This document shows, piece after piece, positions 1 through 64,000 of a DNA stretch of 64,000 bases. The notes beneath the pieces are model-generated. The model had not been told where the DNA came from. It worked only from the letters and a program-made list of their open reading frames with translations, and did not search any database. This stretch comes from an uncultured Chloroflexia bacterium. Its GTDB lineage: Bacteria > Chloroflexota > Anaerolineae > Anaerolineales > E44-bin32. Location of the stretch: positions 1,397,990-1,461,989 of the forward strand of contig CAWAND010000010.1 in NCBI GenBank assembly GCA_963783335.1. Direction: 5' to 3'. How positions within the stretch are numbered: position 1 is the first letter of the stretch; every line of letters starts with the position of its first letter. Both the position numbers and the translations under genes were made by a program.

Positions 1-647
1 GCAAAGATGGTGTCAAGCTGACCGGTGTCGACGTCCAGCTGCAGCCCATCGTTGTACTTGAAGTTGCCGGGGAAATTGCCGAAGGCCCTGGTGTTCATCA
101 TCAGACGGTGCGTGCCCGGAATGAAGGCGATTTGAGAGACATCGTTGTGGTCGAAATTCTGCAGCGGGTAGAGCCCATCCCACTGCTGAGGCGTCATCAG
201 GGCGCGGTCGCCGGTCCCATCCCGATTGATCACCCGAACCTCGGAGGGCACGTTCTGGTTGGCGGGCCGTCTCAGGTAGACGATGCGTTCGCCATCGCTG
301 GAGATCAAGACCTTGTACGAGTTGCCGCTGGATGTCAGTTGGACGGGAGCCGCGTCGCCGTCGACGAGCCACACGTTCCCAGCGTCCGTGTAGACGATGC
401 GCAGCACAGGAGACGGCCCCAGCGGCGGCTGAGGTGCCGGCTCGGTGGCGGTGGCAGCCGCTTGAGTTGGCTCGGACGGGGGCTGAGTGGGGGTCGGTTG
501 GGCCGGGGCCAAGGCAGTGAGCGTCGCGGCCACGCCGGTGGCAAGGGCGTGTGACTGTGCTTCTGGTGTTGACGTGGAGCTGGGCAGTGCGCAGGCCAAA
601 CTCGCCACCAAAAGGACGATCGGTGCAAACCAAATCTTTGAGTTCAT
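1..647 (-). CDS. Secreted PD40/TolB-like beta-propeller protein, 5' part only (runs off left edge)
   Basis: Absent from ORF track because there is no stop inside the window. ATG at 647..645 with GAGGAAG just upstream. Translation gives MNSKIWFAPIVLLVASLACALPSS (signal peptide), a P/T/A-rich linker, then VLRIVYTDAGNVWLVDGD..LISSDGERIVYL..VINRDGTGDRAL blade-like repeats. Tracked ORFs 13..633(-) and 108..554(+) are R/P/G-rich shadow frames. Confidence 0.65.
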   Translation of the reverse strand, partial: MNSKIWFAPIVLLVASLACALPSSTSTPEAQSHALATGVAATLTALAPAQPTPTQPPSEPTQAAATATEPAPQPPLGPSPVLRIVYTDAGNVWLVDGDAAPVQLTSSGNSYKVLISSDGERIVYLRRPANQNVPSEVRVINRDGTGDRALMTPQQWDGLYPLQNFDHNDVSQIAFIPGTHRLMMNTRAFGNFPGNFKYNDGLQLDVDTGQLDTIF

Positions 648-797
648 AACTTCCTCTTTGTGAAAACTGTCACAAATGACCTCGGGCGGACAACCCGGGC
701 ATTGTACAAGACCTTGGTCGGGCCGGAAACTGGGCCAGCTTGAGAGGAAGTGTGAGTATGGCTTGCCTTGGCCCCTTCTTAGAAGCCGGTCACGCGC

Positions 798-1645
798 CTA
801 ATCGTAGGTGTAGAAGCCGCGGCCCGATTTGCGGCCCAGATAGCCGGCGTCTACCATCTTGCGCAGGAGCGGTGCCGGCCGGTACTTATCTTCGCCGAGG
901 TCCCGCTGCAGGACTTCCATGACATACAGCACCACATCCAGACCAACCAGGTCACACAGGGTCAGCGGACCCATCGGGTGGTTCATGCCCAGCTTCATCA
1001 CCGTGTCGATGGCCTCAGGCGTGCCAACTCCCTCCTGGAGCGCGAAAACGGCTTCGTTGATCATCGGACACAAGATGCGGTTGGATATGAAGCCAGGTGA
1101 ATCGGCGGCTTCAACGGGCTCCTTGCCCATCCGCCTCCCGACTTCGATGGCAAGCTTGGTGGTCTCATCCGACGTGGCCAGACCTCGCACCACTTCCAGC
1201 AGACGCATCAAGGGTACGGGGTTAAGAAGTGCATGCCCACCACGCGGTCCGGCCGCTTGGTGGCGGCGCCGATCCGGGTCAGCGAAATGGAAGATGTATT
1301 GGAAGCCAGGACGGCCTTTTCGGGTGCCAGGCTGTCCAGCTGAGTGAAAAGTTCGAGTTTCAGTTTCGGGTTTTCGGTGGCGGCCTCCACCACCAGATCG
1401 GCCTCACGCGCCGCTTCCATGTCGAGGGCTGTGGCGATGCTCAGGGCGGCCGCCTTCTGCTCTTCGTCGATCTTTCCCTTTTCGGCAAGCCGTGCCACGG
1501 ATTTGGCGATGGTCTCCTGGCCGCGGGCGACGGCGTCGGAGTCCACATCGGTCATGGTGACTTCGTAGCCGGAAACGGCGGCCGTCTGGGCGATGCCGTT
1601 GCCCATCGTGCCGGCACCAACTACGACGATCTTCCTGATGTCCAT
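798..1645 (-). pseudogene. hbd: 3-hydroxybutyryl-CoA dehydrogenase split into ORFs 1208..1645 and 798..1211 by an apparent 1-nt deletion near 1224-1229
   Basis: N-part is MDIRKIVVVGAGTMGNGIAQ (Rossmann GxGxxG)..[13 protein letters not shown]-part is (L)[41 protein letters not shown]. Coding strand reads CAC TTC TTA ACC CCG TAC CCT TGA. Moving one base gives AAC CCC GTA CCC TTG ATG CGT = NPVPLMR, the conserved HFFNPVPxMxLVE block. Confidence 0.85.
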
Positions 1646-1690
1646 TTGAAGCGGCTCCTCGTTGAATGGTGAAGTGTGCGGGTGAGGGGT

Positions 1691-2899
1691 CTATTCGATC
1701 TCTACGGCCAGGGCCACGGCTTCTCCGCCGCCCAAGCACAGGGTTGCCAGGCCGCGTTGGGCGCCGCGTCGACGCATGGCGAACAGCAGAGTGGTGAGGA
1801 TCCTGGCACCGGTTGCCCCCAGGGGGTGACCCAACGCAATGGCGCCACCGTGAACGTTCACCTTTTCCCAATCCCAGCCCTGGTCGGCCAAGGCATAGCC
1901 GTTGGCCAACGCCTGGGCGGCGAAGGCTTCGTTCAGCTCAATGAGGTCCACGTCTTCAAGCGTCCAACCCACTTTCTCGAGAAGTAGAGGGATTGCCAGT
2001 GCCGGAGCCGTGAACATCTCTTTGGGCGGAACAGCGGCCTGAGCGTAGCCGACAATACGCGCCATCGGAGCGAGGCCGCGGCCTTTGGCCCATGCCCGGC
2101 TGGAGAGAACCAAAGCGGCTGCGCCGTCGTTGAGGCCAGGGGCGTTGGCCGCTGTGACGCGACCGTCCTGTTTGAAGGCCGGTTTTAGTGCGGCAATCTT
2201 CTCCAATGAAGTGTCTCGCCGTGGTCCCTCGTCCTCGGCAAATGTATGTGTCCCGTCCTTTGCGATAGGCACATCCAGGGGGAGGATCTCGTCTTCGAAG
2301 GCCCCCGAGTCGATGGCCTGGAGGGCGCGCTGGTGGCTCTGCAGCGCGAGCCGGTCCATCGCTTCACGCGTGACTTCGAATTCGTCGGCGATCCACTCTG
2401 CGGCCATGCCCATCGACCAATTCTCGAACGGATCCCACAATCCATCGTGAAGCAAAGCATCCCGAAGCTGCTGGTCGCCGTATTTCAGGCCGCGCCGGCC
2501 GCTGACGAGGTGTGGGGTGTTGCTCATGCTCTCCATACCCCCGGCGACGAGCAGCTTCGCGTCGCCAGCCTTGATCGCCTGTGCCCCGATCATGCAAGCC
2601 TTGAGTCCCGAACCGCAAACCTTGTTGAGAGTCGTGGCGCCCACGCTGGTTGGAAGGCCAGCGCCAATGGCCGCCTGCCGGGCGGGGGCTTGGCCCAACC
2701 CGGCAGAGACAACGTTGCCCATGAGCACCTCATCGATCTCGTTGGGGGTGTCAATGCGAGCCCTGCGTACGGCTTCGCGCACCACCTCCGCGCCGAGATC
2801 GGTGGCCGACAGGCCAGATAGGCTCCCCTGAAACCGGCCGATGGGGGTTCGTACGGCGCTGAGAATGACGGGTTGGTTTTCGTCGACGGTGGAGGTCAT
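1691..2899 (-). CDS. Acetyl-CoA acetyltransferase (thiolase II)
   Basis: ORF 1691..2911. Motifs: VCGSGLKA (nucleophilic Cys), NVHGGAIALGHPLGATG, CLGGGEAVALAVE. ATG at 2899 (MTSTVDENQPVILSAVRTPIGRF) preferred over TTG at 2911. Same strand and directly upstream of hbd. Confidence 0.9.
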   Translation of the reverse strand: MTSTVDENQPVILSAVRTPIGRFQGSLSGLSATDLGAEVVREAVRRARIDTPNEIDEVLMGNVVSAGLGQAPARQAAIGAGLPTSVGATTLNKVCGSGLKACMIGAQAIKAGDAKLLVAGGMESMSNTPHLVSGRRGLKYGDQQLRDALLHDGLWDPFENWSMGMAAEWIADEFEVTREAMDRLALQSHQRALQAIDSGAFEDEILPLDVPIAKDGTHTFAEDEGPRRDTSLEKIAALKPAFKQDGRVTAANAPGLNDGAAALVLSSRAWAKGRGLAPMARIVGYAQAAVPPKEMFTAPALAIPLLLEKVGWTLEDVDLIELNEAFAAQALANGYALADQGWDWEKVNVHGGAIALGHPLGATGARILTTLLFAMRRRGAQRGLATLCLGGGEAVALAVEIE

Positions 2900-2953
2900 A
2901 GTTACTCTCAATGCCGCGGCTCAAATCCCAGGTGCTGGTGGGTTGTCCTGCGG

Positions 2954-3433
2954 TCAACCCCAACCCTGGCTGAGCCGGGAATAGGTCTCCTCGAGCAACT
3001 CGGGGAGCACACGTGTGTCCGATGTGGTCGACATGAAGTTCGTATCCCCGTTCCAGCGGGGGACGATGTGGACATGGACATGGTCTATGATCCCTGCGCC
3101 TGCGGCCTGGCCGATGTTAATTCCCAGGTTGAAGTCTTGGGTCTCATAGGTTTGGCGGATCTTTGCCAGGGCAAGATTGGAAAGCTGCATCAACTCAGCG
3201 AGCGTCCCATCGTCGAGCCGTTCAATGGACGGTTCGTGGGCGTTGGGAACAACCATGACGTGCCCGCTGGTGTACGGGTAGCGGTTAAGGATGATAAATG
3301 CCTTCTTGCCACGGTGGAGGATGAGGTTGCCGGGCCCGTCGGGTTGGCTCAAAGCTCTGCAGAACACGCAGACGTCACTCTTGGAGTCGTCCTCGATATA
3401 GGCCATTCGCCAGGGCGCCCAGACATGGTTCAT
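2954..3433 (-). CDS. HIT-family nucleotide hydrolase/transferase
   Basis: 159 aa with histidine triad HVHVHIVPRW and the N-terminal WAPWRMAYI typical of the GalT-like/Ap4A-phosphorylase HIT branch. Confidence 0.8.
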   Translation of the reverse strand: MNHVWAPWRMAYIEDDSKSDVCVFCRALSQPDGPGNLILHRGKKAFIILNRYPYTSGHVMVVPNAHEPSIERLDDGTLAELMQLSNLALAKIRQTYETQDFNLGINIGQAAGAGIIDHVHVHIVPRWNGDTNFMSTTSDTRVLPELLEETYSRLSQGWG

Positions 3434-3511
3434 GATCGGTTCCCCGATTCTAACATAACACGCTCATTCGACCTCATGGCACGCGGATTGCACCCAAGCT
3501 ACAATGCGATC

Positions 3512-4297
3512 ATGTTGACGGTTGAGAGATTACGTGCCGGGTTGCCCGTCGACGGGCTCGGGGAGCCGTTGTATTTCTTCAGCACTATCGGCTCTACGAG
3601 CCAATACGCGCGTGAACTGGCCGAGCAAGGGGCACCTCACGGCACGCTGGTGGTGGCCGATGAGCAGACGGCCGGGCGCGGCCGGGGGGAAAACCAATGG
3701 TCAACCCCACCTGAAAGCGCCATCGCCTTCAGTTTGGTCCTGCGGCCGGATGCGCTTGCCCCGGATCAGCTTGGTGGGATGAACGCCATCGGCGCCTTGG
3801 CCGTAGTGGAGGCCATACAGGGCCTGGGCGGCGAGGCCGAGATCAAGTGGCCCAATGATGTCTTGGTCCATGGGGCCAAAGTGGCGGGTGTACTGACCGA
3901 AGCGACCTGGCGCGGCAACGTACTTGAGTGCGTCTTGGTCGGTGTGGGTGTGAATGTCCACCCTGGATCGGTTCCCGATTCAGATACCATTGCCTTTCCG
4001 GCGACCTGTCTGGATGCTGAGCTCCATGCCAGGACCGATCGCCATCAATTTTTGATGGCGATCCTGGAGAATCTGGCCGAGACGGTAAGGGATCTGGGTT
4101 CCCCTGCACTGGTGCAGGCTTGGCATGACCATCTGGCATTTAAGGGTAAAGTCGTGAGAGTTGAGATTCCGTCAGGCGCTGTTGAAGGCCAGTTGGTGGG
4201 GCTCACGCCAGGCGGCTTTGTGAAGCTGGATATCGCGGGCTCTGGCCTGACCGAAATCGGCGGAGAAGGCGCCTCGCTGCGGCCGATTGACAGCTAG
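3512..4297 (+). CDS. birA: Biotin--[acetyl-CoA-carboxylase] ligase (no N-terminal HTH)
   Basis: C-terminal 262 aa of tracked ORF 2873..4297. Motifs GRGRGENQW (biotin loop), KWPNDV, GVGVNV. The first 213 codons of the tracked ORF are antisense to the HIT gene. In-frame ATGs at 3476 and 3512, start uncertain. Confidence 0.8.
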   Translation: MLTVERLRAGLPVDGLGEPLYFFSTIGSTSQYARELAEQGAPHGTLVVADEQTAGRGRGENQWSTPPESAIAFSLVLRPDALAPDQLGGMNAIGALAVVEAIQGLGGEAEIKWPNDVLVHGAKVAGVLTEATWRGNVLECVLVGVGVNVHPGSVPDSDTIAFPATCLDAELHARTDRHQFLMAILENLAETVRDLGSPALVQAWHDHLAFKGKVVRVEIPSGAVEGQLVGLTPGGFVKLDIAGSGLTEIGGEGASLRPIDS

Positions 4298-4354
4298 AGC
4301 GACTGGTTTAGACTGGTACGAAGTGGCGCACCCCTGAGAGGGGAGGAGCTCAAA

Positions 4355-4564
4355 ATGTATGATGATCTGCGGAACCTGACCGACCAGGAGGAATCTCCCT
4401 ACGAGGAGAAATCGATCGATTCGTACAACGAACCCACGCTCCAGAAGCGGATGTTTGGCATGACGGCCGGGCAGCGGTTGCTCCTGTCGGTGCTTTTGTT
4501 GGCGGCCGTGATCGTGATGGGCCTGATGGTCCTTCTGGTGACCCAGAAGATCTGGCCCTACTGA
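4355..4564 (+). CDS. Small single-pass membrane protein, unknown function
   Basis: 69 aa. GGGGAGGAG Shine-Dalgarno ending 7 nt before the ATG. Acidic N-terminus then one TM helix LLLSVLLLAAVIVMGLMVLLV. Confidence 0.55.
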   Translation: MYDDLRNLTDQEESPYEEKSIDSYNEPTLQKRMFGMTAGQRLLLSVLLLAAVIVMGLMVLLVTQKIWPY

Positions 4565-4649
4565 AGGTTAGGGGCTTGACCGAATCGATCAAGTCATCGA
4601 CGGCGGCGGGTGGGCATCGTCCTGGCCACTGCCATGGATTGCTCCCGCT

Positions 4650-5942
4650 TCATGATTCCTGGCGGGAGTTTTGCGTTTCGGCGACGAGAACTTCGTCAGG
4701 AATGGATAGGAAAACTTGCACGACCTTGGGGTCAAACTGAGTGCCGCTGTTGTCGCGAATAATCTGCCGGGCGGTTTCCAGAGGTTGGCCCTTGCGATAG
4801 GGACGATCTGATGTGATTGCATCAAACGTATCGGCCACGGCGAAAATTCGTGCACCGATTGGGATCTCCTCTCCGGCAAGACCCTCAGGATAGCCGGTGC
4901 CGTCATAGCGTTCCTGGTGCGCGTAGATCACGTCGAGGGGGCGTTTGAGAAACGGTATCCCAGCAAGCATACGCCGACCGAATTCCGGATGCTTGCGCAT
5001 AATCTCCCACTCATCATCGTCAAGGGGCCCTGGTTTGCGCAGTATCGCATCTGGAATGCCTATCTTTCCGATGTCGTGCAGCAGGGCTCCGCGCTGCAGG
5101 TTGTTGAGATCATCTTCGGGGTAGGCCATCTCGGCGGCGATGAGCAGGGCAATGCGCACCACACGCTGAGAATGCCCTTCGGTCTCCCGGTCCCGAGTGT
5201 CCAGCGCGGCGACCAGAGCATCGAGGGTCTGGTCGTACGCCTCCGCCAGTGCGTTGAACAAGCGTGCATTCTCAATCGCCACCGCGGCCTGATGGGCAAA
5301 CAACGTCAAGAGCGTGCGATCTTCTTCGTTGAACAAGCCCTCCTGGAGACGACTGTCGGCATACAAGACGCCGATCAGGCGATCCTTGGCCTTGAGAGGC
5401 ACGCACAGAATTGACCGCAGGCTGTAGGCGATGATGCTCTCCTGGGCGGAGAAGCGTGGGTCATCCAGGGCGTTGGTCGTCAAGATGGGTGTGGCGTGAG
5501 CCACCACCCAATCGACCACAGTGCGACTGACGTGAATCTCTTGGGCCTTGAGAGAGGCGCGCTCCCAGTTGCGGGCCACGCGTGTCTGTAACTCACCTGT
5601 CTCGTCCTTCAGCATCAGGAATCCGCGATCTGCCCCCGTCAGTCGGATGATTGTGTCCATTACCTCGCGCAGCACCGTTTGTAGATCGAGTGAGGAGTTG
5701 ACCATCCGGCTTATCTCAGCCAGGGCCAGCAGGTTGCCTCGCTGCTGCTCGGACTTGGCGACCTCAGACTGGATCCCCCTGAGCAGATGCGACATTTGGG
5801 TCAAGGATGTGAGAAGGTGCTGCGGCGCCTCTGCTCCTTGCGTGCGGGCAAAGGCCTCCAGCTCGGCCCGAAGCGCTTCGGCCTGCAAGCTGAGCCGTTC
5901 CAGATGCTGATCGGGGGTGGGGCGGATGGTGAGATCGCTCAT
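4650..5942 (-). CDS. GAF domain / HD-GYP domain protein (putative c-di-GMP phosphodiesterase)
   Basis: 430 aa. N-terminal coiled coil, GAF-like middle, then HD..LLHDIGKIGIPDAIL..HQERYDGTGYPEGL (HD-GYP signature). Confidence 0.8.
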   Translation of the reverse strand: MSDLTIRPTPDQHLERLSLQAEALRAELEAFARTQGAEAPQHLLTSLTQMSHLLRGIQSEVAKSEQQRGNLLALAEISRMVNSSLDLQTVLREVMDTIIRLTGADRGFLMLKDETGELQTRVARNWERASLKAQEIHVSRTVVDWVVAHATPILTTNALDDPRFSAQESIIAYSLRSILCVPLKAKDRLIGVLYADSRLQEGLFNEEDRTLLTLFAHQAAVAIENARLFNALAEAYDQTLDALVAALDTRDRETEGHSQRVVRIALLIAAEMAYPEDDLNNLQRGALLHDIGKIGIPDAILRKPGPLDDDEWEIMRKHPEFGRRMLAGIPFLKRPLDVIYAHQERYDGTGYPEGLAGEEIPIGARIFAVADTFDAITSDRPYRKGQPLETARQIIRDNSGTQFDPKVVQVFLSIPDEVLVAETQNSRQES

Positions 5943-5985
5943 GCTCTCACCTGAGGGTCTCCATCTTTGACCACCATTGTGCCAC

Positions 5986-8485
5986 TTATGGGCTCAGCGA
6001 AAGGTGGTCCGGTGCGGCTGATTCCACGGCCGACTTGGACCATGCGAAAGGCAGATACTTGATCTGCCGCCAGGCGTCCGTCTGATCGATGTAGTGAGGA
6101 CTGAAGGCATGGCCAGATTCGCCCGTGGTATGGATCCACAAGGCGTTGTCCCAGTTGGACAAGTCGTTAATGATGCGCATCGAAGGCAGGGAGGACACGT
6201 CGAATCCCTTGTCCACTTTCCAGGCCGTTGCGTTGACGATGGACGTGCCGCCGTTGACGGCGTACGGGCCCCGAATTCAATAACAACTCGATGGGGCCGA
6301 CCCCCGACTCGCCCAAACTCTGGTTTCTGAAGGTGGCGGTGTGAAGCTCGCCCCAGGTCCATCTTGAAGGATCTGATCCCATGATGGTTCTTCCTTGGTC
6401 GATGGCCTGCGAGAAAGCTGAGCGCAGGATGTCATCTCGCGTTTCGACGGGGTCGGTTGTGTGATCATCCCACCACGGACTGTTCGGCGCGGAAAGCAAC
6501 GTAGTGAAGACAGCGAAGGCGCGTGATCCGTCGGGGAGCGGGCCGTCGGGCAGCTCATCCGAAAAGGTTGAGAGAATCAATTGGCGCCAGAACAGATTGA
6601 ACACCGCCGCCTGGCTTGAGCCGAGTGTGTCCTGCTGGTCCCAATTCTTGAGGTTGTCCAATGCCCGACTGATGACCGGATCGTCAAAATGCAGCTTTGA
6701 CAAATAGGGAACAGCTATCGCCGCCCCAGGATCGAGATCGTCACCCTGGATGGCTTGAATGTCTTGCAGGGAGAGCTTGGGCTTGGCCTCAATCATCTGG
6801 ACGATGCGGGCGGCGCGGTATCCATAGTCCCAATCCCGGCTGATGAAATCAGGATATTGGCTGCCGACAACGGCATTGTTTGCGGTCGCGATGTAATCGT
6901 CACTTGGGTTGAAAGCCGACGGCAGTTGGTCGAAGGGGATCATGCCCGTCCAGTCGTAGTCCGTCGTCCAGCCTGGTGAGGGGAGCCAACCATCGCCGGC
7001 TGCGCGGATGGGCACTTTGCCCGGCATCTGGTAGCCGATGTTGCCTTGGGTGTCGGCGTAAACGAAGTTCTGGGAAGGAACGGCGAAATCTCTAAGGGCG
7101 TTGCGGAAGTCATCCCAATTCGAGGCGCGATCGTATTCCAGCACCGCCGCGAACACTCTAGAAGGCTGGAGCGCTGTCCATTGAAGCGATAAGGCGTAAG
7201 GTTCCGGCAGGTCAATTCCGGCATTGTCGGTGAAGTTCTCCAACTTGGCATAGGTGGTGCTCACAATCGGGCCGTGACGTGTGTAGCGGACCGTGAGGTC
7301 AACATCCTTTCCGCCTGCCACACGAACTGTCTCATGCACGATCTTCATATCCTGCCACTGCCCGTTGAATTCGTATTGGTCCGGATTGTCCGGATTGATC
7401 TTTTCAATGAAGAGATCCTGAACATCCGGGCCGACATTGGTCAGTCCCCAGGCGATATGATCGTTGTGCCCGATGATCACTCCGGGCGCACCGGCGAATG
7501 AGAATCCTCCAACTTCGTAGCGGCAGCTGGGGCTGAGGGTAAGGCAGTGTAGGCCGATTTGGTACCAGATCGAAGGCATCTGAATACCGAGATGGGGGTC
7601 GTTGGCCAGGATGGGCTGCCCCGATTGTGTTCGCTGACCGCCAACTACCCAGTTGTTTGATCCAATCCCGGGAAGGCCACCTCCCAGGAGCGTGTTGAGG
7701 CGGGATACCTTGCCGGAGAGAGACCTTAGAGCTGGTTCGGATTGCAGGATAGCGCTCATGCTTGCGCTTGGGATTTGAGCGCCGGCTGGCCCATAGTCCT
7801 TGACGATGACGGGGTGGTTGGGAGGGTAGGCCGGGTAAAGCTGGTTCAATTGCGCGGGCGAAAGGGTCTTCAAGAGCTGGGCCCGCTCGATCTCACCGTC
7901 CATGTTCCCGCCCAGGTCCCAGGCCATAGCCTTGGCCCAAGTCAAGGTGTTAATGGGGGCCCACGGGGCCGGTTGGTAGCTGGGGCTGAGCAGCTTCAAG
8001 ATCCCGTACTCGACCGAGAGCGCGGTGCCCGTGTGATCGGCCAGATAGGCGTTCACGCCGTCGGCATACGCCTGAAGTATCGTCAGCGTGTCAGGGTCCA
8101 TCTGCTCCAATTCTTGCTGTGCCACACGTTCCCACCCCATGGTCCGGATGAACTTGTCGGTGTCGACTTGCGAAGCGCCGAACATTTCGGCCAGGCGGCC
8201 GGCACCGACGTGGCGCCAGAAATCCATCTGCCAAAAGCGATCTTGGGCCGTGACGTAGCCTTGTGCCATGAAGAGATCGTGTTCGTCGGAGGCGTAGATG
8301 TTGGGAATGCCGGATGCGTCGCGGTAGACATCGACCTGTTCATGCAAGCCCGGCACGGTCAGGTTTCCCTGCACGATGGGCATCGACCGCTGGACGGCCA
8401 TCCATCCAAGCCCTCCCAAAATGATCGCCAAGATGACGATGACCGACAGCCCACCAAGCAGCCAACGACGTGTTCGTTCAGGCAT
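5986..8485 (-). pseudogene. Penicillin/AHL acylase (Ntn hydrolase) family, broken by a frameshift at 6271-6279
   Basis: ORF 6167..8557 carries a TM/signal segment (MPERTRRWLLGGLSVIVILAIILGG from ATG 8485, GGAGG 5 nt upstream) and the beta-chain nucleophile GSNNWVVGG. Its tail degenerates (SGPVRRQRRHVHRQ). ORF 5986..6216 encodes the family C-terminus (FDVSSLPSMRIINDLSNWD..TGESGHAFSPHY). Coding strand is TTG AAT TCG GGG. Removing one T gives LN RGPYAVNGGTSIVNATAWKVDKGF. Confidence 0.85.
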
Positions 8486-8741
8486 CAAAGCCTCCAAATC
8501 TTGGGGAAGAGTACGAGTTCTAGCATCAGGACGGCGGCTTGTCAATTCGGAGGGCAAGTCCAGCCGTTTTGAGGCCGAAAATTCGGCCTCGTGCCGGTTG
8601 TCGAAAATAGAACAAATGGGCTGAAATAGGCTTGTTCAAAGGGCGAAATCGGGCCCGCCGCGGTATAATTAGGAGGTTAAGAATCTGGCCCCCCGACCGG
8701 GGCAAATTTGGTCCCGAAATCACCCGAAAGAACAGGCATTC

Positions 8742-11369
8742 ATGGAAATTGGAACCGTTCGACAAGTCGACATCGACGAACAGATGCGGGGTGCCTATCT
8801 CGATTACGCGATGAGCGTGATCGTCTCGCGGGCCATCCCCGATGCGTCGGACGGCTTAAAGCCCGTACAGCGCCGAATCTTGTATGCGATGCACGATATG
8901 GGCATCCGGGCGAACTCCTCCTATAGGAAATCGGCCCGCATTGTCGGCGATGTGCTGGGCAAGTTCCACCCTCACGGCGATTCGGCCATCTATGATGCCA
9001 TGGCCCGGATGGCGCAGGACTTCTCGATGCGCTATCCGCTGGTCGACGGTCAGGGCAATTTCGGCTCGATTGATGGCAATTCACCGGCGGCCATGCGGTA
9101 CACCGAGGCGCGTCTGGCTCGAATCGCAGAAGAACTCCTGGTAGATATCGACAAGAACACGGTAGATTTTTCCGACAACTTCGATGGCTCCCTCCAGGAG
9201 CCGAATATCCTGCCGGCTCAGCTCCCCAATCTGCTCCTGAATGGCGCATCTGGCATCGCTGTGGGCATGGCGACCAATATTCCACCCCACAATCTTCGGG
9301 AGCTGGCCCAAGCGATCAACTTCATGATCGAGCGCGATGACGATCAAGACTCGGTCACCGTCGAGGATTTGATGCAGTTTGTCACCGGCCCTGATTTTCC
9401 CACCGGCGGCATGATTGTCGGGATCGAAGGGGTCAAGCAGGCGTACAGCACGGGCCGGGGCAGGATTGTGATGCGGGCAGTGGCGCACATCGAGGAGATG
9501 GCGGGCAATCGCTTCAAGATCGTCATCACCGAGATCCCGTACCAGGTCAACAAGGCCGGTCTGATCGAGCGGATCGCCCAACTTGTACGCGATGGCCGGC
9601 TGGACGAGATCTCCGACCTACGGGATGAATCCGATCGCCGGGGCATGAGCGTGGTGGTGGAACTCAAGCGCGGCGCTCAACCGAAGAAGGTCCTCAATCA
9701 GCTCTTCAAATACACTGCCCTTCAAAGCACGTTTGGGGTTCAACTCCTGGCTCTGGTCGATGGGGAACCTCGGCTTCTGACGCTGAAGAAGTCACTCCAG
9801 ATTTACATCACCCATCGGCAGAGGGTCATCACGCGGCGCTCGGAGTACGAACTGGAGAAGGCGCGTGCGCGCGGCCACATCCTGGAAGGCTTGCTGATTG
9901 CCCTGGCTAATCTGGACGCCGTGATCAAGACCATTCGGCAATCCGAAGATGCTGACGTCGCCAAAGAGAACTTGATGAACAAGTTCAAGCTTTCCGAGCC
10001 CCAGGCTCAGGCCATCCTTGACATGCAGCTCCGCCGTCTGGCGGCGCTCGAGCGCGAAAAGATTGAGAACGAACACAAGGACATTGTCAAACAGATCAAA
10101 TATCTGGAAGACCTGCTGGCGCACCCCAAGAAGATGCTCAAGCTCGTCAAGGAAGAGCTCGATCAGGCGGTCGAAAAGTACGGCGACGAACGGCGAACTC
10201 GGATCGCACCCGACGCAAGCGAGGAATTCAACGAGGAGGATCTTGTCGCGGACGAAGCCGTGCTGGTCAGCGTGACCGAGCGGGGCTACGTCAAGCGGGT
10301 GGCCGCCTCGACCTATCGGCGCCAAGGGCGGGGTGGACGCGGCTTGATAGGACATACGATGCGCGATGAGGACGAAGTGGTCATGCTCGTTCCGGCGCGG
10401 TCGTTGGACACCATGTTGTTCTTCTCCGACAAGGGGAAGGTGTACTCGGAGCGCGTCTATCAAATCCCGGACGCGGACCGAACAGCTCGCGGCATTCCGA
10501 TGGTGAATATCCTGAGCATGGATGCGGACGAAACCATCACCGCCATCACCGTGGTTGCGGACTTTGATGAGGCCAGTTTCTGTACTCTGGCCACACGAAA
10601 AGGCAAGATCAAGCGCGTGGCGCTGTCTGAGTTTTCGTCCGTGCGGCCGTCGGGGCTGATTGCTATGAACCTTGCCAAGGGGGACACGCTGGGGTGGGCA
10701 CGGCTGACCAGCGGCAAGGACGACATCATCCTTGTGACCGCCAATGGCCAGGCGCTTCGCTATCACGAGAAGAACGTGCGTGCCATGGGCCGGCCGGCAG
10801 CGGGCGTGAAATCAATTGGTCTGCGCAAGGGGGATTATGTGGCTTCAATGGATGTTGTGGACAAGAAGGCGGATCTGCTTGTCGTCACCGAGAATGGGTT
10901 TAGCAAGCGCACGCCTCTCTCCGAATATCCAACCAAGGGGCGCGGCACGTATGGTGTTCTGACCCTCAGCCGGGACAAAATCAAGCAGACCGGCAAGGTT
11001 GTGGCGGCGCGGGTTGTCGAAATCGATGATGATTTGAGCATCATCTCCTCCGGCGGCATCATCTTGCGCACCAAGGTTCGCACCATCAGCCAGACGGGGC
11101 GGGCGACGATGGGTGTGCATGCCATCGACCTGAAGAAGGGTGAGACGGTAGCCGGCGTGGCCAGGATCTCGGCTCGGGAACTCGAACAAGCCGGGGTGCA
11201 AGAAGGGGCCGAATCAGGGGACGCCAAGCAAGGCCAGGCCGCCGCGTCAGGGGATGGGGAAGATGAAGGGGGCAAAGCCAAAGGCATAGGAAAGCCAGCT
11301 GCCAAGAAGAAGGCGGCAGCCAAGAAGAACAAGCCGGCCAAGAAACCCCGCTCGGGTAAAGAGAGCTGA
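8742..11369 (+). CDS. gyrA: DNA gyrase subunit A
   Basis: 875 aa. [28 protein letters not shown], active-site [10 protein letters not shown], six-bladed CTD, then a Lys/Ala/Pro-rich basic tail. Confidence 0.97.
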
Positions 11370-11397
11370 AGCCTCTCGAGCCAACGCTCGAATCTCG

Positions 11398-11433
11398 CTG
11401 CCGGCCCGACGTACGGGCCGGCAGTTTCTTTTT
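11398..11433 (+). terminator. Rho-independent terminator of gyrA
   Basis: CTGCCGGCCCG-ACGTA-CGGGCCGGCAG perfect 11-bp stem followed by TTTCTTTTT, 29 nt after the gyrA stop. Confidence 0.85.
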
Positions 11434-11473
11434 GCTGCCTGAGGGGAAATCGGCAAGTGCGTAGGGGCCTAGA

Positions 11474-12301
11474 TTAGTCGGCCAGAACCAGGCTGCCGTC
11501 ACCATCCCATTTGGCCCGCCTACGCGACCCGCTGGCGCCGATCAGCCGTTGGGCAAGGACAGCTAGGTGATCAGCATCATCGGAAGAGACAAAGGTAAGT
11601 GATCCTGGCGCCCCCTCGGCGACAAGCAGGCCATGCGAGTCGAGCAGGCGGCGCGTTTGCCGGGCGACGGCAGGGGCAGGATCGATGACCTTCACGGCCG
11701 GCCCCACGATCTCTTGTAGCAGCGGGATGATGAAGGGGTAGTGGGTACACCCCAGGACCAGCGTGTCAATGCTATCCGCCAGAAGCGGCCTGACGGCATT
11801 GGCCAGGATCTCGCGAGTGGACCGGCTCGAGAGGTCACCAGCCTCGATCCGCTCCACCAGTCCGGGGGCCGTGGCCTGATGGATATCGAGGCCCTCGCCA
11901 AAGCGTTCGACCAGCGATGAAAACAACTGCCCTTGAAAGGTGGCTGGGGTCGCCAGCACCCCGATGTGGCCGCTCTTCGTGACCTTGGCCGCAGGCTTGA
12001 CGGCCGGTTCCATGCCGACAAACGGCACATCGGGCAGTCGTTCTCGCAACCCCTTCAAAGCGGCAGCTGAGGCCGTATTGCAGGCGACAACGATGAGCTT
12101 GGCGTCAAGCGCGAGCAGGAGGTGGGTGATACCCAGGCTGAAGCTGGCCACTTCCTCCAGCGATCGGGGGCCGTAGGGGACGTGGGCCTGATCGGCAAAG
12201 TAGAGGATGTTTTCGGCCGGGAGTGACCGCCGGATGGCCGCCAGGATGGAGAGACCGCCGACACCCGAATCGAAAACACCAATTGGCCGCGGATCGCTCA
12301 T
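11474..12301 (-). CDS. murI: Glutamate racemase
   Basis: 275 aa. IGVFDSGVGGLSIL, VVACNTASA and LGCTHYP catalytic-Cys motifs. Confidence 0.93.
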   Translation of the reverse strand: MSDPRPIGVFDSGVGGLSILAAIRRSLPAENILYFADQAHVPYGPRSLEEVASFSLGITHLLLALDAKLIVVACNTASAAALKGLRERLPDVPFVGMEPAVKPAAKVTKSGHIGVLATPATFQGQLFSSLVERFGEGLDIHQATAPGLVERIEAGDLSSRSTREILANAVRPLLADSIDTLVLGCTHYPFIIPLLQEIVGPAVKVIDPAPAVARQTRRLLDSHGLLVAEGAPGSLTFVSSDDADHLAVLAQRLIGASGSRRRAKWDGDGSLVLAD

Positions 12302-12393
12302 GACAGATGGTGGGCAAGCGGGGCGAACCGTCGTTTGGTCCCGGACGACCCGTGTGCTGTGTTTGGCATAAGCAGCAGGTTAACAGGAGAGCC

Positions 12394-12426
12394 AGAAAAA
12401 GAAAAGGTGCAGCCGGCGGCTGCACC
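12394..12426 (-). terminator. Rho-independent terminator of rplS
   Basis: On the minus strand GGTGCAGCC-loop-GGCTGCACC followed by TTTTCTTTTTCT, about 20 nt after the rplS stop. Confidence 0.8.
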
Positions 12427-12447
12427 TGGTCGAATTCTTGGGGGAGA

Positions 12448-12825
12448 TTAGGCCTTGCGCTTTTCCTTGAGGCGGGCGCGCTTTCCGGTCCGCTCACGGA
12501 GGTAGTAGAGCTGGCCTCGGCGCACGCGTGCGTTGCGCTCGATTTCAACCTTTTCGAGCAGCGGCGAGCGCACCATGAAGGTCCGCTCGACGCCAATACC
12601 GTGAGAGGCGATACGGCGCACGGTAAAATTGGCGCTGTTGCCGCCCTTCCTGATGCGAATCACCGTGCCACGGAACTCCTGGATACGCTCCCGGTCGCCT
12701 TCTTTGATGCGGACATGGACGTTCACGCTGTCGCCAGGGTGTAGTTGGGGGATGTTCTCGTTGTCCGGCGCCACCGGCACACGCACCGGGGCGTTGCTGT
12801 CAGTCTGGTCGCTCATGGTCTTCAC
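12448..12825 (-). CDS. rplS: 50S ribosomal protein L19
   Basis: GDSVNVHVRIKEGDRERIQEFRGTVI..FTVRRIASHGIGVERTF..SPLLEKVEI is the L19 core. Start may be the ATG at 12816 (MSDQTD). Confidence 0.93.
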   Translation of the reverse strand: MKTMSDQTDSNAPVRVPVAPDNENIPQLHPGDSVNVHVRIKEGDRERIQEFRGTVIRIRKGGNSANFTVRRIASHGIGVERTFMVRSPLLEKVEIERNARVRRGQLYYLRERTGKRARLKEKRKA

Positions 12826-13004
12826 CCTTATGCCTGGTGTTCAGATAGTCGGCCGCCCTTTGCGGGCGGCACAAGAGACGAGTATAACACAGGCTCGGCG
12901 AGGACGTCCACGGGGTCTTTGCGCTGGCGCGGCAGCTCGACGGTGTCTCCGGCACATGCCGGCGCGACATTCGCCGGACCCAATGTGTATGATGGATAGG
13001 AAGA

Positions 13005-13559
13005 ATGCCCGAGCTGACGGACCAAGCCCTGGTGTTGGGCGCCCTGCGCGGAGAGGTCCAGGCGTACGGGGAGCTGGTGCGACGCTACCAGACGTCGGTA
13101 TACAATGTCTGTTATCGCTTGATGGGTGAGCGTCAAAGCGCCGAAGACCGGGCCCAAGATGCCTTTGCGCGGGCCTACCGACGCCTGGAGACATTTGACG
13201 TCGAACGGCCCTTCGGCCCCTGGATCCGACGGGTGGCGACCAATGTGTGCCTCAATCACCTCAACCGCGCTGATCCTGCCACAGCCCCTCTTGAAGAGGA
13301 GTTTGGCGAGTACGCGGTCGCCAGCCTGGGGGAGCCAGAGAAGGAGCTGCAGCGGGCAGAAAGGGCGCAGAGCGTGAGGGCAGCGCTGCAAACGCTGCCT
13401 CCGCACTACCAAGCGGTCATCGAGCTGCGCCATTATCAAGACCTGAGCTACGCCGAGATTGGAAGGGCGCTGGGGTTGACCATGAGCGAAGTCAAAACGC
13501 ACCTGTATCGGGCCCGCAAGGCGCTGGGCGAGCGGTTGAGATCGGAAGGACTGGGATGA
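13005..13559 (+). CDS. ECF-type RNA polymerase sigma-70 family factor
   Basis: 184 aa. Region 2 AEDRAQDAFARAYRRL..FGPWIRRVATNVCLNHL, region 4 LSYAEIGRALGLTMSEVKTHLYRARKAL. Confidence 0.9.
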   Translation: MPELTDQALVLGALRGEVQAYGELVRRYQTSVYNVCYRLMGERQSAEDRAQDAFARAYRRLETFDVERPFGPWIRRVATNVCLNHLNRADPATAPLEEEFGEYAVASLGEPEKELQRAERAQSVRAALQTLPPHYQAVIELRHYQDLSYAEIGRALGLTMSEVKTHLYRARKALGERLRSEGLG

Positions 13560-14146
13560 GCCATGTCAGCGCTGCCGAGCTCCAGGCCTTCCTTGACCAT
13601 GAACTCAACGACACCCAGCGCAGCCTGGTTTCTGAGCATGTGGAGGCGTGTCCGGCTTGCAGGGCGAGGCTGGGGGAGTTCCAGAGCCTGTTTGCAGACA
13701 TCGAATCCATGCCGGAGGTGCCTTTGCACGCGGACCTTGTTCCCGGGGTTCTGTCTCGCCTGGCGCCCCAGTCAGTTATCAGCCGCGGCGTACGGTGGTT
13801 CCTGCTGGCCGAGCTGGCCCTGGGCGGCGGCGCGATGATGGCGGCTTTGCGTTGGCTGAACTTGACCCTGCCGACATGGACTGAAGGGCTGGGTCCATCA
13901 TGGCAGGCGTGGATCCGTCCTGAGGCTCTGGCGATGTGGCTGCGTTCTTTGACGACGCCGGTCTTGGATGGGCTCTCCACGCTCGGATCTTTCTCGACAA
14001 GCGCCACGGCCCCGTTGTCTACCGCGCTTCCGGTGACCGGCTGGCTGGTGATCCTGGCAGGATCGCTTGTGGCGGGTCTGGCCGCCAACGGCTTGCTCCT
14101 CACCCGGACCATCCAGCCCCGGCGTGAGAAGCGAGGATCGGCATGA
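13556..14146 (+). CDS. Anti-sigma factor (zf-HC2 N-terminus, membrane-spanning)
   Basis: ATGA overlap with the sigma gene. HxxxCxxC motif HVEACPACRARL, followed by TM segments. Confidence 0.75.
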   Translation: MSHVSAAELQAFLDHELNDTQRSLVSEHVEACPACRARLGEFQSLFADIESMPEVPLHADLVPGVLSRLAPQSVISRGVRWFLLAELALGGGAMMAALRWLNLTLPTWTEGLGPSWQAWIRPEALAMWLRSLTTPVLDGLSTLGSFSTSATAPLSTALPVTGWLVILAGSLVAGLAANGLLLTRTIQPRREKRGSA

Positions 14147-14168
14147 CTGGTTCCCAACGGAGATTAAC

Positions 14169-14672
14169 ATGAACAACGGTGCCTCCATAGTATTGATGAC
14201 CCTTGCCATCGGGATCACACTGGTGGCCCTGTTTGCTGTGATGGCGGCGCTCTTCTCGGCTGCGATCGCACGCACGCGTCGCAGCATGGAGGCTTCTGCC
14301 GGTGCTTCCTTTGCCGTCGGCCTGGTCAACACCTTCTTTATGGGCGGGATTGTGGCGGCGCTAGCTGGGCTGGCGGACGGATTGGACTTTGCACTCTTGC
14401 GTGCACCGGCTTTGGCCCTGCTTGTCATTCTGATCGTCCTGCTGATGTTTGGGCTGGCCGGATCAGCCCTGATGGTGGGTGGCAGGCTGTTTCCCGAACG
14501 ATCCGCAACCGGCCAGGTCTTGCTTGGAGGAACCGCATTGGTGCTTGCCTGCCTGACACCGTTTGTGGGCTGGTTTGGGCTCTTTCCCTACGTCAGCTTC
14601 TTGGGGATCGGCGGCTTCATCCTCAGCCTGTTTCGCAAAGGGGCCGACGCGCTCCCGCAGGCGGACGGCTGA
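14169..14672 (+). CDS. Polytopic membrane protein, paralogue of 15472..16020
   Basis: ATG 14169 inside tracked ORF 14067..14672. About 4 TM helices. Shares an ordered pattern with the 15472 protein (R-rich loop, AF-x-GL, GGRL-x-E, L/FxGWxxxxP, SLFxK/LLKW). Confidence 0.6.
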   Translation: MNNGASIVLMTLAIGITLVALFAVMAALFSAAIARTRRSMEASAGASFAVGLVNTFFMGGIVAALAGLADGLDFALLRAPALALLVILIVLLMFGLAGSALMVGGRLFPERSATGQVLLGGTALVLACLTPFVGWFGLFPYVSFLGIGGFILSLFRKGADALPQADG

Positions 14673-14830
14673 ACCCCCGACTTATCCTTGTGCCAGCCTC
14701 AATGTCTTGTCTCACCCTGACCTCACGCAGTTGATCGACCCACATCTACCTACCCCCACGCAGGGGCGGCAATCGTCGGTCGGGTAGGCAATGCTTGGCT
14801 GAAATCCTATGCGTGTGGGTAGTTTGCCTA

Positions 14831-14859
14831 TTGATATTGGGCCGAATCCATGCTACTCT
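14831..14859 (+). promoter_or_regulatory. Sigma-70-like promoter TTGATA-N17-TACTCT with TGc extended -10
   Basis: TTGATA 14831-14836, 17-nt spacer ending TGC, TACTCT 14854-14859. Sits 21 nt upstream of the 23-codon ORF. Confidence 0.4.
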
Positions 14860-14879
14860 GGAGTCAGATTGGAGGACGT

Positions 14880-14951
14880 ATGACCATCATTGTGGTCGTT
14901 CTGTTCTTCTTGGCGTGCGCTCTGCTCCTGCCGCAGCCCGTTCTAGAATAG
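14880..14951 (+). CDS. Candidate 23-aa hydrophobic micro-protein (MTIIVVVLFFLACALLLPQPVLE)
   Basis: GGAGGA 4 nt before the ATG. Own promoter-like element upstream and own terminator downstream. Too short for the ORF track. No homology claim possible. Confidence 0.35.
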   Translation: MTIIVVVLFFLACALLLPQPVLE

Positions 14952-15008
14952 GCCAGTTGGCACGCGCATAGAGCGTCAGAACAGACCTGAATCAAGCAAA
15001 TTTCACGT

Positions 15009-15057
15009 CTCCCGGACAGCTTGGATTCCCATTCAGGCGGTCTGGGAGTTGTTTTTT
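15009..15057 (+). terminator. Rho-independent terminator after the micro-ORF
   Basis: CTCCCGGAC (15009-15017) pairs with GTCTGGGAG (15040-15048) over 9 bp including one G-U, followed by TTGTTTTTT. Confidence 0.55.
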
Positions 15058-15471
15058 GGCGATAGACCAGATCCATCTTGCGTCTGCCAGCCATCCACCT
15101 GAGACCCTGAAAGACACCAGTTTGGCACAGCCTACCCGACAGGGTGGTCATCTTGGGCTGGTCGCCCGGAGGGGCGCCAGAAGAAACCTGCCCGGTCTCC
15201 TTTGATTCTCGCCCGGTGCACGCCGGGGTTGAACATATCCGCCCCATCCAGACCAGCGGACGGACGGCATGCCGCGCCTGGAACAAGCCTTCAATTCCAG
15301 GTGAGCCCAGCCGGCATGATCCAAGCCGAGCCGATCAGACAACGCGGCAGGGCCAGGGACCATGGAGCAGCTGGATGATTGGTGGGCGCGTGAAACGCGA
15401 CAATCAGGCCCCGAAGGCTGTAGTTAACGGCAGGGGACGCTGGACGAGCGAACGATCGCAAGGAGGTTCTG

Positions 15472-16020
15472 ATGGCCGACGTGTATGCAGTGTTCGGAAC
15501 GCTTTTGGCCCTGGGCATCGTGTTTCCAGGGATGCTGATGGCGTGGTGGCTGCTGTTTCCAAGCGTCGTCGACCGGGCTCAGAGGCGGCTGAGTGAGACT
15601 CCGGGGCGGGCCTTCGCCTTGGGACTGGCGGGTGCTTTGGTGATCGGCCTGCCCACCATGATTCTGTTGGCTCTGCCCTTTGGCCCGGCCAAACTCATCG
15701 CCAGCCTGCTTCTGATGGCGACCCTCCTCCTGGCGAGTTTTGGCGCAGCCGGATTGGCGGCTTCGATGGGTGGACGCCTTGCGGAGAAGGCGGGCTGGGG
15801 CCGCCCAGATGTGAAAGCGTTCCTGGGTGGGGCGCTGGCGCTCGAGTTGGCAGCAGCCTTCCCTCTTCTGGGTTGGTTGATTGTGATCCCTTTCACAATC
15901 GTCACTTGTCTGGGGGCCAGTTTGTTCTCCCTGTTGAAGTGGATGCCGGGGCCAGAAGGCGAAATCGAGAACGCGATGGTTGTCGAAGGGAGCCTGGCTG
16001 GTGAGCCTCAGTCGGCGTGA
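15472..16020 (+). CDS. Polytopic membrane protein, paralogue of 14169..14672
   Basis: 182 aa, AAGGAGG 5 nt upstream of the ATG, 4-5 TM helices. 3' end overlaps the DUF1800 gene start. Confidence 0.65.
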   Translation: MADVYAVFGTLLALGIVFPGMLMAWWLLFPSVVDRAQRRLSETPGRAFALGLAGALVIGLPTMILLALPFGPAKLIASLLLMATLLLASFGAAGLAASMGGRLAEKAGWGRPDVKAFLGGALALELAAAFPLLGWLIVIPFTIVTCLGASLFSLLKWMPGPEGEIENAMVVEGSLAGEPQSA

Positions 16021-17488
16021 CTTCCTGCGGTTGACCGGCTGGGTGGCTGGGTCGGCCGCCGTGACCGCTTGTGCCCCCGCCTACGATCGGCTCTCCCAAA
16101 TCGGGGCGGCCAGACAGATACGCCCGGCAGCCAACGAAACCATCTTTCGCAAGCTCGGACGATTATCGTACGGCCCTCTGCCAGATGAACGCCAACAAGC
16201 GGCGGACCACGGATTGGCGGCCTGGATCGAGGCACAGCTGGCTCCAGAGTCGCTGGATGATGCACGGGCGGAGATTCGGCTGCGTCCCTACGATGCGCTT
16301 GCCCTGGAAGCGGATGTGCTGGCCGATTGGGAACAAGATACTGTGGTCGATCAACTGCGCCGGGCCACGTTGCTCAGGCGTCAATACAGCCACCGCCAGC
16401 TCTACGAGAGGATGGTCGAATTCTGGACCGACCATTTCAACATCTATGTTGCCAAAGGTGATTGCTGGTTCCTGAAAGTCGTAGACGACCGGGAAGTGGT
16501 CCGGGCTCACGCGTTGGGCAACTTTCGAGATCTTCTGCTGGCATCCGCCCATTCACCGGCCATGCTTGTCTATCTGGACAACCAGGCCAATGAAAAGGAA
16601 GCCCCCAACGAGAACTACAGCCGAGAAGTCATGGAGCTGCATACCCTGGGCGTGGGCAGCGGTTACACCCAAACGGATGTCATGCAGCTGGCCCGCTGCC
16701 TCACCGGATGGGGAGTGAAGGGACACTTCTGGCGCGGCCAGTTCACGTTTGACGCCGACCAACATGCCGGTGGGGTGAAGCGGGTGCTGGGGCAGGTGGT
16801 CCCACCGGGAGGTGAGGCCGAGGCCGAGCAAGTGCTGGCGAGGCTGGCCTTGCATCCCGCGACAGCACATCACCTCGCTGCCGAGCTTGTCGAAAGATTC
16901 GTCGTGGACCATCCGCTGACTGCCGCCCCAAATTTGGTGGCGGCGGCCGCCGATGCATTCTTGAAGTCGGGCGGTGAAATCAAGTCGATGCTCCAGGTAA
17001 TTTTGCTGGATGGATTGGCCCGGTCCGATTTCGACCTGCCGTCCAAGTTCAAACGACCATCCGACTATGTCTCTTCCGCCCTCCGGCTGCTGCAGGTGGA
17101 GAACGATGGCGGTCCGGCTGTGCAGTCCCATCTGTCGGCCATGGGCCAGGGCTTGTTCGAATGGCCGACGCCAGATGGACCGCCAGACGTTGAAGAAGCC
17201 TGGGCCTCCAATCTGCTCCCCCGCTGGTCATTCGCCATTGAATTGGCCCAGGACGAGCTCGAGGGAAGTCGGGCGAACCTGCCGGGGCTGATCGAATCCG
17301 AAGCGGCCTCATCGCCAGGCGACATCCTGACGGCCTTGAGTCTGCTGCTTTTGGGAAGGGCGCCGGAACCTGGGATCGCCAACACCCTCGCCGACGGCCT
17401 CCGTCAATCCGGCGCCGATACGTCGGAGGAGGTCACGGCGATCATGGCGGCTGGACTGCTGGCATCTCCCGCCTTTCAATGGAGGTAA
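16001..17488 (+). CDS. DUF1800 family protein with Tat signal
   Basis: Tracked ORF 15980..17488. GTG 16001 gives VSLSRRDFLRLTGWVAGSAAVTACAP (twin-arginine motif). Body has DUF1800-type blocks (FWTDHFN, NENYSREVMELHTLGV). Start is 15980 or 16001. Confidence 0.75.
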   Translation: MSLSRRDFLRLTGWVAGSAAVTACAPAYDRLSQIGAARQIRPAANETIFRKLGRLSYGPLPDERQQAADHGLAAWIEAQLAPESLDDARAEIRLRPYDALALEADVLADWEQDTVVDQLRRATLLRRQYSHRQLYERMVEFWTDHFNIYVAKGDCWFLKVVDDREVVRAHALGNFRDLLLASAHSPAMLVYLDNQANEKEAPNENYSREVMELHTLGVGSGYTQTDVMQLARCLTGWGVKGHFWRGQFTFDADQHAGGVKRVLGQVVPPGGEAEAEQVLARLALHPATAHHLAAELVERFVVDHPLTAAPNLVAAAADAFLKSGGEIKSMLQVILLDGLARSDFDLPSKFKRPSDYVSSALRLLQVENDGGPAVQSHLSAMGQGLFEWPTPDGPPDVEEAWASNLLPRWSFAIELAQDELEGSRANLPGLIESEAASSPGDILTALSLLLLGRAPEPGIANTLADGLRQSGADTSEEVTAIMAAGLLASPAFQWR

Positions 17489-17492
17489 ACCT

Positions 17493-18755
17493 ATGAGCTG
17501 GTCCGCTGGCAGAGAACAGGTGCTTGAATGTTGCGTGCACTTGCCCGAACAGACCAACTGGCCGGGTTGGCTGCCGCGCATGGCCTTTGCGCCGCGCGGC
17601 AAGGCCCCCCGAGGGGATGTGCTCCTGGTGGTCTTCCTGCGCGGGGCCGCCGATATGCTGAACGTGGTCGTCCCGCATGGGGAAGAAGCTTACTACCAGA
17701 TGCGACCAACCTTGGCGATCCCTCGCCCGGATGACCAGCGTGCCAAGGCGACCGAAAGGGTGATTGATCTGGACGGATTCTTCGGGCTTCACCCGTCGAT
17801 GTCCCCGCTCCTTCCCGCGTGGCGGGCGGGTCACCTTGGTATCGTCCATGCCTGCGGCGCGCCAGACGAGTCACGCAGCCACTTCCGGGCGATGGAGCTG
17901 ATGGAGCGGGGGGTGACCGATGAGCGGGGACCCGCCTCCGGTTGGGTGGGCCGCCATCTGGCCAGTCTCGATACGGGAAACGCCTCCCCGCTCAGAGCGA
18001 TTGGCCTGGGTGAACAAGCTCCGCGCAGTTTGAGGGGCCGGGTCCCGGTGACCGCACTGAAGTCGATCGCCGATTTTCACCTGCGAGGCGATTTGCGGGC
18101 GACGTCCAGGATGCAGACGATCCTTTCAAGCCTGTACCAGGACGACGAGGCTCTGTCCGGGGTGGCCATTGAGACCCTGGACGTCCTGCATACCCTAAAG
18201 AAGCTCGACCCGGCGAGCTATGTGCCCTCCGGCGGGGCGCGCTATCCGGGAACGGATTTCGGGATGGGTCTGAAGCAGGTGGCCATGCTGATCAAATCTG
18301 ACGTGGGTCTCGAAGTGGCGGCCATTGATCTGGGAGGATGGGATACCCATTTCTCGCAGGGGGGCAGCCAGGGGCTGATGTCGGGCCTGATGGATGACCT
18401 GGCGGCGGGCCTGGCGGGTCTGCATGCGGATCTCGGCTTGGCCATGGGGGCCGTGTCGATCGTGGTGATGTCCGAATTCGGCCGGCGAGCCTATGAGAAT
18501 GCCAGCTTAGGAACGGATCATGGTCATGGGGGTGCGCTGTTGTTGTTGAGCGGCCAAGTGCGTGGTGGGGAGGTGCACGGAAGCTGGCCCGGGATGGCAG
18601 ACGGCCAACTCTTCGGCCCGGGAGATCTGGCTGTGACGACCGACTACCGCGACGTCCTGAGTGAACTGTGCCGAAAGCGGCTTAACAACCCGGCTGTGAA
18701 TCAAGTGTTTCCTGACTTCGCGGCCAAGGAGACCAACATGTTCACGTCAAGCTAA
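17493..18755 (+). CDS. DUF1501 family (sulfatase-like fold) protein
   Basis: 420 aa, GGAGG 7 nt upstream. VVFLRGAADMLNVVVP, GGWDTH, SEFGRR..NASLGTDHGHGG blocks typical of DUF1501, the usual partner of DUF1800. Confidence 0.75.
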   Translation: MSWSAGREQVLECCVHLPEQTNWPGWLPRMAFAPRGKAPRGDVLLVVFLRGAADMLNVVVPHGEEAYYQMRPTLAIPRPDDQRAKATERVIDLDGFFGLHPSMSPLLPAWRAGHLGIVHACGAPDESRSHFRAMELMERGVTDERGPASGWVGRHLASLDTGNASPLRAIGLGEQAPRSLRGRVPVTALKSIADFHLRGDLRATSRMQTILSSLYQDDEALSGVAIETLDVLHTLKKLDPASYVPSGGARYPGTDFGMGLKQVAMLIKSDVGLEVAAIDLGGWDTHFSQGGSQGLMSGLMDDLAAGLAGLHADLGLAMGAVSIVVMSEFGRRAYENASLGTDHGHGGALLLLSGQVRGGEVHGSWPGMADGQLFGPGDLAVTTDYRDVLSELCRKRLNNPAVNQVFPDFAAKETNMFTSS

Positions 18756-18820
18756 GTGCCCTAGGCCGTTCAAGGGGCCCCCGAACAACTTACAGAAACG
18801 TGTCAAACGACCCGTGGTGG

Positions 18821-18849
18821 TGGTCAAAAGCACCGCCATTCGTTACAAT
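18821..18849 (+). promoter_or_regulatory. Candidate promoter TGGTCA-N17-TACAAT upstream of the kinase
   Basis: TACAAT at 18844-18849, 54 nt before the kinase ATG. Confidence 0.35.
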
Positions 18850-18902
18850 ACTTTCGTCATACGCCACTGAGAGCCTCGGACCACCCACGGGTTGAATTCT
18901 GA

Positions 18903-20928
18903 ATGCCGCTAAAAGTCGGCGAAATGCTGAGGCAACGCTACCGCATCGAAGAAACCCTCGGCCAGGGGGGCATGGGCGCTGTCTACCGTGCCACCGATGT
19001 CAACCTGGGAGTGCAGGTCGCCGTCAAAGAAAACCTCTTCACCACCGAAGAGTACGCCCGCCAATTCCGACGCGAAGCTACTATCCTGGCCAGCCTACGC
19101 CACAGCGCCCTGCCACGCGTGACGGATCACTTCGTCATCGAAGGCGAAGGCCAGTACCTGGTGATGGACTTCATCGAGGGGGAAGACCTGCGGGAACGGC
19201 TCGAACGCGACGGGCCGGTTCAAGAGGACATGGCCATCCGCTGGTTTGTTGAGGTCTGCGACGCGTTGGCCTATCTGCATACGCGCACACCTCCCATCGT
19301 CCACCGCGACATCAAACCAGGAAACATCAAGATCACACCCGACGATCACGCCGTGCTGGTTGACTTCGGTTTGGCCAAGGTGCTTGAGGAAAGTGGAAGC
19401 ACAACGACCGGAGCCAAGGCGATGACACCGGGCTTCTCACCGCCCGAGCAGTACGGAGCAGGTCGGACGGATCCGCGCACCGATATCTATGCCCTGGCTG
19501 CCACACTGTACACTGCGTTGACGGCTTCCATTCCGGAGGATTCTCTCGAACGGGCCATGGGGCGAGCGAGCCTCACCCCAATTCGTCGGCGGAACCCCAA
19601 GGTCTCATCAGCTCTGTCGCGGGCGATCGAACGGGCGCTGGCGTTGGAGCCGGATGAACGCTTCCAGACCATGAGCGAATTTGCTGCGGCTTTAGCAGCC
19701 AGTGGTTCGGCGACCAGTCCGGCCAACACCAAGGGTTATCCCTATCTGGAACGGACGGTGGTTCCGGCTGCCAAGACTGTGGTGGGGTCGTCCCCGGTGC
19801 CGGCGTTCAAGCCGAGAACCGAAAACCGCCGGTGGCCGATCTACGGTCTCGTGATGGTGACGGTGGTCACCATCGCCGCCGGAGCTATCTACGCGCTGCC
19901 CGGCCTTGGCCGTGGTCGCAATGGTCCGCCGGCGACCAGCAGCGGGGTGGTGGCCACACAAGTCGGCCAGTCACCTGATGGGACGCCGGCGGCCACGCAG
20001 TCCGGGGGGGGCGGTTCCCCCACTTCGACGGTCGTAGATGTGGTTCAGCCGACACGCGTGTCGGCTCCGACGCCGACCCCACCCGGTGGGGGCATAGGTC
20101 AGTTGGCGTTTGCATCCAATCGCGATGGGCTGCCCCAGGTCTATGTAATGAACATCGACGGCACGGGAGTGCACAAAGTCACCGACCTTTCGGATGGTGC
20201 CTGCCAGCCGGCCTGGTCGCCGGACGGCCAAAAGCTGGCGTTCACATCTCCCTGTCGGTCCAATCGGAGCCTGTATCCGGGCTCGAGCGTCTGGATCATC
20301 AACGCGGATGGCAGCGGGCTGAGGGCTCTCGCCTCCGCACCGGGCGGTGATTTCGATCCGTCCTGGTCGCCGATCGGCGACAAAGTCGCCTTCACCTCGC
20401 TGGAAGACGGACACCCACAGATTTACGTGATGAATGTGGATGGCAAGGACCGCACCAATCTGAGCAACAACCGCGCCAGTGACAGCGACCCAAGCTGGTC
20501 CCCGTCGGGGAGCCAGATCATCTTCACCTCCATCCGCAACAAGGTGGCGGAGGTATGGATTATGCCGGCTGATGGGGGGGATGCTGCCCGCTTCTCGCGC
20601 AGCGGAGGGCGAGAGGATTCCCAACCCAGCTGGTCGCCAGATGGCAAGTACGTTGCATTTGATCAAGTTGTCGGAGGCGTATCGCGCCTGGTGGCAATGC
20701 AGTACAAAGAGGGCGACTTGCCCGAGTTCGCGCATATGCCCTGAGGGGCCGCTCTCGGTTCAGCCAATGGCCGAGCCGGCTTGGTCCCCCGACGGGCAGT
20801 GGCTGGCGTTTGAAACGTGGCCAACTGGTGTCGATCACGAGATCGCGCTGGTCACGTCAAGTTGTGCCAACTACACCGAACTGACATCGCACACCGGGCT
20901 CAACTTTGACGCAGCGTGGCGGCCCTGA
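18903..20928 (+). pseudogene. Ser/Thr protein kinase - TM - PD40 beta-propeller fusion, last blade displaced by a frameshift near 20724-20730
   Basis: Hanks kinase motifs (GQGGMGAVY, VAVK, HRDIKPGNI, DFGLAK, TPGFSPPE), one TM (WPIYGLVMVTVVTIAAGAIYAL), then repeated WSPDG blades. ORF ends ..DLPEFAHMP*. The +1 frame (tail of ORF 20479..20928) continues RICPEGPLSVQPMAEPAWSPDGQWLAFETW..AAWRP. Confidence 0.85.
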
Positions 20929-20961
20929 CTTCGCCACGCCCAAACCAAGAAGGTGAACAAG

Positions 20962-21843
20962 ATGACTGCGAAATTGATCGACGGAACGGCCCTGGCGGCT
21001 GAGATTCGGGCCGATGTGGCGCGCCAGGTGGAGGCGTTGGTGGCAAAGGGCATGCCCAAGCCCGGCCTGGCGACGGTCCTGGTCGGAGATGACCCGGCCT
21101 CGCACAGGTACGTGCGCTCCAAGCGAAAGGCGTGCGAGGAAGTCGGGATCGAATCCATCCATCATGAACTCCCAGCTGACACGCCCCAAGAGAAGATTAT
21201 CGAGCTGGTCCGCGACCTCAACGCAGATGAGCGCGTGCACGGGATCCTGGTTCAGCTGCCGCTGCCTCCGGGCAATGACGAAGAGGCTGTGCTCACCACG
21301 GTCAGTGTGGACAAGGATGTGGATGGATTCCATCCGGTAAACCTCGGCCGCCTGGCCCAGAAAGGCCGGGAGCCGTCTTTTGTCCCTTGCACGCCAGCCG
21401 GCTGCATCGAATTGCTCAAGCACGCCGGGGCCAAGCTGGAGGGCGCCAACGCGGTGGTCGTCGGCCGCTCCAATATCGTGGGCATGCCTGTTTCCCTGCT
21501 GCTGGTCCGCGAGAACGCCACAGTCACCATCTGCCACTCGCGAACGCGGGACCTGCCCGATGTATGCCGCCGGGCCGACGTCCTGATCGCGGCCATCGGA
21601 CGCGGTGAGATGATCCGGGGCGACTGGATTAAGCCCGGTGCGTACGTGGTCGATGTGGGGATCGATCACGTTGACGATCCGACCAAAAAGAAGGGCTATC
21701 GTCTGACCGGCGATGTGGCCTTTGATGAAGCTCTAGAGGTGGCAGGGGCGATTACCCCCGTACCGGGAGGCGTCGGACCCATGACGATCGCCATGCTGCT
21801 GAAGAGCACGCTGAACGCCGCAAAAAGAGCGTCTTCAGGCTGA
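20962..21843 (+). CDS. folD: Bifunctional methylenetetrahydrofolate dehydrogenase/methenyl-THF cyclohydrolase
   Basis: MTAKLIDGTALAAEIR..GLATVLVGDDPASHRYVRSKRKACEEVGI..VQLPLP..VVGRSNIVGMP..PVPGGVGPMTIAML. Confidence 0.95.
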   Translation: MTAKLIDGTALAAEIRADVARQVEALVAKGMPKPGLATVLVGDDPASHRYVRSKRKACEEVGIESIHHELPADTPQEKIIELVRDLNADERVHGILVQLPLPPGNDEEAVLTTVSVDKDVDGFHPVNLGRLAQKGREPSFVPCTPAGCIELLKHAGAKLEGANAVVVGRSNIVGMPVSLLLVRENATVTICHSRTRDLPDVCRRADVLIAAIGRGEMIRGDWIKPGAYVVDVGIDHVDDPTKKKGYRLTGDVAFDEALEVAGAITPVPGGVGPMTIAMLLKSTLNAAKRASSG

Positions 21844-21886
21844 TACTGGGTCCGCAAAGATGGGGACGAATGTCATGTGTGGGTTG

Positions 21887-21928
21887 AATTGTCAGACAAT
21901 TGACGCACACTTCTGCCGGTGCTAGACT
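21887..21928 (+). promoter_or_regulatory. Promoter TTGACG-N17(TGc)-TAGACT overlapped by the perfect palindrome AATTGTC-A-GACAATT
   Basis: Palindrome 21887-21901. -35 at 21900-21905, -10 at 21923-21928. CCAGGAGG RBS, then ATG 21953. The GT-N3-AC core resembles GntR/HutC-type operators, and a GntR gene lies in the operon. Confidence 0.55.
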
Positions 21929-21952
21929 GAATCTACATTCCCAGGAGGCGCT

Positions 21953-23332
21953 ATGCCTACGCTTCTGGTCCGCAACGCCTCGGTCATGGTCACCATGGAC
22001 GAGGAGCGTCGGGAGATTGCCAACGGTGGGCTTTTCGCCAAGGATGGGTGGATCGAACAGGTCGGCCCGTCCGATGAGCTGCCCGACGGGGCCGATATTG
22101 TGGTCGACGCCCAGGATCACCTGGTGCTGCCCGGCCTGATCAACACACATCACCATCTGTACCAAACTCTCACTCGGGCAGTCCCGGCGGCCCAGGATTC
22201 CAATCTCTTCGGTTGGCTCAAGACGCTGTATCCGATCTGGGCCCGCATGTCGGCGGAAGACATCCGCCTTTCCACCCAGCTTGGATTGGCTGAGCTTGCG
22301 CTCTCCGGCTGCACAACCGCCTCGGATCATCTGTACATCTTTCCCAATGATTGCCGGCTGGATGACGAGATACTGGCCGCACGCGATATTGGGCTGCGGC
22401 TGCACGCCTCACGTGGGTCGATGAGTCTGGGCGAAAGCCAAGGCGGCTTGCCGCCGGACCGGGTGGTGGAAGATGAAGATGCCATCCTGCAGGACACTCA
22501 ACGTGTAATTGAGACTTATCACCAATCGGAACCGGGTGCCATGGTCCAGTTGGTGGTGGCGCCCTGCTCGCCGTTTTCGGTGACGCCAGACCTGATGCGC
22601 CAATCCGCCGACCTGGCCAGATCTGCCGGGGTGCATCTGCACACACACCTGGCTGAGACCTTGGATGAAGAGTCGTTTTGCCTTGAGAGCTTCGGCTACC
22701 GGCCGTTGGCCTTTGTGGAACGGTTGGACTGGGCGGGCGATGACGTGTGGTTTGCCCATGCGGTGCACATCAACTCGGAGGAAGTCGGCCGAATGGCGAG
22801 CGCCGGAAGCGGGGTGGCCCACTGTCCGGGTTCCAACATGCGCTTGGCGAGTGGGCTGGCACCGGTCAGACGATATCGGAAGGCTGGCGTGAATGTGGGT
22901 CTGGGCGTGGATGGCTCAGCCAGCAACGATAGCTCCCACCTGCTGGCGGAAGCTCGCCTAGCAATGCTCCTCTCGCGCGTCGGATCGGCAATAGCGCCCG
23001 AGGTCGATCCGGGCGAGGGATTGCTGACCGCTCGGCAGGCGCTGGAAATGGCCACGCTGGGCGGGGCGGCCGTCCTTGGGCGAAAGGACATCGGGGCGTT
23101 GGCGCCAGGGATGTGCGCGGATTTCATCGGCATCGATTTGGGTCAAATCGCCTATGCCGGCGGTTTGCACGATCCAGCAGCCGCGGCGGTTTTCTGCACG
23201 CCGACGAATGTGTCATTCAACTACGTGCACGGTAGGCCCGTAGTATCAGAAGGCCAGGTGACCGGCGTCGACATGAATGTGTTGATCGAAAAACACAACC
23301 GGGCGGCCTTGGCCTTGATTCGGGGCGACTGA
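21953..23332 (+). CDS. Amidohydrolase of the 8-oxoguanine deaminase / AtzB-like clade
   Basis: 459 aa. LLVRNASVMVTMD..PGLINTHHHLYQTLTRAVPAAQDSNLFGWLKTLYPIW is the block I associate with 8-oxoguanine deaminase-type enzymes. Metal ligands HxH, H, H, D present. Confidence 0.75.
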   Translation: MPTLLVRNASVMVTMDEERREIANGGLFAKDGWIEQVGPSDELPDGADIVVDAQDHLVLPGLINTHHHLYQTLTRAVPAAQDSNLFGWLKTLYPIWARMSAEDIRLSTQLGLAELALSGCTTASDHLYIFPNDCRLDDEILAARDIGLRLHASRGSMSLGESQGGLPPDRVVEDEDAILQDTQRVIETYHQSEPGAMVQLVVAPCSPFSVTPDLMRQSADLARSAGVHLHTHLAETLDEESFCLESFGYRPLAFVERLDWAGDDVWFAHAVHINSEEVGRMASAGSGVAHCPGSNMRLASGLAPVRRYRKAGVNVGLGVDGSASNDSSHLLAEARLAMLLSRVGSAIAPEVDPGEGLLTARQALEMATLGGAAVLGRKDIGALAPGMCADFIGIDLGQIAYAGGLHDPAAAAVFCTPTNVSFNYVHGRPVVSEGQVTGVDMNVLIEKHNRAALALIRGD

Positions 23333-23371
23333 TGTCTGCCCCTTTTACCGTTGTCTTCATGAGGTGTTTGC

Positions 23372-25171
23372 ATGTCTGATCGTGATTGGAGTGAGATCTC
23401 GCGTGAGCTGACCGATGTCGCCATGGGGCGCATCCCGGCGGACATGATCATTCGCAAGGGGAAATGGGTTTGTGTCCAATCGGGTGAAATCATCGACGAG
23501 ATCGACGTCGCCATCAAGGGCGAACGCATTGCCTACGTCGGTCAGGGCAGCCAGCATTGTGAGGGGCCAGAAACGCAAATCATCGACGCCGAAGGCCGCT
23601 ATCTGGTGCCTGGCTTGATCGACGGCCACATGCACGTCGAATCGGGCATGGTCACGGTCACCGAGTTCGTGCGGGCCGTCCTACCCCATGGGACGACGGC
23701 GATGTTCATTGACCCCCACGAAATCGCCAACGTGTTCGGCCTGAAGGGTGTTCGAATGATGGTGGATGAAGCCGCCATCCAGCCCGTGCATGTCTGGGTC
23801 GAAATGCCCTCATGTGTCCCGTCCGCGCCCGGCCTTGAAACGCCGGGCGCCGTGTTAGGGCCAGATGATGTGGCCGAAGCCATGACCTGGCCAGGGATCG
23901 TTGGGTTGGGTGAGATGATGAACTTTCCCGGCGTGTTTAACAGCGACGAGAAGATGCACGCAGAGATGGCGCGCACTCGGGAGGCGGGCAAGGTCATCGG
24001 CGGCCATTATGCAGCTCTCGATCTGGGGCTTCCCTTCCACGGCTACGTCGCTGGGGGGGCGGAAGACGATCATGAAGGCACGCGGGTCGAGGACGCGGTG
24101 GCCAGGGTCAGGCAGGGGATGAAAGCCATGCTTCGCTTGGGCTCGGCGTGGCACGATGTCGCTGCGCAACTCCCGGCGATCACCGAACTGGGGCTGGACC
24201 CGCGGCACTTCATCCTGGTCACGGACGATTCTCACTCAGGAACCTTGGTGCACGACGGGCATATGGACCGCGTCGTGCGGCATGCCATCGATCTAGGCCT
24301 CGATCCGATGATCGCCCTGCAGATGGCGACATTGAACCCGGCTGAGCATTTCGGTCTGGCGCGCGACATCGGGCAGATCGCACCCGGCCGGTACGCGGAT
24401 GTTGTGCTGGTCCAGGACCTTAAAGATTTCCATGCCGATCAAGTTGTTGCCAGAGGCCAGCTGGCGGCCAGCGGGGGCGAGCTCCTGTTGGATGTCCCCC
24501 AATTCAGCTACCCAGCCGAAGTCAAGGCCTCGGTCCGCCTGGGGCGACAGCTGACCGCCGGTGATTTCGCAGTGCCCACCCGGGCCGAGGGCAGCGTAGA
24601 AGTCAATGTGATCGGCGTCATCGAGAATCAAGCACCGACCAGGCACTTGCGGCTGGAACTGCCTGTGGCTGATGGCCAGGTGCTGTGCGACAACGACCAG
24701 AATGTGGCCAAGGTGGCGCTCGTTGAACGGCATCGCGGCACCGGGGAGGTGCAGGTCGGCTTCGTGCAGGGCTTTGGGATCAATACAGACTGCGCATTTG
24801 GCTCGACCGTGGCACACGATTCCCACCACATGCTCATTGTGGGCACCAAGGATGAGGACATGGCCATTGCCGCCAACGAACTCGCCCGCGTCGGCGGCGG
24901 ACAGATTGTGGTGCGTGAGGGGAACGGTGAGGCGTTGGTCGAGCTGCCCATCGCTGGCCTTATGTCCAACGAGCGCGCCGAGATCGTGGCTGATAAGGCT
25001 GAATCGGTGCTGGCGGCGATGAGGGACTGCGGTTGTGATTTGAACAACGCCAATATGCAGCTCAGCCTTTTGGCCCTGGTCGTGATTCCAGAGCTGCGCA
25101 TCTCCGATCGCGGCCTGGTGGACGTCGAAACCTTTGCAGTTATCCCGGTGATCGCCGAGGAGGCTGACTAA
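23372..25171 (+). CDS. ade: Adenine deaminase
   Basis: 599 aa. PGLIDGHMHVESGMVT..HGTTAMFIDPHEIANV..and the C-terminal Ade-specific domain (NLCDNDQNVAKVALVERH..GFVQGFG..STVAHDSHH). Confidence 0.88.
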   Translation: MSDRDWSEISRELTDVAMGRIPADMIIRKGKWVCVQSGEIIDEIDVAIKGERIAYVGQGSQHCEGPETQIIDAEGRYLVPGLIDGHMHVESGMVTVTEFVRAVLPHGTTAMFIDPHEIANVFGLKGVRMMVDEAAIQPVHVWVEMPSCVPSAPGLETPGAVLGPDDVAEAMTWPGIVGLGEMMNFPGVFNSDEKMHAEMARTREAGKVIGGHYAALDLGLPFHGYVAGGAEDDHEGTRVEDAVARVRQGMKAMLRLGSAWHDVAAQLPAITELGLDPRHFILVTDDSHSGTLVHDGHMDRVVRHAIDLGLDPMIALQMATLNPAEHFGLARDIGQIAPGRYADVVLVQDLKDFHADQVVARGQLAASGGELLLDVPQFSYPAEVKASVRLGRQLTAGDFAVPTRAEGSVEVNVIGVIENQAPTRHLRLELPVADGQVLCDNDQNVAKVALVERHRGTGEVQVGFVQGFGINTDCAFGSTVAHDSHHMLIVGTKDEDMAIAANELARVGGGQIVVREGNGEALVELPIAGLMSNERAEIVADKAESVLAAMRDCGCDLNNANMQLSLLALVVIPELRISDRGLVDVETFAVIPVIAEEAD

Positions 25172-25172
25172 C

Positions 25173-25919
25173 TTGGCACGCAGAAAACGGGGCAAGCGGA
25201 CCCGACCCCTGTACCAGAAGACGGCCGACGCATTGGAGAAGATGCTGGCGGGACTCTCGCCGGGTACCTTCCTCCCGTCCGAGCCTGATTTGGCCAAAAA
25301 GCTGGGGGTTTCACGCGCCACGCTGCGGGAGGCAATGCGACCACTGGAGGCGAAGGGGCGTGTGGTCCGCCGTCAGGGCGTGGGGACATATGTCGTTGAG
25401 CCGCCCCAGGTGATCGAAACCGGCCTGGAAGTGCTGACCAGCATCCAGGCTTTGGCCTCGCGCATGGGGATGACTGTTGAAATGACGGATCTAAACGTCA
25501 CCGTGCGGCGCATCGACGGGCCCGATGACAGCCCGCTCCAGAGCCCGCAAGGGGGGCGCGTGGTGGACGTCTCCCGGGTCATCGTCGCCACCGACAGGCC
25601 GGTCGCCTACCTTGTGGACACCGTGCCTGAGGATATCCTCTCCGCCGAATCGCTTAGGGAAGACTTCGACGGTTCGGTGCTCGAGATCCTCCAAATGCGC
25701 GGCGAGCCGGAACTCGATCGGTCTCAGGCCGAGATCACAGCCACGACCGCCACCTCCAAGATCGCCAAGAGTCTCGGCATCCAGCGGGGTGACGTCCTCT
25801 TGTATCTGGAAGCCTGCCTGTACGACTCATCCGGCCGTGTTGTCGACCATTCACGCAGTTATTTCTTGCCCGGCACTTTTCGTTTTCATGTTGTACGCCG
25901 GGTGGACCAAGCAATGTAG
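25173..25919 (+). CDS. GntR-family (HutC/UTRA subfamily) transcriptional regulator
   Basis: TTG start 1 nt after the ade stop. wHTH LPSEPDLAKKLGVSRATLREAMRPLEAKGRVVRRQGVGTYV plus a UTRA-like effector domain. Confidence 0.85.
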   Translation: MARRKRGKRTRPLYQKTADALEKMLAGLSPGTFLPSEPDLAKKLGVSRATLREAMRPLEAKGRVVRRQGVGTYVVEPPQVIETGLEVLTSIQALASRMGMTVEMTDLNVTVRRIDGPDDSPLQSPQGGRVVDVSRVIVATDRPVAYLVDTVPEDILSAESLREDFDGSVLEILQMRGEPELDRSQAEITATTATSKIAKSLGIQRGDVLLYLEACLYDSSGRVVDHSRSYFLPGTFRFHVVRRVDQAM

Positions 25920-25949
25920 CTCAGGGAGGAGGCGGCAAAGAGCACGATT

Positions 25950-25965
25950 TGTGAATTCTTTCACA
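25950..25965. promoter_or_regulatory. CRP/FNR-type palindrome TGTGA-N6-TCACA
   Basis: TGTGAATTCTTTCACA, perfect 5-bp arms with a 6-nt spacer, centred about 71 nt upstream of the carbamoyltransferase ATG. Confidence 0.4.
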
Positions 25966-26028
25966 TAGTGACGCCCAGTGCGTCTCGAACGATAGAGAGC
26001 ATCAATCCAGAATAGAGGAGAATGCACG

Positions 26029-26979
26029 ATGAGAAGTTTTGCAGGACGCGACATTCTGTCGCTTAAGGAATTTGAACGTGAAGAGTTCTTCCGGGTGTTC
26101 GAAGTTGCCGATGAATTGGCGCCGTTCGCCCGTGATCGACGCAATACCGACCTCTTGGCCCACAAGACCATGCTGACGGCCTTCTACCAGCCGAGCACGC
26201 GAACTCGCATGGCGCACGAAGCCGCCATGCACCGCTTGGGCGGGCATGTGCTCGGGTTCGCCGATGTCAAGAACACGCGCGCCGGGGACTTCTATCAAGA
26301 GTCGATCAAAGACACCGTCCACATGTTGGAGTTCTACGGCGATGTGATCGTGATGCGCCACTTCCAACAGGGTGCGCCGGCCGAGGCGGCCCGTTGGGCG
26401 AGCATCCCCATCATCAATGCCGGCGACGGTTGGGGTGAACATCCCACCCAGGTGCTGACCGACATGTACACCATCTACAAGGAGCGGGGCACACTCGATG
26501 GCCTGCATTTCCTCTTGGTGGGTGACATGCGCATGCGCACAATGCATTCCATGAGCTATGCCATGTCGCAGTTTGACATCGAGGCGACATACATTTCGCC
26601 GCCGGAAATGTCGCTGACCGATGAGTTCAAGGCCGAGATCGACAAGCTCAACTTGCGCTATCGCGAGGTTGATCACATCAACGAGGCCATCGCAGATGCG
26701 GACGTGATCTACATGGAGCCCGTGGTGCAGCCGGACTACACGAAGGCGCGCGACGAGCGGTCCGGCGACGTCGGCCTCACGCCGGCCAACTATCAGGTCA
26801 CTTTGGACGTGATGAAGAAGGCCAAGCCAGACTCGATCATTCTGCATTCACTGCCGCGGATGGACGAGCTCCTTCCAGAAGTCGACGCCACACGTCATGC
26901 CCGCTATTGGGTGGAAGCGTTCAACGGCGTTGTGATGCGCATGTCGCTGTTGGCTCTGGTTCTGGGGATGATGGAGTAG
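26029..26979 (+). CDS. Aspartate-carbamoyltransferase-like transcarbamylase with divergent second-substrate loop
   Basis: 316 aa. STRTR, GEHPTQ and HSLPRMDEL motifs as in PyrB. The usual S-x-x-KGE-x-x-DT loop reads KNTRAGDFYQESIKDT. Confidence 0.7.
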   Translation: MRSFAGRDILSLKEFEREEFFRVFEVADELAPFARDRRNTDLLAHKTMLTAFYQPSTRTRMAHEAAMHRLGGHVLGFADVKNTRAGDFYQESIKDTVHMLEFYGDVIVMRHFQQGAPAEAARWASIPIINAGDGWGEHPTQVLTDMYTIYKERGTLDGLHFLLVGDMRMRTMHSMSYAMSQFDIEATYISPPEMSLTDEFKAEIDKLNLRYREVDHINEAIADADVIYMEPVVQPDYTKARDERSGDVGLTPANYQVTLDVMKKAKPDSIILHSLPRMDELLPEVDATRHARYWVEAFNGVVMRMSLLALVLGMME

Positions 26980-27039
26980 CGTGCCATGCGGGCCGCGGGG
27001 TGATGCCCCGGTGGTCCCTGACATGAGCAGGAGGTGATG

Positions 27040-28020
27040 ATGCAAACCAATCTTCGTGGTCGCGATCTGATAAGCGACCTTGATTTCAGCCGGGAAGAGG
27101 TCGAAACTGTCCTCGACGTGGCATTTGACATGAAGCGCAAGCGGGCACTGGGCGAGCCGCATGCCTATCTGCGCGACAAGGTGCTGGCCATGCTGTTCTT
27201 CTTCAGCAGCACCCGCACGCGTGGGTCGTTCGAAGCCGGAATGGCACAACTGGGTGGCCACGCGGCGTTCATCGAATCGCGCACAACCCAGATTTCACAC
27301 GGTGATACCGAAAAGGAAATGGGCGAGATTTTCGGCCGCTATTTCGACGGCATCGCAATCCGGCACGTCGATTGGGGGATCGGCAACCGGTACCTCAATC
27401 TGGTGGCTGAGGCTTCACGAGTGCCTGTGCTCAATATGCAGTGCGAGTTCTACCATCCCCATCAGATCTTGGCCGATTTGATGACGATCATAGAGAAGAA
27501 GGGCCGCGATCTGCGCAAGAAGAAGATGGTTGTCTCTTGGGCATACGCTTCCTCGTACTTGAAGCCAATCTCCGTGCCCCAATCCCTGATCTTGCAGATG
27601 CCACGCTTTGGATTGGACATCACCCTGGCCCATCCTCCGGAGTTTAAACTGATGCCGGACATCATGGACCAGGCGCGAGAGCAGGCCAAACGATTTGGCA
27701 CCGGCTTTGATGTGACCGACAATATGGAAGAAGCCTTCAAAGATGCCGACGTGGTCTATGCCAAATCTTGGGGTCCGCTGCTTACAACGCAAGACACGGA
27801 GAAGGGCAAGGAGATTCAGGACCGCTACAAGGACTGGATCACTGACGAGAAGAAGATGGCGCTGGCGAAATCGGATGCCATCTACATGCACCCGCTGCCG
27901 GCGGATCGCAACGTCGAAGTCACCGATGGCGTGATCGATGGCCCACACAGCGTGGTGTTCGATGAGGCTGAGAACCGTTTGCATGCCCAGAAGGCCGTTA
28001 TGGCCTTGACGATGGCTTGA
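27040..28020 (+). CDS. Ornithine-carbamoyltransferase-family transcarbamylase, specificity unknown
   Basis: FFFSSTRTRGSFEAG, YHPHQILADL, MHPLPADRNVEVT, FDEAENRLHAQKAVM. The ornithine motif DxxxSMG reads DVVYAKSWG. AGGAGG at 27029-27034. In-frame starts at 27034, 27037 and 27040. Confidence 0.75.
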   Translation: MQTNLRGRDLISDLDFSREEVETVLDVAFDMKRKRALGEPHAYLRDKVLAMLFFFSSTRTRGSFEAGMAQLGGHAAFIESRTTQISHGDTEKEMGEIFGRYFDGIAIRHVDWGIGNRYLNLVAEASRVPVLNMQCEFYHPHQILADLMTIIEKKGRDLRKKKMVVSWAYASSYLKPISVPQSLILQMPRFGLDITLAHPPEFKLMPDIMDQAREQAKRFGTGFDVTDNMEEAFKDADVVYAKSWGPLLTTQDTEKGKEIQDRYKDWITDEKKMALAKSDAIYMHPLPADRNVEVTDGVIDGPHSVVFDEAENRLHAQKAVMALTMA

Positions 28021-28028
28021 GGAGACCC

Positions 28029-28989
28029 ATGGAACAATCAAACAACGAGCGGAAGCTGGCGGTGGTGGCCGTCGGGGGCAACTCCCTGATCAAGGATAAG
28101 GCCCACCAGACGATCCCGGATCAGTACGCTGCAGCCGGCGAATCCATGGCCCACTTGGCTGACATGATCGAAGCCGGCTGGGACGTGGTGATCACCCATG
28201 GGAACGGACCCCAAGTGGGCTTCATCCTGCGGCGTTCAGAACTGTCCATTGACGAGCTCCACCCTGTCCCGCTGGACTACTGCGGTGCGGATACGCAGGG
28301 AGCCATCGGTTACATGTTCCAGCGGGCGCTGCACAATGAGTTCAAGTCCCGTGGTCTGAACCGCCAGGCGGCGACTGTGGTCACTCAGGTGGAGGTCGAC
28401 CGAGAAGATCCGGCCTTCCAGAATCCGAGCAAGCCAATCGGCACCTTCATGGACGAGACGACTGCCAAGCAGCACGCGCGAGGATGAAGGTTGGGCGGTG
28501 GTGGAGGATTCTGGGCGCGGGTGGCGGCGGGTGGTCCCGTCGCCGAATCCCAAGCGGATCGTCGAGCGCGACGCCATCGAAACCCTAATCAAGGCAGGCT
28601 TCATCGTGGTCAGTGTGGGCGGTGGGGGAATCCCCGTTGTCGCTGACGAGGCTGGGGCATTGAAGGGGGTTGAAGCGGTCATCGACAAAGACTTCGCCTC
28701 CTCTCTTATGGCCTCGAGTATCGGCGCAGACTTGCTCCTGATCTCGACTGCCGTTGAACAGGTGGCGCTCAACTTCAACAAGCCAGACGAGAAGAAGCTG
28801 GACCGCATGACACTGGCGGAAGCCAAGACCTACCTGGCTGAAGGGCATTTCGCCAAAGGCAGCATGGAACCCAAGATACGAGCGGTCATCGGTTTCTTAG
28901 AGCGCGGAGGCAAGGAAGCCTTGATTACCGACCCGCCCAACATCCGGCGGGCTTTGCAGGGAGAAACTGGGACACGGATTGTCCCCTAG
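28029..28989 (+). pseudogene. arcC: Carbamate kinase, split (28017..28487 / 28498..28989) by a frameshift in the CG run at 28474-28482
   Basis: N-part KLAVVAVGGNSL..VVITHGNGPQVG..SKPIGTFMDETTAKQHARG*. The +1 frame continues EDEGWAVVEDSGRGWRRVVPSPNPKRIVE..VVSVGGGGIPVV..AVIDKD. The KPIG-to-GRGW distance matches the family if one base of CACGCGCGAGG is removed. Confidence 0.88.
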
Positions 28990-29088
28990 TCTGTTGTTTG
29001 GCTGAGCGAAAGGAGGCCCACGGCAAATCGATCTATGATCAATCGGAGTACGCCCAATCTTGATCTCTCGAACAAGGAGGAGCGATAA

Positions 29089-30384
29089 ATGAGTAGCACC
29101 ATGAAATGGCGAGTCCTCGGAGGGCTGATGATCGCTGCCATGCTGGTGGCGGCCTGCGGCCCGGCGGCGACGCCGACCCAGGCGCCACCTCCAGCAACGA
29201 CGTCGTCGGAAGCCACGATGGCACCGGAAGCCACGATGGCATCTGAGGCCACGTCGGCCCCCGCTGCCAAGGCGCCTGTGCTCGGTCTGCTGATGGTCGG
29301 CCCTTACAACGACCACGGCTGGAGCCAAGCGCATTACGATGGCGCGCAGTACGTGGCCGACAACTTGCCCGGGTTTGACTTTGTCTATATCGACAAGGCA
29401 AACTCGGCGGACCGCCCCGGCACGACGCCGGCTCAGCTGGCTGAGAGCCTGCTCTCCCAGGGCGCCACAGTCATCGACTTCAGTTCGGATGACATGAAGG
29501 ACAGCGCCAACGAGTTCGCTCAGGCCCACCCCGACGTCCCCGTGATCATGGCTTCTGGTGACCAGGCTTGGAAGGATGGCAAGGACTTCCAAGACCTTCC
29601 GAACATGACCAACACCATGGGCAAGATGATCTACGGCAAGATGATCGCAGGCTGCGCTGCTGCTCTGACCACGCAAACGGGCCAGATCGGCTACCTCGGT
29701 CCCCTGATCAACGATGAGACGCGCCGCTTGGCGTCTTCCGTCTATCTGGGCGCCAAGTACTGCTGGACCAACTACATGAACAAGGACGCAGCTGACCTGC
29801 AGTTCAAGGTCACGTGGATCGGCTTTTGGTTCAATATCCCTGGCGTGACGTCCGACCCCACGCAGGTGGCGGATGACTTCTTCAACAGCGGCTACGATGT
29901 GGTGGTGTCGGGCATCGACACGACCGAAGCGTTGGTGGAAGCCAACAAGTTCGCCGGCCAGGGGAAGAATGTCTGGGCAGTCTCATACGACTACAAAGAC
30001 GGCTGCGCCGAAGCCCCCAGCGTCTGCTTGGGTGTCCCGTACTTCAACTGGGGCCCGAGCTATCTGAGTATTATCAAGTCGATCCAGGATGGGTCGTTCA
30101 AGCCAAGCTTTACTTGGACCGCACCTGATTGGGCCGACATCAACAACCCAGACACCTCGGCCGTTGGCTTTGCCAAGGGCGAGGGTTTGAGCTCCGATGC
30201 GTCCGCTTCTCTGGACAAGTTCATCGGCGAGCTGGGATCGGGTCTGGATCTGTGGACCGGCCCGATCAACCTGCAGGACGGCACGGCCTATCTCCAGGAC
30301 GGTGAGAAGGCCACCGATCAGCAGATCTGGTACCTGCCTCAGCTCTTGGAGGGCATGCAAGGCCAGAGCGTCCCGTCGAACTAG
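29089..30384 (+). CDS. BMP-family (PnrA-like) ABC substrate-binding lipoprotein, probable nucleoside/purine binder
   Basis: 431 aa. Lipobox LVAAC, Thr/Ala/Pro linker, then a BMP-type body (LLMVGPYNDHGWSQAHYDG..GYLGPLINDETRR..WNYGP-like FNWGPSY). Confidence 0.8.
   Translation: MSSTMKWRVLGGLMIAAMLVAACGPAATPTQAPPPATTSSEATMAPEATMASEATSAPAAKAPVLGLLMVGPYNDHGWSQAHYDGAQYVADNLPGFDFVYIDKANSADRPGTTPAQLAESLLSQGATVIDFSSDDMKDSANEFAQAHPDVPVIMASGDQAWKDGKDFQDLPNMTNTMGKMIYGKMIAGCAAALTTQTGQIGYLGPLINDETRRLASSVYLGAKYCWTNYMNKDAADLQFKVTWIGFWFNIPGVTSDPTQVADDFFNSGYDVVVSGIDTTEALVEANKFAGQGKNVWAVSYDYKDGCAEAPSVCLGVPYFNWGPSYLSIIKSIQDGSFKPSFTWTAPDWADINNPDTSAVGFAKGEGLSSDASASLDKFIGELGSGLDLWTGPINLQDGTAYLQDGEKATDQQIWYLPQLLEGMQGQSVPSN
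29209..29253 (+). repeat. 18-nt coding tandem repeat (2.5 copies) in the lipoprotein linker
   Basis: GAAGCCACGATGGCACCG / GAAGCCACGATGGCATCT / GAGGCCACG encoding EATMAP-EATMAS-EAT. Confidence 0.9.
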
Positions 30385-30403
30385 ACGGACGGATGAACCG
30401 CCA

Positions 30404-30435
30404 GGGGGTGGGCCGGCCTTCGGCCGCCCACCCCC
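30404..30435 (+). other. GC-rich intercistronic hairpin after the binding-protein gene
   Basis: GGGGGTGGGCCGGCC-TT-CGGCCGCCCACCCCC (about 14 bp, one bulged C), no U-tract. Lies between the SBP stop (30384) and the ATPase start (30454). Confidence 0.6.
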
Positions 30436-30453
30436 TCTCCCCTTGGGGCAATC

Positions 30454-31944
30454 ATGAAAGTCGAATTGCGAGATATCCATAAGTCCTTCGGGCCGGTCCA
30501 TGCCAATGATGGGATCACCCTGGATATCCCAGCGGGGACAATCCAGGGCCTGCTTGGAGAAAACGGCGCTGGAAAGAGCACCTTAATGAAGTCTCTTTCC
30601 GGCTTCATGGAACCGGACAGCGGGCAGATCTTGCTGGACGGGAAGCCGGTCAGCATGAAATCTCCTGCCGACGCCATCGCCCACGGCGTCGGCATGCTTC
30701 ACCAGGATCCTCTTGATTTTCCTCCTATGCGGGTGATCGACAATTTCCTCATCGGGGGTGATCCGTCACTGTTGCCGAAGCGTGGCAAGGCGCGTCGAGC
30801 GCTCCGTGAACTGGGAAATCAGTTTGGTTTCTCGCTGGATCCAAATGCCTACGTGGACACCTTGACCGTCGGCGAACGGCAGCAGCTTGAAATCCTGCGC
30901 CTTCTTTGGCTCGGGGTTCGGGCGATGATCCTCGACGAGCCGACGACCGGGATCAGTGCACCTCAGCGTGAAAAGCTGTTCAAGACTCTCAAGCGCCTGG
31001 CGGAAGAAGGCCGAACGATCATTTTCGTCTCCCACAAGTTGGAAGAGGTTGAGGATCTCTGCCACCGTGTGGCCGTCTTGCGCGAGGGGCGGCTTGTAGG
31101 CGAGGCGGAGGCGCCGTACACAACTTCCAAATTGGTGGGCATGATGTTTGGCAAAGAGGTCGCCCTGATCCCACGCACGCCGAGCTACGGCGAGACACCG
31201 GTACTGCAACTTCAGGGGGTATCTATCGAAGACCCGCGGCTGAGTATTGAGGATGTCAATCTGGACGTCCGCGAAGGGGAAGTGATCGGCCTAGCGGGCA
31301 TGGAGGGGAGCGGTCAGCGACTGTTCCTGCAAACTTGTGCCGGGCTTGTGCGCCCGGTCGCCGGTAGGATCTTGCTGGACGGCGATGACATGGCCGGGCG
31401 GCACTACCATGACTTCAAATCGAAGGGCTGTGCCTTTATGCCGGCCTCGCGTTTGGAAGAGGGCCTGATCCCCGGCATGACCCTCACTGAGCACTTCATT
31501 TTGACGCGCCCCGCCAAGGGGCTCTTTGTCAACTGGGAGAAGGGGCGCGCCAGCGCGCGGGAAGGGATAGCGGAATTCTCGGTGCGAGGTGAACCGTATT
31601 CGACGGTTAAGTCGCTGTCGGGAGGCAATCAGCAGCGTGCCCTGCTTGCTTTGTTGACATCGAACCTCCGATTGCTGCTGATGGAGCAGCCGACTCGCGG
31701 GCTGGACATGGAGTCGGCGATCTTCACCTGGGAGAAGCTGAAGGAGCGCTGTCAGGAGGGAACGGCTGTGGTGTTTGTGTCATCCGATCTAGAAGAGCTC
31801 CTGCACTACAGTGACCGGGTGCTGGTATTTTTCGCGGGCAAGGTCTCTCAGCCCCTCGAATCTCGGGATGTCAGCGTCGAGCGTTTGGGGGAGCTCATTG
31901 GAGGCATAGGGCTGGACCAGCCCAATGGGGCGCATGATGAATAA
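30454..31944 (+). CDS. ABC transporter ATP-binding protein (duplicated ATPase, CUT2/nucleoside type)
   Basis: 496 aa. Walker A GENGAGKST, signature LTVGERQQLEI, Walker B MILDEPT, and a degenerate second cassette (LSGGNQQR, LLLMEQPTRGLD). Confidence 0.9.
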   Translation: MKVELRDIHKSFGPVHANDGITLDIPAGTIQGLLGENGAGKSTLMKSLSGFMEPDSGQILLDGKPVSMKSPADAIAHGVGMLHQDPLDFPPMRVIDNFLIGGDPSLLPKRGKARRALRELGNQFGFSLDPNAYVDTLTVGERQQLEILRLLWLGVRAMILDEPTTGISAPQREKLFKTLKRLAEEGRTIIFVSHKLEEVEDLCHRVAVLREGRLVGEAEAPYTTSKLVGMMFGKEVALIPRTPSYGETPVLQLQGVSIEDPRLSIEDVNLDVREGEVIGLAGMEGSGQRLFLQTCAGLVRPVAGRILLDGDDMAGRHYHDFKSKGCAFMPASRLEEGLIPGMTLTEHFILTRPAKGLFVNWEKGRASAREGIAEFSVRGEPYSTVKSLSGGNQQRALLALLTSNLRLLLMEQPTRGLDMESAIFTWEKLKERCQEGTAVVFVSSDLEELLHYSDRVLVFFAGKVSQPLESRDVSVERLGELIGGIGLDQPNGAHDE

Positions 31945-32995
31945 TCAAAGTTCACGCTGGTTTGACCTTAGCTTCAGATTTGGGGCTGTCATCCTGGCCT
32001 TTGTGTTTACTGTGGCAGTTCTCATCTTTTCCGGAGCCCCTCCGCTCGAGGCGTTTGGCCAACTGGCACTTGGTGCGTTTGGGTCGGTTGAGAACTTCGC
32101 CAACGTGATGGTCGCCTGGGTGCCTCTGCTCCTGGCAACAGCCGGGCTGCTGGTGACATTCGCCGCCGGGCTTTGGAACATCGGCATGGAGGGCCAGATC
32201 ACGCTGGGGGCCATTTTCGCCACGGGGGTGCTGCGCATGATGCAAGACAGCGGCCTCCCCCCGATGGTTATGATCTTGGTCGCCATCTTGGCGGGTGCGA
32301 TCGGAGGCGCGCTGTGGGCTGGCCTTGCCGGTGCTTTGAAAACATTCGGTGGCGTGAATGAAATCTTCGGCGGGCTTGGCCTCGACTTCGTCGCCACGGC
32401 CATCACCCTGTGGCTGATTTTCGGGCCATGGAAGCGGCCGGGGATCGGCTCGATGAGCGGCACGGTGCCGTTCCCGCGAGAGATGTGGATGCCGATGCTG
32501 CCCCATCTGCGCTTGAGCCTGTGGGCATTGATCATCGGCATCTTGGGAACGATCGCCGTCTATTTCCTCTTGCAGGGCACCTACTTTGGACTCCGCCTCA
32601 AAGCGGTCGGCCGTAACAGACGAGCGGCCAATCTGGCGGGCATCCCAACCTCTACATACATGATGAACGCGTTCCTGATTTGCGGTCTGTTCGCGGGTGT
32701 GGCGGGAGCAATTCAGGTGACTTCCGTCTATCATCGGCTGATCCCATCGATTTCGAGCAACTATGGATGGTTGGGGCTGTTGGTGGCCATGCTGATCAAT
32801 TACCAGCCTGTGTGGGCGGCACCGGTGTCCTTATTCTTCGCCGCGCTCAACATTGGGAGCATCCAGCTTCCCATTGTCCTCAAACTGGACTCTTCCCTGT
32901 CTGGCGTTCTTCAGGGCGCCCTGGTGCTCGCGTTTCTGATGATGGAAGGCGCCCGGCGCAAACTTACCAGAGGGCAAGGGGAGACGCAGTCATGA
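31925..32995 (+). CDS. ABC transporter permease 1
   Basis: 356 aa, about 9 TM helices, overlaps the ATPase stop. Alternative in-frame ATGs at 31934 and 31937. Confidence 0.85.
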   Translation: MGRMMNNQSSRWFDLSFRFGAVILAFVFTVAVLIFSGAPPLEAFGQLALGAFGSVENFANVMVAWVPLLLATAGLLVTFAAGLWNIGMEGQITLGAIFATGVLRMMQDSGLPPMVMILVAILAGAIGGALWAGLAGALKTFGGVNEIFGGLGLDFVATAITLWLIFGPWKRPGIGSMSGTVPFPREMWMPMLPHLRLSLWALIIGILGTIAVYFLLQGTYFGLRLKAVGRNRRAANLAGIPTSTYMMNAFLICGLFAGVAGAIQVTSVYHRLIPSISSNYGWLGLLVAMLINYQPVWAAPVSLFFAALNIGSIQLPIVLKLDSSLSGVLQGALVLAFLMMEGARRKLTRGQGETQS

Positions 32996-33990
32996 CCACA
33001 GCCGCCATTCTTACCGGCCTGGCCGGCGTCCTGGCTTCGGCCGCCCCGATCGTGTTCGCCACCATCGGTGAGACGCTCACCGAACGGGCCGGTGTTATCA
33101 ACCTGTCTGTCAACGGAACCATTGTGTTTTCCGCCATGACGTCCTTCGCTGTGGCCGTGACCACCGACAGCATCTGGTTGGGCTTTTTAGCCGGCATGCT
33201 GACCGGAGCCCTGGTGGCACTGGTTCTGGCCTTCACGAGCCTGACCCTCAAGCAATCGCAGGTTGCCGTGGGCTATGTTCTGGCGTTGATGACCCTGAGC
33301 CTGGCATACTTCCTCGGCAACCCATTTGTCGGGATACAAGGACCAAGAGTGCCCTCCCTGCCCATACCCCTCCTGAGCGGAATTCCAATCGTCGGCCCCC
33401 TGTTCTTCAATCAAAACGCCCTTGTCTACATCAGCTTTGTGCTGATCTTCGCCGCCTGGTTCTGGGTGTTTCGAACGAGACCGGGGTTGATGCTCCGCGG
33501 CATTGGTGAACGGCCAGCGGCGGCCTTTGTGCGCGGCGCCAATGTCCCACTGATGCGCTACACATACACCATGATCGGTGGTGCGCTGGTCGGCCTGGCG
33601 GGTCCGACATTCTCGCTCAGCGTCAAGGCCGGCTGGAAGGGGACCATCAGCGGGCTGGATGGCTTCGGTTGGATCGCGTTGGCCCTGGTGATCTTTGGGG
33701 GCTGGGATCCCATCCGGGGTGCCGTTGGCGCGTATCTGTTTGGGCTGCTTCAATGGCTGGGTGTGGTGCTGCAACCGAGTCTGCCCAACGTGCCTTCCCA
33801 AGTGCTGCAGGTGGCACCATTCCCGCTCATGATCTTGACGCTGTTGCTGGTCAATATCGGCAACGCCGACTGGGTCGATCGCACGTTGGCTGGATTGCCG
33901 CCGGATGCCAGGCGAGTCGCAGCCAGTGTCCTGCGCTCGATGCGCGTTTCGCCTCCGGCTGCGCTGGGTACAACTTTCGAGAAGGATTGA
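32992..33990 (+). CDS. ABC transporter permease 2
   Basis: ATGA overlap with permease 1. MTTAAILTGLAGVLASAAPIVFATIGETLTERAGVINL. The tracked ORF 32680..33990 has a spurious 104-codon N-extension. Confidence 0.85.
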   Translation: MTTAAILTGLAGVLASAAPIVFATIGETLTERAGVINLSVNGTIVFSAMTSFAVAVTTDSIWLGFLAGMLTGALVALVLAFTSLTLKQSQVAVGYVLALMTLSLAYFLGNPFVGIQGPRVPSLPIPLLSGIPIVGPLFFNQNALVYISFVLIFAAWFWVFRTRPGLMLRGIGERPAAAFVRGANVPLMRYTYTMIGGALVGLAGPTFSLSVKAGWKGTISGLDGFGWIALALVIFGGWDPIRGAVGAYLFGLLQWLGVVLQPSLPNVPSQVLQVAPFPLMILTLLLVNIGNADWVDRTLAGLPPDARRVAASVLRSMRVSPPAALGTTFEKD

Positions 33991-33998
33991 ATCTGAAA

Positions 33999-35267
33999 AT
34001 GGCTTTTGAAGCTGGTTACCGCTGCTCAGAATGCGGCCGAGAGTACTCATTTGCTGAACCGATATACACCTGCCCCGAGGACGGGGCTAATCTGGACATT
34101 GTGTTCGACTATCAGGCGCTGGGTCATTCCACGACCCCGGCTTCAATCGGAGAGTCTGCTGAGGCCTCCATCTGGCGCTATCTGCCTCTGCTGCCCGTCT
34201 CCGCTCCGGGTCATTTCGGGACCGCGCTGCGTGCCGTCGGTATGACCCCGCTTTTGGGACCGCCGGCGCTTCGGCAAGCCCTCGACCTGCCCGACCTATG
34301 GGTCAAGGATGATGGCCGCAACCCCACGGCTTCGTTCAAGGATCGTGCCAGTGCTGTAGTGGTGCGCAGGGCGGAGGAAATCAAGGCGTCGATCGTAGTG
34401 ACCGCCTCGACGGGCAACGCTGGTGCTGCACTGGCGGGGATGGGGGCGGCGGCTGGCATGCCGACCGTCATCCTGGCGCCAAAGACGGCCCCGCGAGCTA
34501 AGGTCGCCCAGCTGCTGATGTTCGGCGCCCGGGTCATCTTGGTGGACGGCACCTACGATGATGCCTTCGATCTCTCCGTTCAGGCGTCAAACACCTTCGG
34601 CTGGTACTGCCGCAATACTGGCTACAATCCATTCACGGCCGAGGGAAAGAAGACGGCCGCCTTCGAGATCTGCGAGCAGCTCGGTCGAGCCTCCAACTCG
34701 TCCAGCCGAGCAACCTGGAAGGCGCCCGACGTGGTGTTTGTCTCTGTGGGGGATGGCAACATCATCAGTGGGCTGCACAAGGGCTTTGTGGATTTGCTTG
34801 CCCTTGGGTGGATTTCAAAGGTCCCCCGACTGATTGGGGTTCAGGCGAAAGGCTCATCGGCCATCTACAATGCATTCGCCAGCGGATCGGACAAGATTCA
34901 ACCGGTGAAAGCAGATACCTTGGCCGACAGCATCTCTGTCGATTTGCCGCGAGACGGGCAGCGTGCGTTGCGCGCCGCTCGCCAGTCCGGCGGGGCCTAT
35001 GTCCAGGTCGAAGATGACGACATCCTGGCCGCCATGCGCCAACTGGGACGCCAGGCGGCTGTCTTCGCTGAGCCCGCCGGCGCCACGGCCCAGGCCGGGC
35101 TGCTCCAGGCGCTGGACGCCGGACTGGTCACGCCGGAGGAGCAGATTGTCGTGATGGTCACGGGCAGTGGCCTGAAGGATGTGGACGCTGCCATGCAGGC
35201 CACCGGCGAGGCGCAGGTGATCGAACCCAACCTTGATGCCCTGTCGGAGGTGGTGGAGCGCTCATGA
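33999..35267 (+). CDS. Threonine-synthase-like fold-type-II PLP enzyme with N-terminal Cys-rich ribbon
   Basis: ATG 33999 inside tracked ORF 33669..35267, 8 nt after the permease stop. YRCSECGREY..TCPEDG, PLP lysine in NPTASFKDRAS, GNAGAALA, glycine loop VSVGDGNI. Confidence 0.7.
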   Translation: MAFEAGYRCSECGREYSFAEPIYTCPEDGANLDIVFDYQALGHSTTPASIGESAEASIWRYLPLLPVSAPGHFGTALRAVGMTPLLGPPALRQALDLPDLWVKDDGRNPTASFKDRASAVVVRRAEEIKASIVVTASTGNAGAALAGMGAAAGMPTVILAPKTAPRAKVAQLLMFGARVILVDGTYDDAFDLSVQASNTFGWYCRNTGYNPFTAEGKKTAAFEICEQLGRASNSSSRATWKAPDVVFVSVGDGNIISGLHKGFVDLLALGWISKVPRLIGVQAKGSSAIYNAFASGSDKIQPVKADTLADSISVDLPRDGQRALRAARQSGGAYVQVEDDDILAAMRQLGRQAAVFAEPAGATAQAGLLQALDAGLVTPEEQIVVMVTGSGLKDVDAAMQATGEAQVIEPNLDALSEVVERS

Positions 35268-35283
35268 GAGACGTGCCCAACCC

Positions 35284-36252
35284 ATGATTGATCAGAGAAG
35301 TACGACCTTCTCGATCATCGCTCCTGTCTTCAATGAAGCCAACTCGGTGGACACACTCCATCAGAGGGTTGAGGCCGTAATGGAGGGGTTGGGTGAGCCA
35401 TGGGAGCTTCTATTGGTGGACGATGGGTCGCGCGACGGCTCCCGGGAGCGGATTCTCCAACTCGCCCAGGAAGATCGCCACGTGCGTCCGATCATCTTCT
35501 CGCGCAACTTCGGCCACCAGATCGCCGTGACAGCCGGACTTGACTACAGTCTCGGTGAGGCGGTCGTGATCATCGATGCAGACCTCCAGGATCCGCCCGA
35601 GGTGATTCCGGAGCTGGTCGAAAAATGGCGTGAGGGGTTTGAGGTTGTCTACGCCGTCCGCGCCGAACGCAAGGGCGAGACGTGGTTCAAACGTGCAACG
35701 GCTTCGTTGTTCTACCGCCTGATCTACCGGATCACCGACGTCGAGATACCTGTGGACACGGGCGACTTTCGCCTGATCGACCGCAAGGTGGTCGATGCGC
35801 TGAAGCAAATGAAGGAACGCCATCGGTTTCTCCGGGGCATGGCGGCGTGGGTTGGCTTTCGTCAAATCGGCGTCCCGTACACGCGCCAGGCCCGCACGGC
35901 GGGCGAGACCAAATACACTCTTGGTAAGATGGTCCGCTTCGCATTGAACGCCGTCACCGGCTTTTCGTACTTCCCTCTGCAAATTGCCACCTACCTGGGT
36001 TTCGTCAGCGCAGGAATCAGCGCCGTCGCAATTCCAGTGGTGATCGTCCTGCGCCTGATGGGCAATCAGGCCTTCTTCGGACAGGCCTCAACGCTGCTGG
36101 CGGTGCTTTTCCTGGGCGGAGTTCAACTGATCTCCCTCGGTATTCTCGGTGAATACATCGGTCGCCTGTACGACGAAGCCAAGGGGCGGCCGCTCTACAT
36201 CATCAGCCACGGGCCCGAAAACGGGCCACAAAATCCCATATCACAGGAGTAG
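35284..36252 (+). CDS. Family-2 glycosyltransferase (polyprenyl-phosphate glycosyltransferase type) with two C-terminal TM helices
   Basis: FSIIAPVFNEANS..LLVDDGSRDGS..VIIDADLQDPPE (DxD) ..FRLIDRKV. ATG 35284 inside tracked ORF 35233..36252. Confidence 0.8.
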   Translation: MIDQRSTTFSIIAPVFNEANSVDTLHQRVEAVMEGLGEPWELLLVDDGSRDGSRERILQLAQEDRHVRPIIFSRNFGHQIAVTAGLDYSLGEAVVIIDADLQDPPEVIPELVEKWREGFEVVYAVRAERKGETWFKRATASLFYRLIYRITDVEIPVDTGDFRLIDRKVVDALKQMKERHRFLRGMAAWVGFRQIGVPYTRQARTAGETKYTLGKMVRFALNAVTGFSYFPLQIATYLGFVSAGISAVAIPVVIVLRLMGNQAFFGQASTLLAVLFLGGVQLISLGILGEYIGRLYDEAKGRPLYIISHGPENGPQNPISQE

Positions 36253-36259
36253 TACTCGA

Positions 36260-37721
36260 ATGATCGACCTCACCATTGACAAAGCACGACGCGAGCATGC
36301 CATCCAGCGGGCGAAAGAGCGCGGCATTCGCGTTCCTACGTTCGCTCAGATGAAAGACCCCTCGCTGGTGCCAGACGACATCAAGGAACAGCTCGGAAGT
36401 ATTGGGCTTTGGGATGTCGACCCGCGCAATCTCTTTCGCATCACCTGGAAGAACGAACCGGTGGAGAAAGGCGGTGGCTACGGCGGCGTCAACTACATGG
36501 AGCTTCCAACCAGCCTGACCGGCGTGGAAGCCAGGATCATTGCCCTGGTTGGAAAGTGGTTCCCAACCGGCGCTCATAAGGTCGGGGCGGCCTTCGGCTG
36601 CCTGGTCCCCAGACTGGTCACTGGCCAGTTCGATCCGACCACCCAGAAGGCCGTCTGGCCCTCGACAGGCAACTACTGCCGGGGCGGCGCCTACGACTCG
36701 GCCCTCCTGGCGACGGAGTTGATCGCCATCCTTCCCGAGGGGATGAGCAAGGAGCGCTTCGAGTGGCTGGCCAACATCGCCGGGGAAACGATCAAGACAC
36801 CCGGGAGTGAGTTCGAACGTCAAGGAAATCTTTGATAAGTGCAAGGAACTGCGAGCCTCGGGCCAGGATCTGATGATATTCAATCAGTTCGAGGAATTCG
36901 GGAACTACCTATGGCACTATGAAGTGACAGGCCATGCCATGCAGGATGTCTTGGAGCGCGAGCTGGGAGGCAAGGGCAACTACCGGGGTGTGGTCCTTAC
37001 GACGGGCTCGGCCGGGACCATCGCATGCGGAGACTATCTGAAGCAGGTCTTTCCGACCAGCAAGGTCGCCGCTGGGGAAGCCTGGCAGTGCCCGACTCTG
37101 CTTGAGAATGGCTTCGGCGCACATCGCATTGAGGGAATCGGGGACAAGCACGTGCCCTGGATCCACAATGTTAAGAACACCGACCTGATCGTCGACATCG
37201 ACGATGCCACCGTGGTCAATCTGGCCCGCCTATTCAATGAGCCAGTTGGGCGTGCCTATCTGGCAGGGGAAGGCGTGACCGAAGATTTGGTTTCACAACT
37301 CGGGCTGCTGGGTTTCTCCGGTATTGCCAATCTGACCATGGCGATCAAGTTCGCCAAGTATTATGAGCTGGGTCCCGATGACGTCGTGCTGACGGTTCTG
37401 ACGGACTCGATGGATCTCTACCAAAGTCGGTTGAAGGAAATGCACGCCGAGATCGGCGAGTTCAAGGAACGCGATGCAGCCGCGGTTCATGGCCAGTATC
37501 TGGCCGGAATTACCACCGACCACATGCAAGAACTGCGCTACCCAGACCGTAGGCGGGTGCACAACCTCAAGTACTACACATGGGTTGAACAGCAAAGTCG
37601 AACTTTCGAAGAGATCACCGATCAGTGGTACACACCGGACTACTGGAAGGGTTTCCAGGGGCAGGTGGACGCGATCGACGAACTCATCGAAGCCTTCAAT
37701 GCTGACGTTGAGGCCGCCTGA
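36260..37721 (+). pseudogene. Cysteine-synthase-like fold-type-II PLP enzyme (long form), split by a frameshift at 36808-36814
   Basis: N-part MIDLTIDKARREH..GKWFPTGAHKVGAAFG (PLP Lys)..TPGSEFERQGNL*. The +1 frame continues SNVKEIFDKCKEL..LTTGSAGTIA..HRIEGIGDKH... Coding strand is GGG AGT GAG TTC GAA. Removing one T gives GSE SNVKEIF. Confidence 0.75.
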
Positions 37722-37756
37722 GCGCATTCCATCTCTCGGAGACTGTCTGACCCTTT

Positions 37757-37790
37757 GGACCTGGAGCCCACGGCGCCAGGTCCTTTGCTT
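37757..37790 (+). terminator. Probable terminator after the PLP gene
   Basis: GGACCTGG-11 nt-CCAGGTCC perfect 8-bp stem followed by TTTGCTT, 36 nt after the stop. Confidence 0.5.
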
Positions 37791-37933
37791 GGCGGCCAAT
37801 TTGAGGGTTGAGTCAATCGTGATGAAGCCGGCTGTGCTATGGTTGCCATGCAAGTGAGAGGCGAGCTGCCTCCCATCTTCGCAGTGCGGCAGACTCCATG
37901 CAGAGGCACGACTGATGGCCAAGGGGGTGAGAC

Positions 37934-38419
37934 ATGGCCATGCAAGCTGACGACCTGGTGCTGGTGGCAATCGTCAAAGCTCCTAGAGATCTTGAAATTG
38001 CGCGTATGCTCGGTTGGTACCGCATTCCACTGCAGACGGCGCCCAAGACCGTGCGCGTCGACTGGCTGGCCTTCTACCAGACCGGAGCCTTCGGTGACGA
38101 ACGCTGGAGCGTGCGCTACGCGGCCCCCGTGCGCGGCTTTGAGCTCACGACGCGGGGCGACCTCTTGCGAGACGAGCCGGACCATCCTCGAGCAGACGAG
38201 CCCTACTATCGCATCCAGATTGGGGGCCTTGAGAGACTGCCAAAACCGATTCTGAGCGGGGGCTGGAGACGTTTCACATTCTTGTTTACGACCGGAAAAC
38301 GTCTGCTGGCCGCTGAGACACTGGGAGACCTGACCGTGTCCCGATCCGCCGATCGGGATCAGCTCTGGCGATTGTTGGAAGAAGAGGGGGGTACTAGGAG
38401 GCTCGACAGCCTTCTGTGA
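37934..38419 (+). CDS. Hypothetical protein (161 aa)
   Basis: Balanced composition and C/G-ending codons like neighbouring genes. The competing antisense ORF 37640..38452 is S/P/A/R-rich. No family recognised. Confidence 0.5.
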   Translation: MAMQADDLVLVAIVKAPRDLEIARMLGWYRIPLQTAPKTVRVDWLAFYQTGAFGDERWSVRYAAPVRGFELTTRGDLLRDEPDHPRADEPYYRIQIGGLERLPKPILSGGWRRFTFLFTTGKRLLAAETLGDLTVSRSADRDQLWRLLEEEGGTRRLDSLL

Positions 38420-38493
38420 CGCGTGTATCATTGCCATGATTTTGAGGCGCAACGCCTCGAGATCTCGTCAACTCAAAGGATGTGAGGCCCTCT

Positions 38494-40371
38494 ATGCGAA
38501 AACTGCGTCTGCTCGTATTGGCGCTCATTGCGACTCTGCTCCTCGCACCGAACATTCAGGCCCGCGCACAATCTAAGACCCTGGTTTGGGACCGCTACGA
38601 CGTCTCGATGACCATCCAATCCAACGGGGATGTGCGGGTGGTGGAGCACCAGCAGATAACTTTTACTTCAGGCACTTTCACCCACGGCTACCGGGTGATC
38701 CCCCTGGATAAGACCAGTGGGATAAGTGATGTGAGCATCAGCGAGCCCGGCGGGCAGACCTACCAACAGGTTGGGTACGGCGGCACACCGTACACATTCA
38801 CAGCTGAGCAAAGCGGGGGCAATCTCGAGATCTATTGGTATTTCCCACAGCTAAGCAACACCACGCGAACCTACGACATCGCCTACACGGTCCATGGCGG
38901 AGTGCGGATCTACGACAGCGGTGACAAGCTCCAATGGTTCGCCATCGACAACCAACGCGACTTCCCAATCAAAGAAGCAAGCGCACGGGTGTTCCTACCC
39001 CCGGGCGCCAAGTTCATGACGATCGACTCGGCAGGAGTCAAGACGCACTGGCAGCAGAGTCCCGACGGGACTTCGGTCACTTTTGTGGCCGATAACGGTA
39101 TGTCGACCAGCGACCAGATGGAGATCGGTGTCGAGTTCACGCACGGGATCATCCCGGCTAAGCCACCCGCCTGGCAGGCAAAAGTGGACATGACCGAGTC
39201 CTTCGACCGGACCGTCCGGCCAGTGCTCAACCTGCTGGTTGGGCTTGTGGCCGTGTTGTTGGCCTTAGGCGGCCCTCTGGGAGTCTACCTGCTGTGGTAC
39301 ACGCGGGGTCGGGATCCCAAGGTCGGTGACATCCCGGAATATGTCACAGAGCCGCCTGGCGATCTTCCGCCTGGAATCCTGGGCACGCTGATCGACGAGC
39401 GCGCGGACATGCAGGACGTCGTGGCCAGCATTGTCGATTTGGCACGCCGAGGCTACCTGACGATCGAAGAAACCGAGACATCCGGATTCCTCGGATTGGG
39501 TTCGACCGACTTTGTGTTCCACAAAACGAAGGACAACTTGAGCGATCTCTTGGATTATGAGCGCGAGATCATGCGTGGAATCTTTACCGGTTCCTCAACC
39601 GAGCGCGAACTGAGCGACCTGAAGAACAAGTTCTATACTCGGCTACCTGATATCCAGAAAGACCTCTACAAGCAGCTTGTCTCGCATGGCTTTTTCAAGG
39701 CCAGCCCGAACAGCACGCGCAGAAAGTGGATTGGCATCGGGATCGGTGTCCTGGCCCTCGCATTCGTCTCCGGCATTTTGTTCTTCCCGATGGCGACCTA
39801 CGCCGGCGCCCTGGCCTGCTTGCCGTTGGCCCTTGGCGTTTCCGGTGTTGCGGCGCTGGTGGCGGGTAACTTCATGCCGGCCAAAACCAGGGAGGGCGCC
39901 GAGGCGGCCGAACGCTGGAAGGCCTTCAAGAACTACCTGTCGCGCATCGATCAACTGGACGACATCAAACAATCGAGCGATCTCTTCGAGCGCTTCTTGC
40001 CATACGCGATTGCTTTCGGCATGAACCAGTCCTTTGTTCACAAGTTCTCGACCATGACGAATACCCCAGCCCCCGGTTGGTACATTCCGTATGGCATCCC
40101 GTATGGCACCGGCGGCGGCGGCCGACCCGGGGGTCTGGCCAGCGCTACGCCAGCCATGACCGGATCGGGGAGCGGTGGACTGCAGGGAATGTCCGATAAC
40201 CTGTCGGGCGGGTTGCAGAGCATGAGCGACGGCTTGACACAGATGCTTAACAGCACCGGCCGCGTCTTGGGTTCGGCACCGTCTTCCAGTGGAAGTGGCG
40301 GCGGCGGGTTTAGCAGCGGTGGTTTCAGTGGTGGAGGCGGCGGTGGGGGCGGCAGCGCCGGCTTTGGATAA
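38494..40371 (+). CDS. DUF2207 family membrane protein with Gly-rich C-terminal tail
   Basis: Signal peptide MRKLRLLVLALIATLLLAP, extracellular domain (WDRYDVSMTIQSNGDVRVVEHQQITF), TM cluster, tail GSGGGGFSSGGFSGGGGGGGGSAGFG. GAGG 6 nt before ATG 38494. Confidence 0.75.
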   Translation: MRKLRLLVLALIATLLLAPNIQARAQSKTLVWDRYDVSMTIQSNGDVRVVEHQQITFTSGTFTHGYRVIPLDKTSGISDVSISEPGGQTYQQVGYGGTPYTFTAEQSGGNLEIYWYFPQLSNTTRTYDIAYTVHGGVRIYDSGDKLQWFAIDNQRDFPIKEASARVFLPPGAKFMTIDSAGVKTHWQQSPDGTSVTFVADNGMSTSDQMEIGVEFTHGIIPAKPPAWQAKVDMTESFDRTVRPVLNLLVGLVAVLLALGGPLGVYLLWYTRGRDPKVGDIPEYVTEPPGDLPPGILGTLIDERADMQDVVASIVDLARRGYLTIEETETSGFLGLGSTDFVFHKTKDNLSDLLDYEREIMRGIFTGSSTERELSDLKNKFYTRLPDIQKDLYKQLVSHGFFKASPNSTRRKWIGIGIGVLALAFVSGILFFPMATYAGALACLPLALGVSGVAALVAGNFMPAKTREGAEAAERWKAFKNYLSRIDQLDDIKQSSDLFERFLPYAIAFGMNQSFVHKFSTMTNTPAPGWYIPYGIPYGTGGGGRPGGLASATPAMTGSGSGGLQGMSDNLSGGLQSMSDGLTQMLNSTGRVLGSAPSSSGSGGGGFSSGGFSGGGGGGGGSAGFG

Positions 40372-40402
40372 GGCCCGCGACCAACAACGGAGCATACTTG
40401 CC

Positions 40403-40921
40403 ATGAGAAGCGGACGTTTGATGGGAATACTCTTGATCGGTGGCGGCCTGGCCCTGGCGATCATCGGAGTTCTGTGGCTTGTCACCAGCGTCAGCGGCGG
40501 CCGGCTGCAGGTGACAGGAGCCGTGCTGGGCGGCGGCTTTCTAGCCATTGTTGTCCTGCCTCTAATTGGGGCGGGTATCTTCCTGCTGGTCCGCAGCGGC
40601 CGGGAGGCGGCGGAAGACGCCCAGCGTATGGAGCTGCGGCGCATCCTGGATGAGGTCAAGAGCCGGGGCCAGGTGCCGATCAGCGATCTGGTGCTTGAGC
40701 TCGGCTCAAGCCGTGACCAGGTGCAGAAGGAGATCCACTCGTTGGTGGGCATGGGTCTTTTCGCCGGCTTCATCAACTGGGATGAGGGCGTGCTGTACTC
40801 GCAGGACGCCTCCGCCTTGCGCGAACTTGACAAGTGCAAAAACTGCGGCGGCGAGCTCAAACTGGTGGGGAAGGGCGTTGTGACCTGCCCCTACTGCGGC
40901 ACGGAGTACTTCTTGAACTAG
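40403..40921 (+). CDS. Two-TM protein with cytoplasmic winged-helix-like segment and C-terminal zinc ribbon
   Basis: ATG 40403 inside tracked ORF 40289..40921. MGILLIGGGLALAIIGVLWLV and FLAIVVLPLIGAGIFLLV helices. CKNCGG..CPYCG. Confidence 0.55.
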   Translation: MRSGRLMGILLIGGGLALAIIGVLWLVTSVSGGRLQVTGAVLGGGFLAIVVLPLIGAGIFLLVRSGREAAEDAQRMELRRILDEVKSRGQVPISDLVLELGSSRDQVQKEIHSLVGMGLFAGFINWDEGVLYSQDASALRELDKCKNCGGELKLVGKGVVTCPYCGTEYFLN

Positions 40922-41068
40922 GGACGTCAGTTGCTTCCTCTAAGGGCAGCCTCCGGGCTGCTCTTTGGATTCTGTCAGCCATCGCTCAGGCGACTCTCCT
41001 TTCGGAAGTCCTATAATGTGAGAGCCCGCCATTACCGATTTCAACCTGCCCGGGCAGAGGAGAGGCGC

Positions 41069-42493
41069 ATGGGAAACAAAGTGATCAAAGGGGGGACCCT
41101 GATCACCGCTGAGGAGACGTTCAGCGCGGACATTCTGATAACCGACGAGCGGATCACCGCAATCGCCGAGCAGTTCGACGGTGTGGAGGCGGAAGTGATC
41201 GACGCCACAGACAAGCTCGTGCTGCCCGGCGGCATCGATCCGCATACCCATTTCAATCTTCCCATGTTCGACACGGTGTCATCTGATGACCACTACACCG
41301 GACACAAGGCAGCCGCCTTTGGCGGAACCACCACCGCTCTCGACTTTGTGCCTCAGCTTGACGAGGGAAGCTTGCGAGCTGGCGTCGATGAATGGCACGA
41401 GCGGGCGGACAGCCGGGCGGCCATCGATTTTGGATTCCACGCCAACATCACCCAACTCGATAAGGCTGTGTTGGATGAAATCCCTTCGCTGGTTGATCAG
41501 GGCATCACAACCCTGAAGGTGTTCACGGCCTACAATGGCCGTCTCAGACTCCAGGACGGCGAGATCTTCCAGGTGATGCGAAAAGGTGCCGAGCATGGGA
41601 TGCTGACCATGCTGCACGCAGAAAACGGGGACGTGATCGACGTGCTTGTGCGTGAGGCACTTGCCGCCGGCCACACATCGGCAGAGTTCCATGCGCGCAC
41701 CCGGCCCGCCTGGGGAGCCGTAGAGGCATTCCTGCGGGCGGTTGCCCTGGCGGCTCAAGCTGAATCCCCCCTGTATGTGGTGCACATGAACACGGCTGGG
41801 GAGGTCGATCAATTGGCCTATGCGAGGGCAAAGGGCTTGCCGGTGATGGGTGAGACATGCCCCCAGTACCTCTTTTTCAGCGACGATCTGCTGGCGCGTC
41901 CGGACGGCGCCAATTGGGTCTGTTCACCGCCGCTTCGGACTCCCGAAGATCAACGCGGCCTGTGGCAGGGCCTTAGCCACGACGTCATACAGACGGTGGG
42001 CACCGACCACTGTCCCTTCTTCTCGGATGGCTCCCGGCCGATCGAATACGAAGGCAAGCCGGTTGCCATCCCCGGAAAGGAACTCGGCGCCGGTGATTTC
42101 ACCAAGATCCCCAACGGCTTGCCAGGGGTAGGGGACCGACTCCCGATTCTGTGGTCCTACGGCGTGGGCCAGGGACGCCTGACACCCAACCAGTTCGTGG
42201 CACTGACAAGCACGAATCCGGCCAAGATCTTCGGCCTGTATCCCCGCAAGGGCACGCTGGTGCCGGGCGCGGACGCCGATATTGCCATCTGGGATCCTGA
42301 AGAGCGGCTGACCTACGGAGTGGCCCACGCCAAACATCGCACAGACTACAACTTGTACGAAGGCTGGGAACTTAAGGGGTTCCCGGAGAAGGTCTTTCTG
42401 CGTGGGCAGATGATTGTCGATGGAGATCGCTGGCTAGGCAAGGCTGGGATGGGCCGCTTTCAACATCGGCTTCCGGGCGCTGCCGTCCTCTAG
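41069..42493 (+). CDS. hyuA: D-hydantoinase / dihydropyrimidinase-type cyclic amidohydrolase
   Basis: 474 aa from ATG 41069 (AGAGGAGAGG upstream). GGIDPHTHF, carbamylated-Lys block GITTLKVFTAY, LHAENGD, YVVHMN, ETCPQYL, SPPLR, GTDHCPF. Confidence 0.88.
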   Translation: MGNKVIKGGTLITAEETFSADILITDERITAIAEQFDGVEAEVIDATDKLVLPGGIDPHTHFNLPMFDTVSSDDHYTGHKAAAFGGTTTALDFVPQLDEGSLRAGVDEWHERADSRAAIDFGFHANITQLDKAVLDEIPSLVDQGITTLKVFTAYNGRLRLQDGEIFQVMRKGAEHGMLTMLHAENGDVIDVLVREALAAGHTSAEFHARTRPAWGAVEAFLRAVALAAQAESPLYVVHMNTAGEVDQLAYARAKGLPVMGETCPQYLFFSDDLLARPDGANWVCSPPLRTPEDQRGLWQGLSHDVIQTVGTDHCPFFSDGSRPIEYEGKPVAIPGKELGAGDFTKIPNGLPGVGDRLPILWSYGVGQGRLTPNQFVALTSTNPAKIFGLYPRKGTLVPGADADIAIWDPEERLTYGVAHAKHRTDYNLYEGWELKGFPEKVFLRGQMIVDGDRWLGKAGMGRFQHRLPGAAVL

Positions 42494-42520
42494 TTGCGTG
42501 CCTGCGGGGTTGGGCTGGGA

Positions 42521-42549
42521 TTGTTGACGACAAGCCGGCATGCTAGAAT
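42521..42549 (+). promoter_or_regulatory. Strong extended -10 promoter (TGcTAGAAT) upstream of ssnA
   Basis: TAGAAT 42544-42549 preceded by TGC. -35 candidates are TTGTTG (17-nt spacer) and TTGACG (14-nt spacer). Leaves a leader of about 330 nt before ATG 42887. Confidence 0.55.
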
Positions 42550-42886
42550 GGCGCGAGGCGAGGATTCTTGCCTCCCTCCTGCCCCAGCGGCGTGCTTGAA
42601 GGTCTTTGGCCAAAGGTTGAATTCGCCCTCCGGCCCGGCGCTGGTGTTCACCACGCATCAACGCGTGCTTGGGACGAGAACGAGCACGCCACGAGGCCCG
42701 AATTGTTGAAAGTGTACGGTCTGGCACAACGACCATTGGCGGGGGAACAATGACACCCCTTGCCTTTGTCTATCGTTGGCAGCCACCCATTCAAAAGCCC
42801 AACCAGTACCTTGATCCTTTGGCCGAGACGAGACCTTTTGGACGGAGGCTTCGCCTTGGCGAAAGACGCACCGTACCGAGGAGTCG

Positions 42887-44245
42887 ATGATGCTCATCAC
42901 CAACGCCCATTTGATCACCTGGGATCAACCCAATCAAATCCTCGAAGACCATGCCCTACTTGTGAAAAGTGGCACAATCGACGCCTTGGGTCCCACCGCA
43001 GAAATGGTCCAAGCGAATCCTGATGAGGAGACTCTGGACGCGGGTGGACAGTGGTTGATGCCCGGCAATATCTGTGCCCACACGCACTTTTATGGGGCCT
43101 TCGCCCGTGGGATGGCCATACCCGGCCGTCCGCCGCGTGACTTCCCGGACGTGCTTCGTAAGCTCTGGTGGCCGCTGGACAAGTCATTGGACAGCGAAGA
43201 TGTGCGCTACTCGGCGCTGGTATGTCTGGTGGATGCCATTCGCCACGGCACCACGACCCTGATCGATCATCATGCCTCCCCCAACGCCATCGATGGCTCG
43301 CTCGACACGATCGCGGATGCCGTCGATCGTTCCGGTTTGCGGGCCGTCCTGTGTTACGAGGTCACCGATCGCGATGGCGAGGCCAAATCCGCTGCCGGAC
43401 GAGACGAAAATGTGCGCTTCATTGAGCGCTGCGCCGATGGTCCCGTTGCCGGAGGGCGCGTGGCGGCGGCTTTCGGTCTGCACGCTAGCCTGACTTTATC
43501 GGACGGGACATTGGATGCCTGTCGAAAGGTCGCCCCCGCCGGCTCCGCTTTTCACATCCACATTGCCGAGCACGAGGCCGATGAATATGACAGCCTGCGG
43601 AAGTCGGGACTGCGCATCGTTGACCGGCTGCTTGAGCACGGCATTCTTGACGAACGATCGATTGTGGCGCACGCTATTCACGTCGATGGCCGTGAAATGG
43701 AATTGTTGGCAGAGTCCGGATCCTGGGTGACCCACCAACCGCGCTCCAACATGAACAATGGCGTCGGCGTGGCGGATGTTGACTCGCTTCTGCGCATGGG
43801 CGTGCGCGTCTGCTTGGGCAACGATGGGTTTTCTAACGCCATGTGGGAGGAGTGGAAGACAGCCTACTTGCTGCACAAAGTCTGGCACCGAGATCCGCGC
43901 CGAATGCCGGCCGACAAGCTGGCGGAGATGGCTGTGGTCAACAACGCTGCTTTGGCCGAAGGCTTCTTCCCCGGGGCACCGCTTGGGACCATCCGCCCCG
44001 GCGCCAGGGCTGACCTGATTCTGGTGGACTACCATCCAACGACACCTGTCCATGAAGGCAATCTCCCATGGCATATTGTGTTTGGCTTCCACGAATCGAT
44101 GGTGACCGCCACCATGGTTGATGGCCGACTTCTGATGCGGAACCGCGAGCTGCTGACCCTGGACGAGGCCGAGATCACGGCCAAGGCACGCGAGCGTGTC
44201 CCAGCGGTTTGGGAACGCTACAAGGAGAACGTACCGTCCGACTGA
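42887..44245 (+). CDS. ssnA: SsnA-type amidohydrolase (putative selenium-associated aminohydrolase)
   Basis: 452 aa. MLITNAHLITWD..LMPGNICAHTHFYGAFARGM..DFPDVLRKLWWPLD..HGTTTLIDHHASPN..FHIHIAEH..AHAIH matches the SsnA pattern as I know it. Confidence 0.8.
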   Translation: MMLITNAHLITWDQPNQILEDHALLVKSGTIDALGPTAEMVQANPDEETLDAGGQWLMPGNICAHTHFYGAFARGMAIPGRPPRDFPDVLRKLWWPLDKSLDSEDVRYSALVCLVDAIRHGTTTLIDHHASPNAIDGSLDTIADAVDRSGLRAVLCYEVTDRDGEAKSAAGRDENVRFIERCADGPVAGGRVAAAFGLHASLTLSDGTLDACRKVAPAGSAFHIHIAEHEADEYDSLRKSGLRIVDRLLEHGILDERSIVAHAIHVDGREMELLAESGSWVTHQPRSNMNNGVGVADVDSLLRMGVRVCLGNDGFSNAMWEEWKTAYLLHKVWHRDPRRMPADKLAEMAVVNNAALAEGFFPGAPLGTIRPGARADLILVDYHPTTPVHEGNLPWHIVFGFHESMVTATMVDGRLLMRNRELLTLDEAEITAKARERVPAVWERYKENVPSD

Positions 44246-44271
44246 TCCGTCGGGCGAGATCTGGAGGCTGA

Positions 44272-44940
44272 ATGAGTGAAGATCGTTTGATTCTGACCCT
44301 GGCAATCCTAGGAGGCACCGGGCAGTCGGGGCCCGCGCTGGCAAGTCGCTGGGCCAAGGCCGGCTACCAGGTGTTGATCGGATCGCGACAGGCAGAAAAA
44401 GCTGAAGGCGTGGCGGCTGAACTCAACCAAGAACTTGGGCTGGAAACCATTCGGGGATTGGAGAACGCAAATGCGGCACGCCAGGCCGACATCGCCGTGC
44501 TCACCGTGGAATACACGGCCCATGATGCCGCGCTGGAGAGCCTGAAAGACAGTCTGCAAGGCAAGATTCTGGTGGATACGACGGCCCGGGTTGATTTTCG
44601 CGATGCCCAGCCGCCAGGTCCACCGTCTGCGGCGCGCACAGCCCAGGAAATCTTGGGGGATGGCGTGCGCGTGGTGGCGGGGTTCCAAACCGCGCCGGCG
44701 TTCGTTTTGAAGAAGAATCCCGATCAAAGGGTCGATGTAGACGTGTTGATCTGCGCCGACGACGAAGCCGCGGCCGAAGAAGTCATCAAACTGGCTGAGG
44801 GGGCCGGGATGAACGGCTACTACGCGGGCGGCCTGGACAACGCGGTGGTTGTCGAGGGGCTGACGGCCGTGATCATCCGTATGAACAAGCACTACAAGTC
44901 CCTGCGCGGATCGATCAAGGTGGTTGGACTGAAGAAGTGA
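44272..44940 (+). CDS. fno: NADPH-dependent F420 reductase
   Basis: LAILGGTGQSGPALASRWAKAGYQVLIGSR Rossmann start and NpdG/Fno-length (222 aa). Starts 26 nt after the ssnA stop. Confidence 0.8.
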   Translation: MSEDRLILTLAILGGTGQSGPALASRWAKAGYQVLIGSRQAEKAEGVAAELNQELGLETIRGLENANAARQADIAVLTVEYTAHDAALESLKDSLQGKILVDTTARVDFRDAQPPGPPSAARTAQEILGDGVRVVAGFQTAPAFVLKKNPDQRVDVDVLICADDEAAAEEVIKLAEGAGMNGYYAGGLDNAVVVEGLTAVIIRMNKHYKSLRGSIKVVGLKK

Positions 44941-45719
44941 CGTCCCCACATCAACTCACACTCACGGCTCTGCCTGACGTGCCGCTGGTGCAGCCGGGGG
45001 ATGACTTGGCGACCCTGGTACAAACGTCGCTGGAGGCTGGCGGCATTTCCCTCCGTTCCGGTGATGTCCTCGTGGTCGCCCAAAAAGTGGTTTCTAAGGC
45101 CGAGGGGCGGCTGGTGTGCCTCAACGATGTCCATCCTTCTTCGCGAGCGGTGGAGCTGGGGAGCGAGATCGGCAAGGATCCACGCCTGGTGGAAGTGATC
45201 CTTGGGGAAAGCTCCGAGATCGTCAGGTCCCGGCCCGGACTTCTGGTGGTTGAGCATCGCTTGGGTTTCGTCAGCGCCAATGCCGGAGTGGACCATTCCA
45301 ATGTGGCTGCCGAACCCGGCCGGGAGTCGGAGCCGTGGGTCCTGCTGCTGCCCGTGGATCCAGATGCCTCGGCCCGGCGCCTCGGAAAAGCGCTCGAAGA
45401 AAGCACAGGCACCGAGATCGCCGTCCTGATCATCGATTCGCATGGGCGCGCTTGGCGGATGGGAACGGTGGGGGTGGCGATAGGTGTCTACCACTTTCCC
45501 GCGCTGTTGGACCTGAGGGGCCACCCGGACCTCTTTGGTGAGCCGCTCAAGATCACCGAGGTGGGCCTGGCGGATGAGATTGCTGCGGCTGCTTCGGCGC
45601 TGATGGGGCAGGCCGACGAGGGGCAGCCGTTCGTTCATGTGCGAGGTCTCCCCTATCCTCTGAGAGACGGCTCTCTGGCCGAACTCCTGCGGCCCAAGTC
45701 ACAAGATCTGTTCCGATAG
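44937..45719 (+). CDS. cofE: Coenzyme F420-0:L-glutamate ligase
   Basis: GTGA overlap with fno. GDVLVVAQKVVSKAEGR..GFVSANAGVDHSNV..IIDSHGRAWR. Confidence 0.85.
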   Translation: MTSPHQLTLTALPDVPLVQPGDDLATLVQTSLEAGGISLRSGDVLVVAQKVVSKAEGRLVCLNDVHPSSRAVELGSEIGKDPRLVEVILGESSEIVRSRPGLLVVEHRLGFVSANAGVDHSNVAAEPGRESEPWVLLLPVDPDASARRLGKALEESTGTEIAVLIIDSHGRAWRMGTVGVAIGVYHFPALLDLRGHPDLFGEPLKITEVGLADEIAAAASALMGQADEGQPFVHVRGLPYPLRDGSLAELLRPKSQDLFR

Positions 45720-45856
45720 GGGGAGACAAAGGGGTGATTAAGGTCGCGGCGGCAATCCGTTAGAATAGGAGATGCCGGTGCCCATGAGGGCCGGCACCAT
45801 TGTGGACGGGCAACCACCCACCTTGAGCGTACGTTGGTTTTGGAGGTTCTCGCTGT

Positions 45857-46255
45857 ATGGATATTCCAGACTCCGTTCAGGATCTGCTGTCGTTTGACAC
45901 CAAGGCGTTCGCTGTGTTGGCGACAGTCATGCCCGACGGACGTCCGCAGGCGACACCGGTTTGGTTTGATGTCAAGCAGGGTGATTTCAGGGTTAACACG
46001 GCTCGTGGCCGGGTCAAAGACCTGAACATGCGTAAACGCGGGGCCGTGGCCCTGACTGTTCTCGACCCCGATGATCCTTACCGATACCTTCAGGTTCGGG
46101 GCGAAGTCGTGGCACAATCCGAGCAGGATGCGAAGGCTCATCTTGACCAGCTGGCCCTGAAATACCATGGAGTCGAGCGCTACCCGGGCTCGACCGAAGG
46201 ACAAACCCGGGTCATCTACACCATCAAGGCGAACTCGTTCTTCACCAACAAGTGA
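45857..46255 (+). CDS. PPOX-class (FDOR) probable F420-dependent oxidoreductase
   Basis: 132 aa split-barrel. AVLATVMPDGRPQATPVWFDVKQGDFRVNTARGRVKDLNMRKRGAVALTVLDPDDPYRYLQVRGEV. Confidence 0.75.
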   Translation: MDIPDSVQDLLSFDTKAFAVLATVMPDGRPQATPVWFDVKQGDFRVNTARGRVKDLNMRKRGAVALTVLDPDDPYRYLQVRGEVVAQSEQDAKAHLDQLALKYHGVERYPGSTEGQTRVIYTIKANSFFTNK

Positions 46256-46866
46256 CCGAAACACAGAACGCATACCAGGAGCTCGTCGAAACCCGGCGCT
46301 CCATCCGCAAGTTCACCGGCCAACCGGTACCCCGGGCGGCCCTGCAGCGACTCCTGGAAGCCGCATGTATGGCCCCGTCGGCCCACAACCGGCAGCCGTG
46401 GCGTTTCGTCGTGCTGCAGGATTATGACCTCCGCCAGCAGCTGATTTCGGAAATGTCAGAACCATTTCGAGCCGATCTTGCCAAAGATGGCATGCCGCAA
46501 GACGAGATCGAACGGGCTGTGGAACGTGGACGGGATCGAATGTTGGGCGCGGCTGCAGTGGTCCTACTCTTCCTCACAATGGAAGGGATGGATAGCCATG
46601 TGGACAGCGTCAGACAAGCTGCCGAGCACACCATGGCCGTCCAGAGTGTATCGCTGGCGGCTGGTCAGCTGCTTTTGGCGGCCCACGCCGCCGGGCTTGG
46701 TGCATGCTGGGTGTGCTCGCCATTGTTTACACCGACGATTGTGCGGCGTGTCTTGGGGCTCCCGGCTTCCTGGGAGGCGCAGGGCATGATCGCGTTGGGC
46801 TATCCGGATGAAGAGGGGCGGGATCGCGACCGCAAAGCGCTCCGTGAGGTCGTATTGTGGCGCTGA
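46252..46866 (+). CDS. Nitroreductase-fold protein resembling the FbiB C-terminal (dehydro-F420-0 reductase) domain
   Basis: [28 protein letters not shown]. Overlaps both neighbours and sits between cofE and cofD. Confidence 0.7.
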
Positions 46867-47810
46867 AGGTAACAGCCCTGGCCGGGGGTGTGGGAGGGGC
46901 CAAGCTGTTGGATGGCCTGGCGGCTGTGCTTCCGCCCGGACACCTGACGGCTGTGGTCAACACGGGGGATGATTTCGACCACCTGGGGCTCCGCATCTGC
47001 CCCGACCTGGATACGGTCTTGTATACGCTGGCCGGGATCGCCAATCCCAAGACCGGGTGGGGGCGAGTCAACGAAAGCTGGAACTTCATGGCCAGCGTCA
47101 GGGACTACGGCGGCGCCGACTGGTTTCAATTGGGGGACAAGGACGTGGCCCTGCACGTCCTCAGGACTCAGGCTCTGCGCCAGGGGACGCCGTTGAGCCG
47201 CTTCACGCAGCGCATGTCGCAGGCCTTGGGTGTGACCGTCCCAATCCTGCCGATGAGTGATGATCCGGTGCCGACCGTTGTTGAAACCGGCGAAGGCGAC
47301 CTCCCATTTCAGACCTATTTTGTGGCTCGCGGCTGCGAACCCGAAGTGAAAGGCTTTCGCTTTGAAGGCGCTTCCAGGGCAAGACCTGCGCCCGGTGTAT
47401 TGGAATCGCTGTTGCAGGCCGACCTGGTTGTACTGTGCCCTTCCAACCCGTGGGTAAGTCTGGACCCCATCCTGGCCGTCCCTGGTGTGCGCGAGGCCGT
47501 TGCCTCACGGCCCGTCGTTGGCGTTTCTCCCATTGTGGGGGGGAAGGCGCTCAAAGGGCCCGCCGCAAAGATGTTCCAGGAGCTCGGGTTGAAAGCTGAA
47601 GCAGGGGCCGTCGCCGAGCATTTCGAAGACTTGCTGGATGGGTTTGTGATTGACAATCAAGACAGGGATCAGGCCGACTCTGTACGAGATATGGGAATTC
47701 AGACGCTCGTGACGGCCACCGTGATGTTCGACGTTGCGGCACGCGCATCGCTGGCCGAAGACGTGCTTGGCCTGGGAAGAACCCTGACGAGAATGGAGAC
47801 AATTGCGTGA
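46857..47810 (+). CDS. cofD: 2-phospho-L-lactate (or EPPG) transferase
   Basis: GTG start. [54 protein letters not shown]. Confidence 0.88.
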
Positions 47811-48442
47811 CAATTTGGGCCATTGTGCCTGTCAAACCGCTGCGCCGCTCCAAGTCCCGGCTTTCCGGAGTGCTCTCGGTAGAAGAGCGGGCCCTCCTCA
47901 GCAAGGAGCTTCTGACCCACACCTTGGATGTGCTGCGAGAGGTGCCAGACGTCGAACACACGCTGGTGATCAGCCGGGATTCGATGGCGCTCTCCGTGGC
48001 TCGCGACTTCGGTGCACGGACCGTCCAGGAAAACGGAACCCCCGAACTCAACCGGGCCCTGATCAGGGCTACCCTGGTGGCGCGGGGCTATGGCGTATCG
48101 CGTGTGCTCATCCTGCCAGCGGACCTTCCGCTCCTTTCGCGGGCTGACGTAGAGCGCTTGCTCTCCCTCGCTCATGACCCTCCGGTGGTCGTCGTCGCCC
48201 CAGATCGTCATGGCACTGGGACGAACGCTCTGCTGTCGGCTCCGCCTGGTTTGATAGAATATGACTTCGGACCGAATAGCTTCTCCAGACACGTTGCTCG
48301 GGCCAAAGCGTCTGGAGCCAGGCTGGAAGTTTGCGAACTGCCATCGCTCGCACTTGATGTGGATCTACCTGAGGACCTAGAAATCCTCAGATCTGAGCAA
48401 GGACAGCCGATCAAAGCCGCCGAGGAGATCCTAGGAACATGA
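47807..48442 (+). CDS. cofC: Phospholactate/PEP guanylyltransferase
   Basis: [40 protein letters not shown]. Confidence 0.85.
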
Positions 48443-49437
48443 AGCGAGTAGCACTCTATCTTCAAGACGCACACGACCTGCGCGATGGATTGGACTACGT
48501 ACGCTACGCGGAAGAGAAGGGGTTTGAGGCCGTCTGGCAGGCCGAATCCCGCCTGGTCCGGGACGCCATCGTCCCGATGGCAGCCTATGCGGCTGTCACC
48601 GAGAAGATCAAAGTCGGCTCGGGCGTGATCAACAATTGGACCCGCAATATTGGCCTCCTCGCGTCTACCTTCCTGACCCTCGACGATTTGGCGCCAAATC
48701 GTGTGATTTGTGGCATCGGAGCTTGGTGGGATCCGCTGGCAAAGAACGTCGGCATCGACCGAAGGAAGCCTCTGACAGCCATGAGGGAGACGGTTGAAGT
48801 GCTGCGCAGGCTGCTCAGTTTGGAGCGCGTGACTTTTCATGGCGAGTTTCACCATGTGGAGGGCATTGAGCTGGACGTAGTCCACGGGCGTCGTGAACCG
48901 CGCAACGTGCCAATCTACATCGGGGCGACCGGTCCAAAGATGATGGAGTTGGCTGGCGAAATCGCCGACGGCGTGGTGATGAACTACTGCGTTCCCCCTG
49001 CCTACAACGATCCTGCCATGGAGCAGCTCGAGGCAGGTGCAGCCAAGGCGGGCCGTACGCTGGAAAGCATCGATCGACCTCAGCTGGTGGTGGCCTCGGT
49101 AGACAATGATCGGGCGAAGGCGCTCGATACGAGCCGGGAGCTGCTCACCCAGTACCTCGCCCAGCAGCCGCACATTGCCAAGGCCAGCGGCGTATCGCAG
49201 GACGTGGTCGACAAGATACAGGCAATCCTTGGCTGGCCGGCGACCCATGAGCAGATCCAGCAAGCCAAGCACCTCGTACCAGACGACCTGGTTGAGAGGA
49301 TCACGGCCTCGGGAACGCCTGAGGATGCCCGACGCAAGGTTCAGGAGTACATTGATCATGGCTGCACTTGCCCGATCCTGTACCCTGTTGGTGGCAGCGT
49401 TGAGCTTCTGATCGATACTTTCAGCCCGTCTGTTTGA
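48439..49437 (+). CDS. LLM-class (luciferase-like) probable F420-dependent oxidoreductase
   Basis: 332 aa TIM-barrel LLM pattern ([38 protein letters not shown]..). ATGA overlap with cofC. Confidence 0.75.
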
Positions 49438-49489
49438 CCGGGGTGGCATGCATCCATCGCCACCCTCAACATGAATTCGAGGGTGAAAG

Positions 49490-50014
49490 ATGGCTAGACA
49501 ACCTGAGCCGCACGGTGAACACGGCGGGTCCGTGAAGCAGCCGAATTCCCGCAACTGCTTCGCCTGCGGTCTTGAGAATCCATTTGGGCTGGGGCTGACG
49601 TTTTACGAAATCGGCCCCGACCGTCTTGAGTCCCACTACACTGTTCCCGAGCATTTTGAGGGATACCCCGGCGTGGTCCACGGCGGCATCATCGCATCCA
49701 TGTTGGATGAGATGGTCAGCCGGGCGGCGATGATCGGCCAGCACAATCGTTTCATGATGACCGCTAAGCTGGAGATCCGCTACCGCAAGCCGGTCCCGAC
49801 CGGTGAGGAACTGCACTTGCAGGCCCAGCTGACGCGGCCAGCCGGCAGGGTGGCCACGGCCAATGCCCGGATCACGCTTCTTGATGGATCCGTGGCGGCC
49901 GAGGCGGAAGCCACCCTGGCGCCGATGCCCGGGGGTCCAAAAGATGAGTCCTTGCTCGACTCCTTGGGGTGGAGGTTGTATCCTGATAATCCGACCGAGG
50001 CATCGGAAGGCTGA
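49490..50014 (+). CDS. PaaI/hotdog-fold thioesterase
   Basis: NCFACGLENPFGLGL..PGVVHGGIIASMLDE. Confidence 0.75.
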   Translation: MARQPEPHGEHGGSVKQPNSRNCFACGLENPFGLGLTFYEIGPDRLESHYTVPEHFEGYPGVVHGGIIASMLDEMVSRAAMIGQHNRFMMTAKLEIRYRKPVPTGEELHLQAQLTRPAGRVATANARITLLDGSVAAEAEATLAPMPGGPKDESLLDSLGWRLYPDNPTEASEG

Positions 50015-50067
50015 GCCGCCCAGGACCTGCGGATTCGAAAGGCCTGCCTTGCGAGGCGGATAGAAGC

Positions 50068-51411
50068 ATGAACAAAACGTATGTCGTTGGGCATGTGAAT
50101 CCGGACACAGATGCGATCGCATCCGCTGTGGGGTATGCGTGGCTGTTGAACGCTACAAACGGGGATCAAGTGCTGGCGGCACGGGCGGGAAACATCAACC
50201 GTCAGACGGCCTGGGTTCTCGATCGCCTCGGTCTCGTTACGCCCGAGCTGCTGGCGGATGCATCCCCCAGGTTCGGTGACGTCGCCAGGCGGTTGGACAG
50301 CGTTCTTCCCAGCCAGCCGCTGAGGGAAGCCTGGGCCATCGCCGGTCGCACCGGTTTCGCCGCTCCCGTGGTCGATGCCGATGGCATGCCTTATGGGTTG
50401 ATCACCGCGTTCAGCCTGTTTCGTCATCTCAGCCAGCTGGTGGGGGAACGCCCAGAGCAGCCTCAACAAAGGCTGGCTGAAATCTTCAATGAACCCAGCG
50501 ATGCGGCCGCGGACAAGGGCGTCCCGAAATTCCAGGCAAGCTGGAGGATCAGGGATCTCCTGCCCCGGATCCTGCGCGAGGAGCGCAACGAATTCTGGGT
50601 CATCAATGAGAGCGGCGCGTACCAGGGAGTCTGCCGCCAGCGAGACCTGCTCAATCCCCCGCGCATGCGCATTATCCTGGTTGACCACAATGAAGCCAAG
50701 CAGTCAGTCCGGTCTCTGAACGAAGCCGAGTTAATCGAAGTCGTTGATCACCATCGCCTGGACAATCCGGCCACGCGCACGCCGATTCGATTCTGGATTG
50801 AGCCCGTGGGAAGCACAAGCACCCTGGTGGCGGAGCGTATTCAGGAATCGGGCCTCAGCGCGCCACCGCCGCAAGCCGGCCTGCTGTTGGCCGGGATGCT
50901 TTCCGACACCTTGATCCTGGCATCACCCACCACCACCGACCGCGATCGCCGGACCGCGGAGGTTTTGGCGCGTTGGGCCTTCGTCGGCGGGGGCCCTCTG
51001 GCAGGTGAGACGATTGACAGCTTCGGGCGAGAGCTCCTTCAAGCCGGGGCTGGCTTGGTATCACGTGATCCAGAGGCGGTCGTCAACGGCGACCTGAAGG
51101 TCTACGAGGAGGGTCGGCAGAAATTCGCCATCTCCCAGGTTGAAGTCACCGATCACCTGGAATTGGCTGATCACCTCGAAGGATTGCGGGGCGCCCTGGA
51201 AACGCTACGAAAGGAGCATGGCCTGGATTTCGCCATGCTGATGATCACCGATGTGGTCGGCGGCTCCAGCCGACTGGTCCTTCAATCGGCACCGCCGGCG
51301 TTGGACGAGCTTCCGTTTCCCCATCTCCCGGACGGCACGCTGGATGCCAAAGGCGTCGTCTCACGCAAGAAACAGCTGCTGCCGACCGTGCTGGCTTTGC
51401 TCGAGGGATAG
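50068..51411 (+). CDS. ppaC: CBS-domain-containing family II (DHH) inorganic pyrophosphatase-like protein
   Basis: VVGHVNPDTDAIASAVGYAWL, CBS insert, ILVDHNE, VVDHHRL, DHHA2-like C-terminus. Confidence 0.75.
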   Translation: MNKTYVVGHVNPDTDAIASAVGYAWLLNATNGDQVLAARAGNINRQTAWVLDRLGLVTPELLADASPRFGDVARRLDSVLPSQPLREAWAIAGRTGFAAPVVDADGMPYGLITAFSLFRHLSQLVGERPEQPQQRLAEIFNEPSDAAADKGVPKFQASWRIRDLLPRILREERNEFWVINESGAYQGVCRQRDLLNPPRMRIILVDHNEAKQSVRSLNEAELIEVVDHHRLDNPATRTPIRFWIEPVGSTSTLVAERIQESGLSAPPPQAGLLLAGMLSDTLILASPTTTDRDRRTAEVLARWAFVGGGPLAGETIDSFGRELLQAGAGLVSRDPEAVVNGDLKVYEEGRQKFAISQVEVTDHLELADHLEGLRGALETLRKEHGLDFAMLMITDVVGGSSRLVLQSAPPALDELPFPHLPDGTLDAKGVVSRKKQLLPTVLALLEG

Positions 51412-52239
51412 ATGAGCATCTACTCTCGCTTGGCGGCACTGGAAGCCCAAGGAAAAGAAGCCGTTCTGGTCACCGTGGTGGCGGCTCGCGGATCGGTTCC
51501 CCGGCATGAAGGAAGCAAGATGCTTGTCCTGCCCGACGGCTCGATCGAGGGCACGATTGGCGGCGGAGAGATGGAACATCGTGTCATCGAAGAGGCGCTG
51601 GCAGCGCTTAAGGATGACCGTCTACGAGTCCAAGAGTACACATTCCAAGACCCAGCACAGGGTGACGTCGGGGTTTGTGGAGGAGAAATCCAAGTGGTGA
51701 TCGAGCCGGTCAAACCCAGTCCAAGTCTGCTGGTGATCGGGGCGGGCCATGTCGGCAATGCGGCTGCCCACCTGGGAAAGTGGTTGGGATTCGAAGTGAC
51801 GGTTGTGGATGACCGACCTGAGTTCGCTGAATCCGACGAGGTGCCAGACGTCGATCGCGTGGTAGCCTGCCCAATGGAAGATATCACCGACTGCGTGGAT
51901 GTTCATTCCCAGACGTATGTGTTGATGACAACCCGAGGCGTCGATTTGGATGTTGAGAGCTTACCCAAGCTTCTGGCCACGCCGGCTGCCTACATTGGTG
52001 TGATCGGGTCCAGACGCCGATGGGAGACCACGGTCGCGCAGCTCAGGCAGGCCGGAATCTCCGAAGAACAGATTTCGCGTGTGACCTCGCCGATGGGATT
52101 AGAATTGAACGCTGAAACACCAGAAGAAATCGCCGTTAGCGTGCTTGGGCAGGTGATCATGCTGCGCCGAGGAGGATCAGGAGATCCGATGGCGCACAAG
52201 CCCGCCCAACGCCGCAGCAAGGGAGCCGAGTCAGAATGA
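51412..52239 (+). CDS. xdhC: XdhC/CoxI-family Mo-cofactor insertion/sulfuration accessory protein
   Basis: ATG directly abuts the ppaC stop. AVLVTVVAARGSVPRHEGSKMLV..GTIGGGEMEH..LLVIGAGHVG. Confidence 0.85.
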   Translation: MSIYSRLAALEAQGKEAVLVTVVAARGSVPRHEGSKMLVLPDGSIEGTIGGGEMEHRVIEEALAALKDDRLRVQEYTFQDPAQGDVGVCGGEIQVVIEPVKPSPSLLVIGAGHVGNAAAHLGKWLGFEVTVVDDRPEFAESDEVPDVDRVVACPMEDITDCVDVHSQTYVLMTTRGVDLDVESLPKLLATPAAYIGVIGSRRRWETTVAQLRQAGISEEQISRVTSPMGLELNAETPEEIAVSVLGQVIMLRRGGSGDPMAHKPAQRRSKGAESE

Positions 52240-53681
52240 ATCTGTGGGACCGCTACCTCACCCCAACCAGCCTGGATGAGGCGATCCAGGCCCTTCACGA
52301 TAACCAGGGTAACGCCCGAATCGTTGCCGGCGCGACCGATTTGATTTTGGAGCTCGAACGCGGCCAGCGCCCGAACGTGACCACGTTGATTGACATCACC
52401 CGGATCCCGGGACTGGACATGATCCGGCAGGATGATGGCGTGGTCCACATGGGTCCGCTGGTGACACACAATCACTGTGCGACATCTTCCTTGATCGTTG
52501 ACCGAGCCTACGTACTTGCTCGAGCTTGTTGGGAAGTTGGGGCGCCCCAGATCCGCAACCGGGGTACCGTGGCTGGCAATCTGATCACTGCCTCTCCGGC
52601 CAACGACTCCATTCCAGCATTGATGGCCCTCGGCGCCCAGGTTCTCCTGCGTTCATATGAGGCTGAACGCCTCGTCCCCCTGGCAGACTTTTATGAAGGG
52701 GTGCGGAAGACCGTGATGCGGCCGGATGAGATGCTGGTGGACATTTCGTTCTCCCTGCCCGGCTCAAACTCCCGCAGCACCTTCCTCAAGCTCGGATTGC
52801 GTCGGGCGCAGGCCATCTCAATTGTCAATACCGCCGTTGTGCTCGAGATGAACGGTCAGATCGTTGATCGGGCGAGCATAACCCTGGGCTCTGTCGCCCC
52901 GACGATCGTAAATGCCGAAGCGGCTGAAGCCTCGCTCAGCGGCGTTTCGCTAACTCCGGAAACCATCGAACGGGCCGCCATAGCCGCCCAGTATGCTGCC
53001 CATCCGATTGACGACGTGCGCGGAAGCAGCGCCTATCGCGCGCAAATGGTCAAGACCATCGTCGGCCGTGCCCTTCGCAGCCTGGCAGCCGGAGACGAGC
53101 GTCAAGGCTACCCAGAACATCCGGTGACCCTGTGGGGTCCCGCCGAGTACCACTGGACCCGTGAGCTCGAAGCGGTTGAAGAGCATGATGCTCATCGGCC
53201 AATTCATACAACCATCAACGGCAAGCAGTATGTGTTCGACACTGGCCAGGGCAAGACGCTCCTGCGTCTCTTGCGTGAAGAAGGCGAGCTGATCGGCACC
53301 AAGGAAGGCTGCGCCGAGGGCGAATGTGGCGCATGCACCGTATTCTTGGACGGTATGGCGGTCATGGCATGCATGGTGCCCGCACCAAGGGCTCACGGGG
53401 CTGACATCATCACCGTTGAGGGTCTGGCCCACGGCGATCAGCTTCATCCCATTCAGCAGGCGTTTCTGGATCAAGGAGCGGTACAGTGCGGCTACTGTAC
53501 GCCGGGCTTTTTGATGTCGGGAGCGAAGCTCTTGGAGGAGCGCCAGCAACCGACTCGATGGGATATTCAGCAGTCGCTGACTGGAAATCTATGCCGTTGC
53601 ACCGGCTACTACAAGATTGTTGACGCCGTCGAACAGGCAGCCAGGGAAAGCGACCGATCGCTCCGATCGGCAGCTGACTAA
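52236..53681 (+). CDS. Xanthine-dehydrogenase-type hydroxylase, fused FAD-binding (CoxM-like) and 2x[2Fe-2S] (CoxS-like) subunit
   Basis: N-half RIVAGATDLILELERG..AGNLITASPANDS. C-half TINGKQY..GCAEGECGACTV..QCGYCTPGF..NLCRCTGY. Confidence 0.9.
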   Translation: MNLWDRYLTPTSLDEAIQALHDNQGNARIVAGATDLILELERGQRPNVTTLIDITRIPGLDMIRQDDGVVHMGPLVTHNHCATSSLIVDRAYVLARACWEVGAPQIRNRGTVAGNLITASPANDSIPALMALGAQVLLRSYEAERLVPLADFYEGVRKTVMRPDEMLVDISFSLPGSNSRSTFLKLGLRRAQAISIVNTAVVLEMNGQIVDRASITLGSVAPTIVNAEAAEASLSGVSLTPETIERAAIAAQYAAHPIDDVRGSSAYRAQMVKTIVGRALRSLAAGDERQGYPEHPVTLWGPAEYHWTRELEAVEEHDAHRPIHTTINGKQYVFDTGQGKTLLRLLREEGELIGTKEGCAEGECGACTVFLDGMAVMACMVPAPRAHGADIITVEGLAHGDQLHPIQQAFLDQGAVQCGYCTPGFLMSGAKLLEERQQPTRWDIQQSLTGNLCRCTGYYKIVDAVEQAARESDRSLRSAAD

Positions 53682-53736
53682 TCTGAGCGGAGCCAGCTTT
53701 TCGGCCAGGGCCGGAAACGGCCCGAAGGGACAGCTC

Positions 53737-54129
53737 ATGGGACGCGAATCATATCGCTACCGACAGCTTGACAAACAGCGAGAAGAACGCCAGCGGATGA
53801 ATCCGATCTGGCGCGGCGTGGGCTGCCTCATGATGGTGGCTTTCGCCGTGGCAGGATATGCGTTTTCGGGCTGGTTCCTGGCGGCTAACGCTCGCAACGG
53901 CTGGGTTTACCTCCCGCCGGCGGCTGTTCAGCCTCCATTCTTGCCTTCATGGCTGCCGTACGGATTGACGCCCCGGCTTGTGGTCGGGTTCCTGTTCCTG
54001 CTCTTGGGATTCGGCTTGGTGAGCTTCGTGTATGCCATCATGTTCCCGATCAAACCCAGTGAAACGGATGCCCCAACGCCCAAGCGCAGGAAGCAGAAGC
54101 GCGGGGTCTACCGGAGCAGAGGGCGCTAG
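53737..54129 (+). CDS. Small two-TM membrane protein with basic termini
   Basis: AAGGGA 6 nt before ATG 53737 (inside tracked ORF 53617..54129). GVGCLMMVAFAVAGYAF and LVVGFLFLLLGFGLVSFVYAIMF helices. Confidence 0.5.
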   Translation: MGRESYRYRQLDKQREERQRMNPIWRGVGCLMMVAFAVAGYAFSGWFLAANARNGWVYLPPAAVQPPFLPSWLPYGLTPRLVVGFLFLLLGFGLVSFVYAIMFPIKPSETDAPTPKRRKQKRGVYRSRGR

Positions 54130-54135
54130 GCCGAT

Positions 54136-55884
54136 ATGGATCGGACAGTTCCTCGCACTGGCTCAGAGGAAATCGAGCTTTACATCCGAACCTACTATTC
54201 CCTGCTGCGATCAACAGCCGATGTAGAGATTCGCACCTTGGAAGAAGTCCACGCCAGCATGGGTTCGCCACTCCATCCGGGAGCGCGCGCTGCGCTGCCG
54301 GATTTCTCGGCCTTTATCTACAGCTCGCTTCGCCTTCCACAGTGTATGGCCAAGGTAGAAAGGGTGATCCTCGGCCAGAGCCAGGACGTGTTTCGTTTGA
54401 AGGGTATCGGAGACGTTGAGGCGTGGACGCCGGCGGCGGCGAGAGCACGGCGCCGGTTGAGCTACTTCAACGGTGAGGACACGCTCGCCTGTTACATCGC
54501 TAGCCGTTCCGACATCGACGATATCATCCCGCTGCTGACTTCCTTTCAGATTGAGTGGAACAAGCTCCACCGTCTGATGGCTGGTGGGCAGGTGCGCAGC
54601 TATCTGGCCCAAGCCAAGGACGGAGATGATGATGTGGCCGTGTTCGCCCAAGGCCTGGGAGTGGACGCGGAAGAGATGGAACGCCTGCGAAGGGTGTGGG
54701 GAGAGGCTTTCTGGCCTCTCATGCGGGCGATTGCGGAGGGCGGGAAACGTCTGAAGGTGCGTCTCCTTTCGAGTTCTTTGAACGAATACCGGCGGGCCAC
54801 ACAGCTGTGGTGGGAACGAGTCGAGGAGTTGGAGCCGACATTGCTCAACCGGCCGGTCTACTTCGTCTCCAGCAACACGCACAGTCTGGCCAACTTGGTC
54901 TCCGGCTTTGCGCTGCGCCATGAAGATGAATTGATCCGCTTTGTGGACGACACGGGCCAGCCCGACTTGCAGGCGGAATGGCAGGGGATCGAGGCCGAGC
55001 AGGTGCGTTCCAGTCGCGAGAACTTCCTCTACTACGCGTTCAAACGATATATGGACTCGGATGACCCGTTTGGCCTGGTGGCCGGTCTGGCTGATGACGA
55101 AAGAAAGTCTGGTATCCTTCGCGTCCCCAGCGAGCACAGCTTTGATCTAGAAGCCCAGGTCTTCAACTTGTCTGAGATTCAACCCGGTTGGGTAGATCCG
55201 AGATTGGCAGATGAAGAGCTGGATCTGCTCAAACACAGCGACGCCCTGGTTGTGAACATTGACTACCCGCTTGGGATGGCGGCCTACCTCGTATTGGCCT
55301 ATGTCGCCACAAGGGTAGGCGAGCTGCGAGGCGTGTACGTCTTGGGGAAAGCAGCCACTCTCAACGCCATCGTGGGGGATGTCATGATCCCTCAGGTTAT
55401 CTACGATGAGCAGTCACTGAATACCTATCTGTTCGAGAATTGCTTCAAGGCTTCCGATGTCGATCAGGAGCTGATGTATGGGACCGTCCTCGACAATCAG
55501 AAGGCCGTCAGTGTGCGAGGGACCTTCTTGCAGACACCCAGGTACATGGACGTCTTCTATCGCGAAGGCTACACCGACATCGAAATGGAAGCCGGTCCCT
55601 ATCTTTCGGCGATTTACGAACTTGCTCGACCCAAACGCTACCCCGACAATGAGATTGTCAATCTGCACGAGCTTCCCTTCGAGCTGGGCATCCTGCACTA
55701 CGCATCAGATACCCCGTTGAGCAAAGGGCGCAATCTCGGTGCCGGGACGCTTTCCTACTATGGAATGGATCCAACCTATGCCACCAGCCTGGCCGTCCTG
55801 AGGCGCATTTTTCGATCTGAAATCAGGCGTCTTGGGCCCCGCCGGGCTCAGATGGGCGAGGCGGCGGCATCAACACATCAATGA
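54136..55884 (+). CDS. Two-domain protein: unrecognised ~380-aa N-domain + AMP-nucleosidase-like nucleoside phosphorylase-I catalytic domain
   Basis: C-domain has VVNIDYPLGMAAY..VLGKAATLNAIVGDVMIPQVIYDE..TDIEMEAGPY. This parallels the Amn/PNP-UDP pattern (NIGVGPSNA..GHCGGL..GDYVL..VEMES). Confidence 0.65.
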   Translation: MDRTVPRTGSEEIELYIRTYYSLLRSTADVEIRTLEEVHASMGSPLHPGARAALPDFSAFIYSSLRLPQCMAKVERVILGQSQDVFRLKGIGDVEAWTPAAARARRRLSYFNGEDTLACYIASRSDIDDIIPLLTSFQIEWNKLHRLMAGGQVRSYLAQAKDGDDDVAVFAQGLGVDAEEMERLRRVWGEAFWPLMRAIAEGGKRLKVRLLSSSLNEYRRATQLWWERVEELEPTLLNRPVYFVSSNTHSLANLVSGFALRHEDELIRFVDDTGQPDLQAEWQGIEAEQVRSSRENFLYYAFKRYMDSDDPFGLVAGLADDERKSGILRVPSEHSFDLEAQVFNLSEIQPGWVDPRLADEELDLLKHSDALVVNIDYPLGMAAYLVLAYVATRVGELRGVYVLGKAATLNAIVGDVMIPQVIYDEQSLNTYLFENCFKASDVDQELMYGTVLDNQKAVSVRGTFLQTPRYMDVFYREGYTDIEMEAGPYLSAIYELARPKRYPDNEIVNLHELPFELGILHYASDTPLSKGRNLGAGTLSYYGMDPTYATSLAVLRRIFRSEIRRLGPRRAQMGEAAASTHQ

Positions 55885-55899
55885 AATGAGGTCAGACGC

Positions 55900-58128
55900 A
55901 TGCCCGTGATCGGTCAATCCCTCCCACGGTTGGACGCCAAGGATAAAGTCATCGGAAAAGCGCTCTATCCTGGCGACATCAATCGCCCCAACCAGGCCAT
56001 GGCCAAGATCCTTTTCGCCGGCCGGCCCCACGCCCGAATCACACGACTGGATTCAACCAAGGCGGAATCCATGCCGGGCGTCATAGCCGTGTTTACCGCC
56101 AAAGACGTGCCGGTCAACGAATACGGTCTGATCATGCCCGACCAACCCGTCCTGTGTGGGCCGGGTTCAAGCAAGGCAGACGCCGACCACGTGCGCTTTG
56201 TTGGCGATCAAGTTGCTTTGGTTGTCGCGGAAACTGAAACCCAAGCCGAGGCGGCTGTGAAGGAAATCGAGGTTGAGTACGAAGATCTTCCGGTGCTCAC
56301 CGACCCCCTCCAGGCACGGGAAGAAGGCGCCTTCCAGATCCATCCCGATCGGGAGCACAACATCTTCTGTGAGTATCACATCCGGCATGGGGATGTCGCC
56401 TCCGGCTTTGAACAGGCAGACATCATTGTTGAAGGTGAATATCGCACTCCGGCCCAAGAACACGCTTTCCTTCAACCCGAAGCTGGCCTTGCCTACATCG
56501 ATGAACAGGGGCGGGTCACAGTGGAGGTCGGGGGCCAGTGGACCCACGAGGACCGAGAGCAGATCGCCCATGCACTGGATCTCCCCGACGAAGACGTCCG
56601 GATCGTCTATCCCGCCATCGGCGGTGCTTTCGGCGGGCGGGAGGACATGTCGATCCAGATCGTGCTCGCGCTGGCTGCGTGGCGACTTCACCAGAAGGGC
56701 ATCGAACGACCGGTGAAGATCATCTGGTCCCGGGAAGAGTCAATCATTGGGCACCACAAGCGGCATCCCTTTGTCATAAGAGCCAAGTGGGGAGCCACCA
56801 AGGAAGGCAAGGTCGTGGCGGCCGAGATGGAGGTCGTTCAGGACGGCGGTGCCTATGCCTACACGTCCACCAAAGTCTTGGGTAATGCCACATTGATGTG
56901 CAGCGGACCCTACGAGATCCCGAACGTCAAGGTCGACGCCTACAGCATCTACACCAACAACATTCCCGGCGGCGCATTTCGCGGCTTTGGCGCCCCCCAA
57001 GGGATCTTCGCTGCCGAAACGCAAATTGCGCGACTGGCTGAAGCACTCGATATGGACCCGGTTGAGATTCGCATGCGCAATGCGCTAACCGAGTCATCCA
57101 TCCTTCCCGTGGGCACAAAGCTCCCCGGGGGGGTCTCGATGAAGACCGTGATCCAGCGTTGTGCAGAGGAGGCTGGGTGGCGAGAGACGGACGAAGGCTG
57201 GACAGCGCCATCTGCGGATTCGCTTGGAGAACCGTCCGCGCCGCATCTCAAACGCGGGATCGGGTTTGCCTGCGGCTACAAGAACGTCGGCTTTTCTTTC
57301 GGAGCGCCTGAAAGCTGCGAGGCGCGTGTCGAACTCCGGGGAGGCGGCGAGATTGAAGAGCTGTGGGTGCGCCATGCCGGTGCCGACGTCGGGCAGGGCT
57401 CGCACACCGCCATCGCCCAAATGGCCGCTGAGGCAGCAGGGGTCCCGATTGAACGAGTTAGGCTGGAGATGTCCGATACCGCCTCTTCTGGCGATTCCGG
57501 CTCCGCCTCGGCCTCCCGTATGACATTTATGGCTGGCAACGCGGTCCAAGGCGCTGTCGAGGCAGCCTTGCGGCAATGGGAGGCCGAAGACCGGCCGGCC
57601 ATTGGCCAATTCGTCTATCACCCCCCGAAGACGAGTATGCTCGATCCGAAGACGGGAGAGTCCATGCCCAACTTCGCCTACGGCTACGTGGCCGAGGCCG
57701 CCACGGTGGATGTAGACGCTGAGACGGGCCAGTTGCACGTCTTGAACGTGGTTTGCGCCGACGATGTGGGCAAAGCCATCAATCCCGAATTGGTCAAGGG
57801 GCAGATCGAAGGCGCTGTGGTTCAGGCTGCCGGCTATGGCATTCTAGAGAACTTCGTCCAGCAGGATGGCTACGTCCAATCCGCCCATTTCTCGACCTAT
57901 TTGATCCCCGGTATTCTCGACATCCCTGACACGGTCAAGAGCGTGATTGTCGAGTATCCAGACCCTCGGGGCCCATGGGGGGCGCGCGGTATGGCCGAAA
58001 TGCCGTTCATTCCCCTGGCGGCAGCCCTGACAGCGGCGGTGCACAATGCGGCTGGCGTCTGGTTTCACGCCTTCCCGCTCACGCCGGAGAGGGTGCTGGC
58101 GGGCATTCGGCCCTTGAAGGACCAATGA
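55900..58128 (+). CDS. Xanthine-dehydrogenase-type hydroxylase, molybdopterin-binding large subunit
   Basis: 742 aa. RLDAKDKVIGKALYPGD, GGAFGGRED, GFGAPQG, ARGMAEMP blocks of the XDH/aldehyde-oxidase/CoxL family. Confidence 0.92.
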   Translation: MPVIGQSLPRLDAKDKVIGKALYPGDINRPNQAMAKILFAGRPHARITRLDSTKAESMPGVIAVFTAKDVPVNEYGLIMPDQPVLCGPGSSKADADHVRFVGDQVALVVAETETQAEAAVKEIEVEYEDLPVLTDPLQAREEGAFQIHPDREHNIFCEYHIRHGDVASGFEQADIIVEGEYRTPAQEHAFLQPEAGLAYIDEQGRVTVEVGGQWTHEDREQIAHALDLPDEDVRIVYPAIGGAFGGREDMSIQIVLALAAWRLHQKGIERPVKIIWSREESIIGHHKRHPFVIRAKWGATKEGKVVAAEMEVVQDGGAYAYTSTKVLGNATLMCSGPYEIPNVKVDAYSIYTNNIPGGAFRGFGAPQGIFAAETQIARLAEALDMDPVEIRMRNALTESSILPVGTKLPGGVSMKTVIQRCAEEAGWRETDEGWTAPSADSLGEPSAPHLKRGIGFACGYKNVGFSFGAPESCEARVELRGGGEIEELWVRHAGADVGQGSHTAIAQMAAEAAGVPIERVRLEMSDTASSGDSGSASASRMTFMAGNAVQGAVEAALRQWEAEDRPAIGQFVYHPPKTSMLDPKTGESMPNFAYGYVAEAATVDVDAETGQLHVLNVVCADDVGKAINPELVKGQIEGAVVQAAGYGILENFVQQDGYVQSAHFSTYLIPGILDIPDTVKSVIVEYPDPRGPWGARGMAEMPFIPLAAALTAAVHNAAGVWFHAFPLTPERVLAGIRPLKDQ

Positions 58129-58943
58129 ACGGGGTCGGGCCAAGGACCCTGATTCGTGGAGGCGGGGACCTGGCGACCGGTGTCGCCTACCGGCTGCATC
58201 AAGCTGGCTTCGCCGTGGTGGTCGCAGAGACAGAACAACCGCTGGCCGTTCGACGATTGGTGGCCCTGGCCGAGGCGATCTATGCCGGATCGGTGGAAAT
58301 CGAAGGACTGCGCGGCGTCCGCGTTTTCGATGAAGGCGAAATTCAGGCTGCGCTGAAGGCCGGCGAGGTTCCGGTGATTGTCGACCCAGAGGCAGGTTTG
58401 CTGTCGAGCGGCCATTGGATCGCACTTATCGATGGGCGGATGAGAAAACGCCCCCCCGAACTCCCCCTTTCCTCTGCGCCCATGGTGATCGGCTTGGGCC
58501 CCGGGTTTACGGCAGGCAAGGATTGCCATGCTGTCGTTGAGACGAACCGTGGGCACCGCATGGGCCGCGTCTATTGGGAAGGCTCGGCGGAAGCTGACAC
58601 GGGGGTCCCCGAGGCGGTGCTTGGATATGATGTGGATCGCGTCTTGCGTGCCCCTGCCGAGGGTGTCCTCATGTCGCATGTGGCACTGGGTAAGCAGGTA
58701 CATCGAGGCGAGACCATTGCCACGGTGGACGGCCATGAAGTGACAGCTGCCTTCGATGGCGTGCTGAGAGGGCTGATCCACGATGGTCTGCCCGTGCATG
58801 AGGCTATGAAGATAGGCGATCTGGATCCGCGCCGAAATCCCAGTTACTGCACCCAAATCTCTGACAAGTCACTGGCCGTTGGAGGAGGGGTTTTGGAGGC
58901 TATGCTGTCGAGTCCGAAAATCCGGCGGCAGTTGGCGGCTTGA
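58125..58943 (+). CDS. YqeB/EF2563-type selenium-dependent molybdenum hydroxylase system protein
   Basis: ATGA overlap with the Mo subunit. TLIRGGGDLATGVAYRLHQAGFAVVVAETEQPLAVRRLVALAEAIYAG matches my recollection of the short YqeB-family maturation protein. The tracked ORF 57975..58943 has a spurious N-extension. Confidence 0.6.
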   Translation: MNGVGPRTLIRGGGDLATGVAYRLHQAGFAVVVAETEQPLAVRRLVALAEAIYAGSVEIEGLRGVRVFDEGEIQAALKAGEVPVIVDPEAGLLSSGHWIALIDGRMRKRPPELPLSSAPMVIGLGPGFTAGKDCHAVVETNRGHRMGRVYWEGSAEADTGVPEAVLGYDVDRVLRAPAEGVLMSHVALGKQVHRGETIATVDGHEVTAAFDGVLRGLIHDGLPVHEAMKIGDLDPRRNPSYCTQISDKSLAVGGGVLEAMLSSPKIRRQLAA

Positions 58944-60281
58944 GTGCTGCTGTCCAAAGCACTCCGAACCGCTGCCGGCACAACCATCTCCTTCACTGGA
59001 GCTGGCGGCAAGTCCGGCGCGCTGCGTAGACTGGCCGGAGAAACCTCGCCTGACATCCCTGTTCTGCTGACCACAACAACCCACCTTGGCCTCGACCAGG
59101 CCGATTTGGCCGCGTCGCACATTGTGCTGACCGGGCGGATTGATATGGACCGAGCACGAGAAGGGTTGGGGCACACCGGCAGCCTGCTCGTCACCGGCCC
59201 GCCCCTGGAAGACCGGTCCCGCTGGTCCTCGCCTGGCGAAGCCAACCTGATCCTGCTCCATGAGCTCGCCCAGCAGGCCGGGGCGGTGCTGGTGATTGAA
59301 GCTGACGGGGCGCGCGGTAAAAGCCTCAAGGCGCCGGCTGAACACGAGCCACTTGTGCCGAATTTCACAAATATACTTGTGCCCGTCGTGGGGGCGTCCG
59401 TCTTTGGACTCCCGCTTACGGCGGACTTTGTCCATCGGCCGGAGGTGGCCGCCCAGGTTCTAGGTGAGCCCTTGGGGGTGGACCTTACCCCCGGGCGTGT
59501 TGCCAGACTGGTTGGATCCTCGGATGGGGGCCTCAAAGGACGACCGGAGGGGGCCGAGCTGCGCGTTCTCATCTCTCAGGTGGATGAAGCGGGCCGCCGG
59601 GAGGCGGCTCTGGATTGCGCCGCGCAGCTGTTGTTGGCCTCGGATGTGAACTCGGTCATTCTTGCATCTCTGGCGGCCGCCGACCCGGTGGAACAGGTTG
59701 TCGGGCGGACGGCGGGCGTGATCCTGGCAGCCGGCGGCTCAAAACGCTTGGGACGTCCCAAGCTGCTCGAGAACTGGAAAGGGAAGCCGCTGGTTCGCTT
59801 TGCTGTGCAAGCCGCCCTTGCAGGGGGCCTGGCCCCGGTGGTCGTGGTGCTGGGTGACCACGCTCATGAGGTCAGCCGGGCGATCGATGATTTGCCGGTG
59901 CGCACTCTGGTCAATGATCAGTGGGAGATCGGGCAATCGTCGTCCATGCGCCTAGGGCTGGCCGCCGTCCGGGTCAAGGCGGAGGCTGCCATGTTCTTGC
60001 TGGCGGATATGCCGCTGGTCGAACCGAAGCTCATCCGTTCCATTGTCCGGACCCACTGGGCCAGTCTGGCGCCGATTGTCCTTCCACATGCGGAGGGGAA
60101 GCGGGGAAATCCGGTGCTTTTTGATCGATCGACCTTCGATGCCCTGGCGCAAGTCGAGGGGGACACGGGAGGCCGGGCCATTTTCAATCAATTCGAGACA
60201 CAGATTGTGGAAGCTGATGCTCGAGGGTTTTTCGATCTGGATACCCAACAGGACCTGAAGTGGCTGGAGGGCCAGTCATAA
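58944..60281 (+). CDS. Fusion of YqeC-like P-loop protein and MocA/YgfJ-like molybdenum-cofactor nucleotidyltransferase
   Basis: GTG directly after the previous stop. N-half TISFTGAGGKSGALRRLA..VLLTTTTHL (YqeC-type). C-half GVILAAGGSKRLGRPKLL..LLADMPLV (MobA-like NTP transferase). Confidence 0.65.
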   Translation: MLLSKALRTAAGTTISFTGAGGKSGALRRLAGETSPDIPVLLTTTTHLGLDQADLAASHIVLTGRIDMDRAREGLGHTGSLLVTGPPLEDRSRWSSPGEANLILLHELAQQAGAVLVIEADGARGKSLKAPAEHEPLVPNFTNILVPVVGASVFGLPLTADFVHRPEVAAQVLGEPLGVDLTPGRVARLVGSSDGGLKGRPEGAELRVLISQVDEAGRREAALDCAAQLLLASDVNSVILASLAAADPVEQVVGRTAGVILAAGGSKRLGRPKLLENWKGKPLVRFAVQAALAGGLAPVVVVLGDHAHEVSRAIDDLPVRTLVNDQWEIGQSSSMRLGLAAVRVKAEAAMFLLADMPLVEPKLIRSIVRTHWASLAPIVLPHAEGKRGNPVLFDRSTFDALAQVEGDTGGRAIFNQFETQIVEADARGFFDLDTQQDLKWLEGQS

Positions 60282-60315
60282 GCAAGAACATGGGTGGGCG
60301 ACAGAAACGGGTTCA

Positions 60316-60344
60316 TTGCTGGGCCGTTGGGGGTCAGGTATACT
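60316..60344 (+). promoter_or_regulatory. Candidate promoter TTGCTG-N17-TATACT upstream of the receiver gene
   Basis: -35 at 60316-60321, -10 at 60339-60344, 26 nt before ATG 60370. Confidence 0.4.
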
Positions 60345-60369
60345 CCGGTCTCTGGCATGAGTTGGTGCC

Positions 60370-60771
60370 ATGGAGGTCTTCTTGGACGACTTGACCATCC
60401 TGATCGTGGACGACGAAGCGACCACGGCCGAAATGTTCAGTCTGATGCTTGAGAACGAGGGCTATCAAACTGCGGTTGTGCACGGCACCGGGACGGCGAT
60501 CCGAGCCATTCAGCAGCATCGCCCCAACTTGGTGCTGGTGGATGTGATGATGCCCGGACTTTCTGGGCTGGAGTTCTGCAGGTTCATTCGCCGCGAGCCG
60601 GATTTGAGGGATCTTCCCATCATCATCGCCTCGGCCATGAGCCAGCCCGAGGATGTGCAGGCCGGTATGGATGCGGGAGCCGATGTCTATCTCATGAAGC
60701 CGATTTCCAAAGCGGATCTGATGGAAGGCGTGGAAGCTGCGCTTCAGTCTTCGGATGGTCCGGCGCGTTGA
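60370..60771 (+). CDS. Stand-alone response-regulator receiver (CheY-like)
   Basis: ILIVDDE, phospho-acceptor LVLVDVMMPGLSG, IIASA, conserved K in YLMKP. Confidence 0.88.
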   Translation: MEVFLDDLTILIVDDEATTAEMFSLMLENEGYQTAVVHGTGTAIRAIQQHRPNLVLVDVMMPGLSGLEFCRFIRREPDLRDLPIIIASAMSQPEDVQAGMDAGADVYLMKPISKADLMEGVEAALQSSDGPAR

Positions 60772-60797
60772 CCGACGCAGAATGCGGATGCTATAAT
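60768..60797 (+). promoter_or_regulatory. Near-consensus promoter TTGACC-N18(TGc)-TATAAT for the aspS leader
   Basis: -35 at 60768-60773 overlaps the receiver stop codon. TATAAT at 60792-60797 preceded by TGC. Confidence 0.65.
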
Positions 60798-60976
60798 CGC
60801 GTGCATCAGAAAGTCACTCTCATGAGGCTGATTTCGATGGCGCAGAAGCCCAACGCGAATACGAATCCCCGGCGGCGGAAGGCGGGCACCCCCGCAGAGT
60901 AACCTCGTGGGTGATGACCCCTCCGCCGCCCGAACGCGACATCTCGGGCGGCGCCTTTTTTTGATCGGGAGGCAGC
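60798..60976 (+). promoter_or_regulatory. aspS 5' leader with mutually exclusive antiterminator/terminator (attenuator, possible divergent T-box)
   Basis: GGCGGCGGAAGG (about 60877-60889) can pair with CCTCCGCCGCC (60919-60929), which overlaps the 5' arm of the terminator. A GGGTGATGACC element lies where a T-box GGGUGGUACC would be. Confidence 0.5.
60924..60962 (+). terminator. Intrinsic terminator inside the aspS leader
   Basis: CGCCGCCCGA-ACGCGACATC-TCGGGCGGCG perfect 10-bp stem, then CCTTTTTTT. Ends 14 nt before the GGGAGG RBS/ATG of aspS. Confidence 0.8.
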
Positions 60977-62780
60977 ATGTACAAGTCCCAAAACTGCGGA
61001 GAACTCACTGCCGAACACGCCGGCGATCAAGTCGTCCTTGCAGGATGGGTTCACCGACGCCGGGATCACGGTGGCGTGACATTCCTTGACCTCAGGGACC
61101 GATCCGGCCTGGTTCAGGTGGTGGCAAATCCCGACCTCTCAGCCGAGGCGCATCGCCACGCCGAACAGGTCCGGCCGGAATGGGTGATTCAGGTCACGGG
61201 CAAGGTCCGCCGTCGGCCCGCGGGCAGCGAGAACCCCGACATGCCGACCGGGGAAGTTGAGGTCGAAGCGCAAGAGTTGAACATTCTCAACCCTGCCAAG
61301 ACGCCCCCATTCCCGATCAACGAAGAGACCGAGGTCGACGAAACCGTTCGTCTCAAGTACCGCTACCTTGACTTGCGGCGAGAGCGGCTTCAGCGGAACC
61401 TGGAACTTCGCCACCGGGTTATCAAGTACATCCGAGACGCGCTTGATGCCCGGGGTTTTTGGGAGGTTGAGACTCCAATTCTGTTCAAGACGACGCCCGA
61501 AGGGGCTCGCGACTATCTTGTGCCCTCCCGGCTCTATCCGGGCGAGTTTTACGCCCTGCCGCAGTCCCCGCAACAGCTCAAACAGCTGCTGATGGTGGCC
61601 GGGGTAGAGCGATACTTTCAAATCGCCCGCTGTTTTCGGGATGAGGATCAGCGCGGAGATCGCCAACCGGAGTTCACGCAGCTGGACATCGAAATGTCTT
61701 TTGTGCAGCGGGAAGATATTCTGGACTTGGTGGAGCCCATCTACACGTCACTGGTGGAAGAGCTTGTGCCGCACAAGCGCTTGCTGGCCTCGCCATGGCC
61801 CCGGTTGACGTACGCTGAGGCGATGAATCGGTTTGGGAAGGACAATCCCGACCTGCGTTTTGGTATGGAACTCATCGATCTGACCGACTTGGCCGAATCG
61901 AGCGGATTTCAAGTCTTCGAGAAGGCAGCCGCGAACGGTGGGCATGTGCGCTGCATCAACGCACGCGGCTGCGGCGGGTACAGTCGGCGCCAAATCGATG
62001 AGTTGACTGAGTATCTCGCGCCGTTTGGTGCCAAGGGGCTGGCCTACCTGGCTATCGACGAGCAGGGGAAGGAGCGCTCTTCCTTCGCAAAATTCCTCTC
62101 CGAAGACACCTTGCGCGAGCTGCGGGCTCGGACGGATCTCCAGCCAGGTGACCTGCTGCTGTGTGTTGCCGATCAACCGAAGATTGTGTTCGAATCCCTC
62201 GGGAGGCTGCGTGAGCACTTGGGAGACATGCTGGATCTACGGGATCCAGAGGTGCTGGCATTCTGCTGGGTGATCGATTTCCCGCTCATGACTTGGAACG
62301 GGGACGAGTTCCAGATGGGATCCCAGCCAGCACCAATTCACCATGCCTGTTGATGAGGACATTCCCCTGCTTGATTCAGATCCGGGCGCGGTGCGGGGCT
62401 CCCAGTACGATATGATTCTGAACGGCAATGAGGTGGCAGGAGGCAGCATCCGCATTCACGATCGCCAGCTCCAGGAGAAGATCTTTCCGTTGATTGGGCA
62501 GAAGCTGGAAACGGCGCGTGAGCTGTTCGGGCATATGTTGGAGGCCTTTGAGTACGGCGCGCCACCGCATGGCGGCATCGCCTCCGGCCTCGATCGTTTG
62601 GTCATGCTCCTGGCAGATGAACCAAACATCCGTCAGGTGATCGCCTTCCCCAAGAATCAGGCTGCCAGGGATGTGATGGCAGCCGCGCCCTCTCCAGCCA
62701 CCTCCGAACAACTGGACGAATTGCACCTGGAGGTCAACGCGCCGGACGACAACGCTGGTTCCATTGCCAACCCGAAATGA
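60977..62780 (+). pseudogene. aspS: Aspartate--tRNA ligase, split (60977..62353 / 62343..62780) by a frameshift at 62305-62312
   Basis: N-part [74 protein letters not shown]... The +1 frame continues [44 protein letters not shown]. Coding strand is GAC GAG TTC CAG ATG. Removing one T gives [15 protein letters not shown]. Confidence 0.92.
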
Positions 62781-63010
62781 GTCGTGGTATACATAGAGTC
62801 AATCCCTGCCGTGTTCGTGATGCGGCATATCGTTTTGAGCCAACAGTAATTAAGAGGGAACCGATCTTCAGTGTGTGACGCGATAGGCTGCGGCCAAGGC
62901 GGAACTCACGAGTAGGTCCCCACCTGCGAATGCAGGTTCAAAACCTGGCGGCACACGGCATGGCGGGGGCTTTCTCAAAAACGACAAGAGTATCTGGTGG
63001 CCTCGCGTAA

Positions 63011-63040
63011 GGGATGCGAAACAGCTCGCATCCCTTTTTT
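63011..63040 (+). terminator. Rho-independent terminator 230 nt downstream of aspS
   Basis: GGGATGCGA-AACAGC-TCGCATCCC perfect 9-bp stem followed by TTTTTT. Confidence 0.8.
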
Positions 63041-63143
63041 GGTCCTTCGCGCCGGTGGAACGGGGCCGTGTCTTGCGCTGGCTTTTGATCTCAGGTAGAC
63101 TTCCCATATTGGGTTGTAATAAGAGGTGTTTTAGTCTCTTCCT

Positions 63144-64000
63144 ATGTCCACAGAACGCGAAAAAGCTCTTGATGCAGCCGTAGATCGCATCAAGAAACAG
63201 TACGGCGACGGTGCGGTGATGCGGCTGGGGGAGTCGGCGCATCAGGCGGTGGCGGCGATTCCGACGGGGTCGCTGGCGCTGGATCTTGCGCTGGGCGTGG
63301 GGGGCATCCCGCGGGGCCGGGTGACGGAGATCTATGGGCCGGAAGCGTCAGGGAAGACGACGCTGTGCCAGCATATCGTGGCCGAAGCGCAGAAGCTGGG
63401 GGGCGTGTGCGCCTACATCGACATGGAGCATGCGTTGGACCCGACGTATGCCAAGCGGTGCGGGGTGGACATTGACAATCTGTACATCTCGCAGCCGGAC
63501 ATGGGGGAGCAGGCGCTGGAGATCGCCGAGACGCTGGTGAGGAGCGGTGCGGTGGATGTGGTGGTGATCGACTCGGTGGCGGCGTTGGTGCCGCGAGCGG
63601 AGATTGAGGGGGACATGGGGGACGCCACGATGGGGGCGCAGGCGCGGCTGATGAGTCAGGCGCTGCGGAAGCTGTCGGGGGCGATCAAGCAGACGAATAC
63701 AGCCGTGATCTTCACCAACCAGCTGAGGCAGAAGATCGGGGTGATGTTTGGGAACCCGGAGACGACGACGGGAGGGGTGGCGTTGAAGTACTACTCGTCG
63801 GTGAGGCTGGATGTGAGGCGGATCGAGAGCATCAAAGTGGGGCAGGAGATCACAGGGAACCGGGCGCGAGTGCGGGTGGTGAAGAACAAGGTGGCGCCGC
63901 CATTTCGAGTGGCGGAGTTTGACATCATGTACAACGAAGGGATCTCGAAAGCCGGGGATCTGTTGGACATTGGGGTGGAGACGGAGTTGATTGAAAAGCG
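63144..64000 (+). CDS. recA: Recombinase A, 5' 285 codons (runs off right edge)
   Basis: Absent from ORF track because there is no stop in the window. ATG 63144. [47 protein letters not shown] (Walker A)..[45 protein letters not shown]. Confidence 0.95.

Follow-up and report, generated by a model that had tools for sequence, protein, structure and literature searches.

At four of the six gene-breaking frameshifts in the analysed DNA, GANTC has gained one T and reads GANTTC. We consider these four very probably to be errors in the consensus of an assembly built from long reads, most probably nanopore reads, with adenine methylation of GANTC as their likely cause. The window, meaning the whole 64,000-nt stretch from an uncultured Anaerolineales bacterium (Chloroflexota), carries a second and more frequent kind of change at the same motif: at 17 further GANTC sites the first G is replaced by A (G1 to A), or, in mirror image, the last C by T (C5 to T).

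Frameshifts in the window and the same loci in other assemblies

The window was compared with 22 loci (L001 to L022) from other assemblies of its Anaerolineales species, which are 99.6-99.96% identical to it and together cover 56.7 kb. They were taken from NCBI MAG, JGI metagenome and Logan assemblies of at least 13 samples, and we presumed them, judging by their fragmentation, to be short-read assemblies. Only a single covering assembly was available at 15293, 19580, 20715-20727 and 31609-38442. L022 is a second assembly of the same strain (the Logan assembly of run ERR11523667). For the uncovered stretch 39968-44135, a metagenome scan returned only the relatives L103 and L104, in which no frameshifting indel was found; at 95-97% identity they are too distant to serve as truth for single bases.

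Split Pfam domains and three-frame reading gave exactly six broken genes in the window, five with a +1 insertion and the sixth, near 1218-1226, with a 1-base deletion. The frameshifts are as follows, with the size of each true product.

6273..6278, minus strand: insertion error, GAATTC with extra base 6274, in the penicillin amidase (acylase) gene at 5994-8557 (832 aa); true sequence GAATC on the coding strand, GATTC on the plus strand
20724..20729, plus strand: insertion error, GAGTTC with extra base 20727 (true GAGTC), in the gene for a Ser/Thr kinase with PD40 repeats at 18903-20928 (674 aa)
36809..36814, plus strand: insertion error, GAGTTC with extra base 36812 (true GAGTC), in the PLP-dependent enzyme gene at 36260-37721 (486 aa)
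62306..62311, plus strand: insertion error, GAGTTC with extra base 62309 (true GAGTC), in aspS at 60977-62780 (AspRS, 600 aa)
1218..1226, minus strand: frameshift away from GANTC, in a 3-hydroxyacyl-CoA dehydrogenase gene (282 aa)
28480, plus strand: frameshift away from GANTC, extra G, in a carbamate-kinase-like gene (319 aa)

The four hexamers lie where the original prediction had placed them, and its claim of one extra T at each was borne out, as the aligned assemblies have GAATC or GAGTC at these sites and the genes there are whole. Indeed, all six broken genes are whole in every other assembly covering them. The extra base of the amidase gene, whose Pfam amidase domain is split in the window, was missing from all ten covering loci (L013-L022), and an intact 832-aa gene was called in L013-L020. 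Each of the next two genes was covered by one locus: L010 lacks the extra T of the kinase gene (also split according to Pfam) and has an intact 674-aa gene, and L011 lacks that of the PLP-dependent enzyme and has a 486-aa PALP gene. At the aspS site, GAGTC was found in all five covering loci (L001, L002, L003, L004 and L006), and a 600-aa AspRS was called in five loci. The probability that at least four of six indels fall by chance on the T of GANTC is 2e-9, or 1e-6 if any base of the 5-mer is allowed. The other GAGTTC hexamers had been taken to be genuine, and the remaining 19 indeed showed no indel difference from the other assemblies.

The two frameshifts away from GANTC differ in form. On the coding strand at 1218..1226 the other assemblies read TTTAACCCGGTACC and the window TTAACCCCGTACC, so that run lengths of T3 A2 C3 G2 appear as T2 A2 C4 G1; six loci disagree with the window, and the break, which splits the Pfam 3HCDH_N domain, was also seen by three-frame reading. 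At 28480 the other assemblies read CACGCGCAGGATG and the window CACGCGCGAGGATG, with L010 and L012 lacking the extra G, and the AA_kinase domain is split (Pfam).

Neither form of the aspS site, with or without the T, had an exact match in the GTDB representative genomes, among which the species is not included, and a protein scan found only relatives of at most 73% identity, on which the placement in Anaerolineales is based. Exact-protein look-ups gave no match for the N-terminal fragment of aspS, GyrA or a 452-aa amidohydrolase. For GyrA this is because of a GANTC-linked D113N error that is absent from the other assemblies; the aspS fragment that was queried has a frameshifted tail. Other window proteins were found by exact look-up on a contig of more than 1 Mb, which would fit a window derived from long reads.

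Concentration of errors at GANTC

Of 70 differences between the window and the consensus of other assemblies, 23 fell within GANTC, where 1.18 were expected (P = 1.4e-23), and GANTC ranked first among all 136 XXNXX motifs for enrichment in window-specific differences. The near-variants GANTG and CANTC were not enriched. No significant excess of errors was observed in the window at GATC, CCWGG, CCGG, GCGC, GGTACC, CGCAG and others, nor at TTAA (1 of 23 sites) or GCWGC (1 of 231 sites). All but two of the 23 GANTC differences were of two kinds, 17 substitutions and 4 duplications of T4. The original prediction was thus right about the insertions and had overlooked the substitutions, which are listed here as read on the plus strand.

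1026..1030: AACTC for GACTC; private to the window, 5 loci disagree
2997..3001: AACTC for GACTC; Ser to Leu in a HIT-family gene; private to the window, 7 loci disagree
6285..6289: AACTC for GACTC; Ser to Leu in the amidase gene; 10 loci disagree
6316..6320: AACTC for GACTC; synonymous; 10 loci disagree
7214..7218: AATTC for GATTC; A common only to L022, G in 7 loci
8496..8500: AAATC for GAATC; A common only to L022, G in 7 loci
9078..9082: AATTC for GATTC; conserved GyrA GSIDGD to GSIDGN; 5 loci disagree
15293..15297: AATTC for GATTC; non-coding; one covering locus only
19580..19584: AATTC for GATTC; synonymous, kinase gene; one covering locus only
20715..20719: mirror GACTT for GACTC (C5 to T, that is, G1 to A on the minus strand); Ser to Leu; the kinase insertion follows 5 nt downstream
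31609..31613: AAGTC for GAGTC; Glu to Lys in an ABC ATPase
32710..32714: AATTC for GATTC; synonymous
34695..34699: AACTC for GACTC; Asp to Asn in the first PALP enzyme
35341..35345: AACTC for GACTC; non-coding in the gene model used
36716..36720: mirror GAGTT for GAGTC; Ser to Leu; the PLP-enzyme insertion follows 89 nt downstream
38438..38442: mirror GATTT for GATTC; non-coding; C also in L103, a more distant relative
52767..52771: AACTC for GACTC; Asp to Asn in a FAD-binding subunit; 6 loci disagree

Every one of the 17 is of the RA/TY type, with A in place of a G that precedes an A, or the mirror-image T in place of C, and errors occur on both strands. As had been predicted, only a subset of the motif is affected: 168 of 191 GANTC sites in the window are unaltered, and 21 (11%) carry one of the stereotyped errors. 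These errors depend on the sequence around them: 16 of 21 follow directly on a C, compared to a background of 36% (P = 3e-4), and in 17 of 21 the N is a pyrimidine when read on the error strand (P = 0.007). About 20% of CGAYTC strand-sites are in error, compared to about 2% elsewhere.

The four insertions and 15 of the 17 substitutions were absent from all other loci, and the remaining two substitutions were common only to L022. Over 4.7 kb, this second, error-prone assembly and the window disagree at only 12 positions, 11 of which are within GANTC sites, and L022 lacks the T insertion in the acylase gene. The GANTC errors in L022 are a set of their own, some of them on the opposite strand of sites that are also wrong in the window, as at 6285..6289. 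The GANTC substitutions comprised 8 non-synonymous and 5 synonymous changes, compared to 33 and 91 among all other SNPs (Fisher P = 0.02).

Origin of the errors and alternative explanations

The most likely course of events begins with methylation by the organism of the GANTC adenine in both strands. On a strand reading 5'-(C)-G-A-Y-T-C-3', the base-caller would then be undecided between G and A at the position immediately preceding the modified A. If the wrong call prevailed, the consensus would read AANTC, or GANTT if the error came from the opposite strand (17 sites). If both were retained, it would read GAAYTC, or GARTTC as seen from the opposite strand, giving the "extra T" and the shift of frame (4 sites). 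We infer the nanopore platform, the m6A cause and this route to an insertion from the pattern of errors. Among the long ORFs of the 64-kb window, Pfam scans found no methyltransferase gene.

Errors of a related type have been reported. Nanopore Kit 14 data contain "ambiguous positions", at which A is confused with G or C with T in the minimal motif RA/TY and which disappear after PCR (Lohde et al. 2024, PMC11610573), and by analogy the window errors match this methylation-induced class. As in the window, the confusions lie 5' of adenine, are purine-purine or pyrimidine-pyrimidine and are mirrored on the other strand; they affect a subset of motif occurrences, are absent from short-read assemblies and reach coding sequence. 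In contrast, one fifth of the events in the window are gene-breaking single-base insertions, and the motifs of that study could not be assigned to known methylation, whereas the motif here is a clean GANTC. GANTC is among the motifs found at nanopore assembly errors in agrobacteria (PMC12710330) and Brucella (PMC12392509), where, as here, it marks errors at only some of its occurrences. Those organisms are cultured Alphaproteobacteria with known CcrM and their errors are of SNP type, whereas the window is a metagenome contig of an uncultured Anaerolineales. Single-base insertion at a methylated motif is absent from these three accounts, which describe substitutions, and PMC10687267 and PMC11649196 hold nothing specific on such insertions.

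Methylation of GANTC is also known in the phylum. In three Chloroflexi MAGs, 88-99% of GANTC sites carried m6A, and two of the MAGs contained orphan methyltransferase genes (Hiraoka et al. 2019, PMC6329791). The Chloroflexi methylome described there comprises m6A at GANTC, m6A at TTAA and m4C at GCWGC, and the orphan GANTC methyltransferase, found outside Alphaproteobacteria, is closest to M.SstE37II. The window thus has both phylum and motif in common with that study, which used SMRT kinetics on freshwater lake genomes, whereas methylation is read here from an error footprint only.

The alternative that survives best, though we regard it as unlikely, is that the base-caller or polisher mishandles the CGAYTC k-mer itself, regardless of any modification. 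The strong dependence on the -1 base and on N, the restriction to 21 of 191 sites and the lack of a methyltransferase gene in the window would all suit such a sequence-intrinsic error. However, the errors are symmetric over both strands of a palindromic 5-mer, and GANTG and CANTC, with 4 of 5 bases in common, have no excess. The published cases also speak for modification, since RA/TY errors are tied to native rather than PCR-copied DNA (PMC11610573), GANTC errors came from CcrM-carrying organisms (PMC12710330, PMC12392509), and m6A at GANTC is documented in Chloroflexi (PMC6329791).

It is very improbable that the changes are real, that is, that a strain-specific mutation hotspot at GANTC, for instance under repair or restriction pressure on a methylated site, inactivated these genes. 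Such a hotspot would account for changes falling reproducibly at one motif and for the two G to A changes (7214 and 8496) common to the window and L022, but it would leave the strain without a working aspS and with a changed version of the conserved GyrA DGD motif. The substitutions lack the signature of purifying selection seen in the other SNPs, and the same strain, as assembled in L022, has no T insertion and shows other GANTC changes, sometimes on the opposite strand of the same site. Assemblies from at least 13 samples are free of the 4 insertions and of 15 of the 17 substitutions, the other two being common only to L022. None of the six frameshifts recurred in other assemblies in the manner of genuine pseudogenes or genome decay. 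The intact genes elsewhere, the enrichment of GANTC alone and the differing errors of L022 all agree with the original proposal, in which the base-caller or polisher adds a base at GANTC and the genes are not real pseudogenes.

Ordinary homopolymer indels in neighbouring G/C runs (TTCGGGGCCC, GCCCGAG, CCCGGGAGTGAG, AACGGGGACGAG), with GANTTC as a coincidence, can be dismissed: trimming a G or C from a run of at least 3 within 0-6 nt would also restore each frame, and the window has other frameshifts away from GANTC, but base-level alignment showed the adjoining runs (GGGG, CCC, CCCGGG) to be identical across assemblies, including GGGGCCC beside 6273..6278 in all ten loci L013-L022 and GGGG at aspS in all five, so that the sole gap at the four sites is one T in GA(A/G)T-C.

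Consequences for the record and for the lineage

Neither pseudogenes nor programmed frameshifts should be read into the breaks in the aspS, kinase, acylase and PLP-enzyme genes. The checkable 57 kb hold at least 21 predictably wrong positions, and a whole genome at such a rate would hold on the order of a thousand. Errors of this kind would raise the number of apparent pseudogenes, break up gene calls and introduce false amino-acid changes such as DGD to DGN in GyrA. They follow a simple rule, namely AANTC or GANTT where relatives have GANTC, and GAAYTC or GARTTC where the frame breaks; the record could therefore be corrected mechanically, or by polishing with the many short-read metagenomes in which the species occurs. 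As artefacts the GANTC errors are of minor biological interest, and their value lies in mending the record. The same motif-enrichment approach could also be used to correct public long-read MAG assemblies automatically.

The pattern of errors nevertheless points to GANTC methylation in this lineage, and we believe it likely that the footprint indirectly reflects a G(m6A)NTC methylome carried by an uncultured Anaerolineales bacterium from sediment. If this is true, motif enrichment in the frameshifts and private SNPs of public long-read MAGs could reveal methylation without raw signal, and the GANTC methylation of Chloroflexi known from lake genomes would be extended to sediment Anaerolineales.

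Six frameshifted genes and their counterparts in other assemblies

By comparing all long ORFs of the window with Pfam and translating the junctions in three frames, we found exactly six frameshifted genes. Five of the six frameshifts are +1 insertions, and four of these five lie on GANTTC, so the original prediction that four of six breaks sit on this hexamer was correct, and all four of its hexamer positions match the window sequence. The probability that at least four of six indels fall on the T of GANTC by chance is P = 2e-9.

Frameshifted genes in the window (window coordinates)
~1218-1226, - strand: 3-hydroxyacyl-CoA dehydrogenase (3HCDH) gene; the sole 1-base deletion among the six
6273-6278: penicillin amidase (acylase) gene; +1 insertion, GAATTC
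20724-20729: Ser/Thr kinase gene with PD40 repeats; +1 insertion, GAGTTC
28480: carbamate-kinase-like gene; +1 insertion, off GANTC
36809-36814: PLP-dependent enzyme gene; +1 insertion, GAGTTC
62306-62311: aspS; +1 insertion, GAGTTC

An exact-sequence look-up of three intact window proteins (DUF6909, a Bmp-family binding protein and an HD-GYP protein) retrieved 22 contigs from the NCBI MAG GCA_049588275.1, nine JGI metagenomes and four public runs assembled in Logan. With 99.6-99.96% identity to the window, these contigs jointly cover 56.7 kb of its length; judged from their fragmentation, these other assemblies are presumed to be short-read. All six genes are whole throughout this set, with products of 832 aa (amidase), 674 aa (kinase), 319 aa (carbamate-kinase-like), 486 aa (PLP enzyme), 600 aa (AspRS) and 282 aa (3HCDH). 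For the stretch 39968-44135, covered solely by relatives at 95-97% identity, no frameshifting indel was found against those relatives. One of them, the 97% identical L103, shows an in-frame 3-base difference (GGT) at window 40119, within GGC repeats close to the end of a DUF2207 membrane-protein gene. The same-species loci, apart from one described below, come from no fewer than 13 separate metagenome samples, among them JGI 3300036915/18/25/37, 3300043054/141/249, 3300031256 and 3300031367, and runs SRR11829268, SRR11827249 and SRR11828890. The species seems to form a widespread population with little divergence.

A G/C run lies 0-6 nt from each of the four GANTTC sites (TTCGGGGCCC, GCCCGAG, CCCGGGAGTGAG, AACGGGGACGAG), and dropping a G or C from the adjoining run restores the frame equally well at all four, so the extra base is not identifiable from the window sequence alone. 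Base-level alignment showed one gap per GANTTC site, a single T, which is missing from GAATC in 10 of 10 loci at the acylase site and from GAGTC in 1 of 1 (kinase), 1 of 1 (PLP enzyme) and 5 of 5 (aspS) loci. Since the neighbouring G/C runs are the same in the window and the other assemblies and only the T is gapped, a homopolymer indel is rejected and the proposed corrections to GAATC or GAGTC, found in the aligned loci at all four sites, are right. Outside genes, homopolymer lengths differ at window 8689 (G6 vs G5), 11464 (C4 vs C3), 15052 (A6 vs A7) and 38381 (A2 vs A3). The lengths at 8689 and 11464 are also variable in the other assemblies, and so could reflect genuine population variation instead of error.

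Substitutions at GANTC and a same-strain assembly

Two comparisons were made, one of positions where the window differs from every other assembly and one of the window against their majority consensus. A further 17 GANTC sites are altered by one stereotyped change, in which the first G becomes A or, as its mirror, the last C becomes T.

Substituted GANTC sites (window coordinates)
AANTC (G to A): 1026, 2997, 6285, 6316, 7214, 8496, 9078, 15293, 19580, 31609, 32710, 34695, 35341, 52767
GANTT (C to T): 20719, 36720, 38442

Of the 70 places where window and consensus differ, 23 lie within the 191 GANTC sites (1.18 expected; P = 1.4e-23), and GANTC ranks first for enrichment among all 136 XXNXX motifs. 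The same comparison gave no excess of differences at GANTG, CANTC, GATC, CCWGG, CCGG, GCGC, TTAA or GCWGC. The reading preferred in the original prediction, a systematic base-calling or polishing insertion at GANTC, is supported, and the affected sites grow from 4 to 21. GANTC substitutions comprise 8 non-synonymous and 5 synonymous changes, compared to 33 and 91 for other SNPs (Fisher P = 0.02). The substitution at 9078 turns the GyrA motif GNFGSIDGD into GNFGSIDGN; to our knowledge, the DGD altered here to DGN is conserved across GyrA.

The Logan assembly of run ERR11523667 (L022) aligns to window 3982-8684. Over these 4.7 kb it disagrees with the window at just 12 positions, 11 of them in GANTC sites, so the two are the same strain. 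ERR11523667 is probably a long-read run, and possibly the window's own sample. Relative to the other assemblies, L022 has its own error set, with 10 of 12 differing positions falling in nine GANTC sites. The acylase T insertion is missing from L022, which has G to A at that same site instead; at 6285-6289 its error is on the strand opposite to the window's, and its acylase is split into 642 + 131 aa by the loss of two bases at GATTCTC (window 6570-6571). Disagreement between two same-strain consensus sequences that is almost confined to a single motif is a hallmark of ambiguous base calls.

Frameshifts outside GANTC and other gene content

The 3HCDH and carbamate-kinase-like frameshifts are likewise absent from the other assemblies, and lie outside GANTC. 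The former is a run-length scramble (TTTAACCCGG to TTAACCCCG; on the coding strand, TTTAACCCGGTACC in the others and TTAACCCCGTACC in the window) overlapping TTAA, CCGG and GGTACC. TTAA is an m6A motif in the Chloroflexi studied in PMC6329791; with 1 of 23 TTAA sites affected in the window (P = 0.11), its involvement is only a lead. The latter is an extra G at 28480 (CGCGCAGG to CGCGCGAGG; CACGCGCAGGATG in the others, CACGCGCGAGGATG in the window), to which no motif could be assigned.

Other gene content of the window
21953-30384: probable block for the breakdown of purines or ureides; two amidohydrolases, adenine deaminase, GntR/UTRA regulator, two carbamoyltransferase paralogues, the broken carbamate-kinase-like gene, Bmp-type ABC transporter
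44272-49437, + strand: coenzyme F420 gene cluster; F420-dependent NADP oxidoreductase, F420 gamma-glutamyl ligase (CofE), PNPOx-like, nitroreductase-family gene, CofD, CofC, luciferase-like monooxygenase
51412-60281: xanthine-dehydrogenase-type molybdoenzyme cluster; XdhC, FAD/2Fe-2S subunit, MoCo-binding subunit, YqeC-MobA, DUF6909 protein (582 aa), and ORFs 53737-54129 and 58125-58943, both with no Pfam match

Origin of the errors and probable GANTC methylation

Were the four insertions real, they would knock out aspS plus three more conserved genes, each intact in every other assembly. Together with the non-synonymous skew and the differing errors of L022, the intact genes identify these changes as errors, not mutations. 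Rather than a genomic feature, the four frameshifts represent an assembly artefact belonging to a known class. A long-read origin of the window is suggested by a contig of more than 1 Mb with the same proteins.

Sequence context was scored on the strand showing the G to A change or the extra A. In 16 of 21 events a C precedes the site (background 36%; P = 3e-4), and 17 of 21 have a pyrimidine at N (P = 0.007). Errors affect about 20% of CGAYTC strand-sites, compared to about 2% of the remainder. In all four extra-T events N is a purine on the TT strand, and the insertions therefore read GA[A]YTC on the complementary strand. Both classes are most simply explained by one and the same fault, in which the call for the base immediately before the adenine of G-A-Y-T-C would be ambiguous between G and A. 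A consensus choosing A would give a substitution, while one retaining both the G and the A call would, we infer, give an insertion.

For nanopore data from Kit 14, Lohde et al. (2024) described "ambiguous positions" as A/G or C/T confusions, with RA/TY as the minimal motif common to species and only some positions affected; they mostly disappeared when PCR-copied DNA was sequenced (PMC11610573). The 17 substitutions of the window are exactly of this type. The motifs named for nanopore assembly errors of agrobacteria include GANTC (PMC12710330), and errors in CcrM-bearing Brucella were linked to this motif (PMC12392509). We found no description of the single-base insertion variant in this error literature (PMC11610573, PMC12710330, PMC12392509). 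By its AspRS relatives, the organism belongs to Anaerolineales in the Chloroflexota. In three Chloroflexi genomes, Hiraoka et al. (2019) reported m6A at 88-99% of GANTC sites, with an orphan methyltransferase nearest M.SstE37II in two of the three (PMC6329791).

The published GANTC errors, the RA/TY class and the m6A precedent in Chloroflexi make a GANTC methylome plausible in this lineage. Weakness of the base-caller for the k-mer itself, with methylation not involved, is by comparison an improbable explanation. A Pfam scan of long ORFs showed no methyltransferase gene in the 64-kb window. The practical value of these results lies in correcting the record, and their biological interest is low; for the lineage, the error pattern is an indirect pointer to GANTC methylation.

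Follow-up and report, generated by a model that had tools for sequence, protein, structure and literature searches.

Does the ~38-kb run of genes considered here encode one purine/ureide degradation supercluster, as the first-pass annotation had proposed, and how much of a catabolic route can be read from it? The region derives from a metagenome-assembled genome of an uncultured Anaerolineales bacterium (Chloroflexota) and lies inside a 64-kb stretch of DNA, the window, which was analyzed as a whole. Families were assigned with NCBIfam and Pfam models, comparing bit scores with the curated cut-offs. Every gene listed in the first pass was confirmed on the plus strand, at its proposed position or no more than a few codons away (Table 1). 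SsnA, YqeB, and YqeC, whose family models had been suggested as a check, scored above their cut-offs, as did D-hydantoinase, adenine deaminase, the 8-oxoguanine-deaminase family, Fno, CofC, CofD, and CofE. These data support the view that the locus serves purine/ureide catabolism and is a relative of the ygeW-xdhD region of E. coli.

The region is composed of two conserved modules lying side by side. Module A parallels in content the E. coli operon ygeWXY-hyuA-yqeA and module B the genes ygfK-ssnA-ygfM-xdhD; the division found in Anaerolineae thus reproduces the split known from E. coli. The previously noted lack of YgeX, YgeY, YgfK, and a permease holds: tblastn searches over the 64 kb returned no match anywhere to E. 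coli YgeY, YgfK, YgfM, XanQ, GhxQ, or UacT, and a mere faint PLP-fold match to YgeX. As a consequence of the missing YgeY, YgeX, and YgfK homologues, three pathway steps rest on non-homologous candidates.

Table 1. Features of the region, with positions in the window and the model matches on which they were assigned (bits; cut-off in brackets).
Feature	Position	Strand	Match or remark
Module A	21953-42493	+	purine deaminases, GntR, CT1, CT2, carbamate kinase, ABC importer, two PLP enzymes, hydantoinase
8-Oxoguanine-deaminase-family amidohydrolase	21953-23332	+	NF006055 663 (532); synteny with module A kept in relatives
Adenine deaminase (adenine to hypoxanthine)	23372-25171	+	TIGR01178 506 (472)
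GntR/HutC-type regulator, UTRA domain	25173-25919	+	PF00392, PF07702
CT1, ATCase-like carbamoyltransferase	26029-26979	+	TIGR00670 254 (237); best PDB match 1ML4
CT2, short OTC/YgeW-like carbamoyltransferase	27040-28020	+	best E. coli match YgeW
Carbamate kinase, YqeA counterpart	28029-28989	+	two halves, profile positions 3-142 and 153-314
Bmp/PnrA-type ABC importer	29089-33990	+	family models
Importer binding protein	29089-30384	+	
Importer double ATPase	30454-31944	+	
Importer permeases	31925-32995, 32992-33990	+	
PALP1, threonine-synthase-family fold-II PLP enzyme, 422 aa	33999-35267	+	TIGR00260 198 (167)
GT2, GtrB/ArnC-like polyprenyl-phosphate glycosyltransferase	35284-36252	+	PDB 5EKP 324
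PALP2, CysK/CBS-like fold-II PLP enzyme, 486 aa	36260-37721	+	N- and C-terminal extensions
Conserved protein, ~155 aa	37934-38419	+	always between PALP2 and hydantoinase
DUF2207 membrane protein	38494-40371	+	spacer
2-TM/Zn-ribbon protein	40403-40921	+	spacer
D-hydantoinase/dihydropyrimidinase, HyuA counterpart	41069-42493	+	TIGR02033 515 (393); last gene of module A
Module B	42887-60281	+	SsnA, F420 tail genes, Mer-like LLM, XDH, YqeB, YqeC-MocA
SsnA aminohydrolase	42887-44245	+	NF005540 501 (444); TIGR03314 471 (455.5); first gene of module B
Fno	44272-44940	+	above cut-off
CofE	44937-45719	+	above cut-off
PPOX-class F420 enzyme	45857-46255	+	above cut-off
FbiB-C-like nitroreductase	46252-46866	+	not above cut-off
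CofD	46857-47810	+	above cut-off
CofC	47807-48442	+	above cut-off
Mer-like F420-type LLM oxidoreductase	48439-49437	+	only F420-LLM families, all below cut-off
Hotdog thioesterase	49490-50014	+	
DHH-CBS-DHHA2 family-II pyrophosphatase-like protein	50068-51411	+	
XdhC/CoxI-family maturation protein	51412-52239	+	37% identical to E. coli YqeB residues 1-264
XDH electron-transfer subunit, FAD domain fused to 2Fe-2S domain	52236-53681	+	
Small 2-TM membrane protein	53737-54129	+	travels with DUF6909
DUF6909 protein	54136-55884	+	PF21850 729
Mo subunit, PucD-like xanthine dehydrogenase	55900-58128	+	PucD model 586 (784)
YqeB	58125-58943	+	TIGR03309 316 (220)
YqeC-MocA (YgfJ) fusion	58944-60281	+	TIGR03172 135 (73); TIGR03310 148 (186)

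Across 32 loci centred on CT2, CT1 was present in 30 and carbamate kinase in 28, with PALP1, GT2, and PALP2 coming next wherever the locus extended far enough. For module B, 45 loci centred on the LLM gene, each from a different species, keep one conserved gene order, including SsnA (42/45), Fno and CofE (43/45 each), CofD (39/45), CofC (44/45), and the Mo subunit (38/45). Gene order is retained in relatives within each module, but not across their junction: modules A and B lie apart in most Anaerolineae, and their adjacency, shared by two or more further species (L175; L174+L007), is confined to the sub-clade of the window. The proposed single supercluster is accordingly better described as two separately conserved modules, which adjoin in this sub-clade only.

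This separation would also agree with A and B being unrelated neighbors, module B serving purine ring reduction and XDH and module A a self-contained nucleoside-uptake/ureido pathway, e.g., reductive pyrimidine or hydantoin catabolism by dihydropyrimidinase, phosphorolysis of N-carbamoyl amino acids, and carbamate kinase, to which SsnA products would not contribute. The hydantoinase indeed passes the dihydropyrimidinase model, and the ATCase-like CT1 could take N-carbamoyl-aspartate-like or N-carbamoyl-beta-alanine-like substrates. However, module A harbors two purine deaminases, YgeW-specific motifs in CT2, and no PydA-like pyrimidine reductase; its gene set matches that of the E. coli ygeW-hyuA-yqeA operon, whose action downstream of SsnA is proven, and it is joined to module B in at least three species. 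We consider such independence unlikely and assume a functional coupling of the two modules.

The deaminases and the regulator are conserved in position. Adenine deaminase is kept upstream of GntR-CT1-CT2 in relatives, as is the place of the GntR/HutC-type protein, likely the local regulator of module A. The 8-oxoguanine-deaminase-family product may provide an entry step, converting 8-oxoguanine or a guanine-type base to urate or xanthine. The importer slot is likewise conserved, with the transporter itself being exchanged or missing in some relatives. The substrate pocket of CT1 differs from that of ATCase: R229 and Q231 are replaced by P and V, the K83/K84 loop is exchanged, and HPLP reads HSLP, all conserved across 54 orthologues. 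Residues contacting carbamoyl phosphate and the alpha-carboxylate are retained, while those binding the aspartate beta-carboxylate are missing; the pathway role of CT1 is presumptive. CT2, for which no NCBIfam model reaches its cut-off, is closest to YgeW (35% identity, 191 bits versus 132 for ArgI and 94 for PyrB) and shares with it the signature motifs SY.KP.SVPQS and KSWGP instead of the OTC motifs DxxxSMG and HCLP. Carbamate kinase is ~50% identical to E. coli YqeA. In this assembly, one extra nucleotide at 28480 interrupts its frame, and similar insertions affect AspS, a Ser/Thr kinase, and PALP2 (1 nt at 36812). Three of these sites are covered by further assemblies of this species with 99.8-99.9% identity (carbamate kinase by five contigs, Ser/Thr kinase by two, PALP2 by one); none of them has the insertion, showing these three genes to be intact. 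The carbamate kinase, encoded as an intact 319-aa protein in all five independent contigs, is thus frameshifted by an assembly artefact. With the YgeW motifs of CT2 and this YqeA-like kinase intact in the population, the suggested ATP conservation via carbamoyl phosphate is plausible.

The stretch 35284-40921, initially taken for an unrelated interruption, has to be reinterpreted, since GT2 and the small open reading frame at 37934 are conserved members of module A. In most relatives, GT2 is flanked by the two PLP genes (63-77% identity; missing in L135, L136, L139, and L153), and the small protein, for which no Pfam match was found, is 56-79% identical in L113, L126, L150, L174, L175, L178, and L179. 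The spacer at 38494-40921, in contrast, is specific to the sub-clade of the window (in L010, L174, and L175; not in L178 and L179) and probably stands outside the pathway. Hydantoinase, 39% identical to E. coli HyuA, has an orthologue (70-71%) following PALP2 and the small gene in species with SsnA elsewhere, and it therefore is a member of the carbamoyltransferase module and not of the SsnA block. PALP1, directly following carbamate kinase in loci without the transporter, reached 183 bits against PDB 2ZSJ and 55 bits with the DAP ammonia-lyase model (cut-off 276). PALP2 homologues are 76-98% identical across Anaerolineales. Only putative roles can be assigned to both PLP enzymes.

These identities bear on an anabolic housekeeping function, in which CT1 would be PyrB, CT2 ArgF, PALP1 ThrC, and PALP2 CysK, alongside FolD, an F420 biosynthesis operon, a Mer-like C1 enzyme, and carbamate kinase as carbamoyl-phosphate synthase. 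CT1 and PALP1 narrowly pass the PyrB and ThrC models, FolD is syntenic with module A, and CT2, PALP2, and LLM are unusually conserved (76-99% identity), a frequent trait of core enzymes. Yet CT2 is devoid of the ornithine-binding motifs and CT1 of ATCase R229, Q231, and K84, PALP2 reaches only 43-59 bits with the PALP/CysK models and carries large extensions, the genes share a GntR/UTRA regulator with catabolic deaminases, importer, and hydantoinase, and LLM is locked to SsnA in 42/45 and to XDH in 38/45 species, making this assignment very improbable for the locus. Part of module A may nevertheless be housekeeping, with PALP1 above the threonine-synthase cut-off and GT2 being a GtrB-like cell-envelope enzyme.

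In module B, SsnA adjoins the F420/LLM block (Fno-CofE-CofD-CofC-LLM) in those 42 of 45 Anaerolineae species; no FO synthase gene was found in the window. The LLM protein, with F420-dependent Mer as nearest solved structure (8QQ8, E 6e-43), is 80-88% identical in >560 species hits. It is a candidate oxopurine (2,8-dioxopurine) reductase, presumably using F420, in the place which YgfK occupies in the gut-bacterial pathway. The same protein was proposed, by bioinformatics only, as the Chloroflexota 2,8-dioxopurine reductase substituting for YgfK/UacX (Li et al. 2025, Life Metab, PMC12507026). The linkage to SsnA and this independent proposal both support the first-pass suggestion of an F420-dependent enzyme where YgfK would be.

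The sole Mo enzyme of the window is of the canonical XDH type. Its Mo subunit shares 28-30% identity with XdhA as well as with XdhD and contains GGAFGGRE and FRGFGAPQ, i.e., Glu and Arg at the positions of bovine E802 and R880. An XdhD type is ruled out by these XDH-type residues together with the missing XdhD E606 loop. A YgfM/XdhD-like pair is located between the LLM and DHH genes in 26/45 relatives; in the window no XdhD/YgfM-type urate 6-dehydroxylase was found, the gap 50014-50068 being cleanly without the pair. Since the remaining Mo enzyme is a canonical XDH, the complete nucleoside-to-pyruvate route claimed before is not readable from the window alone, its XdhD/YgfM-type first committed step being missing. 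This clean absence, set against close relatives that keep the pair (L010, L171), could together with the split kinase frame indicate a decaying, non-functional locus in this lineage. But the kinase is intact in the five contigs, 1-nt insertions also in the essential aspS and two other genes point to assembly error, all remaining genes are full length, and Pelolinea-type clusters are likewise without XdhD, which marks the absence as a common state; decay is thus extremely improbable.

Among the maturation genes, the XdhC-family protein has its E. coli homologue in the N-terminal half of YqeB. YqeB and YqeC are markers of the selenium-dependent Mo-hydroxylase trait, and the MocA part represents an MCD cytidylyltransferase. 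Judging from these two neighbors, to which the earlier "Se-type" label also goes back, the XDH is probably Se-dependent; no selD was found in the window. The formerly "AMP-nucleosidase-like" protein is most probably the DUF6909 protein. Its AF2 model (pLDDT 76) retrieved exclusively NP-I superfamily members among the top 50 Foldseek PDB matches (probability 0.99-1.00), and an EMEA-type motif is invariant, which predicts a nucleoside-phosphorylase-I type domain (PNP/UP/MTAN/AMP-nucleosidase).

Taken as a whole, the region likely represents an Anaerolineales version of reductive anaerobic purine/urate degradation (the 2,8-dioxopurine or "yanthine" pathway), brought together from two modules, with all substrate assignments being predictions. 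Purine nucleosides or bases would be imported by the Bmp-type ABC importer, and the NP-I-fold DUF6909 protein would free the base from nucleoside or nucleotide. Adenine deaminase, the 8-oxoguanine-deaminase-family enzyme, and XDH, matured by the XdhC-like protein, YqeB, YqeC, and MocA, would funnel the bases; for the step from urate to 2,8-dioxopurine, the window holds no XdhD-type gene. The Mer-like LLM would reduce the oxopurine with F420H2, regenerated from NADPH by Fno, the F420 tail being supplied by CofC, CofD, CofE, and the FbiB-C-like protein of the same operon. SsnA would immediately open the pyrimidine ring and the hydantoinase the remaining one. Ureido groups may then be removed by phosphorolysis through YgeW-like CT2, possibly also CT1, replacing the missing YgeY hydrolase, with carbamate kinase converting carbamoyl phosphate to ATP and one or both fold-II PLP enzymes deaminating the C3 product to pyruvate.

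The locus thus looks like an uncharacterized variant of the known, recently discovered anaerobic uric-acid/purine pathway. If this holds true, it would be a variant of purine breakdown that depends on coenzyme F420 rather than on the reductase of gut bacteria.

Open reading frame listing combined with family scans, in which bit scores were compared with curated cut-offs, recovered the genes listed by the first-pass annotation on the plus strand, many of them with family assignments above the curated cut-off. The models for SsnA, YqeB, and YqeC, named beforehand as a check, all matched above cut-off: full-length SsnA with 501 bits for NF005540 (cut-off 444) and 471 bits for TIGR03314 (455.5), YqeB with 316 bits for TIGR03309 (220), and YqeC with 135 bits for TIGR03172 (73). 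The hydantoinase reached 515 bits for TIGR02033 (393). An Rfam scan of the whole window returned no purine, xanthine, or Moco riboswitch; its sole match was a 6S/SsrS RNA (RF00013, 62800-62973, plus strand, 83.7 bits against a gathering threshold of 46.4) just 3' of aspS. Predicted sigma-70 promoters and intrinsic terminators across 21-61 kb were no more numerous than expected from shuffled sequence, or fewer, and did not inform the operon boundaries.

Genes of the purine/ureide catabolic locus and their positions in the window
Feature	Position	Strand	Family model
8-oxoguanine-deaminase-family enzyme	21953-23332	+	above curated cut-off
Adenine deaminase	23372-25171	+	above curated cut-off
GntR/UTRA regulator		+	
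Carbamoyltransferase CT1	26029-26979	+	
Carbamoyltransferase CT2	27040-28020	+	
Carbamate kinase (CK)	28029-28989	+	
Bmp-type ABC importer		+	
Two fold-II PLP enzymes (PALP1, PALP2)		+	
GtrB-like GT2		+	
DUF2207 protein		+	
D-hydantoinase	41069-42493	+	above curated cut-off
SsnA	42887-44245	+	above curated cut-off
Fno, CofE, PPOX-class F420 enzyme, CofD, CofC	44272-48442	+	above curated cut-off
F420-type LLM	48439-49437	+	
Hotdog protein		+	
DHH-CBS-DHHA2 protein		+	
XdhC-family protein	51412-52239	+	
Fused FAD/2Fe-2S subunit		+	
DUF6909	54136-55884	+	
PucD-like Mo subunit (XdhMo)	55900-58128	+	
YqeB	58125-58943	+	above curated cut-off
YqeC fused to MocA	58944-60281	+	YqeC above curated cut-off

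The gene content resembles that of the reductive urate (2,8-dioxopurine or "yanthine") pathway of E. coli and Clostridium, whose members are XdhD-YgfM (DOPDH), YgfK (DOPOR), SsnA, HyuA, YgeW, YqeA, YgeY, and YgeX (PMC12507026; bioRxiv 10.1101/2025.04.24.650524). The window encodes homologues of SsnA (33% identity across 437 aa), HyuA (39%), YgeW (35%, with shared motifs), and YqeA (~50%, the carbamate kinase), so that HyuA-type hydantoinase, YgeW-type carbamoyltransferase, and CK occur together. They are accompanied by YqeB, YqeC, MocA, and an XDH-family molybdenum enzyme, and the same division into an upstream and a downstream operon-like block is apparent. In contrast to the known pathway, YgfK, YgeY, YgeX, the XdhD/YgfM pair, and a nucleobase permease are missing. 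E. coli YgeY (M20), YgfK, YgfM, XanQ, GhxQ, and UacT have no counterpart within the 64-kb window and YgeX gave a faint PLP-fold match only; the absences reported in the first-pass annotation (YgeX, YgeY, YgfK, nucleobase permease) hold at this scale. No dioxopurine reductase of the YgfK/UacX type stands beside SsnA; at the YgfK position the operon instead carries a non-homologous, Mer-like F420-type oxidoreductase (LLM), Fno, and F420 tail genes. Further differences are an additional carbamoyltransferase, which is ATCase-like, a pair of unrelated PLP enzymes compared with the single YgeX, uptake by an ABC importer, and an NP-I-fold DUF6909 gene inside the XDH operon. The core of the earlier reading, namely a purine/ureide catabolic locus with F420 chemistry in place of YgfK and ATP gained via carbamoyl phosphate, was right.

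The carbamate kinase frame is interrupted in the window, and comparison with nine same-species contigs (NCBI, JGI, Logan; 99.0-99.9% identical) traced this to one of three window-specific 1-nt insertions, at 20727 (Ser/Thr kinase), 28480 (CK), and 36812 (PALP2). The extra base is absent from the covering contigs (n = 2, 5, and 1, respectively), in which the products are intact with 674, 319, and 486 aa. The essential aspS is also split in the window, by an extra T near 62309/62310, and three of the four insertions (20727, 28480, 36812, ~62310) change GAGTC to GAGTTC. The pattern resembles a recurrent consensus error of long-read data, possibly tied to methylated sites of the GANTC type. The insertions are assembly errors, not pseudogenes; a true carbamate kinase pseudogene was rejected because five other assemblies carry the intact gene. 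Upstream of the Ser/Thr kinase lies a DUF1800/DUF1501 pair (15980-18755), which is also present in one of the same-species contigs (L085).

Gene order in relatives divides the locus into module A (deaminases to hydantoinase) and module B (SsnA to YqeC-MocA). A metagenome scan with CT2, the YgeW-like carbamoyltransferase, yielded 80 loci at 82-99% identity, and the 32 loci of at least 10 kb were used for counting. These keep the order (FolD)-8-oxoG deaminase-adenine deaminase-GntR-CT1-CT2-CK-(ABC importer)-PALP1-GT2-PALP2, with CT1 in 30/32 and CK in 28/32. In most relatives, module A likewise begins next to FolD (20953-21843 in the window), as FolD-deaminase-deaminase. The importer is swapped or absent in some loci, where CK is directly followed by PALP1 and PALP2. 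GT2, a GtrB/ArnC-like polyprenyl-phosphate glycosyltransferase, is in place in most loci and absent in four, and is therefore probably a passenger. The hydantoinase had been grouped with SsnA, which was not borne out: in L178 and L179, which are distant species, the next genes after PALP2 are the conserved small ORF found at 37934-38419 in the window and a 70-71% identical hydantoinase, after which come unrelated genes and no SsnA. The hydantoinase thus belongs to module A.

The full arrangement of both modules, including the spacer of the small ORF, DUF2207, and a further ORF (o40289), recurs in one related locus (L175, PALP2 82% identical), and it is found with an extra XDH pair on one 52-kb contig (L174 and L007). 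Contigs matched by length (94 kb, 33 kb, 21 kb, and 1.46 Mb) suggest further cases in which both modules share one contig. In most Anaerolineae, modules A and B are more than 10 kb apart. The proposed 38-kb supercluster is thus a lineage-specific juxtaposition of two modules that would complement each other functionally. Module A appears to hold counterparts or stand-ins for all genes of E. coli ygeW-ygeX-ygeY-hyuA-yqeA, and module B likewise for ygfK-ssnA-ygfM-xdhD, the XdhD/YgfM pair being excepted in the window.

An LLM scan with one genome per species produced more than 560 relatives, of which the best 80 are 80-88% identical and all from Anaerolineae or Chloroflexota, including Pelolinea submarina MO-CFX1 and MAGs assigned to Anaerolinea thermophila, Bellilinea, and Levilinea. 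Among 45 LLM-centred loci that extend the full 10 kb in both directions, CofC was present in 44, Fno and CofE in 43 each, SsnA in 42, CofD in 39, the Mo subunit in 38, the FAD/FeS subunit in 32, DHH in 24, and XdhC in 22. Module B order is kept in these loci, running SsnA-Fno-CofE-(PPOX-FbiBC)-CofD-CofC-LLM-(hotdog) and continuing to DHH-XdhC-XdhFAD-(small membrane protein-DUF6909)-XdhMo-YqeB. The F420 block is thus a conserved partner of SsnA and not an insertion. LLM (80-88%), CT2 (82-99%), and PALP2 (76-98%) are far more conserved across Anaerolineae than their operon neighbors (typically 40-70%). In Pelolinea submarina MO-CFX1, a divergently oriented 462-aa M20 peptidase gene (L054, 4097-5485, minus strand) lies directly upstream of SsnA; it is missed by tblastn with E. 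coli YgeY and may be a YgeY analogue where module A lies elsewhere.

Mer catalyses hydride transfer from F420H2 to a C1 unit carried on a pterin. The nearest solved relatives of LLM are F420-dependent Mer enzymes (best E 6e-43), and only F420-type LLM models and Mer structures match it, every model below its equivalog cut-off; in the NCBIfam scan no equivalog model claims the protein. LLM matches Mer and other F420-dependent enzymes of this type (FGD, Adf) in fold and family and differs in its context, purine catabolism in a non-methanogen, where it is a candidate reductase. The catabolic operon includes CofC, CofD, CofE, and Fno, all above cut-off, and with them the genes for the F420 tail. 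An FO synthase (CofG/H or FbiC) was found neither in the window nor within 10 kb of the loci in relatives, raising the question of whether FO is made or scavenged, e.g., from methanogen partners. An F420-type LLM in this role has been put forward before, as a remark based on bioinformatics: Chloroflexota SsnA neighborhoods without YgfK/UacX were reported (Li et al. 2025, bioRxiv 10.1101/2025.05.19.654654; Life Metab, PMC12507026), with a PF00296 LLM beside SsnA mentioned in one sentence and a colored network (Li et al. 2025, PMC12507026). The window represents that variant. That paper covers neither the embedded F420 biosynthesis genes and Fno nor the CT1-CT2-CK-PLP-hydantoinase module, and it does not describe DUF6909, the variable number of Mo hydroxylases (one to three), or clusters without an XdhD type. 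In the literature searched, no further paper linked F420, SsnA, and uric acid.

In 26/45 relatives, the stretch from the LLM/hotdog genes to DHH also encodes a fused FeS-Mo protein of ~1000 aa. Aligned full length, this protein and E. coli XdhD share 35-40% identity (540-600 bits), and it retains the loop with XdhD Glu606, a residue implicated in substrate orientation (Li et al. 2025, PMC12507026). In one locus (L171) a YgfM-like FAD protein precedes this gene. No XdhD-like gene occurs within the 64-kb window, where the hotdog gene ends at 50014 and DHH starts at 50068, and Pelolinea-type clusters likewise lack one; an XdhD-type gene could be located elsewhere in this genome. The window XdhMo is 30% identical to XdhA and 28% to XdhD, has no E606 loop, and carries GGAFGGRE and FRGFGAPQ, whose Glu and Arg we take to be the positions of bovine XOR E802 and R880. 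With these XDH-type residues and no E606 loop, it reads as an ordinary hypoxanthine/xanthine dehydrogenase. Its identification as XdhD/DOPDH was rejected on architecture, E606 loop, and similarity. In this organism, LLM may take another oxopurine instead of 2,8-dioxopurine.

Related clusters (L006, L025, L042, L067, and others, at 0-4 kb and 12-15 kb; L171, 2005-5789) contain as many as three Mo hydroxylases, namely an XDH like that of the window, a pair of XdhD/YgfM type beside LLM, and, immediately upstream of SsnA, a third FAD plus Mo pair (33-40% identical). Of these, the window carries only the first. YqeB and YqeC, markers of the Se-dependent Mo hydroxylase trait, adjoin XDH; selD is absent from the window. 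In two distant relatives, a gene for SelB, the selenocysteine elongation factor, follows module A at a distance of ~7 kb (L178, 18847-20748; L179, 18780-20699), which hints at selenium use in the group. E. coli YqeB (541 aa) is a fusion whose halves match the window XdhC-family protein (37%) and YqeB (45%); the two window genes are 6 kb apart and flank the XDH structural genes (comparison locus L170, 16615-18240).

For CT2, YgeW is the best E. coli match (191 bits, compared with 132 for ArgI and 94 for PyrB), and both proteins share SY.KP.SVPQS and KSWGP. CT2 is shorter (326 vs 396 aa), lacking two YgeW insertions, and scores below cut-off for the YgeW knotted carbamoyltransferase model TIGR03316 (190-196 bits vs 500 and 453). 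It probably works like YgeW but is not filed as an equivalog. An assignment as ArgF was rejected on active-site residues: CT2 has KSWGPL and HPLP in place of the OTC motifs DxxxSMG and HCLP and stays below the cut-offs of OTC models (248-261 bits vs 281-306). CT1 resembles ATCase (1ML4, 243 bits), with STRTR, R105, HPTQ, and R167 all retained, and its PyrB HMM scores are borderline (254 vs 237, and 227 vs 263). Identity with PyrB was nonetheless rejected on active-site residues, as the aspartate binders R229 and Q231 and, from the adjacent chain, K84 are missing; Pro and Val occupy the places of R229 and Q231, and the 80s loop (K83/K84) is rebuilt, all invariant in 54 orthologues. CT1 thus retains an alpha-carboxylate binder but no beta-carboxylate pocket, which fits an N-carbamoyl amino acid other than carbamoyl-aspartate as putative substrate.

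Ureido phosphorolysis followed by carbamate kinase follows the logic of arginine deiminase-type ATP generation, and both carbamoyltransferases preserve STRTR and HP(T/H/F)Q, the motifs for carbamoyl phosphate. Unlike that system, the window has no arginine deiminase, and the ornithine motifs of OTC and the beta-carboxylate binders of ATCase are missing from CT2 and CT1, respectively. Published pathways disagree on which ureido group is taken by YgeW (Li et al. 2025, PMC12507026; Liu et al. 2025, bioRxiv 10.1101/2025.04.24.650524). With YgeY absent, both ureido groups could be removed by phosphorolysis here. Regarding the PLP enzymes, PALP1 is threonine-synthase-like (55 bits vs 276 for the DAP ammonia-lyase model) and PALP2 is a distant CysK/CBS relative with extensions; an assignment of either one as YgeX was rejected at the family level.

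DUF6909, for which we found no paper, has no sequence-level match to NP-I in Pfam or PDB, the PDB sequence search giving noise only. An AlphaFold model built from 37 homologues (pLDDT 76, pTM 0.77) placed all top 50 Foldseek matches in the NP-I superfamily (probability 0.99-1.00, TMt 0.32-0.62), among them uridine phosphorylase, MTAN, PNP, and AMP nucleosidase. This predicted alpha/beta fold is combined with an EME-type ribose-binding motif of the superfamily, the invariant EMEA-type DIEMEAGPY, and supports the earlier call of an AMP-nucleosidase-like protein. The model suggests that DUF6909 would release the base upstream of XDH.

The locus represents a known pathway in a so far uncharacterised variant form and offers several non-homologous replacement candidates: LLM for YgfK, CT1 for YgeY, and PALP1 or PALP2 for YgeX. 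New here are the division into two modules, the placement of F420 supply genes within the operon, and the CT1/CT2 signatures, as well as the DUF6909 NP-I fold, the absence of an XdhD type in this lineage, and the artefactual frameshifts. A more far-reaching reading, which we consider rather improbable, is that Anaerolineae dearomatise an oxopurine with F420H2 via the Mer-like LLM, with the cofactor tail genes in the catabolic operon, while CT2 and an ATCase-derived CT1 that lost its beta-carboxylate pocket phosphorolyse both ureido groups, giving two ATP per purine vs one; without XdhD, LLM may then act on xanthine or urate, bypassing 2,8-dioxopurine. If true, LLM would be the first F420-dependent purine reductase.

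The reductive urate pathway was elucidated as recently as 2023-2025, the organisms being gut Proteobacteria and Firmicutes. The locus indicates how it appears to be run in Anaerolineae, a group abundant in both anaerobic digesters and sediments, with a differing redox cofactor, an operon-embedded cofactor supply, and a possible second ATP-yielding carbamoyltransferase step; for DUF6909, a first function is suggested. If confirmed, LLM would give F420 a physiological role in Anaerolineae and widen the known F420 chemistry to include purines, and uricolytic strains could be engineered with it as an alternative reductase.

What the first reader, a model, noticed from the sequence alone, without database searches (positions are those of the whole stretch)
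26029..28989. Two different transcarbamylases in tandem with carbamate kinase, both with altered second-substrate motifs
**Seen:**
- An ATCase-like protein keeps STRTR/HPTQ/HxLPR, but its KGE-containing loop reads AGDFYQE.
- An OTCase-like protein keeps STRTR/HPxQ/HPLPA, but its DxxxSMG ornithine motif reads YAKSWG.
- Carbamate kinase follows, with the previous stop 8 nt before its ATG.

**Established:** catabolic transcarbamylase + carbamate kinase pairs make ATP from ureido compounds (arginine deiminase, agmatine and oxalurate routes). The enteric purine locus has a single YgeW + YqeA pair.

**Inference:** two distinct ureido intermediates, for example from both rings or both ureido groups of an opened purine, are phosphorolysed here.
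Basis: partly seen in the sequence, partly recalled or inferred. Interest (0 to 1): 0.55.

Follow-up and report, generated by a model that had tools for sequence, protein, structure and literature searches.

The report
Two carbamoyltransferases in a urate-breakdown operon
An Anaerolineae bacterium's anaerobic uric-acid breakdown cluster carries two different carbamoyltransferases plus carbamate kinase but lacks the usual YgeY amidase, so it probably gains ATP from both urea-like groups of the opened purine instead of one.

Summary
At 26029-28989 lie an ATCase-like gene (TC1), a second transcarbamylase (TC2) and a carbamate kinase (CK), with the motifs as described.

- **CK:** it carries a 1-nt insertion near 28480. 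Near-identical contigs lack it, so it is probably an assembly error.
- **Not pyrB/argF:** a canonical ArgF lies elsewhere in the genome. Same-genus relatives keep a pyrC-pyrB-pyrFE operon as well as TC1.
- **Context:** the window is a Chloroflexota version of the reductive (2,8-dioxopurine) urate pathway published in 2025. It has Se-type XDH, an F420 reductase, SsnA and HyuA.
- **TC2:** a compact counterpart of E. coli YgeW. "YAKSWG" is the YgeW-type motif.
- **TC1:** a tightly conserved clade of the function-unknown "pseudo-ATCases" described in 2013. It keeps every carbamoyl-phosphate residue but has lost the aspartate beta-carboxylate binders.
- **Comparative pattern:** related operons read GntR-YgeY-TC2-CK, GntR-YgeY-TC1-TC2-CK or GntR-TC1-TC2-CK. 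Apart from three incomplete assemblies, YgeY was missing only where TC1 is present.

Best reading (about 55%): TC1 replaces the YgeY amidase by phosphorolysis, giving two ATP per urate. No enzyme was assayed, and independent contrasts are few.

Earlier notes of this scan cover neighbouring parts of the same genome only.

The parts
26029..26979 (+). TC1: ATCase-derived ('pseudo-ATCase') carbamoyltransferase. The carbamoyl-phosphate site is intact; the aspartate side-chain site is remodelled.
   Evidence: Pfam OTCace_N and OTCace. Alignment to E. coli PyrB and orthologs. Monophyletic clade with SH-aLRT 99, apart from PyrB. AF2 model pLDDT 89.7 with an ATCase fold.
27034..28020 (+). TC2: compact YgeW-type carbamoyltransferase (probable start 27037 or 27040).
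   Evidence: 36% identical to E. coli YgeW and shares its NxQC..HPxQ, SWAY..KPxSVPQ and VY[AP]KSW[GA] motifs. Groups with YgeW, support 98. Tracks SsnA and YgeY across Chloroflexota.
28029..28989 (+). Carbamate kinase, split here by a 1-nt insertion near 28476-28480.
   Evidence: The halves match carbamate kinase model NF009007 at positions 3-142 and 153-314. Intact at 319 aa in L012, L013, L016 and G003.
25173..25919 (+). GntR/UTRA regulator directly upstream. It marks the conserved slot where YgeY and/or TC1 sit.
   Evidence: Pfam. It lies directly upstream of TC1 in 44 of the related loci.
21953..25171 (+). 8-oxoguanine-deaminase-type amidohydrolase and adenine deaminase (purine entry steps).
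   Evidence: NF006055 663 bits and TIGR01178 506 bits, both over their cut-offs.
29089..33990 (+). BMP/PnrA-type ABC importer.
   Evidence: Pfam. Syntenic in most related loci.
33999..35267 (+). ThrC-like PLP enzyme, a candidate stand-in for the missing diaminopropionate ammonia-lyase YgeX.
   Evidence: A better ThrC match lies elsewhere in the genome. No YgeX ortholog was found. Homologues sit in the same clusters across phyla.
40931..42493 (+). HyuA-type D-hydantoinase.
   Evidence: TIGR02033 515 bits, cut-off 393.
42887..44245 (+). SsnA ring-opening amidohydrolase.
   Evidence: NF005540 501 bits, cut-off 444.
44272..49437 (+). F420 recharge and biosynthesis genes, plus an LLM-class F420 oxidoreductase (putative 2,8-dioxopurine reductase).
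   Evidence: Proposed for Chloroflexota in PMC12507026.
51412..60281 (+). XdhC, FAD/2Fe-2S subunit, DUF6909, Mo subunit, YqeB and YqeC-MocA (selenium-type xanthine dehydrogenase set).

Best explanation
The three genes are the energy-conserving end of a Chloroflexota version of the reductive (2,8-dioxopurine) uric-acid pathway.

1. XDH, an F420-dependent reductase, SsnA and HyuA would open the purine to 2,3-diureidopropionate.
2. TC2, the local counterpart of E. coli YgeW, removes one ureido group by phosphorolysis.
3. TC1, an ATCase-derived enzyme, removes the second. Enteric bacteria hydrolyse that group with the YgeY amidase.
4. Both carbamoyl phosphates go to the one carbamate kinase, giving two ATP per urate instead of one.
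5. The diaminopropionate left over is probably deaminated by the cluster's ThrC-like and/or CysK-like PLP enzymes.

By analogy with ATCase, TC1 most likely acts on the N-alpha (2-) ureido group and TC2 on the 3-ureido group.

**Shown here:** gene identities, motifs, phylogenetic placement, synteny and distribution.

**Inferred:** substrates, order of steps, ATP yield and the role of the PLP enzymes.
For: - **Pathway context in the window:** SsnA, HyuA, a Se-type XDH set and an F420 LLM reductase are all present. This matches the published pathway, in which YgeW plus YqeA make ATP from 2,3-diureidopropionate and YgeY hydrolyses the other ureido group.
- **No YgeY or YgeX ortholog in the genome:** the best scores are 47 and 53 bits against cut-offs of 321 and 276.
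- **TC2 is YgeW-like** in its motifs and in the tree. It co-occurs with SsnA in Chloroflexota.
- **TC1 looks like a working enzyme with a new second substrate.** It keeps S52, T53, R54, T55, R105, H134, Q137 and the alpha-carboxylate binder R167. It has lost K84, R229 and Q231. The replacement loops are invariant over 72-97% identical orthologs.
- **Three operon states fill one slot after GntR:** YgeY-TC2-CK, YgeY-TC1-TC2-CK and TC1-TC2-CK.
- **Distribution among 61 genomes with TC2:** of 23 with TC1, 14 lack YgeY. Of 38 without TC1, 35 have YgeY; the other 3 assemblies are only 58-84% complete.
- **TC1 is tied to this module.** It is followed by TC2 in at least 58 of 64 loci, and CK lies within 4.5 kb downstream in at least 54 of them. 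Purine genes lie within the fetched stretch in 66 of 80 loci. TC1 sits directly before CK in an Acidimicrobiia MAG.
Against: - No activity was measured for any of these proteins.
- Nine genomes keep both YgeY and TC1, so the two are not strictly exclusive.
- The TC1/YgeY pattern rests on about 2-4 independent losses. An independent-pairs test on the TC2 tree is not significant.
- G000 is 89.6% complete. It encodes one CN-hydrolase and five M20 peptidases far from the cluster, any of which could hydrolyse a ureido group.
- The two 2025 papers disagree on which ureido group YgeW attacks, so the regiochemistry proposed here is by analogy only.
- The reported intermediate is R (D) configured, whereas ATCase uses L-aspartate.
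- CK is frameshifted in this assembly.
Confidence: 0.55

Rival explanations
1. TC1 serves a different ureido compound that merely shares the kinase. Candidates are N-carbamoyl-beta-alanine from pyrimidine breakdown via the dihydropyrimidinase-type HyuA, allantoate or ureidoglycine as proposed for Rubrobacter UGTCase, or N-carbamoyl-aspartate.
For: - Another pseudo-ATCase group was shown indirectly to act on allantoate/ureidoglycine.
- HyuA here passes the dihydropyrimidinase model.
- Genomes with YgeY, TC1 and TC2 together could mean three distinct jobs.
- Shi et al. predicted catabolic beta-alanine or aspartate transcarbamylases.
Against: - No allantoinase, uricase or dihydropyrimidine dehydrogenase was recognised among the window ORFs scanned.
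- TC1 lacks the group-1 HPLA and AIA motifs.
- TC1 lies with purine genes in 66 of 80 loci and is almost always followed by TC2.
- This reading does not explain why YgeY is lost only where TC1 exists.
Confidence: 0.2
2. Both transcarbamylases act in the urate pathway, but TC1 works at a different step. It might remove the exocyclic ureido of ureidomethyl-hydantoin before HyuA, or duplicate TC2's step. An unlinked hydrolase then removes the last ureido group.
For: - The order of ureido cleavage is unsettled even in E. coli.
- Unlinked M20 and CN-hydrolase genes exist in G000.
- YgeY and TC1 coexist in nine genomes.
Against: - TC1 sits in the YgeY slot and replaces it in the operon.
- No complete TC1-less genome lacks YgeY.
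- R167, the alpha-carboxylate binder, is kept. That argues for an open-chain N-carbamoyl amino acid rather than a hydantoin.
Confidence: 0.13
3. TC1 is a non-catalytic or regulatory partner of TC2: a pseudoenzyme or a heteromer subunit.
For: Tandem paralogs with tight linkage. The name 'pseudo-ATCase' comes from the literature.
Against: - All catalytic and carbamoyl-phosphate residues are invariant.
- In some genomes TC1 lies next to CK or YgeY while TC2 is encoded elsewhere.
Confidence: 0.05
4. An ordinary anabolic pyrB/argF pair that happens to lie next to arcC.
For: - TC1 scores 254 bits on TIGR00670, just over its cut-off of 237.
- No other pyrB was found in this assembly.
- Public annotations call TC1 aspartate carbamoyltransferase.
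Against: - The whole pyrC-pyrB-pyrFE operon is missing from this 89.6%-complete assembly. It is present alongside TC1 in same-genus G003 and G001.
- TC1 lacks RxQxER and K84.
- A canonical ArgF with DxxxSMG and HCLPA lies on contig 6.
- The tree separates TC1 and TC2 from PyrB and ArgF.
Confidence: 0.02

Closest known systems
E. coli / Clostridium sporogenes YgeW-YqeA module of the 2,8-dioxopurine (reductive urate) pathway (bioRxiv 10.1101/2025.04.24.650524; PMC12507026)
   Same: - A carbamoyltransferase plus carbamate kinase inside an SsnA-HyuA-XDH cluster.
- TC2 shares YgeW's second-substrate motifs and groups with it in the tree.
- Phosphorolysis of a ureido group of 2,3-diureidopropionate is coupled to ATP formation.
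   Different: - Here there are two transcarbamylases and no YgeY amidase or YgeX lyase.
- TC2 is about 70 residues shorter than YgeW, lacks its insertions and fails the YgeW models.
- The reductase is F420-type rather than YgfK or UacX.
Pseudo-ATCases of Barba et al. 2013 (PMC4016543), especially the Nocardioides sp. JS614 gene next to a ygeW homologue, xdhABC and hyuA
   Same: - ATCase-branch paralog with STRT and HPTQ kept and RxQ lost.
- H[ST]LP motif.
- Tandem with a YgeW-like gene in a purine context.
- Coexists with a true PyrB.
   Different: - The function of that group was left open.
- The 240s-loop residues of TC1 (PVV/VQP) fit their group 3 motif better than group 2, so group assignment is unresolved. 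The Nocardioides sequence itself was not available here.
- No link to YgeY or to ATP yield was drawn.
Ureidoglycine carbamoyltransferase (UGTCase, Rxyl_2847) of Rubrobacter xylanophilus
   Same: An ATCase-derived catabolic transcarbamylase followed by carbamate kinase in purine breakdown.
   Different: - It belongs to the oxidative route (uricase, allantoinase) and acts on allantoate.
- It carries HPLA and AIA motifs that TC1 lacks.
Arginine deiminase and agmatine deiminase pathways (catabolic OTCase or PTCase + carbamate kinase)
   Same: The same energy logic: ureido compound + phosphate gives carbamoyl phosphate, which gives ATP.
   Different: They use one transcarbamylase per substrate molecule, and different substrates and enzyme subfamilies.

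Membership tests
Aspartate carbamoyltransferase (PyrB) | Carbamoyl-phosphate motifs SxRT, HPxQ and HxLP | tested here: met
   TC1 has STRTR, HPTQ and HSLPR.
Aspartate carbamoyltransferase (PyrB) | RxQxER motif in the 240s loop (R229, Q231) and K84 in the 80s loop, which bind aspartate | tested here: not met
   TC1 has EPVVQPDYT and TRAGDFYQE instead. The same holds in all TC1 orthologs.
Aspartate carbamoyltransferase (PyrB) | Passes the curated family models | tested here: inconclusive
   TIGR00670: 254 bits against a cut-off of 237 (pass). NF002032: 227 against 263 (fail).
Aspartate carbamoyltransferase (PyrB) | Clusters with bona fide PyrB and lies with pyr genes | tested here: not met
   The PyrB of G003, G001 and G030 sits between pyrC and pyrF/E and is at most 41% identical to TC1. 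It falls in a separate clade.
Pseudo-ATCase (Barba 2013) | ATCase-branch paralog that keeps STRT and HPTQ, lacks RxQ, and coexists with a true ATCase in another context | tested here: met
   Which of their three groups it belongs to is unresolved.
UGTCase (pseudo-ATCase group 1) | HPLA motif, AIA/AIS/SIA at the RxQ position, and allantoinase context | tested here: not met
   TC1 has HSLP and PVV. No allantoinase or uricase was recognised among the window ORFs scanned.
YgeW-type knotted carbamoyltransferase (YTCase) | Passes NF005538 or TIGR03316 | tested here: not met
   TC2 scores 196 and 190 bits against cut-offs of 453 and 500.
YgeW-type knotted carbamoyltransferase (YTCase) | Proline-rich loop, extended 120s loop and a VYPKSWAP-type 240s motif | tested here: met
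   TC2 has SWAYASSYLKPISVPQS, HVDWGIGNRY and VYAKSWGP, aligned to the E. coli YgeW equivalents.
YgeW-type knotted carbamoyltransferase (YTCase) | YgeW-specific extras: extended 240s loop with two helices, internal insertions and a C-terminal extension | tested here: not met
   All are absent from TC2, which has 328 aa against 396.
YgeW-type knotted carbamoyltransferase (YTCase) | Trefoil-knot fold | tested here: inconclusive
   The AF2 model of TC2 reached only pLDDT 55 and was not searched.
Ornithine carbamoyltransferase | DxxxSMG and HCLP motifs | tested here: not met
   TC2 has YAKSWG and HPLP. The genome's real ArgF (L001) has DTWVSMG and HCLPA.
Carbamate kinase (arcC / NF009007) | Full-length match to the family model in one open frame | tested here: inconclusive
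   In the window it is two frames that match model positions 3-142 and 153-314. It is one intact 319-aa frame in L012, L013, L016 and G003.
Reductive (2,8-dioxopurine) urate pathway cluster | XdhD-type Mo enzyme, SsnA, HyuA, a carbamoyltransferase and carbamate kinase | tested here: met
Reductive (2,8-dioxopurine) urate pathway cluster | YgfK or UacX reductase, YgeY amidase and YgeX diaminopropionate ammonia-lyase | tested here: not met
   No YgeY or YgeX ortholog in G000. An F420 LLM enzyme stands where YgfK would be.

The most novel reading that the evidence does not exclude
A fully phosphorolytic ending of anaerobic urate breakdown. An ATCase-derived enzyme acts as a catabolic N-alpha-carbamoyl-2,3-diaminopropionate phosphorylase, an activity not yet described. 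It replaces the YgeY amidase and doubles substrate-level ATP from one to two per purine. The trait is spread through hundreds of environmental Anaerolineae species. It would also settle which ureido group each enzyme type attacks.
Probability: 0.5. Interest if true: 0.72.

Novelty: new variant of a known kind. Interest (0 to 1): 0.62.

Why it matters
The reductive urate pathway was worked out only in 2025, and the order and regiochemistry of its two ureido cleavages are still disputed.

- **A natural experiment.** This variant has one ATCase-like and one YgeW-like transcarbamylase and no amidase. Each enzyme's substrate can be tested directly.
- **Energy yield.** If both steps are phosphorolytic, purine fermentation yields twice the carbamoyl-phosphate-derived ATP. 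That would matter for slow-growing anaerobic Anaerolineae, which are abundant in sediments and digesters.
- **An orphan family.** It would give a first function to a large family annotated everywhere as "aspartate carbamoyltransferase". At least 587 stretches in the species-representative genome collection encode a relative.
- **Engineering.** It offers a part for urate-degrading probiotics with better energy coupling.

Tried and rejected
- **TC2 structure:** the AF2 model came out at pLDDT 55. It was too poor for a fold search, so the knot question stays open.
- **First TC2 tree:** it used wrong-frame ORFs for 17 rows and was discarded. One search is the corrected tree.
- **Independent-pairs test of TC1 presence against YgeY absence:** only 4-6 contrasts, and none went the wrong way. 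Median p was 0.5, so no statistical claim is made.
- **Nearest non-TC1 pseudo-ATCases (P0132, P0137, P0130):** they lie among unrelated genes (HMGL-like, aminotransferase, SDR, DHO_dh). They say nothing about TC1's substrate.
- **Promoter and terminator scan of 25800-29200:** nothing above the shuffled expectation.
- **Simple 'TC1 always replaces YgeY' idea:** rejected, because nine genomes carry both.
- **'TC1 can be the only transcarbamylase' idea:** rejected, because the five apparent cases encode a TC2- or YgeW-type gene: elsewhere in four, and beside TC1 in the fifth, G285.
- **Unpublished genome G175:** it was left out of the tree and of all counts given here. It appears only in the raw tallies.
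Full report
**What is there**

Three co-directional genes fill 26029-28989.

- **TC1 (26029-26979, 316 aa)** has both transcarbamylase Pfam domains. Its best solved relative is Pyrococcus abyssi ATCase.
- **TC2 (27034-28020)** has the same two domains. It matches OTCase, N-acetylornithine transcarbamylase and YgeW structures about equally.
- **Carbamate kinase (CK)** starts 8 nt after the TC2 stop.

**The kinase frameshift**

CK is in two frames. A single extra base in a CGCG run near 28480 separates 28029-28487 from 28498-28989.

- L016, a contig 99.8% identical over 5.6 kb, differs by exactly this one gap.
- Two contigs about 97% identical (L012, L013) and the same-genus genome G003 all encode an intact 319-aa kinase.
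- Sister assemblies with few contigs also show split genes.

I read it as an assembly error. A very recent mutation is not excluded.

**Not a pyrB/argF pair**

- The genome has three transcarbamylase genes. The third, on contig 6, is a textbook OTCase with DTWVSMG and HCLPA.
- The assembly is 89.6% complete and lacks the whole pyrC-pyrB-pyrF/E operon.
- Same-genus G003 and G001, and same-order G030, carry that operon with a PyrB that has AKGES and TRVQKER. G003 and G001 also carry TC1.
- Across 250 Chloroflexota genomes, hits to TC1 are bimodal. Orthologs are 72-78% identical and PyrB at most 41%.
- In a maximum-likelihood tree TC1 is one clade (SH-aLRT 99). It lies inside a radiation of ATCase paralogs that share a TRAGD-type 80s loop, apart from the genus's PyrB and from E. 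coli PyrB.
- In the same tree TC2 joins E. coli YgeW (98) rather than ArgF or ArgI. No AOTCase, SOTCase or PTCase references were available.

**The surroundings**

The window is one large purine-catabolism cluster. In order it holds:

- an 8-oxoguanine-deaminase-type enzyme, adenine deaminase and a GntR regulator;
- TC1, TC2 and CK;
- a BMP-type ABC importer;
- ThrC-like and CysK-like PLP enzymes;
- a D-hydantoinase (HyuA model, 515 bits) and SsnA (501 bits);
- F420 recharge and biosynthesis genes with an LLM-class F420 oxidoreductase;
- XdhC, an FAD/2Fe-2S subunit, a Mo subunit, YqeB and YqeC-MocA.

This is the Chloroflexota variant of the reductive urate pathway that PMC12507026 mentions for its F420 enzyme.

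In the published pathway the steps are:

1. Urate is reduced to 2,8-dioxopurine and then reduced again.
2. SsnA and HyuA open the two rings, giving 2,3-diureidopropionate.
3. YgeW removes one ureido group by phosphorolysis, and YqeA makes ATP from the carbamoyl phosphate.
4. The M20 amidase YgeY hydrolyses the other ureido group.
5. YgeX converts diaminopropionate to pyruvate.

The two founding papers disagree on which ureido group YgeW attacks. I found no paper in the library describing a two-transcarbamylase version.

**TC2**

- TC2 is 36% identical to E. coli YgeW.
- It shares the features that set YgeW apart from OTCases: NxQC before HPxQ, the proline-rich SWAY..KPxSVPQ loop, the longer 120s loop and VY[AP]KSW[GA].
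- It lacks YgeW's insertions and C-terminal extension, and it fails the YgeW family models.
- In the phylum sample it occurs in about 55 genomes, tracking SsnA (58) and YgeY (42 over cut-off). It usually lies next to CK.

I take it as the functional counterpart of YgeW.

**TC1**

- Against E. coli PyrB, TC1 keeps S52, T53, R54, T55, R105, H134, Q137 and R167, the alpha-carboxylate binder.
- K84, R229 and Q231, which hold the aspartate beta-carboxylate, are gone.
- The 80s loop is TRAGD(F/W)YQES. The 240s loop is EPVVQ(P/A)DYT with five extra residues.
- Both loops are essentially invariant in orthologs from several phylum labels.
- The AF2 model is confident (pLDDT 89.7) and superposes on PALA-bound ATCases (TM 0.88). 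Confidence is low only at those two loops.

This is the pattern of an active enzyme with a new second substrate, not a decayed copy. It fits the "pseudo-ATCases" of Barba et al. 2013, whose Nocardioides example sits next to a ygeW homologue, xdhABC and hyuA.

**Comparative evidence for what TC1 does**

- At least 587 stretches in species-representative genomes encode a relative of TC1. The best 80 loci kept are all at least 74% identical.
- In those 80 loci TC1 is followed by TC2 in at least 58 of 64 with enough downstream sequence. CK lies within 4.5 kb downstream in at least 54 of them.
- A purine gene lies within about 6 kb in 66 of 80 loci. YgeY appears in only 6.
- Five MAGs seemed to have TC1 without an adjacent TC2. 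Four encode a TC2-like gene (50-66% identical) elsewhere; the fifth, G285, has a YgeW-type gene beside TC1 and only a weak (33%) hit elsewhere.
- The slot after GntR takes three forms:
  - YgeY-TC2-CK, as in G133 and G169;
  - YgeY-TC1-TC2-CK, as in G115, G073, G097, G085 and G248;
  - TC1-TC2-CK, as in this genome, most of its family, G205, G256, G264, G025, G028 and families f51 and f28.
- G000 has no YgeY or YgeX ortholog.
- Among 61 genomes with TC2 (the unpublished G175 left out), counts are:

| | YgeY absent | YgeY present |
|---|---|---|
| TC1 present (23) | 14 | 9 |
| TC1 absent (38) | 3 | 35 |

- The three TC1-less genomes without YgeY are only 58-84% complete, and one of them has a partial hit at a contig end.
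- On the TC2 tree the YgeY-less TC1 genomes need about four changes, two of them forced by well-supported branches.
- An independent-pairs test has too few contrasts to be significant. The pattern is clean but not statistically proven.

**Mechanism proposed**

2,3-diureidopropionate has exactly two ureido groups, and this genome offers two transcarbamylases, one kinase and no pathway amidase. The simplest reading is therefore that both groups leave as carbamoyl phosphate, giving two ATP.

ATCase carbamoylates an alpha-amino group next to a carboxylate that R167 binds. TC1 keeps that residue and has lost the beta-carboxylate site. It would therefore suit 3-amino-2-ureidopropanoate, which is carbamoyl-aspartate with the beta-carboxylate replaced by an amine.

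The OTCase-side enzymes, including YgeW and TC2, act on side-chain amines, which fits the 3-ureido group. This matches the order proposed by Liu et al. It remains inference.

**Limits**

- No enzyme was assayed.
- YgeY and TC1 coexist in nine genomes.
- Unlinked M20 and CN-hydrolase genes exist in G000.
- The reported intermediate has D configuration.
- The assembly is incomplete.

**Verdict**

The locus is a new variant of a pathway known since 2025. It uses a member of an enzyme family whose function has been open since 2013.

Noticed in passing
window 33999-35267 and 36149-37721: ThrC-like and CysK-like PLP enzymes sit in the cluster. Their homologues recur beside TC1, TC2, CK, SsnA or HyuA in loci labelled Chloroflexota, Spirochaetota, Acidimicrobiia and Phycisphaerae, where the enteric cluster has YgeX. 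G000 has no YgeX ortholog and has a better ThrC match elsewhere (C10:722713). They are candidates for the diaminopropionate step.
   Followed up: partly
L005 (G003:C4:921615-923900); also G002:C6 and G013:C43: Some genomes of the same family carry a second module elsewhere. It pairs a marginal YgeY-like M20 (327-341 bits, cut-off 321.5) with a TC2 paralog (about 50% identical, FVYPKSWGP, HCMPIDRG). It may serve another ureido compound. G000 lacks it.
   Followed up: no
G000 whole assembly; relatives L004, L008, L009: The pyrC-pyrB-pyrF/E operon is absent from this 89.6%-complete assembly but present in same-genus genomes. The PyrB of these Anaerolineae reads STRTS rather than STRTR.
   Followed up: partly
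G000:C10:722713-723667; G001 and G002 transcarbamylase hits; window about 28480: Several genes in these few-contig assemblies are split by single-base frameshifts: ThrC, OTCase in G001 and G002, and TC2 in G002. This suggests systematic consensus errors rather than pseudogenes.
   Followed up: partly
L026-L028 (families f51 and f28: G118, G217, G190): Here GntR-TC1-TC2-CK lies with an XDH, a 50%-identical deaminase paralog and an amidohydrolase only about 34% identical to SsnA (about 237 bits, below cut-off). This may be a further pathway variant with a different ring-opening enzyme.
   Followed up: no
G142 (C60:130888 and C60:140638): A 99%-complete Anaerolineales genome has two SsnA copies, but the searches found no TC1, no TC2 and no YgeY. 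It must de-ureidate in some other way, perhaps with a UacY-type hydrolase.
   Followed up: no
L080 (Phycisphaerales-labelled MAG): Here TC1 lies beside a full-length E. coli-type YgeW (59% identical to E. coli YgeW) rather than the compact TC2. TC1 can therefore pair with either form.
   Followed up: no
window 54136-55884: A DUF6909 protein (729 bits) sits between the FAD/Fe-S and Mo subunits of the xanthine-dehydrogenase set. Its role is unknown.
   Followed up: no
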